Assembly: GCF_037893015.1 (NCBI RefSeq)
Contig: NC_133661.1
Coordinates: forward strand, 187,194,809-187,258,808
Length of the DNA stretch: 64,000 nucleotides
Direction of reading: 5' to 3'
Source of the DNA: Macrotis lagotis
Lineage: Eukaryota
The notes beneath the pieces are model-generated. The model saw only the letters and a program-made list of their open reading frames with translations. It did no database searches and had not been told where the DNA came from. Made by a program: the position numbers and the translations under genes. Numbering within the stretch: the first letter of the stretch is position 1; the number at the start of each line of letters is the position of its first letter. Of this stretch, positions 1-64,000 are shown piece by piece.

Positions 1-1789
1 TTTTAACCTTGGATTTTTGCTGCTAACAATATTTGGGCTGGATTGGGGGAGACTTGAGTGAAAACATTGGAGCCAGGGTTTCACTGGGCCTGGGAGATAG
101 GAGCCCTTGGAAGGGTCTTGCTCCAATACTTTGACTGGCACAGAACTTTTTAATCAGTGAGACTAGAAATGCATATTGTATGTGGGGTTTTGTTTTAAGT
201 AAAAGACATAATGGCTGAGAAACAGACTAGATTCTTAATGCCACTTCATTGATTAATGTGAAATATCTGGTGATATATGAGAAGTATGATGATTTGAGTG
301 GTTCTTATTAGCTGTTCTAGTTTTCAGGACTGGGACAGCTTTTCCCTTAAAATGAAATTTCTGGTGTGTTTTTTTTTATAGTAATTTTTGCCAAGAAAAG
401 TATAGATGGGGGTGGGGAGGGCTGGGGGAGTGCATCCTATGCTAATAGAAAGATTAATGAACTTAATTAAAATGTCATGGCTTATCTAATGGCTTTTCTA
501 CCCGAGTCAAATGTTGGCAGCTCTTAATGCTCTTTTTTGCAAACACCTACCCTCTTTTAAATATGGGTTAGTTTATCTTGCCGTTAGTGCTTATGGTGAG
601 AGGAAAGGGAGGAATGAGGCTTTGTTCCTTTAAGAAGAAACCACGTGGCCTCTGAATTCTCTAGCAGGTCTGCAGGCAGTAGAGCTGCCTCCTCAGATCT
701 CTATCAAAATTATGATAGTGCTGAGTAAGTAATTCTATTTATGCATTTATATATATACTTAGCATTTATTGGGGTATGTAACTGAAACATAGTATGCAAA
801 GTCGTTTTCGTTTTATCAGTGCAAGGTTTGGTGATCTGTTTTTCTCTTAGCAAACAGATCTCTTCAGGTGGAGGCTGAAATAGATCCTACAGTAATTGTT
901 TTCCTCTATAAAACTATCTACTTTATTTAAGTGAATTTAGGTTGAATATTGCTAATCTAGAATGAGAAAAACAGATGGATGGAGAAAGCTTCTCATGTTA
1001 AACCCGTTGATATGCCCTTGATTTCAATTTTATCTTTAGTGGAGAAACAACCTAGTTCCTGGGAACTAGTTTCTGCCATGATGAGCTGCATGTTCAGTCC
1101 GTGTTTCACATGATCACTGATTATACACATGTTCTGAGCAGAGTCCACAGGAAGATTTTGAGAGTGGGATGGGTATGGGGAGAGAGCCATTAACCAAGTT
1201 ATTAATTTTTTTTAATTATTAAAAACCCCTCCTATATATTTTTCTAACTTTCCATTACTAAATATAAATTTTAAGTATCAAAGCCAATGTTGGGGTATCT
1301 GGAGGACAGGAGATAACAGTAAACCATGTCCCTGATTTTCCCAACTAGAATTGACTCACTATGGTTCAAACCCTAGAATTGCTCTTGGCCATATTAAACT
1401 GTAAGTATAACAGCAGTTCAAGTTCATGTGACCAGTTCTGGAAAGCAATCAATAATTTTCTTCTGCTTTCAACTTTTAGGTTGAAGATGAATTTGGCTTT
1501 TGCTGGTAAGGGGCCTTGTCAGAGGAGGAGGCATGACTCTGGGCAAAGCTGGGAGGCAGAAGTCCAGCACCAGAAAAAGAAAACTTCCCTGTCTCTGGTC
1601 CACACCTGGCCCAGGTAACCAAGAAGGAGCTCAGCATGGGAATGGCTGAAGCTCTGATTTAGGTGAGTTCTAAGATATTTGTTTATATTCTTTTAACTGA
1701 CTAACTTGTATAAATGTCCATCTCCTTATTAGGATAATAAATACTTGCTAGCTAGGAGATCTTTGTTGAATAGAATTTTTTTAACTACC

Positions 1790-1910
1790 TTGGTTTCCTC
1801 ATCTGTAAAATGGGGGGTAATAGCATCTTCCTCCCAGAGTGGTGACTATAAAATGAAATGATTAGTGCTTACTTAGCACAGTGTCTGGAACATGCTACAT
1901 AAATGTTGTC
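1790..1910. repeat. MIR/THER-type SINE fragment.
   Basis: ttcctcatctgtaaaatgggg core. Confidence 0.6.
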
Positions 1911-4189
1911 TATTAATACTTTCACACTGCTGACTCAGGTTGAGCTTTCTCAGTATCTGGGCTAACCATGTCTCTCCCATCCTGTATTATTTTTTTTTTG
2001 CCCATATGCAAATCTTCACATTTATTCCTAGTAAATGTCATCTTATTCGATCAGTCCTGTGATCTAAACTGATTCTCTTCCACAATGTTAGCTCTCCTAG
2101 ATTTTTGTCATTATCAGGTTTGCATGAACAAATTGTATTAAGTAATATAGACCCTATTGGGGAGACCTCCTGCCATGTTGATGGGAACCATTTGAGTCTA
2201 TCTCATTCTATCTTAGGCTATACCTCTCCATCAAAAGAATGGGAAATAACATCTCCCAAAACTTGGCCAAAATCTAGGTATTGTCTAATATTGTCTAATA
2301 ATCCTGTCTAAAGAGAAGATTGAATTTAGGCTAGCATGAGTAGTTCTTGATGAAACCATGCTGCCTATTTGTAATCTTCTCTTTCTAGATGGCTACCAGT
2401 GGGGATATTCTTGAGTTTGGCCTTAAAAATAATAATTAAATTTAATATGTCTTAACCTTCAGAGTTTATCTTAATAAGGGACAAATATTAATCTCCAGAG
2501 TTTTACCTCAATCAAGCAAGAGCAAAATTAAATTAGATTAGTTTATTGAGCTTGCTGGTTATACTAGGTGTTCATGGCATGGCGGGGAGGGTTTGTGATT
2601 AGAGAACCAAACCCCCAAGGAAAGGCATGGAACTGTCTCCTAAATACTTTCCACTATCAGAAGGATCTGAAAAGCTACTTCTCCATCCAGGAAGGGAGTA
2701 AATTTCCAATTAGGTTGGGGCTGAATATCAGACACACCTTCTAGGAAGTATAATCTGGAGGACATTCCAGGAGGGTTGTCTGCTCCCAAACTCAGGATCT
2801 TTTGACTTACCACAGACGTGATCTTTCCCACCTGGATGGTACACCCAGTAACCCTTAAAGGAGAATAGAGGTCACCACCCATCCATCCATTTGTTATTGA
2901 ATCAATCAATCTTGAATACATTGCCTTTAGCTGGGGATAGATATAGAGACAAAAGGTAGTCTCTGCCCTAAAGGAGCTTGGGATCTTTTTTTCCTAAGAA
3001 GTGAATGTATTTTTAAATTTCATTCAATAAATGCCCTAATTCTCAATCCCTTCCCATTAGTCTTTATCAGGATTCTTTATCCTTTCATTCTCACTTTTCC
3101 TTTTAAATGTTGTATATTTTGTTCTTCTGGTTTTGCTTTCTTCCTTAAAGAAAATTTTTTTATTTAACCATCCCCTTTCTTATTTAAGCATTTTAGATTC
3201 TTTTGCAGTCCCATATAATGTTGCTATGGAAATACCTGACTAGAACTTAGAAGGACAAGGAGCCCCAGAAATTGAAGGATAGTATACCTAGTTGAGAGAT
3301 ATTTTTCATTTTTAATATTTAACAGAATTTAGTTGGAAAGAGGCACTTGCCTGACATGATAGACACTTAATAATGTTGATTGGAATGATTAAAACATCTT
3401 GTATCCCTGACCCCAACCTTTGGATTAGCAAAACTGAAGGAAAGTATTGAAATCTTTAGTGAAGGGTAACATACTTGAATACTGTATTTTTATGATTTAA
3501 ATAAGGGTGTGGTGCAGTGAATTCTAAATATATCTATCTGTACAGTCTCATTTCCATATATTTGATCTCATTTCCTAGAATCTTGAGAGAGCTGCCACCA
3601 GTTTTAATGTGAATGACCTTGAGGCATATGCTGTACTTCTGTCTGAGGTGAATTCAAAGGAAGTTTCTGCCTTCCCCTTGGATTGATCATCATCTGGCTC
3701 AGTGGGGGAGGGGAGGGAGCACTCAGTATACCTGACTACCTTGTAAGTAGCTTGGGGGAAGTGCTCTGTTTCACAATCATCTTTCCTCCAGCTTGGGGCT
3801 TTACACACTTTGTTGAATTGAATAAGGAAGTGATAGATTTGGATGAGAATTTTTTGTTTTGTTTTTCATTTCTGAAACTAAAGAGCTTGTTTTGATGGGA
3901 TACCCCTAGAAGAGCAATAATAGTTATCTGTCTCATACTTTAAAGTGTCTGCCGTGATGAAATGCATTTTCAGTCCGTGTTTCAGCTGATAACCCTGATT
4001 GCATGCATACTCTGAGCAGACTAGAGCCAGAGGTGAATATTTTAGAAAAGGAGATTGGTTTGGTTATACAAATTTTTAATATCTTATTGAAGATTTGATT
4101 GGTAACAACTTTTCTTCTGAAAGAAGACATTTGTCCCTTTTATGAATGAATGAATGAATGACATTTTGAAATGTTTCTTCTTTAAGTTA

Positions 4190-4335
4190 GGTGGCTAGGT
4201 GGCGCAGTGGATAGAGCACTGGCCTTGGAGTCAGGAGTACCTGAGTTCAAATCCGGCCTCAGACACTTAAATTACCTAGCCCTGTGGCCTTTGGCAAGCC
4301 ACTTAATCCCATCACCTTGCAAAAAAAAAAAAAAA
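4190..4335 (+). mobile_element. tRNA-derived poly-A SINE (SINE1_Mdo/MAR1-like).
   Basis: tRNA-like head with A box (tggcgcagtggatagag) and B box (gagttcaaatccgg), a conserved body (cagacacttaa..tacctag..gtggcc..gggcaagccacttaa), and a poly-A tail. Confidence 0.85.
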
Positions 4336-6959
4336 GTAGTACTCTTGATCATTGCATAGAAGGAAGAAGTGAATGAGTGAAAAAAACATTAAATGCTAAA
4401 GGAACATGATCTTGACAAATATTAATCTTCATGAACCTTTTCATAGCCATGTGATTGTGTTAATTAATGTATTTAGTGTTTCATTGACACTCCAATGTAA
4501 TCTCCAGTTGCCATTCAATTTTCTTTTCTAATAGAGTATGAGCCCTTTAAAGGAGGCTTGATTAGTTTTACCTCATGTATTTTTGTGGGGGAAATCAAAG
4601 TGCAATAAGAAGTGAAAGTGGTCTCATATATTCTTAGAGGAAAATGGAGAATCACCATACTAACATTTGGATGGTTTTTTTTAAATAGCTTGGTCTTTTC
4701 TTTTACAGAGAAGAGACTGAAGCTGTAACCAAATTCATTTTGTCCCCTGGAATGGTTAATGGTAGAAGCCATGATTGAAAGTCAAGTTTAAAAAGGATCG
4801 AGCAAAGAAGTTTAGTGGCACTGGATCTCAGGTACCTCCTCACCTACAATGAGAATCAAATCCTCGATACATTCTATTACAAAGTTGGACTTGGGAGAAT
4901 TTTTCTATCCAGAAAGTGAGCGTTACAAAAACTTTGTTGGCAGTCATTGTAAAGTACTTCATAATAATGCAAATTTGGTAGCCTAAACACAAACTATGAT
5001 TTTTAGTTTTGAAATGGACTGAAGTTTTTCAAAGTTGTCTTTACAATGTTATTCTATAAATGGTTCTTACTTCACTCTGCATCAGTTTATAGCAGCCCAC
5101 CCATATTTCTATAAAATCATTCTTTGCACTATCATATTCTATAACTATTGAGCCATTCTCCAATTGATAAGCACTTCCTATTTTCTAGAGCTTTTCTCTA
5201 AACTAAATATTTCTTTTTCCTGAATTTCTTTGTAGTACAAATCCACAAATAGTACTGTGTATCCCCTAGTATTTTCTATAACACATAAATACTCATTACA
5301 TTCATATATTGTACAATTTTCTTGGTCCCTCTTCAATTGATGAACACAGCCTTAATTTGTGGTTCTTTGTCCATATAAAAAATTATTTGAAGAAAAAAAA
5401 TTTAGATGTTATAATTATGAGCTATATATTATGAATTTCTTTCTGTTTATCTCTTTAGGGACATAAATGGACCTATTAATAGTATGTACTGGGATGTTTT
5501 AGTAATTTGGGGGGTATGGATTCAAATCATTTTCCAGATAAGGTGGACCAACTTACAGCTATTGTAGTGTATTAAGTAGTGTGCCATTCAGATGGTGTGG
5601 TTTACTTTGTTTTCTCTAATAGTGATTTAGAGCATTTTTTTTTATATGGCTCGTGTTAGTGTGGACTTGCTCTTTGAAAACAATAGATCCTTATTTTTTT
5701 AAAGTTTACTATATTCTTAAGAAGATAGTTTTATTGAGATCCAGATGGCTGTTCCTCTCATTGCTTTGAGGTTCATCAGTGGGGTTTTAGGCCATCACAG
5801 ATCAAATTTGGTCTTTCTTCACTCAGGGCACCATTGGATGGATTGGCCATCTGTTAGTGCTTTCTGAATTTTGCGGGACCAGACATTTATAGGGCTAGCC
5901 TGATCTAACAACACAAGATACTACTGCTTATAAAATGAGGCAGTTGTAAGTTTTCAAATAAGAGGTAACTTGGATCTTAATCCTAAGGGTAGGACAAGGA
6001 ACTAGACTGAATTGAACCTCACAGTTAAAACAATTATGATATGCTTTGTTTTATATTTATGTAACTGGAACTATGTACTTATGTGAATTTAATTATTTGA
6101 AACTTTATTTTTAATTTTTTTTCCTTTTCAGAATGAAGATAGCAGATTCTTCAGTACCAAAAATGGATGAATCATTTTATGTAGAAACCCAATAAAATTC
6201 CTTAATTTAATATTTGCCTAAATATGACAACTTGTATTTAAGGAGTTTATTACTACATGTTTAACCGGGAGAGTAGGTAGCATTTAACTCCCAGAAGTAA
6301 CAAGAGTGAAGATAACAAAGGAGAATAAAACATTGAGGCTTGTGAGCTACAATCTCACTGTAACTTTCAAATAGAAGGTGTAAAGCAGCATCAGCAAGAG
6401 GTGAGATGGAGAAAGACAAATGAATATAGGGTTTAAAGAAAGCTGAGAGAAAGAATGTAGTGTCTTAAGAATGAGGTAAGATACTGTATCAATCAGGAGG
6501 AGAAAAAATGGAGTCTATAGAGGATGGCAAGGAGATTGGAAATCGTGCCATACATCTAATTCTTTACTATCTCATTCTCAACCAATATCATCATCATCTT
6601 CATCCTTGTTTTTCCTTGCCTGAAATATTTACATTTCCTAATTGGTTTCCCTGCCTCTTTCTCTCCATATAGCTGCCAAAATATCTTCCGGAAATACAAA
6701 TTTTGCTTAGTCATTCTCATCAAGGAACCACTGGTTCTTACACTGGAGAATCATATCCTTTCTTCCCCTTGCTATCCTTTTGGATTGATTCTGGTTTGGG
6801 ATTTAGTTTTTCATTTGTATCTCTTTAGGGAGTAAGAAATCTAGCTATCAAGATTACCTGTCAGATCTATGGAAAAGGAAGCAGTTTATAACCAAGGAAG
6901 AGATGGAGCACATTAGAAACAAACTAAATAATTTTGATTACATTAAATTAAAAAGCTTT

Positions 6960-7500
6960 TGCACACGGCAATTTACAGATGAGATCAAAGCCATCCATAG
7001 TCATATGAAAAATTGCTCTAAATCATTACTTATTACAGAAATGCAAATTAAAGCTTCTCTGAGGTAGCACCTCACACCTCTCAGACTGGCCAATATGACC
7101 AGAAAGGATAATCATTGTTGGAGTTGTGAACTCATCCAACCTTTCTGGAGAGAAATTTGGAACTACACCCAAAGGGGCAGCAAAAATGTACATACCCTTT
7201 GATCCAGCAATATCACTCACTACTCTGAAGAGACAATGAAAAAGGGTAAAAACATCACTTGTACAAAAATATTCATAGCAGCCCTGTTTGTGGTGGCAAA
7301 GAACTGGAAATTAAGTAAATGTCCTTCAATTGGGGAATGGCTTGGCAAGCTGTGGTATATGTATATGTATATTTTGGGCTGTTTGCGATGGAGAATACCA
7401 TCTATATCCAGAGAAAGAATTGTGGAATTTGAACAAAGACAATCACTTTTAATTTTAAAAAAGGTATCTTACATAATTTTGCTAGCTCTTATATTTTATT
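6960..7500 (+). mobile_element. L1 3'-end fragment (ORF2 C-terminus / 3'UTR).
   Basis: ...gcagccctgtttgtggtggcaaagaactggaaattaagtaaatgtccttcaattggggaatggcttggcaagctgtggtatatgtat is homologous to the conserved L1 3' segment (aactggaaccaacccaaatgtccatca...aatgtggtacatatacaccatggaata). Confidence 0.6.
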
Positions 7501-9632
7501 TTTTCCTTAAGAATATTTCTCTCAATTTTGATCAGTGTATAGCCTGGAAACAATATAAAGCCTCTCAGACTGACTTCTGTGAGGGTTGGGGGGAGGGAAG
7601 CAAGATTGGGGGGTATAAATTGTAAAATTTAAAAAAAAAATAGAGAAATCTATCATTTATTTGGTGTCTACTGTGTGTCACACTATTCTAGGCACTGGGA
7701 ATACAAAAAGAAGTAATAGACTGTCCTTGTCCTCTAAGAGCTCACAGTCTTAACAGCTGACAATAGGCCAACAAATATGTACAAAGAGTATACAGGACAA
7801 ATTGGAAGTGATTAAAAGGAGGTAGGATTTTAGATGCCACTTTACACAAGCCAGGGAAACCAGCAGATAGAGATAAGGAAGAGAATGTTACAGGCCTGGG
7901 GATGGTGGAAAAAAATGCCTGGAGCTGAGAGATGGAGGATCTTGTTCATGGAACATTAGTATAATTGGATCAAAGCATGTGGAGAGGAGGGAGGGTGTTA
8001 GGTTGTGGAGGGCTATGAACTCCAAAGAATGTATTATATTTGATCCTGGAATGATGTATTTGGGCCTGCATTTTAGGAAAATTACTTTGGAGGATGGATT
8101 AGTGTGGGAAGAGGAAATGAGAGAAGCAAATCCACCAGCAGACTATTAACATTCCAAGGGTGAGGGGATAAATGTCTGCTCTAGAGTAGGGGCAGGATCA
8201 GAGGAGAGTAAGGCATATATTTGAGAGATATGCCACAGTTGAAATCTAGGTTTTCTCAACAGATTGGCTATGTGGGGTGAAAGTTAGTGAGAAATCAAAA
8301 GATGATACCCAGCTTAGGAGCCTGAGGAACTGGGAGAATGGTGTTGTCTTGACAATAATAGGGGGAATGTCTACTGCACAATATCCAGTTCTAGATATCT
8401 GAAAGGAAGTTAGAAATGTAAGCTTAGAAGTCAGGTCATTAGGGCAGGATAGGTAGATTTGAGAATCTTTAGCATAGAAATGATCATTCAATCCTTGGAA
8501 GCTGATAGGATCATCAATAGAGAGGGAACAATAGTATAAAGGGAGAAGAGGGCCATGAATTGACTTGAAATGACAATGATCATCCAGCATTTAGAATGTA
8601 GATGAGAATCTTGCAAAGGATATAGCTAATGAAGGTTCTAGTAGCTATGAGGAGACCAACAAAAGAAAAGAGAATATCCAGGGGAAGGTCAACAACATCA
8701 AAGACTAGAGAAATTGAAAAGAATAAGGAATGAGAAAAGGCTGTGGGATTTGATAATTAAGAAATCCTTGGTAACTTTGGATAGAATAGTTTTGGTAGAA
8801 CAAAGAAAATGGAAACCAGATTGTAGGGTGTTAAGTAGAGAGTGAGAGTAGAGAAAGTGGAGGCACCTATTAACCTTTTCAGAAGATGTAAAGGGGGGGG
8901 ATGAATATATGAGAGATGAAAGAAGGGAGAAGAGGCAATTCATGGCAGATGGCCTCAATTTTTTCTGAAATACTTGAGGCAAGGATCTCAGCTGAGAAAA
9001 TAGGATGAGGGGGTGAGGAGCATAGGAAATTTGAGAATTAAGAAAATCAACATATCTCCAACTTTACCCAATCCTGGAATTTCTTTGTCTTCTTCAATCA
9101 TTGTGGCCTGCCTTTTGCCTTGCAGTGAATAGTATTCATGAGAAAATTGTTTTTCTCTGTCTTAAGCAACAGTGCTTGAGCTTCCCTGAAGGTCTGACAA
9201 TCTCACTGGTATTTTATTCACAGCTAGGAAGTTGGCACATTCTGGGGACCTCAACAAAGTCAAAGAAATATTTCAGAAGTGTGTGACCTATCAATCAGGA
9301 AAGTATCTCTTCTTTTAGTTAAGGTGTTACATTCTTAGTCAAGTAGGAATTATCAGCTTAATCTGTCTAAAGTTGATTAAAGAGGCCACAAAATTCAAGT
9401 ATGTGATAGAGTGATGCATTATTTGAGAAAGCAAGGGGGGAAGGAAACTTCTAATGTCTGAGAATATCTGTCTAGAGATCAGAGACTTCTTTATTCCCAA
9501 TTTTCCCTTACCCCAAATATGTATCCCAAGACTTACTGAAGTCCTTAGAAATACCTACTTAACAGGACAGAAAAATGGTAGCTCCCTGGGCTGTGCTAGG
9601 CTCAATGATTCATGTTCATAATTGGATCTTTT

Positions 9633-9782
9633 GGGGCAACTAGGTGGCGCAGTGAATAGAGTGCCAGCCCTGGAGTCAGGAGTACCCGAGTTCAAATCCG
9701 GCCTCAGACACTACCTAGTTGTGTGGCCTTGGGCAAGCCACTTAACCCCATTGCCTTGCAAAAAAAAAAAAAACTAAAAAAA
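9633..9782 (+). mobile_element. tRNA-derived poly-A SINE.
   Basis: Same family consensus. Poly-A tail. Confidence 0.85.
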
Positions 9783-12700
9783 ACCATAATTGAATCTTTT
9801 GCTGGTAATGATAAAAGAAATCTAAAATTAGAATAGGTTGCCTCTAAAAATAATCACAGGAAGTACTCAAGCAGAGACTACAAGACTTTGTTGGAAATTG
9901 GGTAGAAGAGAGTTATATGAATAGAACTAGATTACCTTTATAGACCTTTCCAAATAGGTTCTATAATCTGTTTCAGGGTGAAGAATCAAAGGAAGGGACA
10001 TTTACTCCCATTTTACCTCCCAAAGTACCATCTCAGCTGGAGCTCCTAGTCCAAGGAGTTGATAAGATGCTGGTCTTCCCTCTAAGTTCTCTCTTTCCTA
10101 TCCTTTTCCATCCCTCCAGAATCCTTGAATTCAAGTTTTATGGGATAGTATTACTAGGTAGTTCTATGCAGTATGTGGAACTTTAAAGAGATCCTTTGTA
10201 AGGAGGCAGAGTTGATTTATCAGAACTGCTGGAAATATTCATGGAGCTTCATCTATGAGACTGTTTTCCCCTTCTTATTTGAATTCCACAGAGTTTTTGA
10301 CAAAAAAAAAAAAGAATAATTGGGAAGACTGTGACAACTTTGAGAATGTCCCAGGGAAATATGATACTCTGCAGAAGGACAGATAAGTATTTCCTAACCT
10401 TACCTCTGGGGAAAAGCTGATCCATCTCACTGCCAGGAGAGCTAGCAAAATGGCCATGTATAATCAACATGCCTTAGATGGGGATGCCTTTTCCCCTGAG
10501 AATTAACAATTTCCAGAGTTCCAGAGCTCACCAATTTTCATGACTGATATCTGGTTAGTTATGGTTGTGAAAATGAGACAGAGTAGACAGGAGGAAAGAA
10601 CAGATCTCTCTTATGTCCTTGGAGGTTATAGGGTACTTTCATTTATTGCTTTACTGTACATTAGTAAAAGAGTGGTGTATGGAAAAGTAGTGGTCCAACT
10701 ATTTGTGCATTAGTAAAATTCCATCTGGAGTACTATGTTTAGTTCTGGCTACCATTTTTTTTAAGCAGAGGGAAATGTGACAGCGAATAGCAATCAGGAT
10801 AGTAAAGGCACTGAAAACAACCAAAGAGTAGAAGATACTTAGCTTGTAAAAGGATTTGGGACTTGAAACCTATCTTCAAGGATTTGAAAAAGCTGTTATT
10901 TGAAGAAGAAATAGATTTCTTCTTGTTTCTTTAGAGTGAGATGTAGAAAACAATGGGAAGAAGGTACAAAGACTTAATGGGAAGAATTCTTTTGTGAAGT
11001 AGGTAGAGGGGATAGAAAGGATAGAACTTGGGGTCCAATGTCAACTCACTGTGATCACTAAAATCTCTCACTCTCCCAGGCAATTCATTAAGACTTCTTT
11101 ACAAAGGACTTCTCCATCTACATGGGTTGAGGAAGTTCCTTAAAGAGGATTTCTTATGCCAATGAAATCACAGGTCTACAACAGAAAAAGAAGAAAGAAC
11201 TTTGAAATGATAAAAGAAATCTAAAATTGTAATGAGCTGCCTCTAAAAATAATTTTACCTTGACATGAAGTACTCAAGCAAAGACTACAGAGTTTGTTGG
11301 AAGTTAGGTAGAAGAGATTATATGAATAGAACTAGATTATCTTTATAGGCCTTTCCAAATAGGTTTTATAATTTGTTTCAGGGTGAAGAAGAATCAGAGG
11401 AAGGAAATTTGCTCCCATTTCACCTTCCAAAGTAGAGACTCAGTTGGAGCTTCCCAGTCAAGAGTTGATAGAGTTGATTCAACATTCAGATCATGGAAGA
11501 AATGATGGAGGAGATAAAGTATGATTTTAAAAAGCCCCAGTGGGTATGAATTCTTTCCCTAGGCATATCCCTAGGGGGATATTCTTTCTCCCCTATGAAT
11601 CTAGGTTAGACTTCCCTATTAGAAGTACTGAATCAGATGTAGCATAAGGAGGGGGTAGCTTGAGGGTTTCCTTTCAATGGGATAGATCAGAAATTTATTT
11701 AGGAAATCTGGTATTTGACTGGGCCTACAGGGAAGCTGACAGTGGCACAAATCAAGGCAGATTACCAATACTCAAGAAGAAAGAAGATTATATCCAGTCT
11801 GGTCAGAGCATTAAGACCCCAGTGGAAGCATGTGATAAATTCTATATCAGAATTCCACATGACTTTGGGTAAGGTTGTGCCTGGGCCACCACCATCATAA
11901 TGTCCCTTCAGTTTTCTGTTCTCTCTATCCCTGCCAAGAAACTTACCAGCAGAAGAAGAGTATTGGCATTCTCTTAGCCCTTGAGAGAAAAAGTCTTCCT
12001 TATATCCAAAGCTAGATATGAAGAATTTGGAAAGCTGGGGGTCCATGAAATGTGGTTTCTTGTTTAGGAATCTGTGTCTTTGTGACAGATCAGATCCCTA
12101 ATCTTCAGCTAAATTAGTTTCCGGTTTAGAAAGAATTGAATTTAGCTTTGTAAATACCAAGGGAACACTCCTTTCTTTGCAAGCAGATTCATTCCTTTTC
12201 ATTTTCTATAGCTGTAAAAGAAGTATAGCCATTCTCCTAATAGAACCTATTTTCATATATTGAAACAAAAATTCATAGGCATCTTATTTGTGAACACCAA
12301 TACTTGTGTACTGGTCCTAGGCTTCATGCTCCACCACAATCTGAACAGAGCAAAATTAATAGATAAGATGTAACTTTTAGATGTGAGAGATGTGTGAGTT
12401 GATGGATGTCCTACTTCCTTGATAGCCCCAGGATCCATTTCTTAACACTATATATCCTATGTCTTTAAGCCCTGGGAGACATTGAAATTGCCATCAAACT
12501 GGTGAAGATAGAGCTGAAGACCCCAGAGCACCCCCCACCCTGGACCAGCATTATAGAAACTTGCATTGTGCTCTTCAAAGTGATAAAAAGATTTCTTCTC
12601 TTTCTCCTATGAAACTGCTTCCTTTTCCTATTATCAATTATGATATTAGGCTCTAAAATCCATTAAGAAAAGAATCCATATTTTTATTATCTGCATGGCT

Positions 12701-13008
12701 TTAACTGAGTGGGGGCCTCTTTCTAAAATGAAGAGTATGTGTGAAACAATTGGAGGGGAAGCAGAGATGGTAAGTCAATAATCCTCAGAACTGTGGCAAG
12801 GCATCATTATCTTCCCTTTCCCCCTCAACCCCCATTGGGGGACTCATCAACAAGTGGATGCCACAGCTGTGTGGTTCCATCCAATCCAGCTTTTATTACC
12901 AGGAGCTTTGCCCCAAGCTGTCTAGCTGATGAGAGATGAAGATGTTGAAGGGAGGAGGTCAGACAGAGGACCAAGAAAGGAAGAAGGAAAGGGAGGGAGC
13001 TTTGTCAC

Positions 13009-13154
13009 CTTGTTCGAGGCTACTGTGAGTGCCACACAGTGACAGATGGTTCCAGAGTGGGCAGGAATGCTTGTCAACCTCACACTTTGAAGGTCCCACA
13101 CTTTTAGCATTCCATCCTGGTCCACAGATACCACGTGCTCCTCCTCCTCCATCC
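13009..13154 (-). CDS. Isolated WD40-repeat coding exon (GMEEEEHVVSVDQDGMLKVWDLQSVRLTSIPAHSGTICHCVALTVASNK). Gene not identified.
   Basis: WD40 signature H..V.SV..DG.LKVWDL. Frame opens after an in-frame TGA. Candidate acceptor ...ctggttttgaag| at 13155. Donor AACAAG|GTGACA at 13007-13008. Confidence 0.5.
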
Positions 13155-13399
13155 CTTCAAAACCAGTTATGTTGAGGGCAGGTAAGTGTGGACTTCGTCA
13201 TAACTTGTCTCATCATCCATACACTCTTTGCAGAAGAAGGGCAAGAATTAGCTATTAAGTTTAAGTGATCTGGAATAGGTAAACAAGCCTAGAGAGGTAG
13301 TTAAGTGGGAACACTATAACAATTTAATAATAAGCTCCAATTGTATCACTCTTCATTTCTGACAGCATCCATTCCCTTTCTTACCAAACCCTTGGCCCC

Positions 13400-13880
13400 T
13401 ACACCTCTGTATCCTATCCAAAGCAGCTCATTGTCCATTGGATTGTGAACTCCTAGAGTATAGGGAGGGTCTTTTGCTTTTCAGTATTTCCACATCTTAG
13501 CCCAGGTTCTTGTACATAGTAGATGTTTAATAAATGCTCATTAAATAACTAACCAATATCCTTGATACTGCTTCTTTATTGTTTCTTGGGCAAGATGTTC
13601 CAACTTCCAACTCTAGATATTCTTCAATGAATGTCCCCCTTGTCTGGAATTCTCTCCCTCTTTATTTTAATTTTCACCTTCCTTCTAGTCTCAGCTATAA
13701 TCTTACTTCTACAAAAAGTCTTTCCTAATCCTTGTTAATGTTAGTGCCTTTCCTGGGTTGATTTTTCCCCCTTTTCTTTTGCCGATATCTTCTTTATACG
13801 TACTTGTTTGCATGCTGTCTCCGCCACTGGACTGCAAGTTCCTTGAGGGTATCTCTTATTAGATTGGTCCTGTAGTATCT
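13400..13880. repeat. Cluster of MIR 3'-end-type repeats (ctccttgagg...catagtag...aataaatgct).
   Basis: Two copies carrying the MIR tail consensus gcacatagtaggcgcttaataaatg-like. Confidence 0.55.
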
Positions 13881-15194
13881 ACTGTCAGTGTTCCTGAAGG
13901 CTCTGCTCTATGGCCTCTTGTTTCCTTTTTCTATATACTCTCACTTATAACCTCTTCAGCTACCAATTGGTTCAATTATAATCTCTATATTTCCAGATCT
14001 ATATATCCAGATTTACTCCCTCTCCTGAATTTCAGGTCCACATCAACACTGACCTATTGGACATTTCAAAATGGATATTCCACAGACATCTCCAACTTAA
14101 CATCTCCAAATAGAACTGATTATCCATTCCCCAGAATGTATCTCTCTTCCAACCCTCTCTTTTACTGTTGAGAGCACTCCCGTCTCTCAAGAATCCTTGG
14201 TTCTCCACTTAGGGTCACCCCTGACTCCTCCCCTTTTCAGCTTACATGTCTTATCAGATGCTAAACCTAGCCACCTCCATCCTCACAATTCTCACCTAGA
14301 CCCCTTCTTCTCCAGTCACACATCTATCATCCAAAGTTAGAGTTCATTCTTTCTTACCTGGACTGTGGCACTGGAGCCCATTTTGGTCTACTGGATTCAC
14401 ATCTCTCCCTCTCTAATTCATCCACCACCAAAGTGACTGTCCTAAAGTGCAGATCTATCTATGATCCTAGGGGCTTCTGATTGCCTCTAGCATTCCAAAG
14501 AAACTCCTCTATTCAGCATTTAACACTTGTCTTAACCTGTCTCACCTGCCTTTCCAGCCTTCTTAAACCTCCCCCTCTCCATACTGATAGTATAGCTATA
14601 GCCACCTGCCTGCTGTTCACATACATGTTCCATCTCTGTTTTCCTTCCTTCTATTCTGAAGGGCTCCCATGCCTCACATATTCTCCCTTACCACCTCTGC
14701 TCTCTTGGAATCTCTAAGCTACCTTCAAGACTCCCCTCACATGGCCCTATACACATGCAGCCTTTCCTAGTCTCCCCATCCCTTCCCTCTCCCTATTCCA
14801 CATTTCAGCACCTTCCCCTCCCTCCAAGAATACAATTTATCTGCTCTATGTGATCTGTCTAAACCAGCAGATATTTAGCCAATCTCTTCCCTTTAGAATA
14901 TCAGCTCCTTGAGGGCCATGATGATTTAGCTTTTGTTTTGCTAGATTTTAGTGTCTATATAGTGACTTTTTAAGTGTCTGTTACAGAGTAGGTGCTTCAT
15001 AAATGCTTCCTGGTCAGTTGGTTTTCTTTAACTGTCATTCTTTGTGTCAAGAAAAAAATTCCTGGCTAGAAGTAATGTATCAGGAAATAACTAGTGTAAA
15101 AATAAAAGGTATCAATCAAAAAAGAAAAAGGGATAGTTATCTAGAGGCAGAAGGAGGAACCAATGAACTCCTACAAGGAAATTCTGATTATCTC

Positions 15195-15420
15195 AAACCC
15201 TAGACATGGAGTCAGAAGACTTGGGTTCAAATCTAGTCTTAGAACAATAATAAATGTATATCTCTAGGCAAATCACTTAACCTCTCTTTGTCTCAGTTTC
15301 CTCAATTGTACCATGGGGGATAAGAAGGGTACCTGCCTCTAGGGGTTGTTGTGAGCCTCAAGTGAGATGATATTTGTAAAAAACTCTTAATAGGGTACCT
15401 GGCACATAGCTCAAGATCAT
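15195..15420. repeat. MIR-type SINE.
   Basis: ggttcaaatc...caaatcacttaacctctc...tcagtttcctcaattgtaccatgggg...gttgttgtgag. Confidence 0.7.
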
Positions 15421-17640
15421 GACTTAGACTAATTTTTTTGCCTCTTAATTTTTTTTAACTTTATTTTTTCCAATTATATTCAAAGATAGTTTTCAACATT
15501 CATCTTTTTGTAAGATTTGAGTTTCACATTTTTCTGCCTCCCTCCCTTACCTACTCCCTCACCATGACACTGAGTAATCTAGTAAAGATTATACATGCAA
15601 TGAGGAAGAGAGGGAGGGATTATGCAAGGATACCAATGGGAAGATGGGAGATTAGACATCCTCTGGGTCTTTCAAAGATCACAGGTTCCTTTACAAATAG
15701 AAACTAAGGAGTTGTTTATCCTCTTCACTTTCTTCATCCCTAACCCCCAATTTCTTCCTCAATTGATAATCTATAGACAATATTTTGAAATATAGTTGTT
15801 TCTTTTACCTATCCAAACGCTATTCATGGTCATTGATTTGAATCAATTCAAAAGCTTAAATCAGGGTTTCATAATCTTTTTTTGTGTCAAGGCCTTCTTT
15901 AATAGTCTGATGAAGCCTATGGAGCCCTTCTTAAAATAATGTTTTTAAATAATCAAAGGATCATATCTATATTCAGTTAGAGTATAATATTTCACCAAGT
16001 TCATGAATCCTATGAACTCTATCAACATCCTTGATCCAGTGATTAAAATATGTTCTCATTTGGTTAAAGTATAAAGAGTAAAAATGGAATGGGGTGGTTT
16101 GGACTCCATTCTTACAAGTAGTATCAGAAATAAAGAGCAGGATGGGATCTTCAATGTCCTCCAATCAAATGCTCTCATTTTATAGATGAAGAAACTAAGC
16201 AAAAAATAGGAAGTGAACCTTGGCTAGAAGCAATGGAACTAGAGAGGAAAACACTTTTAAGGAGGAGTCCCCAGTAAGAGAAGAACTCTCTGAAGCCTGT
16301 AATTTTCTGAAGATTTTCCTAAAGGAAGCCAAACTGAATTTCTTTTCTCTGTCATGCCAAACTCTTACCTGGTGCCCAGGCATTTCTCTAAGAAAGTTTT
16401 TTTTTTCATCATTGACAGAAAAGATGTCTCAAATTTCCTTACAAGGTCTAGGAAACATTCTGGAATACTCCATGAATGAAGAAAGGGAAAAAAAGGGAAC
16501 TGATAAGGAAATATGTAAAAATGACTATAAAAGCAATGGACAAGATTCTGTCTCTTCTCAGATGGACTCCATTACTGACTTTCCCTTGACTTGCTGCCAG
16601 TCCTTTCCTATGCAGGTACCAGGTATGCCCATAGGCCTTGGAAATAAAATTGACAAGACCCTAAAACCAGCTTGATGTTATCCATATCCAAAGCAAGGGC
16701 TCTGAAACTGTACTGTCCCCAGTACTATGTGCACACTTCCCCAACTCCTTGCTGGGTTCTACCTTTACTTTGGGGAACAATATTTATTTAGGGAAAGAAG
16801 TATCGATCATAAATCTGTTTCAGGTAGAGGGTTCATGAAGAGGTACAAAGCCCTGGTTCAGCTTGATGATCAAAGAACTGCCTTTGACTTACCCCCTCAT
16901 GACCAAAGGTGATCAGTTGTCACAGGATCAGTCAATTAGAATTGGAAAGTTACTTAGAAGCCATTAAGTCCAATTCCCTCAGAAACAGAGAAAGACAGGA
17001 TAAGTGATTTGCCAAGGTCACATAAGTAGGAAGCTTCTAAGTGGTACTTAAAACACCTGTCTTTTTGACTACAAATCCAAGGCCCTACTCACTCTATCAT
17101 GGTCCCTTAATTAATTATGCTTACTCCCATAGCCACCAGATTCAGTCATCCTCAAAACTTTGGGACATTTGGTTTCCAATTCATCCTATAGTTTAGCTAG
17201 CTTCATATAGAAGGAAAATTGTATTTTGGATAGAGGAGATTAGATCAAGAGACTTCTACCTTTGCTCTTTGCCATTGTCAATACAGACTGAGACCCATCA
17301 GGGTGATAGATTAGCTGTGGATGTTATTCATGAAAAGGTTCTGATCCTGTAAGTATTTAAAGAGGTCTGGTCTCACCTTCAGATCAACCTCTACCATCAC
17401 ATTTGAAGATCCTGATGACCTGCCTGGTGTCCAAAGGATGCAACAATCTGAAAAATATGAGCTCAGGAATATATTAGCTATGTGACTCTGGGAAAGTTAC
17501 TTAATCCTGTTTGCTGCAGTTTCTTCATCCATAAAATGAACCAGAAAAGGAAATGGCAATATTCCAATATCTATTAAAAACAACTAAACATACATGAGCA
17601 CAATAAAGCAAAACATATTCCCATTCTGAATATACCTTTT

Positions 17641-17788
17641 TTTTTTTTAGGTTTTTGCAAGGCAAATGGGGTTAAGTGGCTTGCCCAAGGCCACACAGCT
17701 AGGTAATTATCAAGTGTCTGAGACCGGAGTTGAACCCAGGTACTCCTGAATCCAGGGCCAGTGCTTTATTCACTGCGCCACTCACCCA
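17641..17788 (-). mobile_element. tRNA-derived poly-A SINE.
   Basis: Reverse-orientation copy. TSD gaatatacctttt on both sides. Confidence 0.85.
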
Positions 17789-18015
17789 CCCACCCCCTGA
17801 ATATACCTTTTAATAATTAGAGTTCTCCCATGAGATGGGCCATTCCGCTAGAGAATTTTAAGCCAAGTCCTGTTGATTGCCTGTTGAAGATGCCCTTTGG
17901 AGGGCTCCTCCTACCAGGTCCAGTGAAACCCTGGCTCCAATATTTCTGTGCAGTCTCCACAAACCAACTTAAATATTATTAGCAAATATTTAAGGTTAAA
18001 ATAATGATCAAATAT

Positions 18016-18158
18016 GGGGCAGCTAGGTGGCGTAGTGGATAAAGCACTGGCCCTGGAGTCAGGAGTACTTGGGTTCAAATCCGGTCTCAGACACTTGATA
18101 ATTACCTAGCTGTGTGGCCTTGGGCAAGCCACTTAACCCCGTTTGCCTTGCAAAAAAA
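18016..18158 (+). mobile_element. tRNA-derived poly-A SINE.
   Basis: TSD aataatgatcaaata. Confidence 0.85.
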
Positions 18159-18540
18159 TAATGATCAAATAAATGTTTCAAAATAAGCAGCTCCTAGAGT
18201 TGGCTCAGCTTTCCCTCTTCTAGATTAAAGCTCCATACCACACCCTCACTTTCTTATAATTTAATGAAGTCTAATTTTGTTTCCAGCTAACATCAAGAAA
18301 TGAAAGAAAAGGAGGGTAGTTCCCCAAAACTCAGATTCAAAAGGGATTGAAAAGAACCCCTCCAGGACTGCTCACCAGATAGCAAGTGGGGAAAAAAAAA
18401 GTGGGAGAGCCTGGAAACAGCTTTAAGGAGAAATGGAAGCACCTGTTTGTCTGGTTAGTCTAAGTTAAAGGTCCATCATTCTCTTATCTGAAAAAGGTGT
18501 TAGAATTATGTACATTTCTGTTTCTTCTAGAACAAATTCT

Positions 18541-18686
18541 TTTTTTTTTTTGCAAGGCAGTGGGGTTAAGTGGCTTGCCCAAGGCCACACAGCTAGGTAA
18601 TTATTAAGTGTCTGAGGTCTGATTTGAACTCAGGTATTCCTGACTCCAGGGCCAGTGCTCTATCCACTGTACCACCTAGCTGCCCC
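18541..18686 (-). mobile_element. tRNA-derived poly-A SINE.
   Basis: TSD tagaacaaattct. Confidence 0.85.
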
Positions 18687-19744
18687 TAGAACAAATTCTT
18701 AATCTTTTGCAGGGTATAGAGAAACTCTTTAACAGTCTAATGAGTCCTGTGAACCTTAAATAAAACACACTGGATTTCAAAAAAAAAATCTATTTAAATA
18801 GTTACTAAAATTTTTTTTAAAAAGAAAATCAAGGAATAAATACCCTGTCTAGAGTTTGTGATATTTTTAAACTTTTTTAGAAAAAAGCAGACTAAGATTT
18901 TTTTTGGGGGGGGCGCAAAGTCTGCTTAACAAAATCAGGCCATTTAAACAAACTGAACATCAACCTTATGATGCATCAGAATAAATCAATCCATTTTTAT
19001 AACCTTAAAAGACTACTTTTATGTAGGGCTAAAAAACCCTAACTTGGGAACACATTAAGTCGTTCAAGCTGTTCACCAGATGGTCAAATATTGAAGCTGA
19101 AGCTTAAATAATTTGACCACAAATAAGAAGAGAGGACTCACCAGACAAGAACCTAATATTGGGATCTTTGCCCCAAGCAGCCAAAATAATCTTTCTAAAC
19201 ATTGTTGTGATGGGAGAGGAAGGTAAGTAAACAAACTCACAAAGTAGATATTAAGCAAAAACCCAGATGACCTAAAATTACAACACAGAATAGAATCTAG
19301 ATTTGCCCCTAAGACCCAGATCAAGAACTAAAACTAGAGAAATGAGTCAATTGTAGAAGATACTAACCACTATAAAGAATTTCTATAGATTTAAAAATGC
19401 TCTAAAATCTAGACAATAAGGAAAGGGGAAAGCAAAGGCTCAAAGGGAAAAAAAAAAAGAATTATCCACAAATACTTTGTGCATACTTAGAATCAATGAA
19501 GAGGTGAAAATTCAAATAAAAGACTTGGAGGAAAAAAAATGGGAGAATAATAAATAAATTAGGACAGAAAGTGTAACACCTTCCCAAGTCAAGAGCTCCT
19601 ATTACCTTAAAATAAAGATTTTTCAGCTTGGCATTAGAGACCCTTCTCAATCTGGTCCCAATCTGCCTTTTTTGAAATTACTTCACAAAATTTCATTTCA
19701 TGTACCTTACATCCCTTCAAAATTGGCTTCCTTGCTGGTCCCTC

Positions 19745-20048
19745 TGTTGGGAACTGTTGTGTATGGGAGTATTGTGAATTATCTTCACTTGGTGTCCTTG
19801 AACACCAATTCTTATCTTACTAGGTGTCATGGGAGTGTATTAGAGACTGGAAAGGTATTTAGGCACTGACGTTTTGGTGAATAAATGGAGCACTTGGAGA
19901 TCTTGATGGAGTACTTGTCTCCCTTGTTATCCTTGTCTCCTGCCCCTCCAATACTCTCCTGGGGAAGATTGAGGGAGTGCAGAAGTGGGACTCAACATAA
20001 GAGTCCAGGAAAGGAACTCAACATATGGTGTCCAACAGGGACTAAACA
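19745..20048 (+). repeat. ERV 5' LTR (starts TGTTGGG..., ends ...AAACA).
   Basis: Homologous to 22085-22370. Followed by TA and then the PBS. Confidence 0.7.
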
Positions 20049-20050
20049 TA

Positions 20051-20068
20051 TGGCACCCATAAAGGGAC
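20051..20068 (+). promoter_or_regulatory. ERV primer-binding site tggcacccataaagggac (tRNA-Lys3-like).
   Basis: 14/18 match to TGGCGCCCGAACAGGGAC, 2 nt after the LTR end. Confidence 0.55.
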
Positions 20069-20984
20069 AATAAAGGTGAATTTATCTGAGTGAAGTCCAG
20101 GATAAGGACCAGCAGATACAAGCAAGGAAAAATTCCAAGTGACATCTGAAAGACTTCAGAGAAGGTAACAAGTTTACCATGGGACTGATGTTAAGGAAGT
20201 TGGTACAAGGAGGTGTGGAGGAAAGCCAAGGTAAAGAGAAAGTGTATTCACATCCATGGCCTGAAGCAGAAGAAATAAAGAATTATTATCAAGAAAAGCC
20301 TAGGATCAACCTACAGCACCTAAAGAAGAGACTTCAGCAGTACAAAAGGCCATCAAAAAAGCAAAAGTTCAGGGAGACAGTTTGATGGACCTAGGAGCTG
20401 AGTTTCAGTCATATCCTGTTATTGAGGAGCCAGATCCTTTTAATCCAGGAAACCTTAGGCGAAGACATAAGCCACTAGATATAAAAGTAGCCAGAGATTT
20501 TTAAAAAGGCAGTGGGGGGAAAACAGGCCAAGATCACCTTTTGTCCAGCTACAATTGGATACTCTTGCATACTCCATATTAACACCTAATGATTGGAAGC
20601 AGATAGAGCATGTTTGTCACCTGAGCAATCTGTTTTTTGGATGATGGAGTTTATAAAATAATGTAGACAGATAGCTTTGAGGCATGCAAAAGGTCCCAAT
20701 GCCACCACATATTATGAACAATTAAGTGGCACAGGTCAATTTTTCAACAATGCAGAACAACTATATTGTGGGTTAGAGACACATGAAAGAATTGCTACCT
20801 GTGTAAAAGAATGCTTGGGGATGTATTCCAATACAAAATGATAAGAAAGAATCATTTGCACTTATTAGACAAAGAAATGACTAGGCTTTTGTAGATTTCT
20901 TTGCCTGGTTACAGGAGGCAGGAGGAAGAACTTTAGGAGCTATAGTAGGAATAGATGTTCAAAAACTTTTGTGCAGAATTTGCT

Positions 20985-21420
20985 ATCGCACATATTATTG
21001 GAATTCCTTACAATCCACAGGGGCAAGGGGTGGTGGAAAGAATGAATAGGATGCTTAAAATGGTGTTTCAAAAACAAAAAAGGGGGAATACATGATATGC
21101 CTGCCAATAGACTGAATTATGCAACTTATGCCATAATTTTTTTAAAATTTGATTCCAATTGGCTTACTCCAGCTATGAAATTTTGGGGAATTGAACAGTA
21201 CAAATGAATTAAGTGGGTATTTCAAGAGAGTCAGCATGAATACCCCATGCAAGAAAAAGTAATGTGGAAAGATAGGGAAGGAAAATGGAAAGGACCTGAC
21301 CAGGGTCAGGATGTGTTTGTATTTCCACAGGAGATGGAAAAATCTAGGTTCCTGAAAGGAATGTCCACATTATCAGTGAAGGAGAGAACTAACATCATTA
21401 GGAAGAAAACTTTTTTCTAG
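20985..21420 (+). pseudogene. ERV pol integrase C-terminal remnant (HIIGIPYNPQGQGVVERMNRMLKMVFQKQK...).
   Basis: GIPYNPQGQ.VVER.N motif of the retroviral integrase catalytic core. The frame is broken by stops. Confidence 0.7.
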
Positions 21421-21535
21421 GATTGGGAAATTTAGATTTTTGTCTTTCGAATGAAGCCTGTGCTTATAGCTAATATTTTGGTGTGTTATGTGTGTATATT
21501 TGTATTTAAACATCTATAGGACATTTTTTCTTTTT

Positions 21536-21683
21536 TTAGGTTTTTTTTGCAAGGCAAACGGGGTTAAGTGGCTTGCCCAAGGCCACACAGCTAGGTAATT
21601 ATTAAGTGTCTGAGACCAGATTTGAACCCAGGTACTCCTGACTCCAAGGCCGTGCTTTATCTACTGCGCCACCTAGCCGACCC
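21536..21683 (-). mobile_element. tRNA-derived poly-A SINE inserted inside the ERV internal region.
   Basis: TSD tctataggacatttt. Confidence 0.85.
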
Positions 21684-22065
21684 TCTATAGGACATTTTAC
21701 ATCTGCCTGGAGAGGTGAGAAAATGTTTCTATATTCTGAGATCTGGTACTGACCAGAGTATCAGTCTCAGATTGGTAAATGTGATACAAGAGAGTTGTTT
21801 CTATGTTTGTGTCTAAACTCAGTGTGTGTGTAATTCAGATCTAAAATAGTTAGGTAAAGTTAAATGTTACTCCTTTTAGTTTGGGTTTTGAATTTAATTG
21901 TTTTGAAAGGTTTTTTGTTGGTAAAAGAAAAAACTTTGTAATCTTTGTAAATTGGGGTTATAATGTATTTCAAGGAATTGGGGAATATTGGTTTTTATTG
22001 TGTATACTATTTTTGAACTTTTGTTTACAATTTATGTGGCATTCACTATCTAATAATTTTGTTTC

Positions 22066-22082
22066 AAAAACAAGAAGGGGGA
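22066..22082 (+). promoter_or_regulatory. ERV polypurine tract aaaaacaagaaggggga immediately 5' of the 3' LTR.
   Basis: Purine run ending 2 nt before TGTTGGG at 22085. Confidence 0.6.
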
Positions 22083-22084
22083 TA

Positions 22085-22370
22085 TGTTGGGAACCATTAT
22101 ATATGGGAATATTGTGAATCATCTTCACCTGGTGTCCTTGAACACTGGAGTCTTACCTTACTAAGTGCCATGGGAGTGGATAGAGACTGGAAAGGTATTT
22201 AGGCATAGGTGTTTTGGTGAATATACGGAGCACTTGGAGATCTTGATGGAGTACTTGTCTCCCTTGTTATCCTTGTCTCCTGCCCCTCCAATGCTCTCCT
22301 GGGGAAGATTGAGGGAGTACAGAAGTGGGACTCAACATAAGAGTTCAGGAAAGGGACTCAACATCCCTCA
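22085..22370 (+). repeat. ERV 3' LTR (3' end truncated or diverged).
   Basis: Aligns with 19745-20030. Confidence 0.7.
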
Positions 22371-22550
22371 ATTTGTCATTCCATCCTCATCCTATCCTAC
22401 ACCTCTATAATTTTATACTAGCTGATCTTTCAGGAGATCCCTAGCTTTATTCAAAGTTCAGTTCATATTTTATTTCTTATAGGAAATCTTTCCTGATGTC
22501 CCTAGTATTCTCTCTCTTTACAAATTATGTTACAAATGTGGCTATTTTAG

Positions 22551-22712
22551 GGGCGGCTGGGTGGCACAGTGGATAGAGCACCGGCCCTGGAGTCAGGAGT
22601 ACCTGGGTTCAAATCTGGCCTCAGACACTTAATAATTACCTAGCTGTGTGACCTTGGGCAAGCCACTTAACCCCATTTGCCTTGCAAAATCCTAAAAAAA
22701 AAACCAAACAAA
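22551..22712 (+). mobile_element. tRNA-derived poly-A SINE.
   Basis: TSD tggctatttta. Confidence 0.85.
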
Positions 22713-23169
22713 TTTGGCTATTTTATATATTCAACATAATACAGAATCAAAAGTCACTGTTTATTCTATTACAGTTGAAAACTACACTAAACTTTTGGGA
22801 TACCCAGTATAAGAAGTTTGAGTGTGGAGACTGTTTTTGTTATGTTTTGCATAATATTTTTAGTATATAAAGAGTTTTTGATAAGGGGATTCTGATTAAT
22901 CTGAGGAGCACCTTTTTGGGAATTTGGAGAGAGTTGCCTGAGGCACTGAAAGGTTGAATGATATGTCTAGGGTAACATAAACATTATAAACATAATATAT
23001 AAACATAAATATAAACATAAACATTATAAATCACAGGTAGGCTTTGATCTTTCTGACTTTGGAGGGTAGCAAGGTTCATCATCCCTTATAGCATATATTT
23101 CTACCATATGTTATGTAAGTGTTTTATGCATAATGAGTATATAATAAATGTTTGTGAGATTGGCTTAGA

Positions 23170-23340
23170 GTTTTATGGCAAGGAAATATTAGGAAGACCT
23201 AAGTTCAAATCAAACCTCAAATATTTATGAGTTATCTATGACCCTGGGCAAATCACTTAACCTCCATTTGCCTTAATTTCCTCATCTGTACAATGTACAA
23301 AGTCACAGGTTGCTTTCATCTGACAGTTCTCTCTAAAGTA
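23170..23340. repeat. MIR-type SINE.
   Basis: gggcaaatcacttaacctcc...ttcctcatctgtacaatg. Confidence 0.65.
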
Positions 23341-24319
23341 ATTATCTATTCAATGTCATTCAAATTAAATTACCAAAAAAAAGTATTTCATTGAGATAGA
23401 AAAAAATAATAAAAGTTATTTGGAAGAACAAAAGATCAAGAATATCAAAGGAATTAATGAAAAAAAAAGGAAAAAGGCTTAGTAGTACCAGATCTTAAAC
23501 TCTATTATAAGGCAGTGATTATCAAAACTATCTGGTATTAGCTAAAAATTAGAAAAGTGGATCACTGGAATAGAGTAGAGTTTGTTGCATGGGTTGACTC
23601 TTTCTTTATTTGAACACTTTAGAGACCCTTGTAGGTTTATTAATTGCCCTAATTTCAATATTGTTGTGTCTCAGGGAATTAGGGAGGCCCAAGTGAATAG
23701 AGCTATCAGAACACACACACATTTATTAAGTGGGTGTGGTTCATGGCAACCCAAAATAATATAATAGTAACATCAAAGACCACATATTATCTTAACAGGT
23801 GTGATGATAATGAGAAAGTCTGAAATACTGTGAGAATTATCAAAATATGACACAGAAACATGATATGAACACATGCTGTTGGATGAAGGATGGACCCAGA
23901 CTTTCAATTTGCAAAAAATGCAGTATCAGCAATTTATAATAAGATGAGGTATGTCTGTATTCAACAAGATTACTCAATAGGAATTTTGTTATAAGAAGTT
24001 ATATTTAAGGGTAAATGATAAGTATAAAAACAAAAGACAACAATAAAACTTTAAAAAAATAAATCCAAGTTGCTCTTCTACAGATAAGTAATAGACTCAA
24101 AGCACAGAATGAGACAAATTTTTGAACATGGTGAATGTAAGAATTTTTGTTATTTGACTATATGTTTCTATAATACATATAAATATATTTATAATATATA
24201 ATAAAATGTCACAAAGGTTTATTTTGTTTTTTGATTTTTTTCCCCAATAAGAAGAGGAGGAAGGAGGGAGATAAAAATATATTTTTGTTAATAGAAAAAT
24301 TAAATTTAAAAAGAATTGC

Positions 24320-24466
24320 AGGGCAGCTAGGTGGTGCAGTGGATAGAACACCAACCCTGGAGTCAGGAAGACCTGAGTCCAAATCCAGCCTCAGACACTT
24401 AATCATTACCTAGCTGTGTGACCTTGGGCAAGTCACATAACCCCATTGCCTTGTAAAAAAAAATAA
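24320..24466 (+). mobile_element. tRNA-derived poly-A SINE.
   Basis: TSD aaatttaaaaa. Confidence 0.8.
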
Positions 24467-24748
24467 AAAATAAATTTAAAAAATGCAAATTGAAGCATCA
24501 AAGAATGAAATGGAAGAAATACCAAGTGATAAGTTAAATCAGATATTAAATATATTAAAGAACATGACAAGTGAATTTAATTCAGTTTTCAAAAAAGGAA
24601 AGGAGAAACAATTAAGAAAATTATGACATTCCAAAATTAAATGAAAACAGCAAAGGCAAAGACAATAAAAATAGCTAGCATTTACATTACCTGATACATA
24701 TATGATTATGTAATTATATACTTATATTTTATCCTTAAAAACAACTCA

Positions 24749-24916
24749 GGGGCAGCTAGGTGGCGTAGTGGATAAAGCACCAGCCCTGGAGTCAGGAGTA
24801 CCTGGGTTCAAATCCGGTCTCAGACACTTAATAATTACCTAGCTGTGTGGCCTTGGGCAAGCCACTTAACCCCATTTGCCTTGCAAAAACTAAAAAAAAC
24901 AAAACAAAACAAAAAA
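24749..24916 (+). mobile_element. tRNA-derived poly-A SINE.
   Basis: Flanks aaaacaactcagg and aaaaactcagg. Confidence 0.85.
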
Positions 24917-26216
24917 CTCAGGAATGTAGGTGATATTATTATAATACCCATTTTACAGATTAGAAAACTGAGGCAGATAGGTTAAGTGACTTCCCCAAGG
25001 ACACAAGTAACAGAATAGATGAAGTTGAACAAAGATCAAAAAATAATGAAAATTAATTTGAAAAATAGACCCAAAATGTAATAGAAATGGAAAAGTAGCT
25101 ATTAAATAAACAGAATAAAATGACAGATTTGGAAGAAAAATCAAGAAGTTACAAACATAAGAAAAACTGGAATCCAATAAGACATCAAATAATGTTTTAA
25201 AAGTTAGAAACTATAGTTAAAGGAAAACTGCAGAATGACAGGATCAGGTATAATTCTGCAGAGAATATTGAAACATAATAATTCAGTAGATGGGGAAGGG
25301 AAATAAGAGAAAGAGAAAATAAATACTTTTTATTGGAAAAAATAAATTTCAATAAGAAAACAAAGTTTATATAAGAATACCGATGAAGAAATCTAAACTG
25401 TGGACAGGCAATGCACATAACTATGAAAATACAAAATTACAAAGGCAAAAATTCTCCAAGCATAAAAAAAATTAGATTACATTTTTGAAAATAAATTTTT
25501 GGTGATTCCTTAATTTGACAAACATCAACAAACATGAGCAATTCCAAATACCAAGAAGAAGAGAAAGAAGAATGTACATGTGAAACCCAACATGAGATTA
25601 TATATTTAAAACTTAGAATTAAAGTAACAAGTAATTCAAAAAATACAAAAGAAAGTACTATTATTGAACATAAACATACAAAAGCACTGTAGAAATAGGA
25701 TTACAATCCCATATCATAAAACTTGGAAACAAGATTGTATTGACTGAGAAACTTTTAAAAATCATTAAAAAAACAAAATGAATTTAATAGCAGTAATAAT
25801 TAAAGAAATTCCTACAAGTTGCAGAGGAGGAATTCCAAATTACCTGAGTGATAAATGCATGATAAAAAATAATTATGTGCTTTACCTGTGATTAATTATA
25901 ATTATAATTTGGGAAATGTATGGCTGGATATAGCAATATTTATATGTGGAAAATGAATGGAAAAGAAAAATCATGATTCTATAAGACAATAGAAAATATT
26001 TTAAAAGTTTGATACTATATTTAAAGGGAAAAAACTTTCCCAAATGACAAGACCAGGTATTATTCTGCAGAGAGAATACTGACACATATGAAGAATTCAG
26101 TAGATGGGGAAGAAAAAGGGAGAGAAAATAAATGCTTGTTATTTGAAAAAATAAATTTTAATAAGATAACAAAGTTTATATAAAAATGTGTCCATAATAT
26201 CCATTCTTTTTTCTAA

Positions 26217-26362
26217 GGGGTTTTTTTTTGGATTTTTTTTTTGTAAGGCAATGGGGTTGTGACTTGCCCAAGGTCACACAGGTAAGTATTAAGCATCTGA
26301 GGCTGGACTTGAACTCAGGTCCTCCTCACTCCAGGGCCAGTTCTCTATTCACTGAATCACCA
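26217..26362 (-). mobile_element. tRNA-derived SINE, 5'-truncated.
   Basis: Family body with a poly-T lead. The head is missing. Confidence 0.7.
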
Positions 26363-27158
26363 ATGTTTTATATGTCCATATATAAACATAAAATATCATG
26401 TCAGAAGAGGAGACAGTGTTACTGGGCTAATTGGATCTTTGTCGGTTCTGACATGGAACAGACCTTATGGATGGGTTAGAGAATCATAAGGTAATCAATG
26501 GCACCTTTATGTACAAATGTGATTGTTTGACCATCAAAAGTTTTATGATTTTTCTGAGTTCATTTGGTATAAATTGCCCCAAAATTTTGTATCACTGTTG
26601 GCATTTATAAGGATGCCATCCACCCATGGATTTTGGTAAGATCCTAGAGAGTCAGGAGGGGTATGCTATAGGGGAGTATGGACCAGGTCATGAAGGTCTT
26701 TAAAAGCCATTGGATCTTAGAGGTGATAGGGAGCAATTAGGGCTTATTGAATAGAAGGATTTGCTTTAGAAAAACCACTTTGGCAGATAAATAGAAAATG
26801 GATTAGAATGGGAAAAGGATTAAGGCAAGATCTGAGTGAACAAAACAAAACAAACAAATAAACAAAAAAGAATTAAGGCAAGGGGAACAACCAGAAGGCT
26901 TTTGCATTAGGGCAGTTGTGAGGTGCCAAGGGCTTGTTCTAGAAAAGCAAGTGTGTGAATGAAGAAAAGGGAATGCATTAGAGATGTGAAGGTAGAAATA
27001 ATAAGACTCAGAAACAAATTAGATATGTGGCTCAGTGTAAGGAATCAAGGATAACAACAAAGCTGTGAGTCTGAGTAGGACTGAGAAGAGACAGTTGTCC
27101 TCGACAGAACTAGAGAAGCTGGGGAAAGAGATCAGGAGAAAAGATGATGAGTTCTGTT

Positions 27159-27312
27159 TTTTTTTTTTAGGTTTTTGCAAGGCAAACGGGGTTAAGTGAC
27201 TTGCCCAAGGCCACACAGCTAGGTAATTATTAAATGTCTGAGACTGGATTTGAATCCAGGTACTCCTGACTCCAAGGCCAATGCTTTATCCACTACGCCA
27301 CCTAGCCACCCC
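27159..27312 (-). mobile_element. tRNA-derived poly-A SINE.
   Basis: TSD agttctgtttt. Confidence 0.85.
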
Positions 27313-28060
27313 GATAAGTTCTGTTTTATACATATTGAGTTTGAGATGTCCATAGAACATCTAATTTGACATATCCAAGAGGTAACTGATAAGGGAAAAA
27401 TAGAAGTGGGACAAGTACAGACCATTAGTGTATGTGAATTCAATGAATGTCCAGCAAAGGAGGCTGAGAAGGATCTGTCACATTGCAGGAGAACCAGGAA
27501 AGGATATCATGAAAGCCTCAAGAAGAGAGAATATTCAGGAGAAAAGGGTGATCAACAATGTCAAAAACTAAAGAATTCAAGACAGATAAAAGACAGATTC
27601 AAGACAAGAGATGATCATCAAGTTTTTCCAATTAAAAAATCATTGGTAACTTTTGAAGTTGATACAGGAAGAATAAAAGATAACTCCTAGGTTTTAAAGC
27701 TGGGTGACTGGAAGAATGGTGCTGTACTCCATAAAAATTGTGGATGTGGTAGGTTAATGGGGGAAAAAATGAATTCTCTTTTGGACTTGTAGAATTTGAG
27801 ATGCCTAAAGAACATCTCAGGAGGCAACTGATATGGGACTAGAGTTCCAAAAAGTAATTAGGACTGGCTATGTAGATCTAAAAGTTATTTATATAGAGTT
27901 AATAATTCAACCTTTTGAAATTTATGAGTTTACTAAGAATGAACAAATTTTGTAATATATGAGCTTACTAAGTAAGGACAAAAAGGGAAGAGGGTCAGGA
28001 GAGCTTTGGAGGACAACTCCATTGAGGGAGAAGAAAATAGATGATAAGCTATCAAGGGAG

Positions 28061-28196
28061 GGGCAGCTAGATGGCACAGTGGATAAAGCATTGACCCTGG
28101 AGTAATGAGGATCTGAGTTCAAATCTGTCCTCAAACATTTAATAATTGCCTAGCTGTGTGATCTTAATCTCATTGCCTTAAATCAATTAAAAAAAC
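28061..28196 (+). mobile_element. Diverged tRNA-derived SINE.
   Basis: Recognisable head and B box. Degenerate 3' part. Confidence 0.6.
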
Positions 28197-28637
28197 AGTA
28201 TAAAAGATTTAGTTACCAAGGGAGGCTCAGAAAGTATAATCTGATCTGACAAATAAGAGAAGAACCAAAGAGACAAATAACATGAAAGCTGGGAGAGTAG
28301 GGACTATCTAGGAAAAGATGGAGGGGGATTTTGAAATACATCAAAAGTTACTAAGAAGTCAGGTAAGATAAGATCTGAGAAAGTACCATTGTAACAGCTC
28401 AATATATTTTAGATTGCTTTGGCTTGTAATTATGTCAAACTTGTATTGTTCTAGAAAGCAACATAGTTTGGACCAGCACTGTAACAGACAGAACAAATGA
28501 AAATTGCCAGATATGTAGTCTTAAGCACTACAACTTCTGTTTTCCTGTTCTGATTTATACTCACTTGAAGTCACAGCTACCCTGAAGTAGCTGTTTTGGA
28601 GATTATATCACTCAAAGGGCCTAGAGAAAACCATACC

Positions 28638-28912
28638 AGATCAACTGAATGTGATTAAATACTCAGGGTATGAGTGGTCATCAAAAAAAGTTACAAATAT
28701 TTTTGGCATACCTACTGAGTCAACCAAGCTATCATATCTTCCTCCTCCTGGCTTTTCTGGAGGTAATGCTATTGATGAATCACCTTTAGTGTACTCTCCA
28801 GTAAGCACACGGAACTGGAACATAAGCTTACATCCTTGGTAGCCTTTTCCACAATATTGGGAGGACAGAGAAGCATCCACTGCAAAGTAGATCCCTTGGC
28901 CATACATTCCAT
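28638..28912 (-). CDS. PARP14-like: PARP14-like gene, terminal coding exon (catalytic C-terminus plus stop): N-GMYGQGIYFAVDAS...KIFVTFFDDHSYPEYLITFS*.
   Basis: Acceptor ccttatttttatag| at 28913-28914, with 2 nt completing the codon. The PARP signature Y-G-x-G-x-Y-F-A is present. The C-terminus aligns with human PARP14 AYGKGTYFAVNAN...PSLFVAFYDYQAYPEYLITFRK. Stop codon at 28638-28640. Confidence 0.9.
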
Positions 28913-29730
28913 CTATAAAAATAAGGACTTGTTACTAAGTTTTGTATATATAACAATGTAGAAGCTAAAAATCCCTTGGGATAGGATAATTCAGGATATT
29001 GTAGGAGTAATGGCCTAACTCCTACTCCAATGTGATCTAGGATAGTTTTTTCCTTAAAAGGTATTGGGAGGGCTGAGCCTTGAGTGCTCAGCCTACTAAA
29101 GGTAGGGGAGTGGAGAGAGACTTCTGAGGTCTGTCCTCTGTACCTGGAACAGGACTCTGGGGCCCTGACCACATTTGGATCCTGATCACAGTCTAGGCCC
29201 CCCATAGAACAGCCCCCCCCCCCGCCCACCTCAGCCCTGTGACAGAAGGGTGCACTTGTGGTCATTCATAGACCAGGAGGGAAGACAGAGCCTCACACAC
29301 TGAGTTCCTTTGGGGGGGGGGGTGTCCCTATAATCCTCAAAAGCTCAGGAAGCACCCTAAAAACAGGCATGAGCTTGGGAAATGAGTAAACAGAGGAAAA
29401 AAGAGAAACCCCATTGAGAAATACATTGTCTATGATCCAAGAAGAATCAAAATACTCAATCTAAAGAAGAGGAAACACAAGCTTCTGCATCTAAAGACTC
29501 CAAGAAAAACAGAAATTGGGCTCAGGCTATGACAGAGCTCAAAAAAGATTTTTGAAAATCAAGTAAGGGAGTTAGAAGAAAAACTGGGAAAAGAAGTGAG
29601 AGAGATGCAGGAAAAACATGAAAAAGAAGTCAACAGCTTAGTCAAGGAGATCCAAAAAAATGCTGAAGAAAATAACATGTTAACAACCAGCATAGGTCAA
29701 ATGGATAAAACATTTCAAAAAGTTATTAAG

Positions 29731-29888
29731 TGGGGTGACTAGATTGCACAGTGGATAGTGCACCAGCCCTGGAGTCAGGAGTTTCTGAGTTCAAATCTGG
29801 CCTCAGACACTTAATAATTACCTAGCCGTGTGGCCTTGGGCAAGCCACTTAACCCCATTGCCTTGCAAAAAAAAAAACTAAAAAAAAG
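29731..29888 (+). mobile_element. tRNA-derived poly-A SINE nested in HAL1 copy 1 ORF1.
   Basis: TSD aaaaagttatt. Absent at the homologous position of copy 2. Confidence 0.85.
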
Positions 29889-30122
29889 TTATTGAGGAGA
29901 AGAATGCTTTAAAAAGCAGAATTGGCCAGATGGAAAAAGAGATAAGAAAGCTCTCTGAGGAAAACAAATCCTTCAGATCTAGAATGAAGCTAAAGGAAGC
30001 TGTTGACTTTACGAGAAGTCAAGACACAATACTTCAAAACCAAAAGAATGAAAAATTAGAAGAAAATGTGAAACATCTCATTAAAAAAACAACTGATTTG
30101 GAAAACAGATTCAGGAAAGATT

Positions 30123-30290
30123 ATTTATTTATTTATTTGGGTTTTTTAGATTTTTCAAGGCAATGGGGTTAAGTGGCTTGCCCAAGGCTACATGGCTAGG
30201 TAATTATTAAGTGTCTGAAGTTGGATTTGAACCCAGGTACTCCTGACTCCAAGGCCGGTGCTCTATCTACTGTGCCACCTAGCCACCCCC
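30123..30290 (-). mobile_element. tRNA-derived SINE with (TTTA)n tail, nested in HAL1 copy 1 ORF1.
   Basis: TSD caggaaagat. Absent in copy 2. Confidence 0.85.
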
Positions 30291-30463
30291 CAGGAAAGAT
30301 AACCTAAAAATTATTGGGATACCTGAAAGTCATTATCAGGAAAAGAGCCTTGACATCATTTTTAAAGAATTCCTACAGGAAAATTGCCCAGACATCCTAG
30401 AAGCAGAGGGCAAAATAGGAATTGAGAGAATCCACTGATCTCCCCTGGAAAGAGATCCAAAAA

Positions 30464-30636
30464 ATATTATATTATATTATATTATATTATATTATATTAT
30501 ATTATATTATATTATATTATATTATATTATATTATATTATATTATATTATATCATATCATATCATATCATATTATATTATATCATATCATATCATATCAT
30601 ATCATATTATATTATATTATATTATATTATATTATA
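30464..30636. repeat. (ATATT)n microsatellite (~35 units) with an (ATCAT) interruption block.
   Basis: Direct reading. Lies inside HAL1 copy 1 at the ORF1 end. Confidence 0.95.
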
Positions 30637-32291
30637 GGAATATTTTAGCCAGAAATATTATAGCCAAGTTCCAGAACTCCTAAGTCAAAGAGAAAATATT
30701 ACAAGCAACCAGAAGGACACAATTTAAATATCATGGAGCTGCAATTGGGATCACACAGTACTTAGCATCAACTACATTAAGGGCTCATAGGGCTTGGAAT
30801 ATAATATTTCAGAAGACAAAAGAGCTTGGAATACAACTGAGAATCAACTACCCAGCAAAACTGAAGGTCTTTTTCCAGGAAAAAAGATGGACTTTTAATG
30901 AACCAGAAGAATTTCAAATGTTCCTGTTAAAATAGCCAGAGCTGAACAGAAAATGTGATCTTCAAATACAGGACTCAGGTGAAGCATAGAGAGTGGAGGA
31001 GAAGGGTAAAATATGAGAGATTTAATGATGATGAACTGCATGTATTCCTGCATAGAAGAATGATACTGATAATACTCAGAAACTTCTCATTTAATAGAGC
31101 AGGTAGAAGGAGCTTTTATAGATGAAGCACAGGAGAGAGCTGAATTTGAAGATATAATATATTGTAAAAATGGAGTTAATGGCTAAAAGGGAAATGTAAT
31201 GGGAGTAAGAGAAAGGAGAGGTGGAATAAGCTAAGATATTTTATATAATAAGATTTTTTAATTACAATGAACTATTTCAATGATATGAAAGGGGGGAAGG
31301 CAAGGGGGGATGAGGCAACCTTCACTCTCATCAGAGATGGCTCGGAGAGGAAACAGCATATATACTCAATGGGGTATGACATCTAGAGTAAGAAGGAGAG
31401 AAGCGGGACAGGGAGAGGGAGAGGATGTGAGTGATGGAGGAGAGGGTGGACTGTGGGGGAGAGTAGTCAGATATAACACATTTTCCTTTTTACTTCTAGC
31501 AAGGGGCTGGGATTGGATGGCCTGTCTGGGACCACAGGGCCTGGTGGTTGCTGGGCCTTAAGGGTGGTATGTGGATTTGGGGCCTCTTGGCTCCAGGGCC
31601 AGTGATCAGTCTACTGTGCCACTCAGCTACCCTACAGCATATTTAAGAAGAGGGACAGAGTGAAAGGTGAAAGAAAATATAGTGTATGGTAGCGGGGAAG
31701 TACAAATGGAGGGAGTTGTGATCAACAATGGCAACAGTGGAAAAATGTGGAAGTAGCTTTTGTGATGGACTTATCATAAAGAATGTGATCCACCAGCAAC
31801 AGAGCTAGTGGTGTTGGGACACAGACTGAAGTATATTTATTGTTATTATTATTATTATTATTAGTAGTAGTAGTAGTAGTAGTATTAGTATTAGTATTAT
31901 TATTTATTTTGGTTTTTGGGGAACACTGGGGTTGGGGTGACTTGCCCAGGGTCATACAGCTGAGTGATTGTTGGGTATCTGGGGCCGGATTTGAACTCGT
32001 GTGCTCCTGGCTCCAGGGCCGGTGCTCTGTCCACTGTGCCACCTAGCTGCCCCTATTATTATTTTTTTATTTAAATTTTAATTATTTTCTCTTAACTTCA
32101 TTGATCATGAGGGTCTGTCTATATTTTTGGGGGAGGGGGTATTATATTTACTCTTAAATAGGAATATTTTAGTAATGTATAAAAACATCATTTGTACAAA
32201 AATAAAAATAAATAAAAAACAAAAAAAGAGAGAGATAATTTAAGAATAATTGGACCAACTAAAAGTCATGATCAAAAAAAGGTACTGGGAA

Positions 32292-32452
32292 GGGTGGCTA
32301 GGTGGTGCAGTGGATAGAGCACCAGCCCTGGAGTCAGGAGTACCTGAGTTCAAATCTGGCCTCAGACACTTAATAACTACCTAACTGTGTGTCCTTGGGC
32401 CCGTAACCCCATTGCTTTGCAAAAACCTAAAAAAAAACCCAAACAAACATAA
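32292..32452 (+). mobile_element. tRNA-derived poly-A SINE.
   Basis: TSD aaaggtactggga and aaaaggtattggga. Confidence 0.85.
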
Positions 32453-32854
32453 AAGGTATTGGGATCGTTCTCAAGACTTGCTTGGCACAGGGAATTAAGG
32501 ACTCAAACTATTGAAATTACTTTCTGGCTGCTGATAGAGCAAACATGAAGATCTTTTGGAGATCTGATGGTTGGCTGGTGGATGACAATGGGCAACTCAG
32601 GCAAGGGAGACTTGCCTAGCTTAATCAACTAGAGGGATCCTCAAAATCTTTCCTCATTAAATAGCCTTCTTTAGCCATGGCTAAATAAATCTCCTTTGAA
32701 TGACCAACAAGTATTTCATTTAGTTTCATTATCGAACCTAAACTACCAGGGGACAGGTGTGGTCACACCAAACCAGAATGCAGAAAAATAAGCCTGAATT
32801 TCAATCATTTTAGTAGCATTAAACTCTACCCTCTCTCGGTTGTGGCCTACTCAC

Positions 32855-33026
32855 TTTTCCTACAGGTGCTTTTTAGTCCATTTTCAATGATGGATGAGCA
32901 GTTCTGTCTTGGTGTTCCATGAAAGAGGAACTGCTCATTCTGCACTCCTGGAGGATTCTTTTTCTCCATCCAGTTCCTTTTGTATATATAAGAGGTCCAG
33001 AGGTATGGGTTTTGGATCCTTTTTAT
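32855..33026 (-). CDS. PARP14-like: PARP14-like gene, catalytic exon carrying the H-G-T motif: IKRIQNPYLWTSYIYKRNWMEKKNPPGVQNEQFLFHGTPRQNCSSIIENGLKSTCRK.
   Basis: Acceptor cattatttag| (33027-33028). Donor AGGAAAA|GTGAGT (32853-32854). Aligns with human [41 protein letters not shown]. Phase 0 in, +1 out. Confidence 0.85.
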
Positions 33027-33289
33027 CTAAATAATGAAATCAAAGAGAGAGCCTGGTTATCATTCAAATGAAATTAATATATTTTCTAGGAATATTTTGT
33101 TTTCATAACACCCATATTTCCAAATGATATTTAAATGAATGAACAAGTAACTCCCAACTCCATAGCTATTTTTAGAGCTAGGAAGATTTAGACTTCCTCC
33201 TTCAATAGTTAAGTCCTTTGAACCTTGTGAAATTAGAGATAGAGAATAGGAGGTTAGATTTCTAATTTTTGATTATTTCACACATCAAT

Positions 33290-33440
33290 CTGATGTGGTG
33301 GAAACAGCTGGCATGGAATTAGGAGGCAAAAGACCTAGATTCAAGATCTGTTTCTATCAGTTATGTATTACTGAGCAAGTTGCTTCCTCTTTCAGGACCT
33401 TAGTTTCCCCATTTATAAAATAAAGTATATGAATTAGATG
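33290..33440. repeat. MIR-type SINE.
   Basis: ttagtttccccatttataaaat core. Confidence 0.6.
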
Positions 33441-33685
33441 ATGTCTAAGACCTCTTCCAGTTCCTCAATAAACCCAGTACAGTATAAACTCAAAACCTAC
33501 TTAGGAGAAAGAAAGTAATTGAGAGAAGAGAGATAATAATAATAAATGTAAAAGAGACAATAATGAATGTAGGGATAATTATCTCTATAATATGTCTATA
33601 AGATTATAATAATGTTTTGTTCAGCAGTGTTTTTCTATATGCTGAATTAATGAGCATAAACACCTTTTCATTAAACATAATTCAC

Positions 33686-33822
33686 CTTAAGGATGGTGCT
33701 GTTGTTCATGGAGCACTTGAACTTCTTGGCTACTCTTTCATACTCCATCAGATTTGGTGAGAGTTCCACAGTCTTCACTGGGTCATCATTCATTGGTTCC
33801 CACTGTTGAGGGATACTCATCT
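33686..33822 (-). CDS. PARP14-like: PARP14-like gene, first PARP catalytic-domain exon (137 nt): E-MSIPQQWEPMNDDPVKTVELSPNLMEYERVAKKFKCSMNNSTILK.
   Basis: Acceptor ctttttgtaatag| at 33823-33825. Donor ATCCTTAAG|GTGAAT at 33684-33685. Aligns with human PARP14 [44 protein letters not shown]. The phase links to the WWE exon (+1) and to the next exon (phase 0). Confidence 0.8.
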
Positions 33823-35633
33823 CTATTACAAAAAGTTGGAAGTATCTTTAGAATCTTAAATGAAATCTGTGAGCTTTTCTATTTCTTTTATTAGGAAACT
33901 TTATTTTTTTCTTTTCTAATACATTTTTGTTCTATTTTGTACTGTAGCTATTTGTATATGTAACAAGTCTAATCTTGGTCATACCCACCAGGAGACAGAG
34001 AGAAAGAGAGAGAGAGTTGGGTAAAGGAGTTAATTATCCAAATTCCCAGTTCTACCTAGTGAAATTAGAGATTGAAATGGGAGATTAGATTTTACTCTGT
34101 CCTTTATTCTAACTTGATTTTTTTTCACACATGAATCTGGTATAGTGGAAACAGCACATTGGCCTGGGAGGCAGACAATGACTGCCATCTTAAGGTTGAA
34201 GGGTTAAGATGAGGAAAAAGGAATCCATTACAAGCATGAAGATACAAAAGTGGTAGCCCTTATCAGACCCCAGAGAGGACCCATTAGGACAAACCACAAG
34301 GAGAAGCTATTTCAAGCAGTCAGGGACTGAATTAGAATGAATGGTGATCCTGCAGGGTGATCCTGTGATGATAAGGAAGAAACCTGAACTTCTGTTCAAG
34401 TATGAACCAGAAAGAATGACTGGTGCATCCTTTTCTTTCTTCTCTTTCCCACTATTCAGGAGGGGTGCCAAATGTATGGTGAGTTATTTACTCATTTTAT
34501 CCTTGCCAGGCTATTTGAAAGACTGGAGAAACAAGAAACAAAGGAAGAGACTCAGGAAACTTTTGTCTTTCTCTCAAATGCTCCCTTTTATTTCTAAACT
34601 GTGAAAACGTGATTATAAGAAATCCCCAGTAAACCAATAAACACTGAAATTGTTTGTTGTATTTAATTTAATATTCAGATAAAGTTCAAACTGAAAAAAA
34701 CACTTCCTTTTACTAGATCTGGTTTAATTGAGCCAAATTGAGACTGGAACTAAGAAGGAAGACAAGAAGAGGGATTGGTATTAGACTTTCACAAACCATT
34801 ACAGATGAGGAACTCAGGCAAAGAGGGTAAAGTGACAAAGCTCAGGGTCATACAACTAGGAAGTATCAGAGGTCAGATTTGAAGTCAGGAAGGAGAGTTT
34901 TCTGACTTCACTCATGGCTCTCTATCCACTGTACCATCTAGCTGCCCAAATCCAAGATCAAACTACTGTAAAATTGTTGCTGTTTATGTTGTTATTATTG
35001 GGGGTATTTTTTTGGCAACAAGACAGAAACAATGTATAGCTGAGAAATAAAAGTTACTATTTCAGAGAATGACTGAAGGCCTTCCTATCATAGTTCAAAA
35101 ACCACTAATATTTGAGAAAAATAGAGAGCATCAGTTGCTCAGGTGCTTTAGACTAGCACAACCAGAGTAACCTAACCACATTATTGGTGTCTAAACTTAA
35201 CTTGTTCACCACTGCCCCTTGGCATATATGGATGGGCATAGGTTACACTTCCCTACTTGAATATTAAGTGTATTTCCCCCAACACCTAGTGCTGTTTTCC
35301 TAAATAAATGATGTGCCTAATAAATATTTGTTGAAATAAATATTGAGAATTTTCTAGAAATGGTCAGCTGCCATTTTGTCCAAGGATATAAGAAGAAAAG
35401 TTTTTATTATTGGAACTACACAGTCCTATATTCAAAAAAGCACACTTGCCTTCAAGATATTTATATGCTTTTCTTTATTCCTTAGATGAGTTTTATTTCC
35501 TTCTGAATTTGGGAAGTAGTCTGTTATCTGGCAAAGGCCCTTTATAGCCCTATAAATAGTAAGCACTTAGTAAATGTTGAATTGAGTGACAATATTAATT
35601 TCTGAACTCTTAATAACTTAAAGATTAGAGTAT

Positions 35634-35778
35634 TCTTTGTTTTTGTGGAGCAATGAGGTTAAGTGACTTGCCCAAGGTCACACAGCTAGTAAGTATCAAG
35701 TGTCTCAGTCCAGAATTAAACTCAGGCTCTCCTGACTTCAGCACCAGTGCTTTATTCACTGCAACACCCAGCTGTCCC
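35634..35778 (-). mobile_element. tRNA-derived SINE (older copy).
   Basis: Family body. Flanks tagagtattcttt and tagaatattcttt. Confidence 0.75.
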
Positions 35779-35980
35779 TAGAATATTCTTTTAAATGATC
35801 CTTTTTTCAATCAATTAACTGATTATTGGGAAAGAGGAAGTAAAAGTCACATTAGACACATTTGTTCAGAGTTCTGATAAAAAAAAAATTAAGTGGGACA
35901 AAAAAGATAAAATTATTAATACCTACCTTCCTGTCTGTTAGGAATTAGCACATTACAAATGTAGAAATCTATGGTATTGG

Positions 35981-36133
35981 GGGCAGCTAGGTGTCTCAGT
36001 GGATAGAGTACCAGCCCTGGAGTCAGGAGTACCTGAGTTCAAATCCAGCCTTAGACACTTAATAATTACCTAACTGTGTGGCCTTGGGCAAGCCACTTAA
36101 CCGCATTGCCTTGCAAAAAACTAAAAAAAAAAA
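35981..36133 (+). mobile_element. tRNA-derived poly-A SINE.
   Basis: TSD aaatctatggtatt. Confidence 0.85.
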
Positions 36134-36600
36134 TCTATGGTATTATCAGTTACAGTTTTGCTTAATGTTTCGGAAAATGTCCTGGGGGTGGTGTTATTTA
36201 GGTGTTTTAGGGAAAGTGTTCAGATACAATGTATTAGCAAAAATAAAATAAAGGGATTAGAAGGATTGGATAAAGTGCCTTTTGGATTTTCAGTGGACTT
36301 TTATTTATGTTTCGGCTAGTATAAGCATTTGGGAAATTGACTTGCTAGAGCACCCCAGAAAAAAAACAGTGCAGGACAAGGTAACAACCACCAACTCAAA
36401 TTTCCAATTTGTGGAGTTCCATAATATTGTCCAGAATCATACTAACAACTATGTCAATGATCACTTCTCTCACTCCTATTTAAGAGGAATTTATTGAGGA
36501 ATTTATGCATCTGGGAAGGAATGAGAGCTTTTAAAAAGGGACACAGTCAAGAAAACCCTGATTAAGTAAGAAATGAAAATTAAAGGCAGGGAGAACTTAC

Positions 36601-37125
36601 CCCATATGCAGATTTCTCTCTTTATTTGAAAGACTATCTGGGTGTCTGGCACCAAACCTTCCCTCTTCTTCAGGTTGACCTGGGCTCTTCTAGAATCTAG
36701 GATAATTTCAACATTTTCCTCTTCCTTCCTATATGCTGTTTCCAGTTTTAGGTTTGTACTTTTGTCAAAAGGCAAAAGAACTGTGCTCCCAATGTTATAC
36801 TGCCATTGAACCACTGATTTCAGGGCTTCAGCTGCTATATCTGAGTTCTGAGCTTGGATGAGAGTTTGGACAACAGTGGCAGCTTTCTTCACATCTTCCT
36901 GAAAGCCCTGGATTTTTAAGAGATTCCCATGATGATGTAGATTGAGAGGGAAATAGTATCCCTGATCCAAGACCTCTCGAAGACAGTCTTCACTGAAAGT
37001 GATTATTTTATCACCGTTCAATGTTTCACTGTAAAATCCATTCATAAAGTCTTCCAAAACTTCCTGAAATTTGGCTAAACTCACCTCCCTACCCAATACT
37101 TGAACTAGTCCTAGTGGAGAGTCAC
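36601..37125 (-). CDS. PARP14-like: PARP14-like gene, WWE-domain exon (525 nt).
   Basis: Acceptor tctctctgttctcag| (37126-37127). Donor ATATGGG|GTAAGT (36599-36600). TFSEDCLREVLDQGYY..LN and VVQWQYNIGSTVLLPFDKSTNLKLETAYRKEEENVEI..RRAQVNL align with human PARP14 YTSEDECIKDFDEKEYQELN and EFIEWQYNDNN..FNKMTNLKLEDARREKKKTVDV..HYTVNL. The phases are consistent (2+3n+1). Confidence 0.85.
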
Positions 37126-37573
37126 CTGAGAACAGAGAGAAGAGATTTATAATAAGTTAAATACCATAAAATCTTGAAAAGAAAATAAAACCTGACCCAT
37201 TCTAACCCCATGTTCCCTATGAAGAGGCTAGAATAATGGGATATATAAGGAAAGGTTAAAAGAATTGAAATTACTTAGTCTGAAAAAGGCTGAATAATTG
37301 CATTCAGTTTTTGAAAGATTAGCTTAGAAAATATATGTCTATAGAAATATATGTACATATACATATATTTCTATAGAAAAAGGCAATAACAATTTTCTAA
37401 TTTAACTGATAGGGAAAATGAATGGTATTTGAACTTTAGCATATTTAATCAATGGTAATAAAAAGATGAGGTTTAATTTAGAGGAAACTATTACTTCCTT
37501 TTTCACCAATTTCACTAACTGAATTAGTGTATAGTCAGTCATCAAAGGAGAGTTAAAAGATTAGATTTTAGAT

Positions 37574-37579
<6 letters not shown>

Positions 37580-37634
<55 letters not shown>
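37580..37634. repeat. (CT)27 microsatellite.
   Basis: Direct reading. Confidence 0.95.
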
Positions 37635-37638
<4 letters not shown>

Positions 37639-38485
37639 TCTTATAATGACTTTCTAGAAGTATCCATGGACATTGCTTAATACTGTTAATAGCAACCTAC
37701 TTGACTTGTACACCCAAGACAAAATGACTTGTGGAAGTACCAGATTTTACTATAGAAAAAAAACCAAATATCAAATGAGTATATGGAGAACTGTGGATGG
37801 ATGACAATGTTCAGTATTATTTTTTTAATTTTAAGATAGACAAGATAGAATTTCCACTTATTACATACAGAAATTTTTATATACAGAACTACTATATGCA
37901 TGAATTTCCATATACTCATGGAACCTTAGGAATAGACTGAGGAGGGAGTAGTTGAACTATATAACATTTAAGATCTTTTACAAATTTGATCTATGGTGAT
38001 AAAAACATGAAGTTTAATTTAGGGGAAACTATTACTTTGAAGCTCTCTTTTCACCAATTTCACTGGCTAAATTAGTGTATCATCAGTCATCAGAGATTTA
38101 ATTAGAGGCAGTTGGTGAAAAAGAAGACATAGTACAGGACTTGGAGTCAGGAAAATCAGAAATCAAATCCAGCTTCAAATATTAACTAGATTATGACCCT
38201 GTGCAACTCAATTAATCTCAGTTTGTTTCAGCTTCCCAGCCTGTAAACTGGGGACAACAGCACTTAGCTGGCACTTTATGGAATGAATCAAATGAAGTAA
38301 TATTTACAAAAGCTCTTAGTCCATTGTCAGAACTACATAAAGGCCTCTTCCCTAACTGATAGTTATATCTGAGGCAACCAATAACAGTGATCCTCCTCCC
38401 TTTCTTCTCCCCTTTCTCCTTCTACATATTGGTCCCCTCTACAGATTCAGAAAAGAAGTGAACCTTTGCTCTGACAATGCTGAGC

Positions 38486-38603
38486 AATCATAGACTGCTG
38501 CTTAGTGGCTCTCCTGCCATTTTGTGAATAACTGAGAAGAGGATACTTCTCTCTGGAGTATGAATATCTCTAAATGGGTTAATGCCCCCAAATTCCCATG
38601 CAT
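38486..38603 (-). CDS. PARP14-like: Candidate macro-domain exon (D-AWEFGGINPFRDIHTPERSILFSVIHKMAGE...). Its 3' boundary is not resolved.
   Basis: Acceptor tttctttcatttccag| at 38604-38605. The frame is phase-compatible with the upstream 61-nt exon. Pattern A.E.GG..F...........I.S.I.K resembles macro-domain AIPAISSGVFGFP...IVSAIKENF. An in-frame stop near 38487 means the donor lies above it and was not located. Confidence 0.35.
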
Positions 38604-38678
38604 CTGGAAATGAAAGAAAAATAATTCAGCTATTTAATAGGGATCCCAGGGAACAGAACAACATCTCTTCCCCCTTAC

Positions 38679-38739
38679 CAAGAGCAAAATGTTCTTTTCT
38701 GTGTCTCCTGAGAAGCTTCATCAGCTCATGGACAAATGT
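38679..38739 (-). CDS. PARP14-like: Candidate small macro-domain exon (61 nt; TFVHELMKLLRRHRKEHFAL).
   Basis: Strong acceptor (ttattctttctttctgttag|) and donor (|GTAAGGGGG) 61 nt apart. One frame is open. The phase (+1) matches the next candidate exon 75 nt downstream. Weak similarity to the macro-domain helix preceding the SIAxPAIxxG motif. Confidence 0.4.
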
Positions 38740-38814
38740 CTAACAGAAAGAAAGAATAAGAAATCTACTAAATATATCAGCAACACAGGACATTCCCCAG
38801 AAGACTGAAAGACA

Positions 38815-38974
38815 TTTTTTTTAGTTTTGGGTTTTTTTTTGGAAGGCAATGGGCTAAGTGGCTTGTCCAAGGCCACACAGCTAGGTAATTATTAAGTATC
38901 TGAGGCCAGATTGAACTCAGGTACTCCTGACTCCAGGGCTGGTGCTCTATCCACTGTGCAATTTAGCTGCCCCT
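38815..38974 (-). mobile_element. tRNA-derived poly-A SINE.
   Basis: Family consensus, reverse orientation. Confidence 0.8.
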
Positions 38975-39068
38975 GAAAAGATATTTCTTTTGACTTCTCT
39001 AAGGGATCCTAAGTTTCAGACACTTATAAACTTCCATTTCATTTTTTTTGTTTGTTTTTGTTTTTGTT

Positions 39069-39248
39069 TTTTTTTTTTCAGGTTTTTGCAAGGCAAATGG
39101 GGTTAAGTGTCTTGCCCAAGGCCACACAGCTAGGTAATTAAGTGTCTGAGACCAGACTTGAACCCAGTTACTCCTGACTCCAAGGCCGGTGCTTTATCCA
39201 CTACTCCACCTAGCTGCCCCCTCACTATGCCACCTAGTCGCCCCCCCT
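39069..39248 (-). mobile_element. tRNA-derived poly-A SINE with a partial duplication of its head end.
   Basis: ccacctagctgccccctcactatgccacctagtcgccccc. Confidence 0.8.
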
Positions 39249-40563
39249 TCCATTTCATTTTTAAAAATATATTTTCTAATCTAATAAACAAAAAAGAATG
39301 GACTTAAAGATGAAGAAATCAAGGGAAAAAGTTGAAGCAAACACTGACATTTGATCAATGATGAAGTCCAGTTAGTTTAGGACCTTCCTCCCAGAGGGAA
39401 GATGAGGAACAGGGACACAAAATTACTGATTAAATTGTTAATGAACCCATTCAATCCTTAAGTGCTGCTAATCCCTATTTGGTAATAATTGTATGTTTAG
39501 AGGTAACTAGGTTCTACTTACCCCAGATTAGATTATTTGTAGAGTTCTGCTTCTCTAATCTATCTAGCATTTTAAAAACATCATTCCATCCTAACTACCA
39601 TGACATTCAAAATCAGCCTGCACAGTTTTATAGAAGGGTTGGTGGCTCCAGGTTATTTCACTTTTTTTTTCTTTTTGGAACCAGAACCAGAACCTGTAGC
39701 CAGGGCATCATTGACTCAATTGATTTATATATTGTCAATTGTCATGGCCAATAAATTGGCTAATAAACTGTCAATTATCATGGTCAAAAATATTTACTTG
39801 AAATGCATTTGGAGAAACACTAGAATTATTTCCCAGTAAGTTCAAGGGCAAGGCAAAGGTATGCAGTGTTTCCTCCATTATTTGTTATAGAGCTATAAAT
39901 GGTAGCTATAACAATTAAAAAGTAAAATCAAGGGAATCAACAGATAAAGAAGTAAAATTTTTTATGGTAGCAAAAGGATATGATTGTCTAAAGAACTTCA
40001 GTAATTCAAATTCTAAAAATTATTTGAAAAAATAGTTTTAATAAAGTAGCAGGATTTAAAATATACTAACAATAAATCTCATTGCTAATCAGTTGACAAT
40101 GAGACTGTCATCATGCCTTGAAATTCTGGACTAGTCTGATAAAATCAATAAATGACATCTAAGTATGCAAAGAATTAGTATGTAGAAGATAGATGCCAAT
40201 CAGTGTTTACTAAAAAGATAAAAATAAATGGACCAAAAATGTCACAAAAGAAGATAGTGGTTAGATATCAGGAACAATATTTTTATACTTACCACATTTC
40301 AGATTAATATAGAACACAAGGGGGGAGCCCTAATGAACCTCATGAAGTGAGAAAGTGATAGATATAAATCTATGCATAAAAATTATACTCAAATGATGGG
40401 AAAATTGATTCCAAGCACAAATGAGAAAAGTTCTAGGGGAAAAAAAAGAGGATTGTAAAAGTCAAAGAGAACTAAAATGGATCAGTGAGGGTTTTTTCAC
40501 AGTATGTCATCAAGAAGGGCAAGAACTTAAAATCCAGGATATTTTGGCATAATATAGGACTTA

Positions 40564-40735
40564 AGGGCAGCTAGGTGGTGCAGTAGATAAGAACAAAGGC
40601 CCTGGAGTCAGGAGTACCTGAGTTCAAATCTGGCCTCAGACACTTAATAATTACCTAGCTGTGTGGCCTTGGGCAAGCCACTTAACCCCATTTGCCTTGC
40701 AAAATCCTAAAAAAACCAACCAAACAAACAAACAT
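40564..40735 (+). mobile_element. tRNA-derived poly-A SINE.
   Basis: TSD cataatataggactt. Confidence 0.85.
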
Positions 40736-41031
40736 AATATAGGACTTGATCAGAGAAGCAAGTGAACTTTAGGATTTATTGAGTCTAACTTTATTCTCAA
40801 TATTTCAATATTTAAAGTTATTAAACATCAATATTTTTATAATATTTATTTTTAATCAGTCATATCTGACTTTAATGTGCTTCCCCTTATTGTCTTTTGC
40901 AGATGCTGTATTTTTTAGAAATTGAAGATTTGTGGCAACCCTGCAAGATTAATGGCACCAATTTTCCAAAAGCATGTGTTCACATCACATTAATGTGTCA
41001 CATTTTGCTAATTCTCACAAATTCTCACATT

Positions 41032-41034
<3 letters not shown>

Positions 41035-41063
<29 letters not shown>

Positions 41064-41072
41064 TATTATTAT
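41035..41072. repeat. (CAT)n followed by (TAT) microsatellite.
   Basis: Direct reading. Confidence 0.9.
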
Positions 41073-41956
41073 ATCAAATATTGTGATCTGGTATTGATAT
41101 TACTATTGCTTTAGGATGCCACAACCATACCTATCCAAGATGGGCAAACATAACCAATAAATATTTATATGTTCTGACTATTCCATTGATTGCTCCCTGT
41201 CATTTTCCCTCTCCTTGGATCTCCCTATTCCTTGAGACACAACAATATTGAAATCAGGTCAATTAATAACCCTACAATGGCCTCTAAGTGTTCAAGGGAA
41301 AGGAAGAGTTAATCAGTGTGACAAATTTCATTATTATCTTATTTTAAGAAATGAACATAGCCACTACAACCTTTAGCAATACTACCCTGATCAGTCAGCA
41401 GCCATCAGGATCAAGATAAGATCCTCTAATAGGAAAAAGATTATAAATCACTACAGGCCCAGGTGACAGTTAACATTTTTAGGCAATAAAATATTTTTAA
41501 ATTAAGGTATGTATATTTTTTAGACATTATATTATTGCACATTTAATGGACTAGAATGCAGTATAAACATAATATTTATGTAAACAAGGAAACTAAAAAT
41601 TTCATGAAACTTGCTTTACTGGGGTATTTACCTTATTATAGTGCTCTGGAATCAAACCTGCAATATTTCTGAGACATGTTAGTATATGTATACATTTTAT
41701 TAGATTATAAACTCCTTGAGCTGAAAAAGACCAAATTTGAATTTCCTCCATTGTTCAGCACAGTGTTATATGCACTATGTACTTAATAAATTTTTAATGA
41801 ATGAATGAGTAAACTCCCAAAAGAGCTTAAACAAACCAAGGTATCTACTTTAAAGACCCCTAAGAATGTTAGAGGAATTTTTTTTCTAGTCTTAGAATAA
41901 GGGGAACAAAAAAAAAAGATTCCTCAAATCCCCTTTCAGTTCTGTAATTTTATCAA

Positions 41957-44641
41957 GAATTGATGATTCTGGTGGAGCCAAGATGGTGACAAGAGAGCAA
42001 CGTCTCTTAGAAGCTCTCTCATAAAACTTATAAGCTAAGGACTCTAAGTAAACTTTCAAGAGACAGAACCCACAGAGGGACCCAGTGAGGCAGTTCTCCT
42101 ACTCAAGGTAACCTGGAAAAGAACAGAAAGGCTCTGCTCCCCCGGGTCAGAGGGGTGGCCCACCAGAGCAAAAGAAATTCAGCCTCCAGGAGGCAGTCCC
42201 AGGGAGCTGGGAGCCGCGGCTCACAGTAGCGGGGGGAGTTTCCTGAGCTATGCCCTGGGAAGCACCGGGTACAAATTGGGGGAACAGCAGGGGGACCTCT
42301 GCCAGAGTGAGCACATGAAGCCCAGCCCTCAGGGCACACAGCGAACAAGTGGTCTTTCCCCAGCCCAGATCCAGGAACAGAAGCAGGCAGAGCCAGTAAG
42401 CAGGACCCCCAGGGCATGAGCCCATTGAACCTAGCGGAGGGGAGTGAAGAGAGACTGCCCAGCTCTGTCCTCTGCCCCTGGAAAAGGACCCTGGAAAAGG
42501 ACTCTGGGGTTCTGACCACATTCAGATCCTGATCACAGTCTAGGCCCCCCATAGAACAGCAGGGCACCCTCCACCTCAGCCCCATGACAGAGGGGGGCGT
42601 ATATGGTCATTCACAGACCAGGAGGGAGGACAGAGCCTCACACACTGAAACCCTTGTGGGAGTGTCCCAAAAGCTCAGGAAGCACCCCAAAACCAGGCTC
42701 AGACTGGGAAAATGAGCAAGCAGAGAAACAAGAGGAAGACCATTGAGAAATATTTTCCATATGAACCCAAGAAGGATCAAAATACTCAGTCTGAAGATGA
42801 GGAAGCACAAGTTCCTGCATCTAAGGACTCCAAGAAAAACAGAAATTGGGCTCAGGCTATGACAGAGCTCAAAAAAAGACTTTGAAAATCAAATGAGGGA
42901 GTTAGAAGAAAAACTGGGAAAAGAAAGGAGAGAGATGCAGGAAAAACATGAAAATGAAGTCAGCAGCCTAGTCAAGGAAATCCAAAAAAATGCTGAAGAA
43001 AATAACATGCTAAAAACCAGCTTAGGTCAAATGGATAAAACAGTTCAAAAAGTTATTGAGGAGAAGAATGCTTTAAAAAGCAAAATTGGCCAGATGGAAA
43101 AAGAGATAAGAAAACTCTCTGAGGAGAACAAATTCTTCAGACAAAGAACAGAACTCAGGGAGACTGATGAATTTACAAGAAATCAGGAATCAATACTTCA
43201 AAACCAAAAAAATGAAAAATTAAAAGAAAATGTGAAATATCTCATTGAAAAAACAACTGATATGGAAAACAGACTTAGGAAAGATAATTTAAAAATTATT
43301 AGAATACCTGAAAGTCATGATCAGGAAAAGAGCCTTGACATCATTTTCAAAGAATTGCTACAGGAAAATTGCCCTGATAGTCTAGAAGCAGAGGGCAAAA
43401 TAGAAATGGAGAGAATCTACCGATTGCCCTGAGAAAGAGATCCCAAAAAACCAACCCCTAGGAATATTATAGCCAAGTTCCAGAACTCCCAAGTCAAAGA
43501 GAAAATATTACAAGCAGCCAGAAGAACATAGTTCAAATACTGTGGAGCTGCAGTCAAGATCACACAGGACTTAGCAGCAACTACATTGGAAGCTCATAGG
43601 GCTTGGAATATAATACACCAGAAGGCAAAAGAGCTTAGAATGAAGCCAAGAATCAATTACCCAGCAAAACTGAATGTCCTCTTCCAGGAAAAAAGATGGA
43701 CTTTCAATGAACCAGGGGAATTTCAAATGTTCCTGTTGGAATGGCTAGAGCTGAACAGAAGGTTTGATCTTCAGATATAGGACTCAGGTGAAGCATAGAG
43801 ATTGGAGGAGAAGGGGAAAATATGAGGGACTTAACGATGATGAACTGCATGTATTCCTGCATAGAAAAATGACACTGATAATACTCATATGAACCTTCTC
43901 AGTTAATAGAGCAGGTAGAGGGAGCTTTTATAGTTGAAGCACAGAAGAAAGCTGAATTTGAAGATAAAATATGGTGTAAAAATGTAGTCAATAGAAAAAA
44001 AAGGGAAATGTGATGGGAGAAAGAAAAAGGAGAGGAGGGAATAGGCCAAGATATCTCATATGATAAGTTTTTTCTTTAGTACAATGAGCTATTGCAATGA
44101 TATGGAAGGGGGGAAGGCAAGGGAGAATGAGGGAATCTTCACTCTCATCAGAGGTGGCTAGGAGAGGAAACAGCATATATACTCAATGGGGTATAGACAT
44201 CTAGAGTAAGAAGAAAAGGGGGGACAGGTGGAAGGGGGGGGATGTGAGTGATGGAGGAAAGGATGGACCCTGGGGGGAGAGTGGTCAGATATAACACATT
44301 TTCCTTTTTACTTCTAGCAAGGGGCTGGGATTGGATGGCCTGTCCAGGACCATAGGGCCAGGTGGATGCTGGGCCTAAGGGGTGGTAGGGGGCTCAGGGC
44401 CTCTTGGCCCCAGGACCAGGGATCTGTCTGCTGTGCCACTCATCTACCCTACAGTAGAGTCAGAGTGAAAGTAGAGAGAAAATATAGTATACATGGTAGT
44501 GGAGAAATATGAAGGGAGGGAGTTGTGATCAGCAATGGCAACAGTGGAAAAATATGGAATCAACTTTTGCAATGGACTTACCATAAAGAATGTGATCTAT
44601 CCGCGACAGAGTTGTTGGTGTTGGAACAAAGACTGAAGCAC

Positions 44642-44687
<46 letters not shown>

Positions 44688-45204
44688 TGGGGGGGTGCAG
44701 GGCAAATGGGGCTGGGTGGCCTGCTCGGAGCTACATAGTAGGGTGATCTTTGGGTGTCTGAGGCTGAATTCGGACCCAGGTGCTCCTGGCTCAAGGGCCA
44801 ATGCTCTGTCCACCACCCAGCCACCCCTACTACCATTATTACTATTTTTATTTTATTTTGGGTCTTTTTTTTCTTTTTTTTTTTTTGGTTTTTGCAGGGA
44901 ATTGGGGTTGGGGTGGCTTGCATGTCACACAGCTGGGTGATTGTTGGGTGTATGAGGCCAGATATGGGCTCGGGTTCTCCTGGATACAGGACTGGGGCTC
45001 CGTCCATTGCGCCATCTGGCCATACCTACAATTATTACTATTATTTTTTATTTTAATTTTTTTTCTCCCCTTTACTTTATCGCTCAAGCGAGTCTATATT
45101 TTGTGGGGAGAGGGGGTATTCTGTTTACTCTTAAACAAGAATATTTTATTAATGTATAAAAAAACATTATTTGTATAAAAAGAGAATAAATAAATATAAA
45201 AAAA
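41957..45204 (+). mobile_element. Half-L1 (HAL1-like) composite element, copy 2.
   Basis: Composition in order: L1 5' end (ggtggagccaagatggtgac...), a GC-rich 5'UTR, ORF1 (42893-43432, 179 aa, coiled-coil ORF1p-like, terminated), a ~1 kb non-ORF2 tail, (TTA)n, two SINE-like modules, and an A-rich tail. Flanked by the TSD aagaattgatgattct at 41940-41955 and 45207-45223. Confidence 0.7.
44645..44688. repeat. (TTA)n microsatellite internal to HAL1 copy 2. Its homologue in copy 1 is (TTA)n(TAG)n at 31846-31896.
   Basis: Direct reading. Confidence 0.9.
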
Positions 45205-45223
45205 AAGAATTGCTGATTCTTGC

Positions 45224-45390
45224 GGGCGGCTAGGTAGCATAGTGGATAAAGCACTGGCTTGGAGTCAGGAGTACCTGGGTTCAAATCCAGACTCAGACAC
45301 TTAATAATTACCTAGCTGTGTGGCTTTGGGCAAGCCACTTAATCCCATTTGCCTTACAAAAACCTAAAAAACAAGAAACAACAACAACAA
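45224..45390 (+). mobile_element. tRNA-derived poly-A SINE inserted about 15 nt into the intron after the donor of the 45413-46796 exon.
   Basis: TSD gaattg(c/a)tgattctt at 45209-45223 and 45396-45410. This is the same target as the TSD of the adjacent HAL1-like element. Confidence 0.85.
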
Positions 45391-45412
45391 AAAAGAATTG
45401 ATGATTCTTACC

Positions 45413-46796
45413 AATTCAGTTTTCTCCTTACAGGCTGAGACCTCAGAGGACAAAGAATTTGTAGTTTCTGGCACTTGAATCTTCACCAAACATTGGAGTT
45501 CTTTAGCAAAAGTGAAAAGAACTGTGGCTCCAATCCCAGAAAGGTATTCTTGTACTCCTCTGTGCCATACAGGGATGCTTCTCACAGTCAATAAATCTAG
45601 ATCAGCTTGAACAACTCCTTTGGCCTCTTTTACATGTCTTCTCAGTCCTTTTAGTTTCAAGGTTAAAGTAGAATGACTCGTCTGAATCCAAATATTCACC
45701 TTTAAGTCTCCCCAGTTCATTATCTGAAACAGATTTTCTTTTGCTTCAGCCAGTTCTGGTCGAGGGGAAATAATTCTGTCTTCAGTAATTGAATAACTCA
45801 TCAAATATTCCCTAATATTGGTCTCTGCCTCAGTTACTTCAACCCTAGTGCCCACTATGACCACTGAAGTCAAGATATCTTGCAGTGATTTGACACTATA
45901 AAAAGTGACTTTCTTTTGACTTCTTAGTGCTATCAGTAGAGCTTCCCATTCCAGGCCATTGACTGCCCACTGGACCTCTTCCCCTATATCAACCTTCTTC
46001 TCATAAACTAAACTCTTCAGTAAATTTTCTGCTTGAACCAGTTCTCCAAAGTCAAGCCCCCAAATCCCAACTCCATCAGAAATGTTCAACACTGCTGAAA
46101 TATCTCGAGCAAGGAAAAAATTTTCATTAAAGAGTTCTTCCTGGAGGCTTTGGATAAATTGCACTTGGAATGGGGAAAGTGAGACTGGCCAGTTCTTAAA
46201 ACCAACCAGCAGACTATAAAACTGCTTCTCCACCTCAAGTACATCTTTTCGGCGCCCCTGAAAAGTGATCATACCAAAAGGACCTTCCTCCAAGGTTATA
46301 GAAACTGGAGTGTGAGGAAAAATAAACATTTTGTTTATTGTGTTTTTGACCACTGTGTATCTAGGCAGATGGAGAATAGGATGTTCCACACACACTGGCT
46401 TTTCATTGAAAGTCATTTCCTGAACATATTGTAAAAACATCTTCACTGCCTCAGTTGGCCCTACAAAGCGTGGACCTTCATATTCTCGTATGGTTGCAAA
46501 AGACTTCACTAACAATGGTTGTTTTTTTAAAACATTCAGAATATCTGAGTTGTTCTCATAGTGAACAGCATATCTCTTCTTAATTTTCTGAAAAGTATCC
46601 TCCACAGCTTTCTCCCAGTTGGATGGGTCTAGTTGTTCCCCTTCTGCTAAAAATTTAAGCACTCCCAAAGAAGCACAAGTTTGGAATACACAGTCTATCT
46701 TCCTTAAGTCTTCTTCAAACTCTTGGAAAACAATTGGGGAGTCATTAAGGTACTGGACAAAAGCTGGGTCTTCTTTCTGACAGAGACTAATGACTT
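45413..46796 (-). CDS. PARP14-like: PARP14-like gene, second large coding exon (KH-like / pre-macro region).
   Basis: 434-codon open frame. Acceptor ttttcctttctcctag| lies at 46797-46800. Donor AAAACTGAATTG|GTAAGA lies at 45411-45412. PFQVQFIQSLQEELF...FLARDISAVL and ITFQGRRKDVLEVEKQ regions align with human PARP14 SPEIFQFLQQVNWKEF...FIAQKILAL and LCLKGPSADVYKAKCEIQ. The ORF-track tail LLLLFLVF is read-through into an intronic SINE poly-A. Confidence 0.75.
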
Positions 46797-46879
46797 CTAG
46801 GAGAAAGGAAAACAGTGTTGACCTGAAGGGTTTAATTAAAAATCAATTTTCTTAGTCTTCACTCTTTTCATTTATAGTA

Positions 46880-47150
46880 TTATGTAGCTAAGTGGACTTG
46901 GGGCATAGAGGATAGTGTGCTAGGTTTAGAACCATAACAAACTTTGTTCAAATCTGCTTCAGATACCTATCAACTGTGTGGTCTTGAGCAAATTGTTTCA
47001 CTTTTCTCAGCCTCACTAATCTCATCTGAAAAATGGGGTAATGTAATACATAATATTGTCTCATATAAAATGAGATAATATTTGTAAAGCATTTGACAGG
47101 GTGCCTGAAACTTGTAGGTGCTTTATAAATATTTATTTCTTTCCCTACTT
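46880..47150. repeat. MIR-type SINE in the long intron.
   Basis: cagcctcactaatctcatctgaaaaatggggtaatg...aaagcatttgacagggtgcctgaaac...aaatatttatt. Confidence 0.65.
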
Positions 47151-49212
47151 AATAAGATTCTTGTAAAGATTACAAAATATGAGTGAAGTGCTTTAAAATG
47201 CTTTATATTTTATAAAACATAGTTTATAAAACTAACTTTATAAAGTTAGTTATTATTACTATTAATAAATTGAGGTGGTTGGATTTGACCTCTTGAAATC
47301 TCTTCCATCTCAAAAATCAATGATCCTATGAATCCCTCCCTTCTCCTTGATACTCTTGGCTTTCTTGACACTATACTCTCTTAAACCTCCTCTTTTGTTG
47401 ATATTAATCTATTCCCTCTCTCTCTCCCTCACCTTTGTTCATTTGTCTTCCTTATTATGAACCTTAAATGTGAGTTCTCCTCAAGATTTTTCCCATAGTC
47501 TTCTGTTTTTCTTTTTTAAATACTTCTTTCCTCTGAGTGCTCATTTATTACCATTGTCTTCAAGAACGACACCTTTGGAAATGACTTCCAAATCTGTATT
47601 TTTGTGCCAAATATACCTGCAGATTTATTAAGATTCTCTATCTTCTGGCCCTATTTTACCCATCCAATCCTTTCTTCCACAAATTTCCAACATGAATTCT
47701 CTTTTAAAATCATGATATTCCAAAGACACCAGGACAAAGCCCTTTGTTTACACCTCTCCATTACCCTAAAATGTCTTATCTATCACTTTCTTGCTTATTC
47801 AAATACAACCTTATCAAGATTTAGATCAAATATCATCTCTTCTCTGTCTTCTCTGAACAATATTATCTTTACCCTTAGTATTTAATTTCATCTTAAACAT
47901 TAATGAATATATCTATATGTTTACATATATATGTACATATTGTATATACATATACATATACACATACAAGAAAGGGACTAAATGTGTTTTTTCTTTTTTC
48001 TTTTCCTTTTTATATAAATTTATTGTTTCCAATGAAAAACACTTATTTTCTATAATTTTTTATATTTTTATATTTTCTGGGATATTTATATAACTGTGAT
48101 TTCTTTAACATAGAATATACCCAGATGAGTAAACTACCTTTATCAGTGCTAGAAATCACCTTCTCAGCAATTTATGCTCTTGGAAGTTGGAAGTTGAAAG
48201 AATAAGTGATTTGACCAAAGAATGTGTCAGAAGTGGGGGTTGAATCAAAAGGTCTTCCTGGATCTAAGGTCAGATCTCAATTTAATTTACCATGCTTCCC
48301 TCCACAAAGAAAATTTATCAATGATTAAAGACATATATGTGCATGTATAAAATATTTATAAATCTCTCTTTCTATTGTTATATAACTTACTCACACATGC
48401 CATTAAATAATGATTAATGACTTATATGCCTCCATCAGCAAAGATTATAACCTCAGCATCATTTTGATAGTGTCTTTAGAGATACTTCTGTTACAAAAAT
48501 CATCACTCTGCTACCAGTCAGGTGATGGGTTCATCTCCAAACTTAGTGAGATGGTCTCAATGGTATTTTTTGTTTGAGGCCTTCCAATTTAGTAAGACTT
48601 GGTAGAATAAGTACTGAATTTACATAGCCTTTGAGAATCCAAGTATTAAAGGAAGCCCTCAGGGGAGGATAGACATATATAATTCCTACATACTGAACTA
48701 CTAATTGTATTATGCTAGTCCTGCCACATCAATTAAATTGTAAACTCTTTCAGAGCAGGAGGGTCTTACACTTCTATTTCTTCTCCAATAGAACTAGATG
48801 TACAGAAGGTAGACGATATTTATTGGTTAATTATCTTAAGATTGAGACTCTAATATATCTGAAAAAACCACTAGGGTTAAGTAATAGAGTCAATATTTAT
48901 CAATTAAAGTCAGTTATTAAATAGCATATGAAGCAGAGGGTTAATATAATCTGAATTCATTTTAGTTTTTCTTTCTTTTTTTGTGAAGGGTAATGGGATT
49001 AAGTAACTTGTTCAAAGTCACACAGCTAATAATGTTTGACCTTCATTTTCAAAGAAGACCATGATATCAGGGAGGTGATGTCATAACAAGCACATGATTT
49101 GGATTTGAGTGAGGGGGTGCTGGACTAGGTCACAAGTCTCACTTTCTCCCCCAGAGCCATCTGGATCCAGTGGCTGGATATGAAATAGGACCTCAGGAGA
49201 TGGCCCTGGATG

Positions 49213-49450
49213 GGAGGCAATCACGGTTACGTGACTTGCCCAAGGTCACACAGCTAGTTAGTGGCAAGTGTCTGAGGCCAGATTCAAACTCCTGTTCTCC
49301 TGACTTCAAGGCCAGTGCTCTATTCACTGCACCATCCAACCAACCATCTTCTGCTAAGTGTGACTTGCACATAGCTAGTAATTATTAAGTATCTGAGCCA
49401 GATTTGAACTCAGGTTTTCCTGATTCCAGGACCAGTGCTCTCTCCACTGA
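49213..49450 (-). mobile_element. Two adjacent diverged SINE fragments of the same family.
   Basis: ttacgtgacttgcccaaggtcacacagctagttagtggcaagtgtctgaggccagattcaaactc.... Confidence 0.6.
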
Positions 49451-50547
49451 CCCTTTAGTTTTTCTTTCTTTTGCCTTACTAACTAGTAAGGATAGAAGTT
49501 GAAAAGTAAAGCATGAAGTATTTCATAACTGCAATAGGTACATAGATTTCTGTGACCTTTAGTCTAAGGCCCTTGGAAGTGTGAGGAAGTAAGTTAAGAA
49601 GTACCATATTAATAAACATAATAGATTAAATGAAAATTTTGAAGACAGGAAATGTTTGTGAATGAGAAGAAGCATGAATTCTCTGGAAAACTGAATAATG
49701 TCAACTCTATGAGATTCCCACTTTACTTACCAGGAGGGGTTCTGAAAACTTCAGTCACCTGAAAGGGAAAGAAAGAAGAAATCTTACATATTTAAAACAA
49801 ATAAAGATCAAGCAAACAAAAGAAACTATGCCACTTAATAAACATTGAAGCATTGCATCTCTCTTCTAGAAGGCTCTAAAAGTCTCTGGATTTGACTGTG
49901 TAAATAAATATAAATAAATAAATACTTAAATACTTTTATATTTGTCTTCTCAGGTACCCTCGGCTCTTAGACATTAGATCTACAATTACAAATCAACAAT
50001 CTGAACAGGTGACAATACTATGCACTTAATGTCATTGACTTTTATTTTTATTATTGTTTCTGTGGGGGAAGACTCATATTTAAAACCTCAGTTGACTCTG
50101 GTCCATCTCCAATCAGCAATCTACTGAACTTTGAGAGAGGATAGCCATCTGTCCTCAAACTCCCTTGCTTAGATTCCACCAGTAGAGCTCTATTAATTTG
50201 CATTAACCAGATTTTTCCATTAAAATGCAAATCTGCCTAAGAGAAGTAATACACTCATCTAGGCAATTAAGTTTTTCACACTTACAGTGTGAATTTATTT
50301 TACCAGGTTGAATCACTCCAAAAAGCTAAGTGAGAGTAACATTGCCCTTGGGGAAAGGAAAGTTGGCACAGAAAGGGGGGGGGTCTGACTTTGGAGCAAA
50401 GGAACAATTCAGAAAGCAAAAACTAGCGATACTGGGGCTCCTGATAATAAGCAATTGAGGACCCTGGGACTAAAACAGTGGTGGTATCAGAACTGTACAA
50501 GACCCAGAAAAGAAAGATTTAAACTTTTGTCTAAAGTATCTCTATCA

Positions 50548-50727
50548 GGGCAGCTAGGTGGTACAGTGGATAAAGCACCAGCCCTGGAGTCAGGAGTCAG
50601 GAGTACCTGAGTTCAAATCCAGCCTCAGACACTTAATAATTACCCAGCTGTGTGGCCTTGGGCAAGCCACTTAACCCCATTGCCTTGAAAAACTAAAAAA
50701 AGCTAAAATAAAAAAATAAAGTATCTC
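50548..50727 (+). mobile_element. tRNA-derived poly-A SINE with an internal 7-bp duplication (gagtcaggagtcagg).
   Basis: TSD aaagtatctctatc. Confidence 0.85.
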
Positions 50728-51678
50728 TATCCATGATGGTTGGTATTGGATTCACTGAAACTTTACCTTCTGAGGATTGGTTGCTCTTAAGGGCTGTACT
50801 ATCTGTACTAGTTTCATCCATGTATTTGGTTTTTGTTTTATGAAGTTATTGATCTCTTCTAACATAATGTGCAAGGGATTGGAATTCCCAGGAGTCTCCA
50901 GGTCTAACATGGGAAAGGAAATGGATTCCAGAAAAGAACCAAGGAAATTCTTCAAGCAGTTCCAGATCACCTGCTGAATGACCTGTTGAAATATGTAACA
51001 ATCATGATATTTAAAGTACTTATAAATATAATTACAACAATTTATAACTCTAGTTAAAATGCAAGAATATGTAGCCTGTCTGTCTCCATAAAAATGTCTG
51101 CTCTTTGGTGGGAAGCAACAGAAGCTGGGGCAAAGGTTTATATGGGAAGCAGGATCAAGCATATGGGATGTACTTTGGCAATCGTACCCATGTTGCTGAT
51201 TCAGTATATACTTAAAAGGAAGACACAAGGAACTGTTAGAGGAAGTAGGAAGTTGCCAGAGTTGTATATGTGTCAGGAAAAGGACCATAAAGCACTTCTG
51301 CTCCTGAAGTTCAAGACATTTTTGTATGTTACCCCATTCCTTCAATCAATATAAATTTACCTACAAAATGTTTAGGGTACAATGGTGGATACTATAGATA
51401 CAAAAACAGAAAAGACAAAATTCTGAACCTCATGGAGAGGCTAACCTGCTTATTGTCTAGTTGGTTAGATGAAATGTGCACATGTAAAAAATTAACAATC
51501 TAAGATAAATATAGCAATGGACATCAAATCCATGAGAAGTTGTTTCTCCTATGTAGATTAGATCAAAGTAAACAGAAGGGAAGGAAAGACTGATAATGGG
51601 CAGGAAGTTCCCACTAACTGTACTTCATTAGATGATGTTTAGAAAAAACAAACATTATTCAAAATAGTAAAAAAAAAG

Positions 51679-51683
51679 CACAC

Positions 51684-51744
<61 letters not shown>

Positions 51745-51745
51745 G
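51679..51745. repeat. (CA)n(TA)n compound microsatellite.
   Basis: Direct reading. Confidence 0.95.
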
Positions 51746-51941
51746 TATACATATTTGAAGCAATAGGGAAGGAACAAGTAGATAGAGGGGAAGTTCTGTC
51801 TTAATTATTTAGTTCATCATTTTATACAATTTTGGAGACACTGGGAAACTGGAAATAGCCCTGCATTAAGAGGGATTTAAGAGAGTCCCTTCCAGTAAGA
51901 TCTCACCCATCTGACTCCTCTATAAAAGGCAAATAAACAGG

Positions 51942-52105
51942 GGGTGGCTAGGTGGCATAGTGGATAAAGCACCGGCCCTGGAGTCAGGAGTACCTGGATT
52001 CAAATCCATTGTCAGATACTTAATAATTACCTAGCTGTGTGGCCTTGGGCAAGCCACTTAACCCTGTTTGCCTTACAAAACAAAAAAACCTAAAAAATAA
52101 AAGGT
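51942..52105 (+). mobile_element. tRNA-derived poly-A SINE.
   Basis: Flanks aaaaggcaaataaac and aaaaggtagataaac. Confidence 0.8.
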
Positions 52106-53444
52106 AGATAAACTGAAGGGCACTCCAAGGTGCTCAGACAACTAAGGGTCTTAAGTGAAAATGTGAGATCAATTTATAAACATGAGTGGCCCCTAGACTA
52201 CCAGTCCTACTTTCCACAGCCATTATCCATTTCTATCCATAGGAAAACAAATATCTATGGGACAGGTAAGTCAATCTAATTAAAGTAGTAAGATCTCCCA
52301 AGGAAAAGACAGGCTTTGATATGTGTCGGACAAATCAGGTCACCACTACCACCTTCCCTCAGACTCCAAAGAAGATAACCACTGGCCTAAACCCAAGAGC
52401 CATAGGAATAGTTGTACTCCAGATCATTGTTTCTATCACAGGCTCCACAGCCATCATGGAAAGGAGCAATTGTTGTTAAATTCCTTATCATTGTTACCAA
52501 CACAAATTGCTGACCAACCTCCACTGATAGGCAGATAAACCTAAGAGTCCCAGTAGAGGCAGCACACACTATACCCTGGTTTTGCTTCTAGCCCAGCCCC
52601 TAAAGTCATCATCCTGGGGATTCTCTGCAGATGCAACTTGGCAGCTACTTTTACAGCTACTACAACCTGGCCTCAGCACCCACAAGAATTAAAGGTGTCA
52701 AGAAGAAAGTTCTCACCTTCAAAGCTCTTGGCATTGTAAAATAATTAAACATCAGAAACAAAGATGATTTTATCAGTAGAAATGACAATAAAAATGCATT
52801 GCCATCTGCTTTGCTGCTGCACCCCAAGGACAATGGGACCTTTCCACCTGACTTGAAGCTGAACATCCGAAATATGAAGTCTCCTCCTTTATAATGTGAG
52901 TTCCTTGAGAACAAGGACTGTTTTGCTTTTTCTTTTAGTAACAATGCTTTAAACATAGCAAAAGCTTAATAAAATGTCTTTTAATTCATTCATATTCAAA
53001 CAAACATTAGGCCAAACCTGGTGCTGTTGAACTAATCCTGTATCTAGGCAGATGATATATAGGACCTGGCAATGCAGACCAGGCAAGCTAGAAGCAGGAA
53101 TGGTAATGATGTTTCCATGGAGGAGATCCTGGGGATCAAGAATGTTCTCCAATTCTTCCTGGACCTGGGTAGACATCTCCTCGACCCAACTGCTATTGTG
53201 GGACCCCAGAATCCAAGGGAAAACCACCACATCAGTCTGTGGACAGAAGAAAAGCCCAGGAAGAAAAAATAATGAAAATAATTCATAAAAATTAAGATAA
53301 ACATCCTCTTTAAAAGAAAATTTCCATAAGTTAATAAAATTCTAAATCATTTTCCCTCAGTCTTGAGGTTACCAGAGACTTCCATTCCTCTTTCCCTTAG
53401 CCTAAATGGGCATGCTTTGTATTATAAGAAATCCTCATAGAGGG

Positions 53445-53594
53445 GCGGCTAGGTGGTGCAGTGGATAAAGCACTGGCCCTGGAGTCAGGAGTACCTGGAT
53501 TCAAATCCGATCTCAGACACTTAATAATTACCTAGCTGTGTGGCCTTGGGGAAGGCACTTAAGCCTGTTTGCCTTGCAAAAACCTAAAAAAAAT
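53445..53594 (+). mobile_element. tRNA-derived poly-A SINE.
   Basis: TSD aaatcctcatag. Confidence 0.85.
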
Positions 53595-53894
53595 CCTCAT
53601 AGAAAGTCTATAGTATTCTTTTGTCACCTGTTACATATCTCATAGTCTTTGCTGACTAGATATTATTTCTAGTGTCTACTTTGTTTTGTTCTATTCTCAA
53701 AGGAGATCGTACATACTCTGAATCCCATACGGTATTTAAGAACTGTTAGATTTCTCTTTATCCATGGTTCTTTTAGCTTTTCCCAGATCCCCATTACCCC
53801 CACTCATCATCCCTATGGATCAGTCATGGACTCTTTCCAAGGCTGCATTTGGAATATTGACCTAAGGGAAACCAGACACAATAATGACTACTTG

Positions 53895-54049
53895 GGGCAG
53901 CTACGGTGGTGCAGTGGATAGAGCACCAGCCCTGGAGTCAAGAGTACCTGAGTTCAAATCCAGCCTCAGACATTTAATAATTACCTAGCTGTGTGGCCTT
54001 GGGCAAGCCACTTAGCCCCATTTGCCTTGCAAAAACCTATATAAAAAAA
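53895..54049 (+). mobile_element. tRNA-derived poly-A SINE inserted 13 nt into the intron after the donor of the 5' large exon.
   Basis: TSD aatgactactt at 53883-53893 and 54050-54060. Donor gtaagtag preserved. Confidence 0.85.
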
Positions 54050-54062
54050 AATGACTACTTAC

Positions 54063-55172
54063 TTTCTGAGTAATGATGTTTCCAACCACCACCTGCGTTG
54101 TTACAGCTTCCCAGGAGCTCATGATGTAGGGAAGGAGGACATGATGATCCTTTCTCTGGGACCACCACCTGCAACATTCCACCTCACATTCAGCTATAAA
54201 GTCATTATCATTTCCTGCTAGAGTAAGATTCCTTAGGCGGCTCCCTTTGGACTGCAGGCTCTTAAAGTCCTTGACTCCTACAATGATCCCTTTTGCTAGG
54301 GCTGCTGGACCAGTGGAATGAATCACCAATGAAGCACTTTTCTCCTGGGTTGCAACTTGAAGGGCCAAAGTGATAGCACTGGCAATCAGTTCCTGGTTTT
54401 CATTCATAGCAGCTACATCCCTTCTGGAGCTATGCCCAGTCCAAGAGGATGACAGCATCACTTGTAGGAGCACCTGGGGAATACCTCGCTCATTCAGGAT
54501 ATGCTGCCTCTGCACTTTTACCCTGGGAACTGTTTTGACCTCATTTTGTCTGTCCAGTGGCCTACAGGTAAGACTCATGGTAACTGAGGTTCGGAATGTA
54601 GAAGCTTCTCCTTTCCAGAGAGAGAGACTAAGGCCATCTCCTACCTGGAAGAAACCACTCATCCATCTTTGCTCTTGAATCAGGCCAGACCATGGGTTCA
54701 TTTTCACAGTGGAACAAAGAAGGATCATCAGTTTACTGATGGCAATCTTGGCATTAGAGACCACTTCATGGGGACCAAAGAAGGAAATGATTGCTGAGTT
54801 CTGGTTTAGTTGCCAACCAATTTTCACCTTCCAGAGAGACAAATCCAATGTTCCCTGTAGGACCTTCCATAAATGGAGCTCCTCAGGGGTCACAAAGAGA
54901 GTTTCATTTGTTCTTGGAGATCTCTGAAGGTAATCTAGCACCAACCAGTTTTTACTCTTCCTACTACATGCTGAGGAGTCTCTTGCTGGTCTCCCTGAGA
55001 CTCTTATGGAAGGATCACAAGAGGGTTTGATTATTTCCAAGTTGAATCTAGACTTCTTTAGATCTTTATCATCTGAGACACTTTCGTAACAGGTTCTTAG
55101 ATGAGGACCATTGTAGGTCACAGATCCTGACATGTTTGAACCAACCTTCTTACTTCTACCTCCAAAATTCAA
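54063..55172 (-). CDS. PARP14-like: PARP14-like gene, 5' large coding exon (N-terminal region). In-frame ATG at 55131-55133 (MSGSVTYNG...) is a possible start. Exon ends ...VVGNIITQK with donor GTAAGT at 54062.
   Basis: 1.1 kb open frame on the minus strand ending at a consensus donor (cagaaa|gtaagtag). KNWLVLDYLQRSPRTNETLFVTPEELHLWKVL aligns with the human PARP14 N-terminus ([24 protein letters not shown]...FFYPEDVRQKVL). FIAECEVECCRWWSQ aligns with EINDEMRRCHCELTWSQ. Human sequence is recalled from memory. The 5' boundary and true start are unresolved. Confidence 0.6.
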
Positions 55173-55786
55173 AAACCATCTATCAGAATCTCCAACTTGG
55201 CTGGAAAAATTCAGAAAAGAACATCATGTAAGACAAATAATCACAGCTTGGTACTGATAATAGCAGTGTGATTAGTATCACTATCCTCAGGTGAACTTAC
55301 CAGTTTGCATTCTGAAAAGAACCTGGCTGGGCCAGGGTAAAATTTGATTTCTGTGTTTCCTTGCTTCTTTCTCTCTCTTGCTCTCTTCCTGTGTGTCTGT
55401 GTTGTAACCTATCAGTTAAGGAGGTGGAATTAGGGCTGGAGGAATAAAAGGGGAAAAAGGGGGGGGGGATTAGTTTAAAAAAAGAAAAGGAGTCCCAGAA
55501 GTAAAGCATATACAGCCATATAATCTCTTTCTTGAAATAGGTCTGTGGTTTGGGGGTTCAGTGGTTTTCAGTACACTCAGAGCTTAAGCTGTAAATATAA
55601 ATGAAAAAGCAAAACCTCAAGTCTATCACACAAATTCTATAATACTTTTATTAAAAAATAAATATCAAGAAAAACCCATAGCACACACTCACCAAGTAAA
55701 AGTGATACTCCCTCTGTCTTTTCTCCTTTAATAGAGACACTTTTTCACAGTCAACAATCCCAAAAGCCTCACAAAAAGACTAGAAA

Positions 55787-55804
55787 ACTTTCAGTTTCGT
55801 TTCT
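55787..55804. promoter_or_regulatory. ISRE-like motif (actttcagtttcgtttct; GAAACGAAACTGAAAG on the gene strand) about 0.6 kb upstream of the 5' exon of the PARP14-like gene.
   Basis: Tandem TTTC-NN-TTTC core as in ISG54/ISG15 ISREs. Its position upstream of an interferon-stimulated gene family member fits. The TSS was not determined. Confidence 0.25.
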
Positions 55805-57901
55805 TTAAAAACTTACTCAATGACTTTACTCTAGAAGGTGGGGCTTAAGAAGTAGATATAAATATATATGTGAACTTATCAAACTTCAATATTTTCAAGA
55901 TGAAAATGAGAATAAGGACAGGTGAGGAGAAAACAGTAGAGAAAATTTGAGAGCTTTAAAGTGAAGATTGAGCTCCTTTCCAAAAATTTTATTCCAACAA
56001 CAAAAGTTTCTCAAAACTGAAACTGAATTACTTTCTATCCTCTCCCTCCCTCCTCCCAGGCAACTCAAGTAGCAATTGTCTAACTGCAGCTGTTTATCCA
56101 GAGAGCAAGATAAAACTAAGGGAAAATCTAGAAAGCAATGAAAAGAATAATAGAATTTATGGGGAGCTTGTTAAAGGACTTGGGGGCTTATTCAATCTGC
56201 AAAAGAGGAAATGGGAAAAACTGAATAACGATTTTCAAAATACTGACAGGTTCTACTCTCAGAGAAGATAGAAACTAGCTGTTGTCTTTTCACTGTCCAC
56301 CAGATAAGACAATGAGTTTCGATGCAGTTGGACTGAAGCAAAATATCAAATTTATCTGGCAATCCCCTACCCAGAGGTGTCCTTAAGAGCATTAAGATGA
56401 CAGTGTGTAGTAAAGTAGAAAGATCACAAGTTCCAGATTTGGAGCTTTGCCTTTGATAACTATCATCTGGGTAGATTGGCAAGTGATTTAAGTAATCTTT
56501 TTGAGCCTGTTTTTCTTTGTTTTTTAATCTATACAATAAGGGAGTTGGACTAGGGTCTCTGAGAGTCCTTCCAGGTCTAAATCTATGATCCTAAGGACAG
56601 AGAAGTTGATCAAGCACATTTATTATGCGCCTCCTTTGTTTGACTCTTAGTGTAAAGGAAAAAAAGCAAAAGACACTCCCTGCTGCTCACAGGGAGATAA
56701 CATGCAAAAGCTATATCCCAAAGAGCTAAAAAAAGAATAAATTGGAAATAATCCACAAAGGGAAGGACTAGCAATAGGGAGGACTAGGAAAGTCTTCCTG
56801 TAAAAGGTAAGATTTTTTAAGAGGTATAAATGACTAGGGACAGTACTTGAAGTTCTCTAGGGACCTCCAGTACAAATGGCCAGAGTCTGGAAATGGAGGG
56901 TCTTGGTTGGGGGGGTGGGGAGTGTTTATAAGATGTAAGAAAACTGAAAAAAAGAGGGGAGTAGGTTATGAAGGGCTCTGAATGCCAAATGGAGGATTTT
57001 ATATTTGATCCTGGAGGAGAGAGTGAGCTACTGCAGTTTATTGAGTAGGGAAGTGACAAAGTTAGACTTACACTTTTAAGAAAGGGAGGGAAGGGAACAA
57101 ATATTCAAGTGCCCTCTTTGAACAAATATTTATTGTGTAAGTTTTTTCTAAGAGCATTCTGTTGATCATTTCTTATAATGGAATAGCATTTCATTTTAAT
57201 TTTCAAAGAACACTACCAATCCTGGGAAGTCATATGTTGCTTCAGGCCAGAGGTAAAATATGACCCAATAATTCTCCAGACATGTGCCATGGTCATACAA
57301 ATATTGTCTCATTTAATCATGCGGGTATTGGGAATAGAAGGAAAAGGGACACATGATAAAGAACAATAAGGGATAATAGAATATGGAGTGAGCAAAGTCT
57401 CAGTGAAAAGGGTAAATAAATATTTTAGAGAAAGGGGAAACACTGAGAAAGGGAATAAAATATAATGTCGGTTGGGAGCTTGGACAGACATAAAGGAATT
57501 TCAAACAAAGACTCTTTAATATAAATTAGTAGTCAATCTAATCTTCATCTCACCTATTATCCTGTCTATATGAAGGGGAGAAAAGCAGCAGAGTCTGGGG
57601 GAGATCTGGATTCAAATGTCATCTCATCTGCTCACATCCTACATGATCTCCAGCAAGACTCTGGTGTCCTTTTTGCTTAATGTTTTTGGGTCTCAATTTC
57701 TTCTATTGTAAAAGGAGTTGAAGCTAGAATACTTCTAAAGCCTTTTCTAGCTTGACTTCTATGATTTTGTGAATTTTTTTTGTATTTTATTTTTCTCTCG
57801 TTGCATGCAAAAATGTTTTTGCATTCACTTTTAAAACGTTAGGTTCCAAATTCTCTCCCTCTTTCCCACTCTGGTCCCCCTCATTAAGAAAGCAAGTTAT
57901 C

Positions 57902-58062
57902 GGGGCGGCTAGTTGGTGTAGTGGATAAAGCACCAGCCCTGGAGTCAGGAGTACCTGGGTTCAAATCCGATCTCAGACACTTAATAATTCCCTAGCTGTG
58001 TGGCCTTAGGCAAGCCACTTAAGCCCGTTTGCCTTACAAAATAACCTAAAAAAAAAAAAAAC
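57902..58062 (+). mobile_element. tRNA-derived poly-A SINE.
   Basis: Family consensus. A flank-like repeat gaaa(g/t)caagttatc recurs about 45 bp beyond the poly-A (58110). Confidence 0.75.
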
Positions 58063-59039
58063 CACTTTCCTTTTCTGCAAAAAAATTAAGTAAATTTAAA
58101 AAAAAAGAAATCAAGTTATCTGATATAGATTAAAAATATGTACTCATGAAAACCATTACAATAGTCATGTTGTAAAAGTAAACATAATCCCCCCACCACC
58201 AAAAAATAAAGTTAAAAAAAAAAGTATACTTCAATCTGTATTCAGACACCATCAACCTGTCTTTGGGATGGATAGTATTCTTTATTATAAGTCTTTCAGA
58301 GTCCTCTTGGGTCACCACATTGTTGAGAAAAGGTAAGTCATTAACAGCTGATCATACTACAACATTGCTATTTCTTTGTATATAATACATTTCCCACTGT
58401 ATCTGCTCATGCAAGTTTTTTTACTGAGAGCATTCTGTTCATTTCTTAGAATAGCATTTCATTTTAATCCTTGTGGATAATTTTCAAAGAGCACTACCAA
58501 CCCTGGAAAGTCCTATGTGCTTTAGGCAAGAGGTAACACATTACCCAATAACCATGTAGGGGGCATTCCTGAGACCACCCAGTTCCAGATTTTCCTTTAC
58601 CCTTCTCATTTGCCTTTCTTCCTGGAGTGTTTTCCTTTGCTTTGTCTTGACTAGAGGAATTCTCTGAACATTCCTTCTTTTAGAGTTTAAGAGAAACAAG
58701 GCTTAATTTGGAGAGCATAGTGACTATTTTTTTTTATTTTTTTATAGTGACTATTTTTAAAAATTGTAAAAAAAATCAATTATTCATTCTTTCTTTAAAA
58801 AAGTCATCCATACTCATTGTTTTCAATTTTCAATCATCCACTCACTTTTCAGCCCCTTGTAATCTAGCCCCAACCGCTTATTCTCCTGAAATTTCTCTCT
58901 TTAAAGTTACTAATGACTTCAACTACTAAATCCAAAGTCTCATTTTCCTTTTCCACTTGAACTATCTTCTGATTTTGATACTGTAAATCACTTCATCCTT
59001 AGAGAGATTCTTTTCTCCCTTGGACTCCTTACCACTATT

Positions 59040-59260
59040 TTCAGCAGTTAGATAGTAAAGTGGATAGTGCATTTGATTTGAAATCAGGAAAATCTGAGTT
59101 CAGTTTCTGTTCAGATACTTAACTAGCACACCACCCTCAGCAAGTCAATTAACCTTAGATTTCTCAGCTGTAAAATGGGGATGATAATAGAATTTACCTC
59201 TAAGGGTTATTATGAGGATAAAAGGAGATATTCATAAAGCACTTTATAAAAGCTAGCTAT
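59040..59260. repeat. MIR-type SINE.
   Basis: ctgagttcagtttctg...ttctcagctgtaaaatgggg...agggttattatgagg...aaagcactttataaa. Confidence 0.65.
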
Positions 59261-60756
59261 TATTATTGTCCTCCTGCCTATTAAATTCTTCCACATTCTC
59301 TTTTGCTAGTTTATCATCCATTTCCTACCTTCTAAGATTGGGTGCTTCCTAAGGTTTTATGGGAGCCTTTTTTCTCTCTACAACCCCTCCTTTGATGATC
59401 TCATCTCTTTCCTTAGTTCATATGTCATCTTTATACATGTAAAAAACTTTAAAAAGTCTACACAAGTTTTTCATAATCTACAGATGACTTCCAAATCAAA
59501 TGAGGGCCCTTATTTTACAGATATGGAACTGATTTATACTGCACTCTACCAATGACACTCCTCTGCTCAAAAATCTTTAGTGACTCCCTATTATCTCTGG
59601 TTTAAAATAAAAATTATTCATCCTGGACTTTAAAATTCTCTACAGTTTAACTCCCCATTATTATTAGTCCCCTTAATATATTCTCTATTTCAGGCAAACT
59701 GGTCTACTTAAACTGTTCCTTGGACTTAGCATTCTATCTCCCTTCTTGTCTTTGTATAAACTTTTCTCCCTCCTTCCTCACCCACCATTCCTGGAATGCC
59801 TTCTACCCTTATCTCTTAAGCTTGGAATTCTTTTCCTTCAAGTCTCAGCTCAAGTGCCATCTCTTAAGGGAAGCCTCACCTGACCCCAGCTGTCAGTGCT
59901 CTCAATATCAAACAATATAAAATGATTATGGGATGGACAAAGAGGAGCAATGGGGATGATTACACTGAAAAGAGATGAAAACATATACATATGTATACAT
60001 GTATACACATATATTTTACATATATATCTTATATATAATAAATAATATATTAAGCAATGATAATATCTATGGATTGGAAGAGGTAGAAATAGTAAGGATA
60101 AAAGAAAAGAAAGGCTACAACTGAAGGATAGATGGGGAGGGAAGGGGAAAAGAAGGGAGCTAGTAGTGCTTTTTCTCCACTAACCTGTTAAGAATGGGTA
60201 GACTAAATCACAAAACCTGGCAACTAAACTCCCTGCAAATTCATGCTATTTAAGCTCACAAAACCCTCACTGTTACTCTACAAGTCTTCCTATTATTATG
60301 ATAGCTAGGCTACAGCTCATGAAGAGAAATCTTTTAAATGTTTTTTGAAAACCTTATTTCTCAATATTGTTTGAATCAACCTTAATGTTGCTAGAAATTG
60401 ACTGACCTTAGAGATATTCCCAAAGACACTGGATGACTGCAAGGAATGCTTGGAACTCACCCAGGTCTTGGGGTCCATTTGAATGCTTGTTTTTTTGGGT
60501 TCCCCAAATTTGAATGTCTTTGCTTACATCCTACACAATAGATACATGCGGTCCATGTGCTGATATTCTTCTCTGAAACCGTATATAATATAAACTTCAA
60601 AGATACTGACCCTGAGCTAGTCACTTTAGCTCAATTTCTTCAATTGTAAAAGGAGTAAAATGTAAAATGGCATCTACTAAAGTTGTTTAGGGGATATAAT
60701 AAAATAATATCTATAAAAGAGGAGTACACTAAATCCTGAGGAAAACAGATTTTAGG

Positions 60757-60915
60757 GACAGCCAGGTGGCACAGTTCATGGCCTAGAATGAGGAATTCTT
60801 ACTTTCCTAAATTCAAATCTGGCCTCAGACACTTAGTAGCTGAGTGACCAAATCACGTACTAACTTTGTGACCCCAGGCAAGTCACTGAACCTGCTACCT
60901 CAATCCTTTGGACAA
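60757..60915 (+). mobile_element. Diverged SINE of the same superfamily with an internal insertion.
   Basis: gggacagccaggtggcacagt...ttcaaatctggcctcagacactta...caagtcactgaacc. Confidence 0.5.
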
Positions 60916-63900
60916 GGAAATGATAAATCACAAGTGCCTTTGCCAAGAAAATCACATGGACATTGTTGGCAAACTCTATTAGAGGCCAGGCACTGTGCTA
61001 AGCAATTTACTATTATTATCTGATTGGGTCCACCCAACATCCAAGGGCCATCTCCAGTTATCCTTATCCATATCTGGTCACTGCACCCAGATGATTCTGG
61101 AGGAGAAAGGCAGGCTGTTGACTTAGCACAGCATCCCCCTCACTCAAAGTCAGTTTACTTGCTTGTCATGTCATCACCTCCCTGAGGACATGGTCTTCTT
61201 TGAGAACAATGGACAACAACAACAGTCCTGGGAAGGATGTGCCATCCCCATTTTACAATTGAGAAAACTGAGATGTTGGGAGCCAGGGTCTCTTTAGCTG
61301 CTTGACACAGTCTCAGCAAGAAGACTCAAGGTGGTCACACCTCCTGATGGAACAGCATTTCCTTCTTCAATATATAGATATATGGATTCCATGCATACCA
61401 ATATTTATAGGTCTATTATTGATTGCAATACTTACTCATCCTAATAGTGGAATGACTATAAAGGAAGGATTCCAGAGAAATTTCCTGAATAAAACCCATT
61501 GTAAACTCTGTCCAAATTTAACAGGACTGCCTCTCTCTGAGGCATAAAAAATGCTTCAACATTATGAAATCTCTGGAAAAACCCAACATTGGGAATTCCA
61601 AGGAGATGTCAGAATATATACAGGGAAAACAGATACAAGATGGGTTAGATAGAATTCCAGGGAAATTAACAGTTTTACCCCCCTTACCATACACAGGAAT
61701 ATATGAAAAAGATGGTGAAAGAATATTTAGTATTGGTGACCGATAAGTGAACTCTAACAGCCTTAGTTTCATAGGAAAAAATAAAAAAGTGACAGTAAAC
61801 CATGGTTTCTACCAACAAGGGCTGAAAGGAAAATTGGTTATTGTAAGAGTTAACAGATGGGTGGACAAACATAACCACCCTCGCTATAGATTGTTAAGGG
61901 AGCATATCAAAAAACATATATACAGAAATATAAAAAACATTCCATTAACTGAATTGATTAATTAATAACTTTAAATGAATTAATAATTTTACAATTCAGC
62001 AACAAACTAGATAGCAGACAGGTTGAGGTCATCATGGCCTGAGCAGGGATGAAAATGAACTACATGATCAAACTTGTAACCACTACATGATCAAACTTGT
62101 AACCATATGAATTATATGATTGATAATGAAAATTGTACACTTTTGTAACCAAGGAAATGATCTTAGCTTGCTTGCTTGATGGATACATGATTCTGAGACT
62201 ATAAAAATAAATCTGAGTAGCAGACCGTCAACCTGCTCCTGCCTTTAATCCCTATGTTGACTCAACTCATTTCACTGACTCTATCCCTCCTGTCAGGTTC
62301 CAAGGACCCCACAGAGGCTGGACCCCTGCACTGAGGCAAATATTATGAGTAATAACCTGTGTGATCCTGTTAGGATCAAACCACTAGGAAGTATTTGAAG
62401 TCACATTTAAGCCCATTTTCCTGATTTCAGGTGTATCACTTTATCTACTGCACCACCCAACTGCCCCTGAATTTAGAGCTGGAGGGCATGGAGTCCACCT
62501 GTACTTAAATAAGAATCTAGATTACAACTCCAACAAGCAGTCATCTGGACTTGACTTAAAGTTCTCTAGTAAAATGGCCAATCTCACTGTGGGATTACTC
62601 TAATTATTAAGAAGCATTTTCAGGATGGAAATATTTTGCTTTATTGTGCTCATATAACATAGGAGTCCTTTCTTTTTGTTGGGTGAGAGAAAGTAGGAGT
62701 GGTAGGAAATGAATGTATATTATTTTTTAGTTGTTTTCCATTGTGTCCAACTCTTTGTGACCCCCAGTTTGGGTTTTCTTGGCAACCAGAGTCATATTGC
62801 TAATAAGTGTCTGAAGTCAAATTTGAACCTAGGACTTCCTCCAGGTCTGGTGTTCTAACCTCTATACTACCCAACTCTAAGTCATTTGTCCTCCCTATCT
62901 TAAGACCCCAGCTCAATCCTTAGTTGTTATACCTTCTTAGCTGAGCATTTCCTCATTATTGTGGGTCAGATTCATATGGCAAATCCACCCACATCCAATA
63001 TTCTGACATGATTGCCATACTTGAACACCAAGATTTAAAGTTTTTTACAAAATTGTCTGTTGCATCTTTTGGACCCCAGGCAGATCATCAGGATCTTCAA
63101 ATGGTAGGCAGTTGTGATAGTGGAAGTTGAGTTGGAGGTGAGACCAGACTTCTTTTAATACTTTCAGTATCAGAGCCTTTTCATGAAAAGCATCCACACT
63201 TAACCTATCACTCTGATGGGTCTCAGTTTGTATTGAGAATGGCAAAGAACACAAGGTAGAAGTCTAATTTTCCGTCTATCTGTAGCTAGCTGAACTATGG
63301 GATAAACTGGAAACCAAATGTCCCAAAGAATTTGGGGTTGGCTAGATCTAGTGGCTGTGGGAGTAAGCTTGATTAATTAAAGAGCATGGTAGACTACATA
63401 GAGTCTTGGATTTGTAGTAAAAAAAACACAGGTATTTCAGTCTCACTTATACACTTAACTAGTTACATGATTTAGACAAATTATTTAACCTCTTAGTTTC
63501 TGTTTTTCTCATCTGAAAAATGAGTGGTTTGGACTTAATGGCTTCTAAGTTCCTTTCCAATTCTAATTGTATGATCCTGTGACAATCAATCACCTTTATT
63601 CACAAGGGGGTAAGTCAAAGGCAGTTCTTTGACTTTCAAGTTGAACCAGGGTTTTGTACTTTTACATAATTTTGAGACTACTCTCCATAAATATATACTG
63701 CCCCCAAAGTAAAGGTAGAGAAGAAAAGAAGCCAGAAGCAGAAATTAGAGAAGTGTGGGCATAATACTAAGTTTCAGAATCCTTGCTGTAGATGTGGATA
63801 ATATAAGTTTAAATCTTCCCAAAGTTCTTGTCAATTTTCTGTTCCAAGGTCTATGGTTGTACTTGGCACTTCCAATAGGAAAGGACTGGCAATGATACAA

Positions 63901-64000
63901 GGGGGAGTCAGTAATGGAGTCTATTCTGGGGAAAAATGGAATTTTGTCCTTCAACAAAAATTATCCTTTTTATTTATTTATTTATTTAATTTTTTAATTT

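Follow-up and report, generated by a model that had tools for sequence, protein, structure and literature searches.

The window, a 64-kb stretch of bilby (Macrotis lagotis) DNA, carries on its minus strand a gene that an earlier note had described as an apparently complete PARP14-like macro-PARP, raising the question of whether the locus holds the marsupial PARP14 or a different member of the family. The reading that we favor, at a probability of about 0.8, is that this gene, LOC141521955, is intact, is kept by selection, and belongs to an as yet unnamed family of PARP14-related paralogues that occurs in marsupials, reptiles, and amphibians and has relatives in lungfish, gar, and shark.

Gene model and coordinates

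The coding span (28641-55133) consists of 10 GT-AG-bounded exons (Table 1) with mutually consistent splice phases throughout and a complete product of 1361 aa with no internal stop. The spliced product is an exact match to RefSeq XP_074091079.1 ("uncharacterized protein LOC141521955", Macrotis lagotis); the gene is previously annotated in the bilby but unstudied. A complete multi-exon PARP-family gene on the minus strand had been correctly recognized, and the peptides quoted for it (FLFHGT, GIYFA, KIFVTFFDD, and DYLQRSPRTNETL) are all present in the frame, while the estimates of approximately seven exons and ~1190 aa give way to 10 exons and 1361 aa. The two micro-exons (28 nt and 61 nt) were absent from that model, and the gene start moves from 55172 to an ATG at 55133 that is kept as Met1 in three other marsupials. 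Micro-exon 4 was located by comparing the Petaurus, Sarcophilus, and Monodelphis proteins and is needed for the exact match to XP_074091079.1. Within the 64-kb window, no further PARP genes (tblastn) or further long open reading frames were seen.

Table 1. Positions of LOC141521955 features within the 64-kb window
Feature	Position	Strand	Content	Basis
ISRE-like element	55789..55803	-	GAAACGAAACTGAAA; 670 nt upstream of ATG	
Exon 1, aa 1-357	54063..55133	-	disordered aa 1-69; KH-like domain; macro fold A; first strand of macro fold B	stop-free 403 codons; donor CAGAAA/GTAAGT; ATG at 55133
Peptide DYLQRSPRTNETL	54897-54935	-		
KH-like domain, aa 75-142	54708-54911	-		AF2 secondary structure
Degenerate macro fold A, aa 158-330	54144-54662	-	in exon 1	
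Exon 2, aa 358-430	53018..53236	-	middle of degenerate macro fold B	acceptor CAG/ACT, donor CAG/GTTTGG
Exon 3, aa 431-502	50767..50982	-	C-terminal part of macro fold B	ends from splice sites
Micro-exon 4, 28 nt	49731..49758	-	VTEVFRTPP + 1 base	strong acceptor, GTAAGT donor
Exon 5, aa 512-973	45412..46796	-	KH1-6; first half of split KH7	stop-free 492 codons
Micro-exon 6, 61 nt	38679..38739	-	TFVHELMKLLRRHRKEHFAL + 1 base	matches Petaurus TSAHELLKVLRRHRNEHFAL
Exon 7, aa 994-1168	36601..37125	-	second half of KH7; KH8 with long helix; WWE	Pfam, Foldseek
WWE domain within exon 7	about 36611-36826	-		Pfam WWE_1
Exon 8, aa 1169-1214	33686..33822	-	ART start	splice phases; PARP15 alignment
Exon 9, aa 1215-1271	32855..33026	-	ART with FLFHGT	Pfam PARP; PDB alignment
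Triad His1250 codon	32919-32921	-	FLFHGT	
Exon 10, aa 1272-1361 + TGA (28641-28643)	28641..28912	-	ART with GIYFA, KIFVTFFDD	Pfam PARP; PDB alignment
Triad Tyr1280 codon	28887-28889	-	GIYFA	
Triad Ile1343 codon	28698-28700	-	KIFVTFFDD	opposite triad Leu of PARP15 (PDB alignment)

ART, WWE, and KH8 domains

The ART domain places within the PARP14/PARP15 clade and has the H-Y-I triad that had been predicted for it, with His1250, Tyr1280, and Ile1343 aligned with the triad positions of PARP15 and PARP14. As a distinguishing feature the triad does not hold up, H-Y-I being the commonest state of the clade (17 of the 42 PARP14-like ART domains compared). Based on the sequence, the protein is probably a mono-ADP-ribosyltransferase without the chain-elongation glutamate, as are PARP10, PARP14, and PARP15. 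The ART is directly preceded by a WWE domain whose best structural match is the PARP14 WWE (1X4R; Foldseek probability 1.00), and Pfam cut-offs are passed by PARP, WWE_1 (PF22005; 30.2–33.3 bits, cut-off 27), and KH_PARP14_8 (PF23254; 28.8 bits, cut-off 27). These Pfam matches, together with the structural matches 1X4R and 3VFQ (see below), support a relationship to PARP14. A best match to some other PARP, which the earlier note had named as evidence against its reading, was found in part: among solved ART domains, that of human PARP15 scores highest (143 bits, ~47% identity), ahead of PARP14 (127 bits), but the PARP14 constructs are shorter.

A functional protein may also be mainly non-catalytic, a PARP9-like scaffold or regulator of PARP/DTX3L complexes with the ART kept for NAD+ or partner binding, a role that we consider unlikely. 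It would accord with the PARP14 KH8-like domain retained above the Pfam cut-off, as KH8 of human PARP14 binds DTX3L (PMC11080071). Catalysis is also dispensable for some functions of human PARP14, but the bilby protein has an intact H-Y-I triad and intact HGT and YFA motifs, kept in all four marsupials, and the ART is among its most constrained regions (dN/dS; see below). PARP9, in contrast to the bilby protein, has lost the triad His.

Orthologues, selection, and an upstream element

Orthologues are present in the sugar glider (Petaurus, XP_068953802.1), Tasmanian devil (Sarcophilus, A0A7N4UZA8), and opossum (Monodelphis, A0A5F8HDU9), and the same architecture occurs in squamates, turtles, crocodilians, and one caecilian (family entries include Hemicordylus XP_053115008.1, Crocodylus A0A7M4FZD3, and Geotrypetes XP_033779518.1). 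Marsupial entries are 73–78% identical to the bilby protein and reptile and amphibian entries 31–36%, the family entries are collinear with it along their entire length, have an identical domain order, and have the ART motifs FVTFFDD and RYDSLVD in common, and the Petaurus, Hemicordylus, and Geotrypetes proteins align with the bilby protein in single stretches. The Petaurus protein (1365/1366 aa) is collinear over its full length (76–78% identity) and is encoded by an identical ten-exon structure, and the two loci align at the nucleotide level, introns and flanks included. Family entries are named 'uncharacterized protein' or 'Poly [ADP-ribose] polymerase' in RefSeq/UniProt, where RefSeq models are computational predictions and some of the entries are shorter isoforms without the KH-array exon.

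In a neighbour-joining tree of the ART domain, constructed with no bootstrap and with neither PARP14 nor PARP9 represented by bona fide marsupial sequences, the marsupials follow the species tree and group with the proteins of reptiles and the caecilian, separately from eutherian PARP15. Given this composition of the tree, the main support for paralogy to PARP14 comes from architecture and from gene neighbourhood, with a TEP1-like gene located 9.7 kb upstream of the Petaurus orthologue.

Between bilby and sugar glider, dN/dS is 0.42 overall, with purifying selection strongest on the WWE (0.21) and ART (0.30), and 0.8–0.9 across the first 150 codons, where constraint could be relaxed. This N-terminal ratio, the degenerate macro folds (see below), and an identity of only 73–78% across marsupial orders would suit a decaying duplicate or pseudogene that is still open by chance, yet such an origin is very improbable for a 1361-codon open frame with canonical introns, whose start, stop, and exon count and order match those in a species of another marsupial order, whose architecture persists from a caecilian to the marsupials, and whose dN/dS values overall and in the WWE and ART argue for maintenance.

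The ISRE-like element upstream of the ATG is the sole match in the window (0 expected from shuffles), and the sugar glider has GAAATGAAACTGAAA at an equal offset. A GT donor (ACTTG/GTGAGT) occurs ~95 nt downstream of the element, which probably belongs to the promoter that precedes a short, non-coding first exon. Interferon responsiveness of LOC141521955 is probable, a reading based on one conserved motif that is placed relative to the ATG rather than the transcription start.

Macro folds, the split KH7, and relationship to known PARPs

The first 69 residues are predicted to be disordered, and the KH topology of aa 75-142 is predicted by AF2. A diverged form of the N-terminal motif YFQS.K.SGGGEC had been proposed for this region; the homology is unsupported, with aa 1-69 disordered and no Pfam match to the RRM_PARP14 families even at E<=1, and the motif conserved in the family is NETL[FY]VTPEE, at the beginning of the KH-like domain.

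Exons 1–3 (50.8–55.1 kb) encode the KH-like domain and both degenerate macro folds. The best Foldseek match of the macro pair is the PARP14 macro1-2 tandem (3VFQ, E 3.8e-14), followed by macrodomains of PARP9 (macrodomain 2 among the best matches), macroH2A, and PARP15, and a profile of aa 155-345 matched macrodomain proteins only in the PDB (1.5e-4 to 7e-3). Exon 2, phase 0 at either end, is collinear in alignment with macrodomain 2 of human PARP14, while the exon 3 region has PARP14 macro2 as its top three PDB sequence matches and also matches genuine Pfam Macro domains of four proteins (P0038, P0063, P0066, and P0029). With these structural, profile, and sequence matches, the macro-PARP label is sustained in the sense of fold. 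The protein has no match to Pfam Macro (PF01661) at E<=1, the position of the GTGNLGFP loop reads DLETPGNSNP, the exon 3 loop is SFLESISFPMLDLETPGNSNP where PARP14 macro2 has SLKSIAFPAIGTGNLGFP, and, compared with canonical macrodomains, fold A lacks ~40 residues through a deletion. Judged by the missing Pfam match, the altered glycine loop, and the deletion in fold A, sequence signatures of ADP-ribose binding are lost and binding itself would be lost with them, in a half of the protein that AF2 models with moderate quality (mean pLDDT 63.6); the folds may act as a scaffold instead of reading or erasing ADP-ribose. The Petaurus, Sarcophilus, and Monodelphis entries likewise have no Pfam Macro match, nor do the lizard, caecilian, and crocodile proteins of the same architecture or the distant relatives in lungfish and gar.

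Downstream, the AF2 topology (pLDDT 83.5) has eight KH units, with KH7 split and KH8 extended by a long helix before the WWE. Foldseek matches for the region are KH arrays, and in exon 5 Pfam matches KH_PARP14_4, 6, and 8, all below threshold. The exon 5 half of KH7 is beta-alpha-alpha-beta and is separated from the second half by ~40 disordered residues (AF2 local residues 454-492, pLDDT <50), and the micro-exon 6 insert occupies the position of the three macrodomains of PARP14, in which a split KH holds the macro insertion (PMC10450202). By analogy with PARP14, the array would target the protein to nucleic acids or protein partners.

A macrodomain block had been expected at 37126-45412, where neither Pfam (any minus-strand open frame of at least 28 aa) nor tblastn of six macro-containing PARP15-like proteins returned a match; the macro folds are instead upstream, in exons 1–3. 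About 3.4 kb of this exon 5–exon 7 intron is inserted sequence specific to the bilby, with an L1 ORF1-like frame inside it, and a gecko homologue passes directly from exon E4 to exon E5. A marsupial PARP14 orthologue of canonical form, with unplaced exons of the 37–45 kb intron coding for three ordinary macrodomains, as in the earlier note, would explain the PARP14-like WWE, KH8, and ART and an intron at the very point of the PARP14 macrodomain insertion, but has almost no probability left and is already refuted at the bilby locus, barring long-read cDNA with extra macro-coding exons, given the blank intron with its bilby-specific insertion, a product that equals the RefSeq protein exactly without such exons, the collinear Petaurus, gecko, lizard, and caecilian proteins with no macrodomains at KH7, the lack of an RRM, and a Petaurus orthologue that adjoins the TEP1-like gene and not PARP9/DTX3L.

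The paralogue that we favor is similar to human PARP14 (ARTD8/BAL2) in possessing eight type-I KH domains with a split KH7, a KH8 long helix that leads into a diverged WWE, macro folds, and a mono-ART with an H-Y-hydrophobic triad; PARP14 is interferon-induced and the bilby gene has the conserved ISRE-like element. The differences, of which the first three rule out identity or orthology with canonical PARP14, are the absence of N-terminal RRMs, macro folds that are two rather than three, precede the KH array, and go unrecognized by the Pfam Macro model, ~40 disordered residues in place of three macrodomains in the split KH7, a length of 1361 aa against ~1800 aa, a KH region only ~20% identical, and a gene neighbourhood that in the Petaurus orthologue includes the TEP1-like gene.

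In order, the protein consists of a disordered N-terminus, a KH-like domain, two tandem degenerate macro folds, eight KH domains of which the split KH7 holds a short disordered insert only, a PARP14-type WWE, and an ART with the H-Y-I triad. It is predicted to be an interferon-inducible mono-ADP-ribosyltransferase. More tentatively, the family may be a distinct, unnamed PARP lineage, an ancient sister of PARP14 kept in marsupials, reptiles, and amphibians and missing from eutherians, that lost its internal macrodomains by deletion and whose N-terminal pair degenerated to pseudo-macrodomains. If so, it would amount to an interferon-controlled, naturally occurring 'reader- and eraser-less PARP14', and comparison with PARP14 could reveal what macrodomains contribute to antiviral ADP-ribosylation.

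Two other relatives share parts of this architecture. Human PARP15 (ARTD7/BAL3), described in the literature as having arisen in eutherians by partial duplication of PARP14 (PMC4038475), has the best-scoring solved ART, a pair of macro folds, and a triad of the H-Y-L/I type, but its macrodomains bind ADP-ribose and it lacks KH and WWE domains; the KH array and WWE of the bilby protein rule out this identity. Human PARP9 (BAL1) likewise has two macro folds in tandem, with KH-like sequence before them and a KH domain and an ART after them, but differs in its inactive triad, single C-terminal KH, lack of a WWE, and functional macrodomains inside a split KH, and is ruled out by the H-Y-I triad and WWE present in the bilby protein.

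Gene model and identity

The window has the composition of eukaryotic DNA (~37% G+C, with numerous SINE and L1 fragments), and from 28.6 to 55.2 kb its minus strand has four long stop-free stretches of 403, 197, 492 and 217 codons, lengths far above chance for such AT-rich DNA, alongside several shorter open frames. Pfam searches of individual frames identified a PARP catalytic domain (ART), a Parp14-type WWE domain with a PARP14-like eighth KH domain, and sub-threshold PARP14 KH matches, and splice-site reading gave GT-AG, phase-consistent junctions for the WWE and catalytic exons. When the N-terminal 951 aa were run by HMMER against 1.84 billion representative proteins, a 1365-aa "uncharacterized protein" of Petaurus breviceps (sugar glider) aligned from residue 1 in one stretch at 76% identity. 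Alignment of the sugar glider, Tasmanian devil and opossum proteins exposed two short segments absent from a first model of eight exons and 1318 aa, in which E3–E4 and E4–E5 had been joined via alternative splice sites (E4 and E5 being exons 5 and 7 of the final model); both segments were located as micro-exons with good splice sites, and the resulting ten-exon model replaced the first. Its 1361-aa product is residue-for-residue the same as RefSeq XP_074091079.1/80/81, titled "uncharacterized protein LOC141521955 isoform X1" of the greater bilby, Macrotis lagotis. The gene is thus complete, as the earlier note had claimed, and already predicted though unnamed, LOC141521955 being listed in RefSeq as an uncharacterized locus.

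Human PARP14, PARP9 and NXF1 sequences served only to locate candidate exons, and no conclusion is based on them. Word-indexed protein searches for exon 1 and the KH exon came back empty although the collection includes the identical protein at full length, so these results reflect a limit of the index for exon-sized queries and not absence.

Some orthologue isoforms are without the large KH-array exon (exon 5): the opossum protein P0093 (Monodelphis, 877 aa) skips E4 alone, the Tasmanian devil protein P0011 (Sarcophilus, 708 aa) skips E4 to E5, and bilby isoform X2 (P0095, 1298 aa) is listed among the isoforms skipping this exon. Micro-exon 4, exon 6 and exon 7 all end in phase 1, so that such skipping keeps the frame, and these isoforms may represent either real alternative splicing or an annotation artefact.

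Features of the LOC141521955 locus and its surroundings (window positions)
Feature	Position	Strand	Remark
Coding exon 1	54063-55133	minus	
Coding exon 2	53018-53236	minus	
Coding exon 3	50767-50982	minus	
Coding micro-exon 4	49731-49758	minus	28 nt
Coding exon 5	45412-46796	minus	
Coding micro-exon 6	38679-38739	minus	61 nt
Coding exon 7	36601-37125	minus	
Coding exon 8	33686-33822	minus	
Coding exon 9	32855-33026	minus	
Coding exon 10	28641-28912	minus	
PARP catalytic domain	32850-33026 + 28644-28931	minus	Pfam on individual frames
Parp14-type WWE + PARP14-like eighth KH	36506-37156	minus	Pfam on individual frames
PARP14 KH matches, sub-threshold	45367-46842	minus	Pfam on individual frames
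N-terminal segment DYLQRSPRTNETL	54897-54935		
ISRE-like GAAACGAAACTGAAA	55789-55803	minus	670 nt upstream of ATG
Bilby-specific insertion	41970-45393		~3.4 kb, exon 5-exon 6 intron
L1 ORF1-like coiled-coil frame	42893-43432	plus	179 codons
Fragment resembling the L1 ORF1-like frame	29930-30172		
TEP1-like beta-propeller fragment	12828-13197	minus	~70 aa
SINE-like family 1, examples	18539-18687, 21542-21685, 38834-38974, 39061-39220		
SINE-like family 2, examples	22549-22681, 24748-24880, 53894-54026		
Intronic simple-sequence tracts	~51660-51800, ~37500-37600		

KH array and macro folds

The bilby protein contains eight KH domains. In an AlphaFold2 model of residues 503-1169 (mean pLDDT 83.5), KH7 is interrupted after its fourth element by ~40 low-confidence residues (956-994, encoded by the last part of exon 5 together with micro-exon 6), and KH8 closes with a long helix running into the WWE. 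A Foldseek search with this model gave matches to the PARP14 WWE 1X4R (probability 1.00), to further WWE domains and to a number of multi-KH proteins. In human PARP14, three macrodomains interrupt a KH domain, after which come a further KH with an elongated helix, the WWE and the ART (Suskiewicz et al., PMC10450202). Compared with this layout, the bilby protein retains the PARP14 KH scaffold, whereas the insertion point occupied by three macrodomains in human PARP14 holds a mere linker.

By analogy with PARP14, the earlier note had expected a macro-domain block in the intron at 37126-45412, which was reasonable, but the module is simply absent from the bilby gene. Pfam gave zero matches to all minus-strand open frames ≥28 aa in this interval (4.5 kb of translation, frames joined by X), and tblastn of six PARP15-like proteins with Pfam Macro domains found nothing there. 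In a gecko homologue the end of exon 5 passes directly into exon 7, and ~3.4 kb of the exon 5-exon 6 intron is inserted in bilby alone when compared with the sugar glider locus. Two shark PARP14-like proteins, P0029 (2132 aa, homologous over part of its length to bilby residues 70-934) and P0024 (2317 aa, likewise to residues 353-933), carry canonical Macro domains downstream of the homologous region and before the WWE, which hints at an origin of the tetrapod family through loss of internal macrodomains. The L1 ORF1-like frame lies inside the bilby-specific insertion, and a fragment resembling it occurs elsewhere in the window.

Macro folds are found instead upstream of that intron's position in the gene, in exons 1-3. 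For residues ~340-500, encoded by the last part of exon 1 and by exons 2 and 3, human PARP14 macrodomain 2 takes the top three places among PDB sequence matches (E 0.03-0.3), in a collinear alignment over the three exons; in a large protein library, the same residues match regions of other proteins that are genuine Macro domains by Pfam. Searched with a ten-sequence profile, residues ~155-345 matched no PDB entries other than macrodomain proteins, with E-values of 1.5e-4 for a bacterial ADP-ribose hydrolase, 3e-4 for macroH2A1.1, 1.7e-3 for a PARP15 macrodomain and 2.4e-3 for PARP14 macro1-2, and carry a deletion of ~40 residues relative to these proteins. An AlphaFold2 model of residues 1-511, built from a 12-sequence family alignment (mean pLDDT 63.6), has a disordered segment (1-69) and two alpha/beta domains further along; its best Foldseek match in the PDB is the PARP14 macro1-macro2 tandem 3VFQ (E 3.8e-14, 387 columns), followed by PARP9 macro2, macroH2A, PARP14 macro2 and PARP15 macro2. 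A similarity of exon 1 to NXF1/TAP (PDB E ~0.07-0.09) is attributed to chance, as profile and fold searches both give a macro fold.

The Pfam Macro model does not score on the bilby protein even at E≤1 and is also blank on its lizard, caecilian, rattlesnake, lungfish and gar relatives, and the second phosphate-binding loop reads DLETPGNSNP in bilby versus GTGNLGFP in PARP14 macro2. Due to this silence and the altered loop, the two folds are named degenerate, or "pseudo", macro folds, and they have probably lost ADP-ribose binding.

At the N-terminus, DYLQRSPRTNETL is present where the earlier note had read a diverged form of a motif shared by PARP14 and DTX3L, while homology to the PARP14/DTX3L RRM motif is without support, the PARP14 RRM families of Pfam having no match in the bilby protein. 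This segment straddles the end of the disordered region in the AlphaFold2 model, and the pattern that marsupial and lizard proteins alike conserve is (N/T)ETL(F/Y)(V/I)TPxE, the first strand of a KH-like domain.

Catalytic domain, selection and family

The best-scoring PDB match for the spliced ART is human PARP15 (143 bits, query 2-193), followed by human PARP14 (127 bits, query 18-192), for which the constructs are shorter, with PARP12, ZAP and PARP10 ranking after these. The alignments pair FLFHGT with LLFHGT, GIYFAV with GTYFAV and PKIFVTFF with PKLFVVFF, thereby assigning the triad to His1250, Tyr1280 and Ile1343 and confirming the glutamate-less H-Y-I configuration proposed from the sequence. 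As HYI occurs in 17 of the 42 PARP14-like ART domains gathered (HYM, 17; HYL, 3), it is the ordinary state of the clade. The bilby ART carries all motifs of active mono-ARTs.

The Petaurus gene shares the ten-exon structure of the bilby gene, and the two loci align in nucleotides through introns and ~10 kb of flanks; the proteins of bilby, sugar glider, Tasmanian devil and opossum show pairwise identities of 73-78%. For the bilby-sugar glider pair, dN/dS is 0.42 overall (dN, 0.118; dS, 0.280; Nei-Gojobori), with values of 0.30 for the ART, 0.21 for the WWE, 0.48 for the KH array, 0.37 and 0.57 for the two macro folds and 0.8 for the first 150 codons. The gene is under purifying selection, yet fast-evolving for a vertebrate protein, which fits an immune role.

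A neighbour-joining tree of ART domains, constructed without bootstrap and with limited sampling, reproduces the accepted marsupial species tree and places the marsupial clade together with proteins from squamates, turtles, crocodilians and a caecilian, with eutherian PARP15 and other PARP14-like sequences apart from the marsupial-containing group. There were no eutherian or avian members among the close relatives that could be named, and these are annotated as "uncharacterized protein", "Poly [ADP-ribose] polymerase" or, loosely, "PARP14", "PARP14-like" or "PARP15". The reading as a diverged PARP14 with hidden macrodomains is rejected, and the bilby protein is assigned to a PARP14-related paralogue family that has no name and whose architecture is rearranged and macro-poor; the earlier note was largely correct in what it observed and partly correct in how it interpreted it. 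The finding is unsurprising in kind, since there is good documentation that PARP14-like genes duplicate and turn over domains (PMC4038475, PMC13224862) and the gene had been predicted.

Upstream element, proposed function and neighbourhood

Interferon induces PARP14 and related ADP-ribosyltransferases, which are in conflict with the macrodomains of viruses and whose own macrodomains read and erase the mark that these enzymes write. PARP14, itself induced by interferon, mono-ADP-ribosylates proteins and phosphorylated nucleic-acid ends. Upstream of the bilby ATG, GAAACGAAACTGAAA is a textbook ISRE/IRF-E core, with a single match in the window and none in 100 shuffles, and the sugar glider has a counterpart, GAAATGAAACTGAAA, at an unchanged offset from the ATG. 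Interferon inducibility of the bilby gene is plausible because this core is unique in the window and conserved in sugar glider, and a splice donor ~95 nt downstream of it is consistent with a short non-coding first exon.

The bilby gene is intact and conserved. By analogy with PARP14, its product would be an interferon-responsive mono-ADP-ribosyltransferase steered by the KH array to nucleic acids or partner proteins and, unlike PARP14, probably incapable of reading or erasing ADP-ribose via macrodomains. In PARP14, the KH domains bind RNA and KH8 binds DTX3L (PMC10450202, PMC11080071, PMC11251020). A family with the PARP14 KH array, WWE and an active-looking ART, but without internal macrodomains and with the remaining pair degenerate, offers a natural experiment on the purpose of macrodomains. 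The macro-PARP repertoire of marsupials and reptiles appears to differ from that of eutherians, a caution for studies that carry human PARP annotation over to these groups.

The head-to-head neighbour of the Petaurus orthologue is a TEP1-like gene (TROVE/NACHT/WD40, 2626 aa) and is neither PARP9 nor DTX3L. Within the 64-kb bilby window, no other PARP genes (tblastn) and no further long open reading frames were seen. An isolated TEP1-like fragment lies 15 kb downstream of the PARP gene, where two neighbouring open stretches that differ in reading frame match Pfam Beta-prop_TEP1_2nd (profile 186-226, E 1.4e-12; profile 229-255, E 2e-4), and a search across ~11.7-14.7 kb of the window found no TEP1-like exons beyond it; the full sugar glider gene is on the opposite side of the orthologous PARP gene. 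Intronic simple-sequence tracts are translated as CVCVCV, from (TG/CA)n, or ERERER, from (GA/TC)n. Two abundant SINE-like repeat families of ~130-150 nt are scattered across introns and flanks throughout the window; the sugar glider locus has copies of both, at positions that are not orthologous.

What the first reader, a model, noticed from the sequence alone, without database searches (positions are those of the whole stretch)
29060..45204. Two HAL1-like (ORF1-only) composite elements, same orientation, 13 kb apart in introns of the same gene
The two copies are at 29060-32230 and 41957-45204. They share an identical module order: L1 5'UTR, ORF1, about 1 kb of non-ORF2 tail, an internal (TTA)n, a diverged SINE-like module, and an AT-rich terminus. 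Copy 2 is flanked by a clear TSD, so it is a bona fide retrotransposed unit and not a segmental duplication. This suggests a non-autonomous half-L1 family that has captured a SINE-like 3' module. Copy 2 keeps a 179-codon ORF1p-like open frame (42893-43432) ending at a stop, then coding-like sequence with stops. Copy 1 is 5'-truncated about 150 bp from the acceptor of the terminal PARP exon.
Basis: partly seen in the sequence, partly recalled or inferred. Interest (0 to 1): 0.55.

Follow-up and report, generated by a model that had tools for sequence, protein, structure and literature searches.

The report
Two half-L1 (HAL1) retrotransposon copies
These are two separate insertions of a marsupial "half-L1" element, a LINE-1 derivative that keeps the ORF1 gene, has lost the ORF2 enzyme gene and has picked up backward SINE pieces in its tail; this kind of parasite-of-a-parasite is already known, so the finding is real but ordinary.

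Summary
Copy 1 (29070-32229) and copy 2 (41971-45204) are colinear at about 85% identity. Their target-site duplications differ and their flanks are unrelated, so they are independent retrotranspositions, not a segmental duplication. Each has an L1-type 5'UTR, a decayed ORF1 of about 370 codons (Pfam L1 ORF1p domains; 89-90% identical to an intact greater-bilby protein), and a spacer of about 490 bp. After the spacer come an antisense CORE-SINE module, unique sequence, (TTA)n, a second antisense SINE module and an AT-rich end with AATAAA. No endonuclease or reverse-transcriptase remnant is detectable, whereas a wallaby L1 control scores strongly. Four wallaby loci carry related ORF1-only elements of about 2.7 kb with their own duplications. 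Their tails align with the window's spacer and with the inter-ORF spacer of an autonomous wallaby L1. dN/dS between the two copies is 0.31, against 0.59 in a neutral simulation, so they descend from different active sources that already carried the SINE modules. This is a HAL1 family, a known kind with marsupial entries in RepeatMasker libraries: at most a new member. In both copies a sense SINE follows and re-uses the same target site, which is known L1-endonuclease catenation.

The parts
41955..41970 (+). Copy 2, left target-site duplication AAGAATTGATGATTCT
   Evidence: Sequence. Identical to 45393-45408 and one mismatch from 45205-45220.
41971..42711 (+). Copy 2, full-length L1-type 5'UTR. 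It starts GGTGGAGCCAAGATGGTGA, with a YY1-box-like CAAGATGGTGA at 41979-41989.
   Evidence: The first 15 nt are shared with the wallaby HAL1 5' ends. The human L1 YY1 site CAAGATGGCCG at nt 12-22 is described in PMC2912911. The rest of the UTR cannot be aligned to wallaby.
42712..43822 (+). Copy 2, decayed ORF1 of about 370 codons, with one 1-nt frameshift near 42871 and four in-frame stops. It contains the 179-codon open frame 42893-43432.
   Evidence: Pfam Transposase_22 and Tnp_22_dsRBD. tblastn against intact bilby P0001: 89% identity over 317 aa. Homologue search.
43823..44316 (+). Copy 2, spacer with no coding signal. It is homologous to the tail of wallaby HAL1 elements and, through them, to the inter-ORF spacer of an autonomous wallaby L1.
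   Evidence: blastn 42794-44279 against L002, 68% over 1517 bp. Also aligns to L003. 67% identity over 432 nt against L001. Wallaby HAL1 tail against L004 inter-ORF, z=12. No Pfam or PDB hit.
44317..44449 (-). Copy 2, old antisense CORE-SINE module 'c', full length and shared with copy 1 (31499-31632)
   Evidence: Local alignment to the reverse-complemented SINE consensus scores 29 (copy 2) and 35 (copy 1) against 9.5 +/- 1.2 for shuffles.
44450..44643 (+). Copy 2, family-specific unique segment shared with copy 1
   Evidence: 83% identity between the copies. No match to the wallaby HAL1 or L1 3' regions.
44644..44687 (+). (TTA)14.7 microsatellite, probably the degenerated A-rich tail of the antisense SINE that follows it
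   Evidence: TRF. Alignment with the copy 1 (TTA/GTA)n array.
44688..44830 (-). Antisense SINE module 'a', present only in copy 2 and lying inside the (TTA)n tract relative to copy 1
   Evidence: It is 31% diverged from the SINE consensus.
44865..45021 (-). Copy 2, antisense SINE module 'b' with its T-run, shared with copy 1 (31897-32052)
   Evidence: Divergence from the consensus is 26% (copy 2) and 20% (copy 1), against 5-20% for free genomic SINEs.
45022..45204 (+). Copy 2, AT-rich 3' terminus with AATAAA at 45185-45190 and a short A run
   Evidence: Sequence. Colinear with copy 1 32053-32229.
45205..45220 (+). Copy 2, middle copy of the target site, AAGAATTGCTGATTCT
45222..45392 (+). Sense WSINE1-like SINE catenated to copy 2. 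It is followed by a third copy of the target site at 45393-45408.
   Evidence: 11.8% from the consensus.
29056..29069 (+). Copy 1, left target-site duplication AAAAGGTATTGGGA
   Evidence: Sequence. Identical to 32451-32464 and one mismatch from 32277-32290.
29070..32229 (+). Copy 1, a 5'-truncated HAL1. Layout: partial 5'UTR, decayed ORF1 29382-31013, spacer 31014-31498, antisense SINE-c 31499-31632, unique segment, (TTA/GTA)n, antisense SINE-b 31897-32052, AT-rich terminus. It is interrupted by later SINEs at 29733-29887 (+) and 30141-30288 (-) and by a microsatellite at 30465-30640.
32230..32281 (+). 52-bp fragment of a different L1 ORF1 (RDNLRIIG...SHDQKK type), lying between the A-rich end of copy 1 and the middle target-site copy
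   Evidence: blastn, 81% identity to 43279-43330. Sequence.
32277..32464 (+). Middle target-site copy AAAAGGTACTGGGA (32277-90), sense WSINE1-like SINE (32291-32450) and third target-site copy (32451-64)
   Evidence: 11.4% from the consensus.

Best explanation
The two intervals are independent insertions of a marsupial HAL1 ('half-L1') family, made by the L1 machinery. HAL1 is a non-autonomous LINE-1 derivative.

The transcript carries an L1-type 5'UTR/promoter, ORF1 and a spacer that appears to derive from the L1 inter-ORF region. In place of ORF2 and the L1 3'UTR it has a lineage-specific 3' region. In this lineage that region was built around antisense CORE-SINE (WSINE1-like) insertions and ends in an AATAAA signal and an A-rich tail.

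Inferred mechanism: Pol II transcribes a source copy from the internal 5'UTR promoter. ORF1p is translated and coats its own RNA. The endonuclease and reverse transcriptase (ORF2p) are borrowed in trans from an autonomous L1. ORF2p nicks an A-rich target, primes on the A tail and copies the RNA. The result is 14-16 bp duplications and, for copy 1, a 5' truncation.

Both copies are now dead (stops and frameshifts) and sit antisense in introns of a PARP14-like gene. After or before each insertion, a sense SINE used the same regenerated endonuclease site, giving three copies of the target sequence.

What is shown: the anatomy, the independence of the two insertions, the absence of ORF2, homology to wallaby ORF1-only elements, and selection on ORF1 in the source lineages. 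What is inferred: mobilisation in trans by L1 ORF2p, promoter function, and the order of the HAL1 and SINE insertions.
For: - Colinear 85% alignment with unrelated flanks.
- Different perfect duplications at the exact element ends, A-rich at their start as expected for L1 endonuclease.
- L1 ORF1p domains, and 89-90% identity to an intact 370-aa greater-bilby protein, P0001, whose reading frame runs 19 codons into the spacer exactly as in the window.
- A second bilby gene model, P0021, starts in the ORF1 C-terminus and reads across the same junction.
- No EN/RT signal in any forward frame of either tail, with a positive control on a wallaby L1 ORF2.
- Copy 2 is only 3234 bp from a YY1-box-like 5' end to the A tail.
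- Four wallaby loci (L001, L002, L005, and L003 of a second subfamily) carry ORF1-only elements. Three have an intact ORF1 (L001, L003, L005). Duplications were read at L001 and L002. L001, L003 and L005 have no long ORF downstream of ORF1.
- The window element aligns to the wallaby elements through ORF1 and about 450 bp of tail, stopping just before SINE-c.
- The wallaby HAL1 tail aligns to the inter-ORF spacer of an autonomous wallaby L1, L004.
- dN/dS is 0.24 between window and wallaby ORF1. It is 0.31 between the two window copies, against 0.59 +/- 0.13 in a neutral simulation, p about 0.001. The two copies therefore come from different sources that kept ORF1 functional and already carried SINE-c and SINE-b.
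- HAL1 is an established class (PMC5322556, PMC5753468, PMC5786205). HAL1-2a_MD and HAL1-3A_ME are RepeatMasker LINE entries.
Against: - No marsupial repeat library or bilby assembly could be searched. Copy number, a family consensus and a match to a named Repbase/Dfam entry are all untested.
- Only two genomic copies of this exact family were seen, plus two bilby proteins whose loci could not be fetched.
- The window tail does not align significantly to the wallaby L1 inter-ORF spacer directly (z about 1). The homology is by transitivity through the wallaby HAL1 tail.
- It is not excluded that an autonomous L1 with a near-identical 5'UTR, ORF1 and spacer exists in the same genome.
- The source species of the window is inferred only from the best protein hit.
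Confidence: 0.9

Rival explanations
1. The two are ordinary L1 copies that each lost ORF2 by an internal deletion, during or after insertion. There would then be no ORF1-only family.
For: Internal deletions of L1 copies do occur. Only two genomic copies were examined, and no consensus is available.
Against: Both independent insertions have identical module order and junctions from the spacer through SINE-c, the unique segment, SINE-b and the terminus. No EN/RT remnant is left on either side of any junction. Wallaby relatives show the same ORF1+spacer-only design at four loci. dN/dS of 0.31 between the copies shows descent from separate functional sources that already had this structure.
Confidence: 0.04
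2. Each copy arose afresh from a full-length L1 transcript that was prematurely polyadenylated or spliced. On this view the family has no ORF1-only master copies.
For: The break lies at about the end of the inter-ORF spacer, just where ORF2 would begin. A similar break position is seen in wallaby.
Against: About 900 bp of shared non-L1 3' sequence follows the spacer in both copies: SINE-c, the unique segment, SINE-b and the AT-rich terminus with AATAAA. This would have to sit between the spacer and ORF2 of the parent L1, where it would separate ORF2 from ORF1. The intact bilby ORF1 (P0001) and the selection signal fit self-propagating ORF1-only sources.
Confidence: 0.04
3. A segmental (tandem) duplication of one insertion within the gene.
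For: Same orientation, 13 kb apart, same gene, and each copy is followed by a sense SINE.
Against: The duplications differ (AAAAGGTATTGGGA against AAGAATTGATGATTCT). The 5' ends differ (one truncated, one full-length). The flanks match only at dispersed SINE copies.
Confidence: 0.01
4. A domesticated ORF1-derived host gene or exon (L1TD1-like) rather than a transposon.
For: NCBI annotates related intact ORF1s as 'uncharacterized protein' genes in bilby and wallaby.
Against: Both window copies carry frameshifts and stops, are flanked by duplications, lie antisense in introns, and have multiple dispersed relatives with their own duplications.
Confidence: 0.01

Closest known systems
HAL1 (half-L1) non-autonomous LINE-1 derivatives (Smit 1999; Bao & Jurka 2010, Gene 465:9). 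Marsupial RepeatMasker entries include HAL1-2a_MD (opossum) and HAL1-3A_ME (wallaby).
   Same: L1-type 5' end, L1 ORF1 only, no ORF2, A-rich tail, L1-type duplications, several independent copies, and ORF1 kept under selection in the source lineages. The class is described in PMC5322556, PMC5753468 and PMC5786205. The library names were seen.
   Different: This lineage has a 3' region rebuilt around two or three antisense CORE-SINE modules that the wallaby relatives lack.
Wallaby (Notamacropus eugenii) ORF1-only elements fetched here: L001 7331-10070, L002 7884-10651, L005, and subfamily L003
   Same: Same 5'-terminal GGAGCCAAGATGG motif. ORF1 is 54-65% identical at protein level. The spacer after ORF1 is homologous (67% over 432 nt). 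There is no ORF2. Duplications are 13-15 bp and A-rich at their start.
   Different: The rest of the 5'UTR and the distal 3' region cannot be aligned. The wallaby elements are shorter (2.7 kb), have no internal SINE modules, and three of the four have an intact ORF1.
Autonomous marsupial L1 (wallaby L004: ORF1, ~520-bp purine-rich inter-ORF spacer, 1298-aa ORF2 with EN and RT)
   Same: Homologous ORF1p (58% identity to the window ORF1). The spacer is homologous to the wallaby HAL1 tail. The insertion signature is the same.
   Different: It has ORF2 (RVT_1 1e-44, Exo_endo_phos 7e-20). Its ORF1p falls on the other side of a 79%-bootstrap split from the HAL1-type ORF1ps.
ORF1-only non-autonomous LINEs of other clades (HeT-A of Drosophila, Ag-Sponge of Anopheles)
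   Same: Same logic: they keep the gag-like ORF1 and borrow the RT from an autonomous partner (PMC5786205).
   Different: They belong to different LINE clades (Jockey, CR1) and have no sequence relationship to these elements.
CLIQUEs: catenated L1-endonuclease-induced queues of Alu/L1/SVA (Cook et al. 2011, PMC3215922)
   Same: Explains the sense SINE abutting each HAL1 copy and re-using its target site. Duplications and A tails regenerate endonuclease sites, which produces closely spaced clusters with a same-orientation bias.
   Different: The concept was described for the human genome. Here the re-used second nick falls within 0-1 nt in both loci, which is tighter than that paper discusses.

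Membership tests
HAL1 (half-L1) | Encodes a protein homologous to L1 ORF1p (RRM and C-terminal domain) | tested here: met
   Pfam PF02994 7e-10 and PF17490 2e-5 on the conceptual ORF1. 89-90% identity to intact bilby P0001.
HAL1 (half-L1) | A full-length unit lacks ORF2 (no endonuclease or reverse-transcriptase sequence) | tested here: met
   Copy 2 is 3234 bp between its duplications. There is no Pfam hit at E<=1 in the three forward frames of either tail and no PDB hit at E<=10. The positive control L004 ORF2 gives RVT_1 1e-44 and EN 7e-20.
HAL1 (half-L1) | L1-type 5' end, A-rich 3' end and L1-type target-site duplications | tested here: met
   GGTGGAGCCAAGATGG 5' start. AATAAA plus an A run at the 3' end. 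Duplications of 14 and 16 bp beginning with A-rich sequence.
HAL1 (half-L1) | It is a family: the ORF1-only structure recurs in independent insertions | tested here: met
   Two window copies with different duplications and the same junctions. Bilby proteins P0001 and P0021 read across the same ORF1-spacer junction. Wallaby relatives occur at four loci. Genome-wide copy number was not testable.
HAL1 (half-L1) | ORF1 maintained by selection in the source lineage | tested here: met
   dN/dS is 0.31 between the copies against 0.59 +/- 0.13 in a neutral simulation (p about 0.001). It is 0.24 against wallaby. Intact relatives exist.
HAL1 (half-L1) | Mobilised in trans by L1 ORF2p | not testable with these tools
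   Inferred from the duplication and A-tail signature only. It needs a retrotransposition assay.
HAL1 (half-L1) | Sequence match to a named Repbase/Dfam HAL1 consensus (e.g. HAL1-3A_ME) | not testable with these tools
   No repeat library is available. Only the names could be confirmed.
WSINE1-type CORE-SINE (for the free SINEs and the internal antisense modules) | tRNA-related head, truncated CORE, poly(A) tail and L1-type duplications, about 140-150 bp | tested here: inconclusive
   The consensus of 26 window copies is about 135 bp plus an A tail, with A/B-box-like motifs. Duplications are 12-21 bp. This fits the description in PMC3403934, but no WSINE1 consensus was available for direct alignment.
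Autonomous LINE-1 | Carries ORF2 with EN and RT domains | tested here: not met

The most novel reading that the evidence does not exclude
The ORF1-only design may be ancient in marsupials rather than a recent local derivative.

- The spacer after ORF1 is almost as conserved between the window family and wallaby HAL1s as ORF1 itself: 67% against 73% identity, while synonymous sites are saturated (pS 0.56).
- HAL1-type ORF1ps from bilby, wallaby, wombat and opossum group apart from the one verified autonomous wallaby L1 ORF1p (79% bootstrap).

If this holds, a non-autonomous L1 lineage has persisted for more than 50 million years with a constrained non-coding spacer. That spacer might serve to capture ORF2p. 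In the bilby lineage the 3' end was repeatedly rebuilt from antisense SINE insertions.
Probability: 0.15. Interest if true: 0.5.

Novelty: new member of a known kind. Interest (0 to 1): 0.22.

Why it matters
The practical value is mainly for annotation.

- The unit should be masked as one HAL1-type element, not as separate L1, SINE and simple-repeat pieces.
- Intact relatives are currently annotated as 'uncharacterized protein' genes in the bilby and wallaby assemblies.

Biologically it adds a peramelemorphian example to the known HAL1 class. It also shows that a HAL1 tail can accumulate and then propagate antisense SINE insertions.

The conserved spacer and the apparent age of the ORF1-only lineage would be worth a genome-wide look. 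This is especially so given published reports of declining L1 activity in Australian marsupials (PMC5010896, title and abstract seen). Nothing here changes the current picture of L1 biology.

Tried and rejected
- **Bilby loci could not be fetched.** Look-ups for P0001, P0021 and the window's own 179-aa ORF all returned 'not on record'. The devil protein P0011 also failed. No further copies of the exact family could be examined.
- **Source species not confirmed.** A search with the 434-aa PARP14-like exon found no protein at E<=1e-3 and no PDB hit. The species was therefore not confirmed that way.
- **Direct alignment of the window spacer to the wallaby L1 inter-ORF spacer** was not significant (z about 1). 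Only the transitive link through the wallaby HAL1 tail holds.
- **The 3' termini** of the window HAL1, the wallaby HAL1 and the wallaby L1 3'UTR share only A-rich low-complexity similarity. The origin of the terminal ~190 bp is unresolved.
- **One-step origin of the HAL1+SINE composite rejected.** I considered RT template switching from SINE RNA to HAL1 RNA. A full copy of the target site lies between the two elements, and it differs between the loci, so two staggered-cut events are required.
- **Adaptive role of the antisense SINE modules not supported.** I considered that they pair with SINE RNA. SINE-b plus the terminus is the fastest-diverging part between the copies (K2P 0.25, against 0.13 for ORF1 and spacer). 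SINE-b is only about 68-73% identical to a free SINE copy used as blastn query.
- **Rfam at gathering thresholds** over 28000-46000 returned nothing.
- **Bao & Jurka 2010** (PMC2923044) is not held in the library. What that paper says about marsupial HAL1s could not be checked.

Full report
**Observation**

The two intervals are related and colinear. blastn gives five ordered blocks at 78-89% identity, the longest being 1228 bp (30651-31863 against 43460-44670). Outside the elements only dispersed SINE copies match. With the nested insertions removed, a global alignment has 85.2% identity over 2586 bases.

Copy 2 runs from 41971 to 45204. It lies between AAGAATTGATGATTCT (41955-41970) and AAGAATTGCTGATTCT (45205-45220). 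Copy 1 runs from 29070 to 32229 and lies between AAAAGGTATTGGGA (29056-29069) and AAAAGGTACTGGGA (32277-32290).

Three features show two independent retrotranspositions rather than a segmental duplication:
- The duplications differ.
- The 5' ends differ. Copy 1 starts at about copy-2 position 42400-42438.
- The flanks are unrelated.

Copy 1 was later hit by two SINEs (29733-29887 and 30141-30288, each with its own duplication). It also carries a microsatellite at 30465-30640.

**Anatomy**

Copy 2 starts GGTGGAGCCAAGATGGTGA. The two wallaby relatives start GGCGGAGCCAAGATGGTGG and GGAGGAGCCAAGATGGCGG. This motif resembles the YY1 site CAAGATGGCCG at nt 12-22 of human L1 (PMC2912911). Copy 2 is therefore full-length.

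The conceptual ORF1 (42712-43822) hits Pfam Transposase_22 (7e-10) and Tnp_22_dsRBD (2e-5). It is 89% identical over 317 residues to P0001, an intact 370-aa protein of the greater bilby. Relative to P0001 it has one frameshift and four stops.

Downstream, none of the three forward frames of either copy gives any Pfam hit at E<=1, and there is no PDB hit at E<=10. The 1298-aa ORF2 of a wallaby L1 used as a control gives RVT_1 1e-44 and Exo_endo_phos 7e-20.

The 3' region contains, in order:
- a full-length but old antisense SINE module (44317-44449; copy 1 31499-31632; score 29-35 against 9.5 +/- 1.2 for shuffles);
- about 190 bp of unique sequence;
- (TTA)n;
- a second antisense SINE module (44865-45021; copy 1 31897-32052);
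- a 190-bp AT-rich terminus with AATAAA.

Copy 2 has one further antisense module (about 44688-44830) inside the (TTA)n tract. The internal modules are 20-31% diverged from a consensus of 26 free SINE copies in the window. The free copies themselves are 5-20% diverged.

The free SINEs have 12-21 bp duplications, most beginning with A-rich sequence. They fit the published description of the L1-mobilised WSINE1 (PMC3403934). I could not align them to the WSINE1 consensus.

**Relatives**

Four wallaby loci fetched through ORF1p hits carry ORF1-only elements.
- L001 (7331-10070) has the duplication AAAATGAAGGGGA and an intact 362-aa ORF1.
- L002 (7884-10651) has the duplication AAAATTCCTTCTATA and is 88% identical to L001 over its full length.
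- L005 has an intact ORF1 and a long pure A tail, and lies inside an APC intron.
- L003 belongs to a second subfamily and has an intact 388-aa ORF1.

L001, L003 and L005 have no open frame of 130 aa or more downstream of ORF1; L002 was not scanned for ORFs, but it is colinear with the L001 element over its full length.

Copy 2 aligns to L002 from 42794 to 44279 (68%, 1517 bp) and to L003 from 42711 to 44258. The alignment therefore covers ORF1 and about 450 bp beyond it, and stops just before the first antisense SINE module.

L004 is an autonomous wallaby L1 with ORF1, a purine-rich inter-ORF spacer of about 520 bp, and ORF2. The wallaby HAL1 tail aligns to that spacer (68% of 255 nt, z=12). 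The window spacer does so only through the wallaby HAL1 tail. The distal 3' regions share nothing beyond A-rich similarity.

**Is it a family with a selected ORF1?**

dN/dS between the two window copies is 0.31. A neutral simulation with the observed transition/transversion counts gives 0.59 +/- 0.13, and 0.1% of runs reach 0.31 or lower. Against wallaby the value is 0.24.

Much of the divergence between the two copies therefore accumulated in functional sources. Since both copies carry SINE-c, SINE-b and the same terminus at the same junctions, those modules belonged to the propagating lineage.

The bilby proteins P0001 and P0021 read across the same ORF1-spacer junction. This indicates further copies elsewhere in that genome.

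**Comparison with what is known**

HAL1 is an established class of ORF1-only L1 derivatives that arose several times in mammals (PMC5322556, PMC5753468, PMC5786205). HAL1-2a_MD and HAL1-3A_ME appear as LINE entries in RepeatMasker output. Every defining feature I could test is met.

Trans-mobilisation and a match to a named consensus could not be tested. I therefore file this as a new member of a known kind, at most. The bilby genome paper reports L1 as the dominant repeat class (20.9% of the assembly), and a keyword search of its text for repeat, LINE, SINE, transposable and RepeatMasker turned up no mention of HAL1.

**Side observations**

In both loci a sense SINE follows the HAL1 copy and is itself followed by a third copy of the same target sequence. 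Because a full target copy lies between the two elements, two sequential staggered-cut events are required. The first insertion regenerates the endonuclease site.

This is the catenation described as CLIQUEs in the human genome, including the same-orientation bias (PMC3215922). None of 26 SINE tails in the window shows it, against both HAL1 tails. The second nick was re-used to within 0-1 nt in both loci. That is mildly notable but post hoc.

Copy 1 also carries a 52-bp fragment of a different L1 ORF1, ending in an internal A run, between its own A-rich end and the target copy. This suggests either 3' transduction or a template switch from an L1 mRNA.

The spacer is nearly as conserved between window and wallaby as ORF1 (67% against 73%), although synonymous sites are saturated. 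In an NJ tree the HAL1-type ORF1ps separate from the single verified autonomous L1 ORF1p with 79% bootstrap. These two points allow, but do not establish, an ancient and constrained ORF1-only lineage.

**Host context**

The host gene is on the minus strand and is PARP14-like: weak KH_PARP14 matches, WWE_1, and the PARP catalytic domain. Both elements are antisense to it and intronic. Copy 1 starts 157 bp from the acceptor of the last exon. The copy-2/SINE composite ends about 20 nt from a likely GTAAGG donor of the large KH exon (sequence).

**Verdict**

Noticed in passing
window 29056-29069 / 32277-32290 / 32451-32464 and 41955-41970 / 45205-45220 / 45393-45408: Both HAL1 copies are followed by a sense SINE and a third copy of the same target site. 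The outer copies are identical, and the middle copy has one mismatch in both loci. The second-strand nick was re-used to within 0-1 nt. None of 26 SINE tails in the window shows such catenation, against 2 of 2 HAL1 tails. This fits the CLIQUE phenomenon of PMC3215922. The order of the two insertions is unresolved.
   Followed up: partly
window 32230-32281: A 52-bp fragment of a different L1 ORF1 (encoding ...DNLRIIG..SHDQKK and ending in an internal A7 run) sits between the A-rich end of copy 1 and the middle target copy. It is either a 3' transduction from a source nested in an L1, or a reverse-transcriptase template switch from an L1 mRNA to the HAL1 RNA.
   Followed up: partly
window 43823-44316 and 31014-31498; L001 9090-9620: The non-coding spacer after ORF1 is 67% identical between the window family and wallaby HAL1. 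ORF1 is 73% identical, yet synonymous sites are saturated (pS 0.56), and the 5'UTR and distal 3' region cannot be aligned. The spacer therefore looks constrained even though there is no ORF2 to translate.
   Followed up: partly
window 41971-41989; L001 7331-7350; L002 7884-7900: The 5' terminus GG(T/C/A)GGAGCCAAGATGG(T/C)G of the marsupial HAL1s closely resembles the 5' end and YY1 box of human L1 (CAAGATGGCCG, nt 12-22).
   Followed up: partly
window 45409-45432 and 28913-29070: The copy-2/SINE composite ends about 20 nt from a likely GTAAGG splice donor (minus strand, GT at 45431-45430) of the large KH-domain exon. Copy 1 starts 157 nt from the acceptor of the terminal PARP exon. Both elements are antisense to the gene.
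   Followed up: partly
window 45367-46668 (minus strand): The 434-aa PARP14-like exon has only weak KH_PARP14 Pfam matches. It found no protein at E<=1e-3 in the 5.8-billion-sequence database and nothing in the PDB. That is odd for an exon of this size.
   Followed up: no
window 44688-44830: The extra antisense SINE module in copy 2 shares derived substitutions with module b (for example GGTGAT..TTGGGTGT where the SINE consensus has GGTAATTATTAAGTGT). It may be a tandem duplication of module b, or both may come from an older SINE subfamily.
   Followed up: partly
window 30465-30640: A (TATTA/TATCA)n microsatellite of about 175 bp has expanded inside the ORF1 of copy 1. Copy 2 has about 10 bp of ordinary sequence at the same position.
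   Followed up: no
L001, L003, L005 (Notamacropus eugenii GCA_028372415.2); proteins P0001, P0003-P0010: Intact HAL1 ORF1s are annotated as 'uncharacterized protein' genes in the wallaby and bilby NCBI annotations (P0003 stands for 20 member sequences). L005 lies inside an APC intron and has a long pure A tail, so it looks recent.
   Followed up: partly
protein P0013: A 345-aa marsupial-type L1 ORF1p is deposited as a hypothetical protein of a Bacteroidales metagenome-assembled genome on a 2.5-kb contig. This is probably host DNA contamination.
   Followed up: no
window 54015-55172 (minus strand): A 386-aa open frame on the gene strand has no Pfam hit. It was not examined further.
   Followed up: no
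whole window: At least 26 near-full-length copies of one CORE-SINE family occur in 64 kb, about one per 2.5 kb. They are 5-20% diverged from their consensus, and most have clear L1-type duplications.
   Followed up: partly

Follow-up and report, generated by a model that had tools for sequence, protein, structure and literature searches.

A marsupial PARP14-like gene with degenerate macro domains at its start and a single 61-nt exon between its KH array and WWE exon

Introduction

PARP14-family genes are fast-evolving and have been linked to antiviral defence (PMC13224862). In canonical PARP14, three macro domains are inserted in a split KH domain, right upstream of KH8-WWE (PMC10450202). In PARP9 (BAL1), two macro domains lie N-terminal to the KH domain(s) and the ADP-ribosyltransferase (ART) domain (PMC10450202), and the protein is catalytically inactive (PMC13224862).

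We analyzed a 64,000-nt stretch of the Macrotis lagotis genome (assembly GCF_037893015.1, contig NC_133661.1, positions 187,194,809 to 187,258,808), called the window here; all coordinates are positions in it. A sequence-only reading had recognized a relative of PARP14 on the minus strand, correctly as it turned out. It had also expected, from the architecture of PARP14, about 570 aa of macro domains between a large exon and the WWE exon, in the interval 37126-45412. That architecture does not apply to this locus, which holds a different paralogue with its macro domains in exons 1-3 (55.1-50.8 kb).

Results

We reconstructed a minus-strand gene of 10 coding exons, all with GT-AG splice sites, extending from 55133 to 28641. 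The exons (1071/219/216/28/1385/61/525/137/172/272 nt) form one open frame of 4086 nt (1361 aa). The predicted product is a PARP14-like mono-ADP-ribosyltransferase, a relative of PARP14 and not canonical PARP14.

The closest proteins were RefSeq entries of the sugar glider, Petaurus breviceps papuanus, annotated as 'uncharacterized protein' (XP_068953799-803; our P0053, P0010 and P0052) and encoded at JAMXIF010000002.1:7714141-7737571 (locus L001). XP_068953799 (P0053) is collinear with the window exon for exon, with 77.6% protein identity. The glider exons are 1071/225/219/28/1388/61/528/137/172/272 nt long, and the two genes share all ten exons, including those of 28 and 61 nt, the domain order and the splice sites of the 61-nt exon. 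Glider introns are shorter (2.7 kb before the 61-nt exon, compared with 6.7 kb in Macrotis), which fits the repeat-rich Macrotis intron. Between the two species dS is 0.28 and dN/dS 0.42 overall, with 0.78 in exon 2 and 0.09-0.5 in the catalytic exons. Judged by collinear full-length similarity and shared exon lengths and phases, the gene is an orthologue of XP_068953799.

Exons 1 to 4 lie upstream of the large exon. Exon 1 (54063-55133) begins with the ATG at 55133, and its 357 codons cover a disordered N-terminal region, a KH-like domain and the first of the degenerate macro-like domains; it was found by tblastn with residues 1-363 of glider P0053 (E 1e-162). The second macro-like domain is divided between exon 2 (53018-53236; 73 codons; tblastn E 8e-29), which carries its N-side half between the acceptor ttcttctgtccacag/ and the donor CACCAG/gtttgg, and exon 3 (50767-50982; 72 codons; tblastn E 2e-34), which carries its C-side half. 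Micro-exon 4 (49731-49758) has only 28 nt, encoding VTEVFRTPP plus 1 nt, and brings exons 3 and 5 back in frame. We located it via the glider micro-exon GTGACTGAAGACTTCAGGACCCCTCTCC, in a region 84% identical over 148 nt, and it is bounded by ag and gtaagt in both species.

Large exon 5 (45412-46796; 1385 nt) matches glider P0010 with a phmmer E of 5.6e-208 and ends in the phase-0 donor GAATTG/gtaagaat. It encodes an array of KH-like domains, putatively of type I, with sub-threshold Pfam matches to KH_PARP14_4, _6 and _8. Intron 5 (38740-45411), the 61-nt exon 6 (called exon A below) and intron 6 (37126-38678) separate it from exon 7 (36601-37125), which has a phase-1 acceptor (tctctctgttctcag/GTGACT) and a phase-1 donor. 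Exon 7 encodes what is probably the C-terminal half of a split KH domain, then KH8 with its long helix, then the WWE, and matches Pfam WWE_1 (E 5.7e-8) and, below threshold, KH_PARP14_8. The junction sequences and the gene model confirm the limits proposed previously for these two exons, 45412 and 37125.

A mono-ART catalytic domain (PARP, PF00644) follows the PARP14-type WWE. It starts in exon 8 (33686-33822) and continues through exon 9 (32855-33026; Pfam PARP 6e-6), with the FLFHGT histidine motif, and exon 10 (28641-28912; Pfam PARP 1.9e-6), with YGQGIYFA, PKIFVTF and the TGA stop at 28643-28641. The domain aligned over its full length with PARP15 (E 1.8e-40) and PARP14 (E 9e-36). Its catalytic triad is H-Y-I, with the H and Y motifs intact and Ile in place of the Leu of PARP14 (H-Y-L), and by analogy with PARP14 the enzyme is probably an active mono-ADP-ribosyl transferase. 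PARP9, whose triad is Q-Y-T, is short and lacks both a WWE and a long KH array, whereas the Macrotis gene has a WWE and intact triad motifs. From N- to C-terminus, the predicted protein has a disordered region and a KH-like domain followed by the two degenerate macro domains (exons 1-3), then the KH array (exon 5), a linker (exon 6), KH8 with the WWE (exon 7) and finally the ART domain (exons 8-10).

We found that exon A (38679-38739) is conserved in the glider. It lies between the acceptor ctttctttctgttag/ACATTT and the donor CTCTTG/gtaagggg, is entered in phase 0 and left in phase 1, and encodes TFVHELMKLLRRHRKEHFAL plus 1 nt, so that it joins the large exon to the KH8/WWE exon in frame. Its glider counterpart (L001:14897-14957) also has 61 nt and conserved splice sites; the DNA is 85% identical, and 15 of the 20 residues are shared. 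The corresponding peptide, TSAHELLKVLRRHRNEHFAL, is present in all three glider RefSeq isoforms, which read ...CREEIEW-TSAHELLKVLRRHRNEHFAL-G-DSPLGLVQ. Exon A is unique within the window, and its dN/dS is 0.30, on 20 codons only. Given this conservation and the computational RefSeq models of a relative, 38739-38679 is a genuine coding exon, as its strong splice signals had indicated to the sequence-only reading. From the frame and the orthologue, splicing would run from the end of exon 5 (45412, phase 0) through the 20 codons and 1 base of exon A to exon 7 (from 37125, phase 1), with the predicted junction ...ACKEKTEL/TFVHELMKLLRRHRKEHFAL/G/DSPLGLVQVLG...

A structural model of this junction in the orthologue (mean pLDDT 82) has folded KH-like units, with the element order strand-helix-helix-strand-strand-helix, on either side of a low-confidence segment (residues 116-155). 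The homologue of the exon-A peptide (residues 135-154) is a basic, isolated helix within this linker of ~40 residues. The linker would separate the two halves of the split KH domain, the site of the three macro domains of PARP14. Taking the split KH from the order of DSSP elements, it appears to occupy the PARP14 macro-insertion site.

Splice signals by themselves are not above chance in the interval. A simple scan found five open pseudo-exons that combine a good acceptor with a GTRAG donor; of these, 39280-39226 and exon A were phase-compatible with the flanking exons. Exon A stands above chance because it is conserved in the sugar glider orthologue.

A second mini-exon had been proposed 75 nt beyond exon A (across 38678-38604), at 38603 to ~38486 (pseudo-exon B). 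The coordinates, the acceptor-like signal (tttctttcatttccag/ATGCAT) and the continuity of frame (...HFAL-D-AWEFGGINPF...) were all borne out; a coding function was not. Pseudo-exon B has an in-frame TGA at 38490-38488, and the only GT sites ahead of it are TCA/GTTATT, in the wrong phase, and GCA/GTCTAT, which is very weak. Although the acceptor-like site is conserved in the glider (tttttctttcatYtccag), the glider frame there reads D-M-stop, closing at codon 3. The sequence at 38578-38479 is 76% identical to glider, the intron baseline (78% in a global alignment of intron 6), and pseudo-exon B is missing from all three glider isoforms. We therefore rejected it as a coding exon. On these comparisons, it is intronic sequence carrying an acceptor-like site by chance. 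AWEFGGINPF was likewise rejected as a counterpart of the SIAxPAIxxGxxG macro loop, since FAL-D-AWEFGGINPF arises by reading on from exon A into the intron. Identity to glider is 86% in the 100 nt that follow exon A, compared with the intron mean of 78%; with this and the conserved acceptor-like site, the region might have some regulatory or alternative use.

We found no macro domain in the interval. The Macro profile (PF01661), whose use on translated frames had been suggested, gave no hit in an hmmscan of three complete minus-strand frames (37000-45500, E up to 10), and no other relevant Pfam domain was found in those frames. Searching all open segments of at least 25 aa in the interval by phmmer against a PDB set that includes PARP14, PARP9 and PARP15 macro structures returned low-complexity matches only. 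The weak macro resemblance noted in the two mini-exons has no support in either search. Two genuine PARP14s, P0047 and P0050, in which Pfam gives two or three Macro matches apiece, and PARP15-like proteins, used as tblastn queries on both strands, matched KH, WWE and catalytic exons only. This tblastn search also gave one noise match inside the interval, on the opposite strand (E 9.4). Exon A and the two introns together span 37126-45411, and 48% of this sequence is found again at other places in the window, in up to ~30 copies; intron 5 contains microsatellites.

The orthologous glider protein has the exon-A peptide (20 residues) and nothing more between the large-exon and KH8/WWE segments, indicating that there are no further exons among the repeats. 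Our results are most consistent with an interval made up of two repeat-rich introns (6672 and 1553 nt), with no coding sequence detected in the longer, around one constitutive 61-nt coding exon, and we regard this structure as very probable.

The macro domains are upstream. Open minus-strand segments of at least 30 aa at 46.8-64 kb gave no Pfam hits, RRM included. A profile built from exons 1-3 with their orthologues matched 3VFQ (PARP14 macro 1-2) in two stretches (E 4.7e-6), and all 19 of its PDB hits were macro domains. Profile positions 328-464, which bear on exon 2, matched PARP14 macro 2. A Foldseek search with an N-terminal model, made for the glider protein and not the spliced Macrotis sequence (8 sequences; mean pLDDT 59.6, low confidence), matched 3VFQ at E 4e-14 over 392 columns. 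Residues 77-140 of this model have the DSSP order strand-helix-helix-strand-strand-helix, which fits a KH fold. The second macro-like domain also matched PARP9 macro 2 in sequence and fold. Based on the profile and fold matches, exons 1-3 (55133-50767) encode two degenerate macro domains.

Exon 3 contains, at ~50.9 kb, SISFPMLDLETPGNSNP, a degenerate counterpart of the SIAFPAIGTG loop ('lkSiafPaigtgnlg' in the 3VFQ alignment). By eye, in the orthologue and 3VFQ alignments, the ADP-ribose-contact motifs (the Asn/Asp + GGG loop and G-[VIA]-[YF]-G) are replaced, for example by VTMSLTC and LDLETPGNSNP. With these motifs apparently lost, the macro-like domains probably neither bind ADP-ribose nor hydrolyse it any longer.

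Homologues of the large exon, 23-38% identical and annotated as 'uncharacterized protein LOC...' or 'PARP14-like', were found in Crotalus, Crocodylus, Gavialis, Hemicordylus, Gekko, Geotrypetes, turtles, lungfish, gar, bichir and shark. Matches range from shark and gar up to reptiles and marsupials, and none of 42 hits was eutherian. These proteins also share the catalytic signature KNPPG...(LF/LY)HGT, CRK.G.YGQG.YFA and GGGRYDS. The gecko, snake, lizard, crocodile and caecilian proteins have a short linker between the KH array and KH8/WWE, and at the exon-A position this linker is variable both in length and in sequence; the exon-A peptide itself appears to be absent from squamates. In the segment from the KH array to KH8/WWE, no Macro match appeared in the gecko protein or in any of the five reptile and caecilian proteins that were run through Pfam; their sole Macro signal was N-terminal and below threshold, in the caecilian. 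The Crotalus protein (1723 aa) differs in having a duplicated KH-array block.

Discussion

The Macrotis gene shares with PARP14 (human Q460N5; frog/fish P0050 and P0047) a putative type-I KH array, the long helix of KH8 and the PARP14-type WWE (PMC10450202). Its mono-ART domain is closest to those of PARP14 and PARP15, and its macro domains are related to PARP14 macro 1-2. In contrast to PARP14, it has two degenerate macro domains, not three, and these are N-terminal, as in PARP9, and not inside split KH7. At the presumed insertion site there is only the ~40-residue linker, with a single 61-nt exon between exons 5 and 7. Large-exon identity to PARP14 is just 21-26%. Genuine PARP14 proteins score RRM_PARP14_1, _2 and _3, whereas the Macrotis gene has no RRM; the glider orthologue, which starts at the exon-1 ATG, gave no RRM hit in Pfam.

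Could macro exons for ~570 aa still be present in the interval, strongly diverged or hidden among SINE/L1 insertions, with the mini-exons as fragments of them? The position would be plausible for PARP14 itself, with its three macro domains in the split KH before KH8-WWE (PMC10450202), and the interval is repeat-rich. However, the Pfam, PDB and tblastn searches gave no macro signal there, tests of this type do pick up the diverged macro domains in exons 1-3 when run with a profile, the orthologue has just 20 residues between the flanking exons, and the 1361-aa frame is complete without additional exons. We find this scarcely credible. The macro-domain exons are not hidden in the 8.3-kb interval; the gene's diverged macro domains come from its first exons, further upstream. 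The earlier suggestion that the macro modules were diverged or partially lost in this copy comes closest, for the interval, in the word "lost"; its appeal to exons concealed by SINE and HAL1 insertions fails against the glider protein. A decaying PARP14 duplicate, a pseudogene with its macro exons deleted and the mini-exon as a functionless leftover, might account for the elevated dN/dS, the degenerate macro motifs and the weak KH scores in Pfam. It is highly improbable for a frame of 1361 codons intact over ten exons with only canonical splice sites, a dN/dS well under 1 and lower still in parts of the catalytic domain, and intact H-Y-I motifs. The architecture also persists in proteins of marsupials, crocodilians, squamates and caecilians, with remoter large-exon homologues in lungfish, gar and shark, which argues for an old, maintained paralogue and not a recent decaying copy.

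Pseudo-exon B might instead be a real alternative exon, poison or terminal, that would give a truncated protein without the WWE and catalytic domain or a transcript bound for decay. Its strong acceptor-like site is kept in the glider, the sequence just past exon A is better conserved than the intron as a whole, and an open frame of 38 codons follows in Macrotis. Yet the frame is not conserved, the body of pseudo-exon B diverges at the baseline rate, other bins of the intron reach 84-87% identity without being exons, and there is neither a credible donor before the stop nor a glider isoform that uses it. We consider an alternative exon very unlikely, and prefer to read pseudo-exon B as intronic.

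For annotation, these results mean that macro exons are not missing from the locus: the exon chain is defined, exon A should be kept and pseudo-exon B dropped. A canonical PARP14 template forced on the locus would mislead. The vertebrate macro-PARP paralogues among which the gene belongs mostly carry the database label 'uncharacterized protein', and the domain order of the gene is unlike those of human PARP9, PARP14 and PARP15. An extra paralogue is unsurprising because duplications are frequent in the PARP14 family; given the fast evolution of these genes and their link to antiviral defence, one maintained in marsupials and reptiles should be of moderate interest to PARP specialists. Tentatively, and with more doubt than confidence, we suggest that the gene is the marsupial member of an old, uncharacterised vertebrate macro-PARP paralogue that joins a pair of degenerate macro domains at the N-terminus to a KH array of PARP14 type, a WWE and an ART domain that looks active, and whose split KH with its ~40-residue linker is either a pre-insertion state or a deletion scar. 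If true, this would be relevant to the way in which partial duplications built PARP9, PARP14 and PARP15.

A ten-exon PARP14-like gene on the minus strand

We found that the window carries a PARP14-like gene on its minus strand. Open frames at 45364-46668 and 36503-37096 (-) gave weak Pfam matches to PARP14 KH families. A PARP14-type WWE domain was clear in the same pair of frames (Pfam WWE_1, E 5.7e-8), and open segments downstream of the WWE frame matched the PARP catalytic domain in Pfam. Given the KH, WWE and PARP catalytic matches, the sequence-only reading was correct to treat the gene as a relative of PARP14. Junction sequences likewise bore out its end for the large exon (45412) and its start for the WWE exon (37125). 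The G+C content of the window is 34-44%, except for one bin at 28%, and SINE copies are abundant throughout.

Ten GT-AG exons join into a single open frame of 4086 nt (1361 aa). On the minus strand these are exon 1 (55133-54063), exon 2 (53236-53018), exon 3 (50982-50767), exon 4 (49758-49731), the large exon 5 (46796-45412), exon 6, which we call exon A (38739-38679), the KH8/WWE exon 7 (37125-36601), exon 8 (33822-33686), exon 9 (33026-32855) and exon 10 (28912-28641). Exon 4 is a 28-nt micro-exon, GTGACTGAAGTTTTCAGAACCCCTCCTG, flanked by cag and gtaagt and conserved in the sugar glider (Petaurus breviceps papuanus). It removes an apparent frameshift of the large exon relative to exon 3. A large-exon acceptor at 46776, chosen to dodge that frameshift, was therefore wrong, and the acceptor is at 46796. 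The 386-aa ORF at 54012-55172 (-) corresponds to coding exon 1; its weak PDB match to NXF1/TAP (E 0.09), which had suggested a retrocopy, is spurious. An alternative donor, CCT/GTAAGG at 45430-45433 (-), would end the large exon at 45432, 20 nt before the donor of our gene model. Direct splicing from 45432 to 37125 keeps the frame and skips exon A; since the orthologue has a 45412-type donor and exon A, we discarded it as the principal form.

Over its whole length, the spliced C-terminus aligns with the catalytic domains of PARP15 (E 1.8e-40) and PARP14 (E 9e-36), and FLFHGT and GIYFA are kept. The third triad position is Ile, in contrast to Leu in PARP14 and PARP15. By PARP numbering, we take the triad to be H-Y-I. 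An H-Y-I triad is typical of mono-ADP-ribosyl transferases.

The sugar-glider orthologue

An exhaustive phmmer search of representative proteins with the large exon matched P0010, a 1365-aa sugar-glider protein (XP_068953802) labelled "uncharacterized protein" (E 5.6e-208, 78% identity). A word-indexed protein search with the same exon gave no match at E <= 1e-10; that index evidently misses close relatives. A second glider isoform, P0053, was collinear with the window by tblastn. We derived the exact glider exon chain from the fetched locus, and its exon lengths and phases agree with those of our gene model. The two proteins are 77.6% identical, with dS of 0.28 and dN/dS of 0.42; dN/dS is lowest in catalytic exon 9 (0.09) and is 0.30 in exon A.

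Exon A is coding and pseudo-exon B is intronic

Two mini-exons had been proposed between the large exon and the WWE exon: exon A and, 75 nt downstream, a second at 38603-~38486 (-), here called pseudo-exon B. Exon A is 61 nt long, with acceptor ctttctttctgttag/ and donor CTCTTG/gtaagggg, and both sites are the same in the aligned glider DNA. Each of the three glider isoforms has the sequence ...CREEIEW-TSAHELLKVLRRHRNEHFAL-G-DSPLGLVQVLG..., the exon-A homologue being joined directly to the KH8/WWE exon. Window and glider share 15 of the 20 residues of the exon-A peptide.

The acceptor-like site that opens pseudo-exon B, tttccag/ at 38604/38603, is strong, and the read-through quoted for the pair, FAL-D-AWEFGGINPF, was reproduced across the junction from exon A to 38603. 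The frame is closed, however, by a TGA at 38490-38488, and the only GT sites ahead of this stop are TCA/GTTATT, in the wrong phase, and GCA/GTCTAT, a very poor donor. The acceptor-like site is conserved in the glider, yet the frame there reads D-M-stop. The body of pseudo-exon B is 76% identical to the glider, and intron 6 (38678-37126) is 78% identical overall. Identity is 86% in the 100 nt after exon A, a level that other intron bins also reach. None of the three glider isoforms contains pseudo-exon B. There is a small residual chance that it serves as an unproductive alternative exon. Based on the shared splice sites of exon A, and on the frame, identity and isoform absence of pseudo-exon B, we conclude that exon A is coding and constitutive and pseudo-exon B intronic. 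Of the proposed pair, then, 38739-38679 is real and 38603-~38486 is not an exon.

Splice-like signals by themselves are not rare in this region. A simple scan of the interval from 37126 to 45412 found five open candidates, of which exon A and 39280-39226 (-; 55 nt) fit the phases of the exons on either side. The latter, with a good acceptor and with GTGAG as its donor, was rejected, having no counterpart in the orthologous protein. It adjoins a SINE.

Repeats are frequent here. One SINE family, whose core resembles MIR (...GGCTTGCCCAAGGCCACACAGCTAGG...), has about 30 copies in the window, on both strands, including those at 38805-38986, 39031-39222, 40549-40740, 44865-45397 and many other sites. 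One copy sits directly against the large exon at its donor side, and a second is found ~70 nt upstream of exon A. Three perfect microsatellites are intronic: (TC)28 at 37579-37634, (TCA)10 at 41033-41063 and (TTA)15 at 44644-44687. A 179-aa coiled-coil ORF at 42893-43432 (+) ends ...RKDNLKIIRIPES...; it looks like an L1/HAL1 ORF1 remnant, an identity that found no confirmation in Pfam or in a PDB sequence search.

Macro-fold domains lie upstream of the KH array

The sequence-only reading had offered macro-domain exons hidden in 37126-45412 as one alternative, and our searches found none there. With stops masked, the three full minus-strand frames of 37000-45500 gave no Macro match in hmmscan against Pfam at E up to 10. 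In phmmer against the PDB, where human PARP14, PARP9 and PARP15 are represented by macro domains, open segments of at least 25 aa gave only Arg/Glu low-complexity matches. Tblastn with Macro-bearing PARP15-like proteins and with canonical fish and frog PARP14 proteins (P0047 and P0050) matched only the large, KH8/WWE and catalytic exons. P0047 and P0050 both score RRM1-3, KH1-6, Macro, KH8 and PARP in Pfam, and P0050 additionally WWE_1. The plus strand of the interval was covered by tblastn alone, the Pfam scan being of the minus strand.

Only a fold search and a profile of orthologues run against the PDB detected the N-terminal domains; single-sequence Pfam searches gave no match for exon 1 or for open segments over exons 2 and 3. 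We aligned the N-terminal 520 residues (exons 1-4) with five orthologues and used the alignment as a profile. It matched the human PARP14 macro 1-2 structure 3VFQ in two stretches (E 4.7e-6), and all 19 of its PDB matches were macro domains (PARP14, PARP9, PARP15, macroH2A and MacroD-type hydrolases). For the glider N-terminus, an AlphaFold model with window exons 1-3 among its alignment rows had a mean pLDDT of 59.6 (70-90 in the domain cores). Foldseek matched this model to 3VFQ (E 4e-14 over 392 columns), then to macroH2A and PARP9 macro 2. Because both the profile and the model match 3VFQ, we conclude that exons 1-3 (50767-55133, -) encode two macro-fold domains upstream of the KH array. 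A KH-like domain is also encoded there. In the alignments, the ADP-ribose-contact motifs of both macro-fold domains look degenerate.

Exon A encodes part of a short linker

We modelled the part of the glider protein that runs from its final KH units to WWE (mean pLDDT 82). The exon-A homologue (residues 135-154) falls within the sole low-confidence stretch (116-155), with an isolated helix predicted at 137-149. In the model, strand-helix-helix-strand borders the linker on one side and strand-helix borders it on the other; we interpret these flanks as the two parts of a split type-I KH domain. Such a split KH domain is where PARP14 and PARP9 carry their macro domains; a long-helix KH domain comes next, and PARP14 then has WWE (PMC10450202). 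The expectation of macro domains before the WWE exon was thus right in position for PARP14, because its macro domains sit in the split KH ahead of the long-helix KH and WWE. In the PARP14-like paralogue, by contrast, this point is occupied by no more than a short and variable linker. The exon-A peptide appears to be missing from squamate homologues; the crocodile homologue may have a related peptide.

Relatives and significance

Large-exon homologues, named "uncharacterized protein" or "PARP14-like", were found in rattlesnakes, crocodilians, a lizard, a gecko, turtles, a caecilian, lungfish, gar, bichir, sturgeon and a shark. No eutherian was among the matches whose source was looked up, which were all but about 25 of the 42 in the representative search; absence of the paralogue from eutherians is weakly suggested. 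In the homologue from Crotalus adamanteus (P0011, 1723 aa), two separate stretches match the large exon, suggesting internal duplication of its KH-array block. A 300-aa partial relative from MetaClust (P0001, 77% identity) reads ...FNIKQMSIPQHW and is without the REICIWE residues of the WWE-exon end (36601-36625, -), suggesting that its species uses another donor site or has an alternative isoform.

PARP9 and PARP15 are partial duplicates of PARP14, and PARP14-like duplications are frequent (reviews, PMC13224862). We found nothing in the literature specific to the PARP14-like paralogue, and nothing relevant on PARP14 in marsupials or reptiles. Exon A and the gene model are already present as automated predictions in a related species, so for annotation the result is ordinary. 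The paralogue is modestly curious for its architecture.

Follow-up and report, generated by a model that had tools for sequence, protein, structure and literature searches.

The locus and its host gene

The stretch of DNA analysed here, which we refer to as the window, comprises 64,000 nt of the genome of the greater bilby (Macrotis lagotis) and contains part of a PARP14-like gene on its minus strand and, within one intron of this gene, two retroelements lying on the plus strand (Table 1). The large exon next to them has an open frame of 462 codons, whose phase is fixed by a mini-exon at 49755-49731, and is an exact substring of two bilby protein models, XP_074091079 and XP_074091082. Its translation gave weak matches to PARP14 KH families in a Pfam scan and is 78% identical to a Petaurus protein, an orthologue that came from an exhaustive representative search; a PDB sequence search was empty. 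Both protein models also contain the next exon downstream, contiguous and exact, with the junction ...KEKTEL/TFVHELM... (here and below, a slash marks an exon border, an element border or a cut). The donor sequence G/GTAAGA is the same in the five marsupials of the orthologue alignment, that is, the bilby and four others, and, going by the NCBI gene models and this conservation, the donor is spliced in the bilby.

A preliminary description of this DNA, made from the sequence alone, had reported a coding exon with an intact donor, and both the junction in the two protein models and the conservation of the donor in four other marsupials bear this out. The exon end given there, 45413, has to be corrected: the last base of the exon is 45412, and the donor GT occupies 45411-45410 on the minus strand. 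The same description had placed about 3.4 kb of retroelement near the start of the intron, which agrees with what is found, since retroelement sequence begins at intron +20. The two elements are antisense to the PARP14-like gene and, together with two extra copies of the target-site duplication (TSD), make up 3,422 nt of the 6,672-nt intron. On the gene strand, a U-rich tract lies at +20, and candidate alternative splice sites within the SINE are a GTAAGG at 45357-45352, the GC at 45223-45222 and a T-rich stretch with TAG/G near 45364 that resembles an acceptor.

Table 1. Retroelements, target-site duplications and host-gene features of the bilby locus. Positions are those of the window.
Feature	Position	Strand	Details
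Next coding exon downstream	38679..38739	-	TFVHELMKLLRRHRKEHFAL; sets the intron at 6,672 nt
TSD copy X0, 16 nt	41955..41970	+	AAGAATTGATGATTCT; 5' side of the LINE, preceded by the original left flank TTTTATC
HAL1-like LINE-1 derivative, ORF1-only, 3,234 nt	41971..45204	+	5' end GGTGGAGCCAAGATGG
LINE 5'UTR	41971-42711	+
LINE ORF1, decayed	42712-43780	+	1 frameshift, 2 stops
LINE 3' region, non-coding, 1.4 kb	after 43780	+	(ATT)n run, two antisense SINE-like segments, then AATAAA
LINE A-tail	45198-45204	+
TSD copy X1 (middle)	45205..45221	+	AAGAATTGCTGATTCTT; follows the LINE A-tail and precedes the SINE 5' end
SINE with putative tRNA-like head and A-rich tail, ~170 nt	45222..45392	+	body from 45224; tail CCTAAAAAACAAGAAACAACAACAACAAAA
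TSD copy X2	45393..45409	+	AAGAATTGATGATTCTT; on the gene strand, intron +3 to +19, including donor +3..+6 (AAGA)
Splice-donor GT of the 1.4 kb exon	45410..45411	-	TTG/GTAAGA; used in both NCBI protein models
Coding exon, 1,385 nt	45412..46796	-	KH-like repeats; PARP14-like gene LOC141521955, Macrotis lagotis
Acceptor AG of the 1,385-nt exon	46798-46797	-

The two retroelements

The longer element carries an ORF1 that matches the Pfam families Transposase_22 (7e-10) and Tnp_22_dsRBD (2.1e-5), both above the curated cut-offs. The 864 nt that follow it (43781-44644), scanned in three frames, gave no Pfam hit at E<=1, and only 1.4 kb of sequence comes after ORF1. The part beyond 44644 was read as frame translations only, and no ORF of at least 130 aa resembling ORF2 is present anywhere in the window. 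A second, 5'-truncated copy at 29143-32227 matches the first in ORF1, in the region behind it and at the 3' end (2,184 aligned nt, 87% identical), so that the ORF1-only architecture is present in two copies within the window, the only two seen there, and is a trait of a family, not the product of a one-off deletion. The L1 ORF1 domains, combined with the lack of a Pfam hit in the scanned part after ORF1, uphold the earlier naming of this element as HAL1-like. HAL1 elements are L1-derived and bipartite, retain ORF1, and are probably mobilised by L1 (PMC5786205; PMC4161310). The bilby element shares with them the L1 5' end, the L1-type ORF1 without an ORF2, the poly-A signal and tail, and the TSD; however, the likeness is one of architecture, and the 3' region of the bilby element includes antisense SINE-like segments. 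It is probably a marsupial or peramelemorphian derivative that arose independently of the HAL1 families.

The shorter element is a SINE, perhaps SINE1_Mdo-like. Box-like motifs can be read in its head (A box TAGCATAGTGG, B box GGTTCAAATCC), and the Rfam tRNA model matches it end to end (1-71) with 22.9 bits and an E value of 0.013, the gathering score being 29; ARAGORN found no tRNA in it. At least 28 related copies are present in the window, and the focal one can be aligned with 18 other 5'-complete copies, 13 of which have recognisable TSDs, mostly of 10-19 nt (one of 8 nt is doubtful). Most TSDs of these other copies start A-rich and are preceded by T or a pyrimidine, which is an L1-type signature. 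In its putative tRNA-like head and A and B boxes, its A-rich tail, high copy number and TSDs of about 15 nt with an A-rich start, the element has the features of the L1-mobilised tRNA-derived SINEs of marsupials. That it is a SINE with a poly-A end and a TSD, as previously claimed, is confirmed at its borders, where the tail adjoins X2 and X1 precedes the 5' end.

A triplicated target site and its empty counterpart

The motif AAGAATTGATGATTCT(T) is present three times, starting at 41955, 45205 and 45393. The 17-mer AAGAATTGATGATTCTT is found, with at most one mismatch, at 41955-41971, 45205-45221 and 45393-45409, where 0.09 matches would be expected by chance, and three matches were obtained in none of 100 shuffles. 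The only private difference, an A>C at 45213, belongs to X1. The three copies fall exactly on the borders of the elements: the left junction reads TTTTATC / X0 / GGTGGAGCCAAGATGG...LINE...AATAAATAAATAT(A)7, the middle one X1 / GC-GGGCGGCTAGG...SINE...(CAA)nAAAA, and the right one X2 / ACCAATTC. Each A-tail adjoins a TSD (LINE, AATAAATAAATAT(A)7/AAGAATTG; SINE, ...CAACAACAAAA/AAGAATTG). Both elements lie on the plus strand with their tails facing right, towards the exon, and reading the junctions thus corroborates the earlier statement that the two poly-A ends point to the same flank. Since the GC at 45222-45223 may represent additional 5' nucleotides or else have arisen by mutation from a copied donor-complement AC, the SINE TSD may be either 17 or 19 nt long.

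Three occurrences of a 15-mer within this motif had already been listed; the number stands, but the positions are really 41957, 45207 and 45395, the first having been given as 41942, an error of 15 nt, and the other two being wrong by 1-2 nt. Similarly, the third copy had been said to run directly into the donor, and the contact between them is real, but X2 overlaps the hexamer GTAAGA and does not merely abut it.

The orthologous intron of Petaurus, Monodelphis, Sminthopsis and Sarcophilus contains one copy of the motif and neither element, with the layout exon/GTAAGAGTCATCAATTCTT/GATAAAATT, and the bilby left flank plus X0 is collinear with this single copy in all four. Both insertions therefore took place on the bilby lineage. 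The base at intron +7 is derived in all three bilby copies, so these descend from one target of that lineage. The preliminary description had proposed such an empty-site comparison as the way to refute its reading of two separate retrotransposon insertions into one target. Carried out on these four marsupials, it returned the predicted TSD structure, and the reading is sustained by the triplicated TSD together with the empty site in four species.

Proposed mechanism of insertion

We consider it highly probable (roughly 0.9) that the locus results from two independent L1-type events of target-primed reverse transcription (TPRT) at one target, in the bilby lineage after the dasyurid split. Because three copies of the TSD are present, two staggered-cut events would be needed, and it is from this architecture that we infer them to be separate. 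On the gene strand, the ancestral site would have read exon/GT AAGA(G>A)TCATCAATTCTT / GATAAAATT. Each time, an L1 endonuclease would nick the minus (gene) strand at 5'-TTCTT/GA-3', between intron +19 and +20, and the exposed T-rich 3' end would serve as the primer from which an A-tailed RNA is reverse-transcribed. A cut in the plus strand would follow 16-17 nt away, at TTCT/T/AC, between intron +2 and +4, and fill-in between the two cuts would duplicate these 16-17 nt. One event would have delivered the full-length ORF1-only (HAL1-like) L1 derivative and the other the putatively tRNA-derived SINE, both presumably mobilised in trans by an autonomous L1. The exact nick positions are likewise proposed, as the A residues where tail and TSD meet leave room for a shift of a few nucleotides.

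With cuts at +19/+20 and at +2 to +4, the duplicated segment takes in donor positions +3 to +6. Even so, the donor consensus of 9 nt is untouched, because fill-in would rebuild the intronic part of the donor and leave the first foreign base at +20. In the published model, the first nick falls at TTTT/AA on the antisense strand, with a second one 15-16 bp downstream at TNTN/AA (PMC2836564), whereas the bilby sites would be TTCTT/GA and TCTT/AC, 17 nt apart. In the empty-site alignment, the minus-strand TTCTT/GATAAAA (TC/AAGAA on the plus strand) is a pyrimidine-run/purine variant of TTTT/AA.

Order of the insertions and alternative explanations

In the order proposed earlier, the LINE inserted first and the SINE then entered an A-rich target that had been regenerated, but the reverse order would lead to exactly the same final sequence. 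We lean somewhat towards the opposite one, with the SINE inserting first and the LINE following at the original nick, an order that needs no new target because the LINE re-uses the untouched TTCTT/GA. With the SINE first, the later nick is of the pyrimidine/purine type, and with the LINE first it falls at T/T on the border between tail and TSD, so the endonuclease preference is slightly better matched by the SINE-first order. A LINE-first order, in which the A-tail beside the 3' TSD acts as the new A-rich target and the same 17 nt are duplicated again, is a tentative alternative that is also compatible with the final architecture. It would leave the context of the second, plus-strand nick (TCTT/AC) unchanged, and later Alu insertions are known to concentrate in A-rich stretches of elements already in place (PMC2836564). 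However, a spacing of 15-17 nt is kept in this order only if the minus-strand nick falls at T/T, no more than about 1 nt from the tail/TSD border; a consensus-like nick at T9/AT, at the 5' end of the tail, would produce a spacer of at least 24 nt, and, by the published model, a duplication ending inside the motif (PMC2836564).

Dating does not favour the LINE-first order either, and divergences do not separate the two orders. From a consensus built on 19 aligned copies of the window, the focal one included, the SINE diverges by 7.9% overall and by 5.4 +/- 2.0% when CpG sites are left aside. Between the two LINE copies the divergence is 13.9% (JC, non-CpG), and SINEs nested in the second one (29143-32227) show 5.2% and 8.9% divergence, which bounds the age of the first LINE copy only to about 5-9% or less. 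No usable LINE outgroup was found in the four orthologous loci, the sole match being one of 72.5% ORF1 identity in Monodelphis. The mismatches between TSD copies are uninformative on order, as the single A>C is confined to the middle copy whichever element came first.

The target itself might be an intrinsic double-nick hotspot, since it forms a near-palindrome, AAGAA-N7-TTCTT, which presents 5'-TTCTT/purine on both strands, 17 nt apart. If so, the first- and second-strand L1 cuts would both be fixed by sequence, which would explain why two unrelated elements produced the same duplication within 1 nt, and, were this a general property, sites of this kind would be informative on what determines where the second strand is cleaved in TPRT. 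Among the other SINE copies of the window, 9 of 14 have a purine next to the end of the TSD, and no pattern like TTCTT is seen there; the idea thus finds no local support, and we regard it as unlikely.

Far less probable are the explanations that do away with two successive insertions on one chromosome. Precise parallel insertions at one site are known from separate lineages (27 cases in cetaceans; PMC10531181), and an X-LINE-X and an X-SINE-X haplotype, each formed at the unmodified target and later joined by a crossover within the 17-nt repeat, would end in the same sequence. This route is very improbable: besides the two insertions, which it needs as well, a crossover would have to fall within 17 bp of homology at a time when both alleles were segregating, and no data point to it. 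We give even less weight to a single complex event or to an assembly artefact. Both 3' transduction and template switching are known side-reactions of L1, through which a LINE-X-SINE unit could arise by read-through, or by a switch from SINE RNA to LINE RNA. However, a transduced flank would be unrelated to the local target, with which the middle copy agrees at 16 of its 17 positions, the bilby-specific +7 base among them, and after template switching the LINE and SINE parts would not be separated by a TSD copy. As for an artefactual concatenation of two heterozygous insertion alleles, the 17-bp overlap would be far too short to cause a long-read mis-join, judging from how assemblers work, and the private substitution in the middle copy also speaks against it.

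Parallels and implications

Same-site L1-mediated insertion has been described between lineages, with 27 precise cases in cetaceans (PMC10531181), and insertion hotspots in resident elements are also documented (PMC2836564). Likewise, the bilby LINE and SINE would have entered at one nick, to within 1 nt, and they share one TSD. In contrast to the cetacean cases, they lie on one chromosome lineage, in a tandem X-LINE-X-SINE-X arrangement, and do not represent homoplasy between species; the target also differs from those of known same-site cases in overlapping a splice-donor consensus. Fixed transposable elements within 20 bp of an exon are rare in human, amounting to 30 of 54,136 full-length AluY and 7 of 10,134 full-length L1, and exon-proximal AluY copies are strongly biased to the donor side, with only 10% near acceptors (PMC3088655). 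The bilby case, at +20, is also donor-sided, but it stacks two elements (3.4 kb) at one position, with the staggered cut passing through donor +3..+6.

Same-site L1-type insertions, ORF1-only L1 derivatives and donor-proximal transposable elements are thus all already documented, and the bilby locus is a clean but ordinary instance of target-site re-use that implies no new mechanism. Its value would be that of a worked example, in which the L1 machinery cut the intronic half of a donor twice and left the donor intact, because filling in the staggered break restores it. A further point illustrated is that an annotated, conserved splice junction can coexist with 3.4 kb of retroelement in antisense orientation whose first base lies at intron +20. 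X-TE-X-TE-X triplets collected genome-wide could serve to estimate the frequency with which the original nick, as against the new tail junction, is used again, and, for the phylogeny of bandicoots and bilbies, the locus offers two clean presence/absence markers.

A target site filled twice beside a splice donor

The preliminary description of this locus had placed three copies of a 15-nt motif at the borders of two retrotransposons. A motif search and a reading of 41700-45700 found the 15-mer at 41957 (one mismatch), 45207 and 45395; the first had been put 15 nt off, at 41942, and the description otherwise holds. The full-length motif occurs three times with at most one mismatch per copy, against 0.09 matches expected by chance, and none of 100 shuffles gave three. 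The element borders coincide exactly with the motif copies. The sole TSD mismatch is A>C at 45213; whichever element came first, it is confined to the middle copy.

Positions of the elements, target-site copies, junctions and splice donor (window numbering)
Feature	Position	Strand	Description
Left motif copy	41955-41971		match to AAGAATTGATGATTCTT
LINE	41971-45204	plus	3,234 nt; begins with GGTGGAGCCAAGATGG
Middle motif copy	45205-45221		match to AAGAATTGATGATTCTT
SINE	45222/45224-45392	plus	right element
Right motif copy	45393-45409		intron +3..+19; first inserted base, +20
Donor GT	45411-45410	minus	
Exon	46796..45412	minus	first codon completed by G from mini-exon 49755-49731
Left junction			TTTTATC / AAGAATTGATGATTCT / GGTGGAGCCAAGATGG... 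(flank, left copy, LINE start)
Middle junction			...AATAAATAAATAT(A)7 / AAGAATTGCTGATTCTT / GC GGGCGGCTAGG... (LINE tail, middle copy, SINE start)
Right junction			...CAACAACAAAA / AAGAATTGATGATTCTT / ACCAATTC (SINE tail, right copy, exon side)

The empty-site comparison that had been proposed was carried out on the orthologous genomic loci of Petaurus, Monodelphis, Sminthopsis and Sarcophilus, and it verifies the TSD structure. Each alignment contains the exon and one motif copy, followed by the sequence that in the bilby lies left of 41970, with the two alignment blocks overlapping by the 16-nt motif; all four species read exon/GTAAGAGTCATYAATTCTT/GATRAAATT. Exactly one motif copy is present in each locus, all the flanking bases are retained, and neither the LINE nor the SINE was found in any of the four. 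With an empty site in all these species, both insertions are younger than the divergence between the bilby lineage and Dasyuromorphia. At intron +7, the three bilby copies have A where the four other species have G. On the plus strand, this is T at 45403, 45215 and 41965 against C, a change from GACTCTT to GATTCTT at the second-nick site. As the three copies have this A in common, the change arose before either insertion, and a single target in the bilby lineage gave rise to all three.

For two different A-tailed elements to be flanked by three target copies, the DNA must have undergone two staggered breaks. The empty site would put the nick in the minus strand at 5'-TTCTT/GATAAAA (intron +19/+20); the plus strand would have been cut at TTCT/T/AC (intron +2 to +4), at a distance of 16 nt in the LINE event and 17 nt in the SINE event. 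These positions fit the published scheme, with a first nick at TTTT/AA and a second 15-16 bp downstream at TNTN/AA (PMC2836564). The break would have passed through donor positions +3..+6, which fill-in would have restored both times. A T-run/purine rule at second-strand cuts was absent among the other SINE copies of the window, so a palindromic hotspot at the target stays speculative. The GC at 45222-45223, which separates the middle TSD copy from the SINE body, could have arisen by mutation from a copy of AC, complementary to the donor GT; the SINE would then have a 19-nt TSD, with its plus-strand cut precisely on the boundary of exon and intron, and a decayed second copy of the donor (GC-AAGAAT) would be found on the far side of the SINE.

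Alternative readings and the order of insertion

Three motif copies, two A-tailed elements and four empty sites support the reading that one target received two insertions. An origin in one transduction or template switch is effectively excluded: of the 17 positions of the middle copy, 16 agree with the local target, among them the bilby-specific base. Recombination between two independently filled alleles, or a join made in assembly, would be an unlikely origin of the array.

The LINE had been placed first, an order that is not established, since LINE-then-SINE and SINE-then-LINE yield an identical final sequence and dating is indecisive. With the SINE first, its left TSD copy would retain the complete original nick site, which the LINE would re-use. 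With the LINE first, a spacing of 15-17 nt would demand a nick at T/T, on the border between LINE tail and TSD; were the cut made instead at the tail's consensus-like 5' end, the spacer would be at least 24 nt. By a simple odds argument, the two orders stand in the same ratio as the attractiveness of the tail-border site to that of the original site. Weighted by L1 endonuclease preference, SINE first, then LINE is slightly favoured, with a probability of roughly 0.55-0.6, and LINE first, then SINE is the less likely order. Divergence does not decide between the orders: the SINE stands at 5.4 ± 2.0% (non-CpG), the LINE and a second copy of it are 13.9% apart, and the SINEs nested in that second copy, at 5.2% and 8.9%, bound the LINE only to about 5-9% or less.

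The two elements

The initial GGTGGAGCCAAGATGG of the LINE is the conserved 5'-end motif of full-length L1s. The ORF1 of the LINE (42712-43780) has one frameshift and two stops. In Pfam it matches Transposase_22 (7e-10) and Tnp_22_dsRBD (2e-5), both exceeding the curated cut-offs. There is no sign of ORF2 in the 1.4 kb 3' of ORF1, no Pfam match in the forward frames of the 864 nt directly 3' of it (43781-44644), and no ORF2-like sequence anywhere in the 64-kb window. The second copy (29143-32227), 5'-truncated and 87% identical over 2,184 nt, has the ORF1, the post-ORF1 region and the AATAAA/A-tail end in common with the first. Since the two are alike in layout, ORF1-only is a family trait and HAL1-like, the name already proposed, a fair label by layout; ORF1-only L1 derivatives are a known class (PMC5786205; PMC4161310).

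The second copy lies, likewise antisense, in a downstream intron of the gene LOC141521955, split by two later SINE insertions (29733-29871 and 30141-30288). The 3' region of the first (44647-45022) contains an (ATT)n run (44647-44688) as well as a tandem pair of antisense segments resembling a SINE (~44690-44830 and ~44880-45020), 73-77% identical to SINE copies of the window. Only a single such segment is present in the second copy, which suggests that the family 3'UTR captured a SINE fragment, later duplicated in the first.

The window holds at least 28 copies of the SINE family, a very high density. The SINE head gives a full-length match to the Rfam tRNA model (22.9 bits, under the gathering score; E 0.013), and A-box-like and B-box-like motifs are present. 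Alignment of 19 5'-complete copies separates two subfamilies, 8 diagnostic positions apart. TSDs are recognisable in 13 of 18 other copies, mostly of 10-19 nt (one, of 8 nt, is doubtful), and most start A-rich after T or a pyrimidine, which is the signature of L1-type integration.

The host gene and its donor

The exon holds a minus-strand frame of 462 codons, from an acceptor (ttctcctAG, 46798-46797) to TTG/GTAAGA. An exhaustive profile-free search with its translation found a 78%-identical Petaurus breviceps protein, from which a further search reached orthologues in nine marsupial genera, including Macrotis lagotis LOC141521955. Joined to the next exon (38739-38679), the translation occurs without a mismatch in both bilby isoforms, which marks the window as greater bilby and fixes the annotated junction at 45412>38739. 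The donor is intact, as had been stated. The intron measures 6,672 nt, 3,422 nt of which are the two elements and two extra TSD copies.

LOC141521955 lies wholly inside the window (28644-55133, minus strand, ~10 coding exons). Its predicted protein resembles PARP14 and has KH-like repeats, WWE and a PARP catalytic domain; the ~500 N-terminal residues have no listed Pfam domain. The close homologues come from marsupials, crocodilians, lizards and snakes and are labelled 'uncharacterized'; no eutherian protein is among the 12 matches at E <= 1e-50.

The SINE has A in place of the window-consensus G (ccttGcaaaaa > ccttAcaaaaa), which produces a donor-like GTAAGG on the gene strand at 45352-45357 (minus strand; intron +55..+60); the real donor lies 54 nt upstream of it. 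Reading on from the exon, the frame meets a stop (45366-45364) ahead of this hexamer, so its use as a donor would truncate the protein. At 45364-45392 (minus strand; intron +20..+48), the antisense SINE tail forms a T-rich tract ending TTTTTTAG/G, immediately beyond the 19 nt of intron that remain; it resembles a polypyrimidine/AG acceptor motif, and is also a U-rich tract near the donor.

Comparison with known systems

Different L1-mobilised elements hitting precisely the same nick, as at the bilby site, are already documented in cetaceans, with 27 precise parallel insertions (PMC10531181), and resident elements are documented as insertion hotspots (PMC2836564). In human, transposable elements seldom lie within 20 bp of an exon (30 of 54,136 full-length AluY and 7 of 10,134 full-length L1), and only 10% of near-exon AluY lie by acceptors (PMC3088655), a strong donor-side bias to which the bilby insertions conform. 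The bilby locus is, then, an ordinary instance of known processes.
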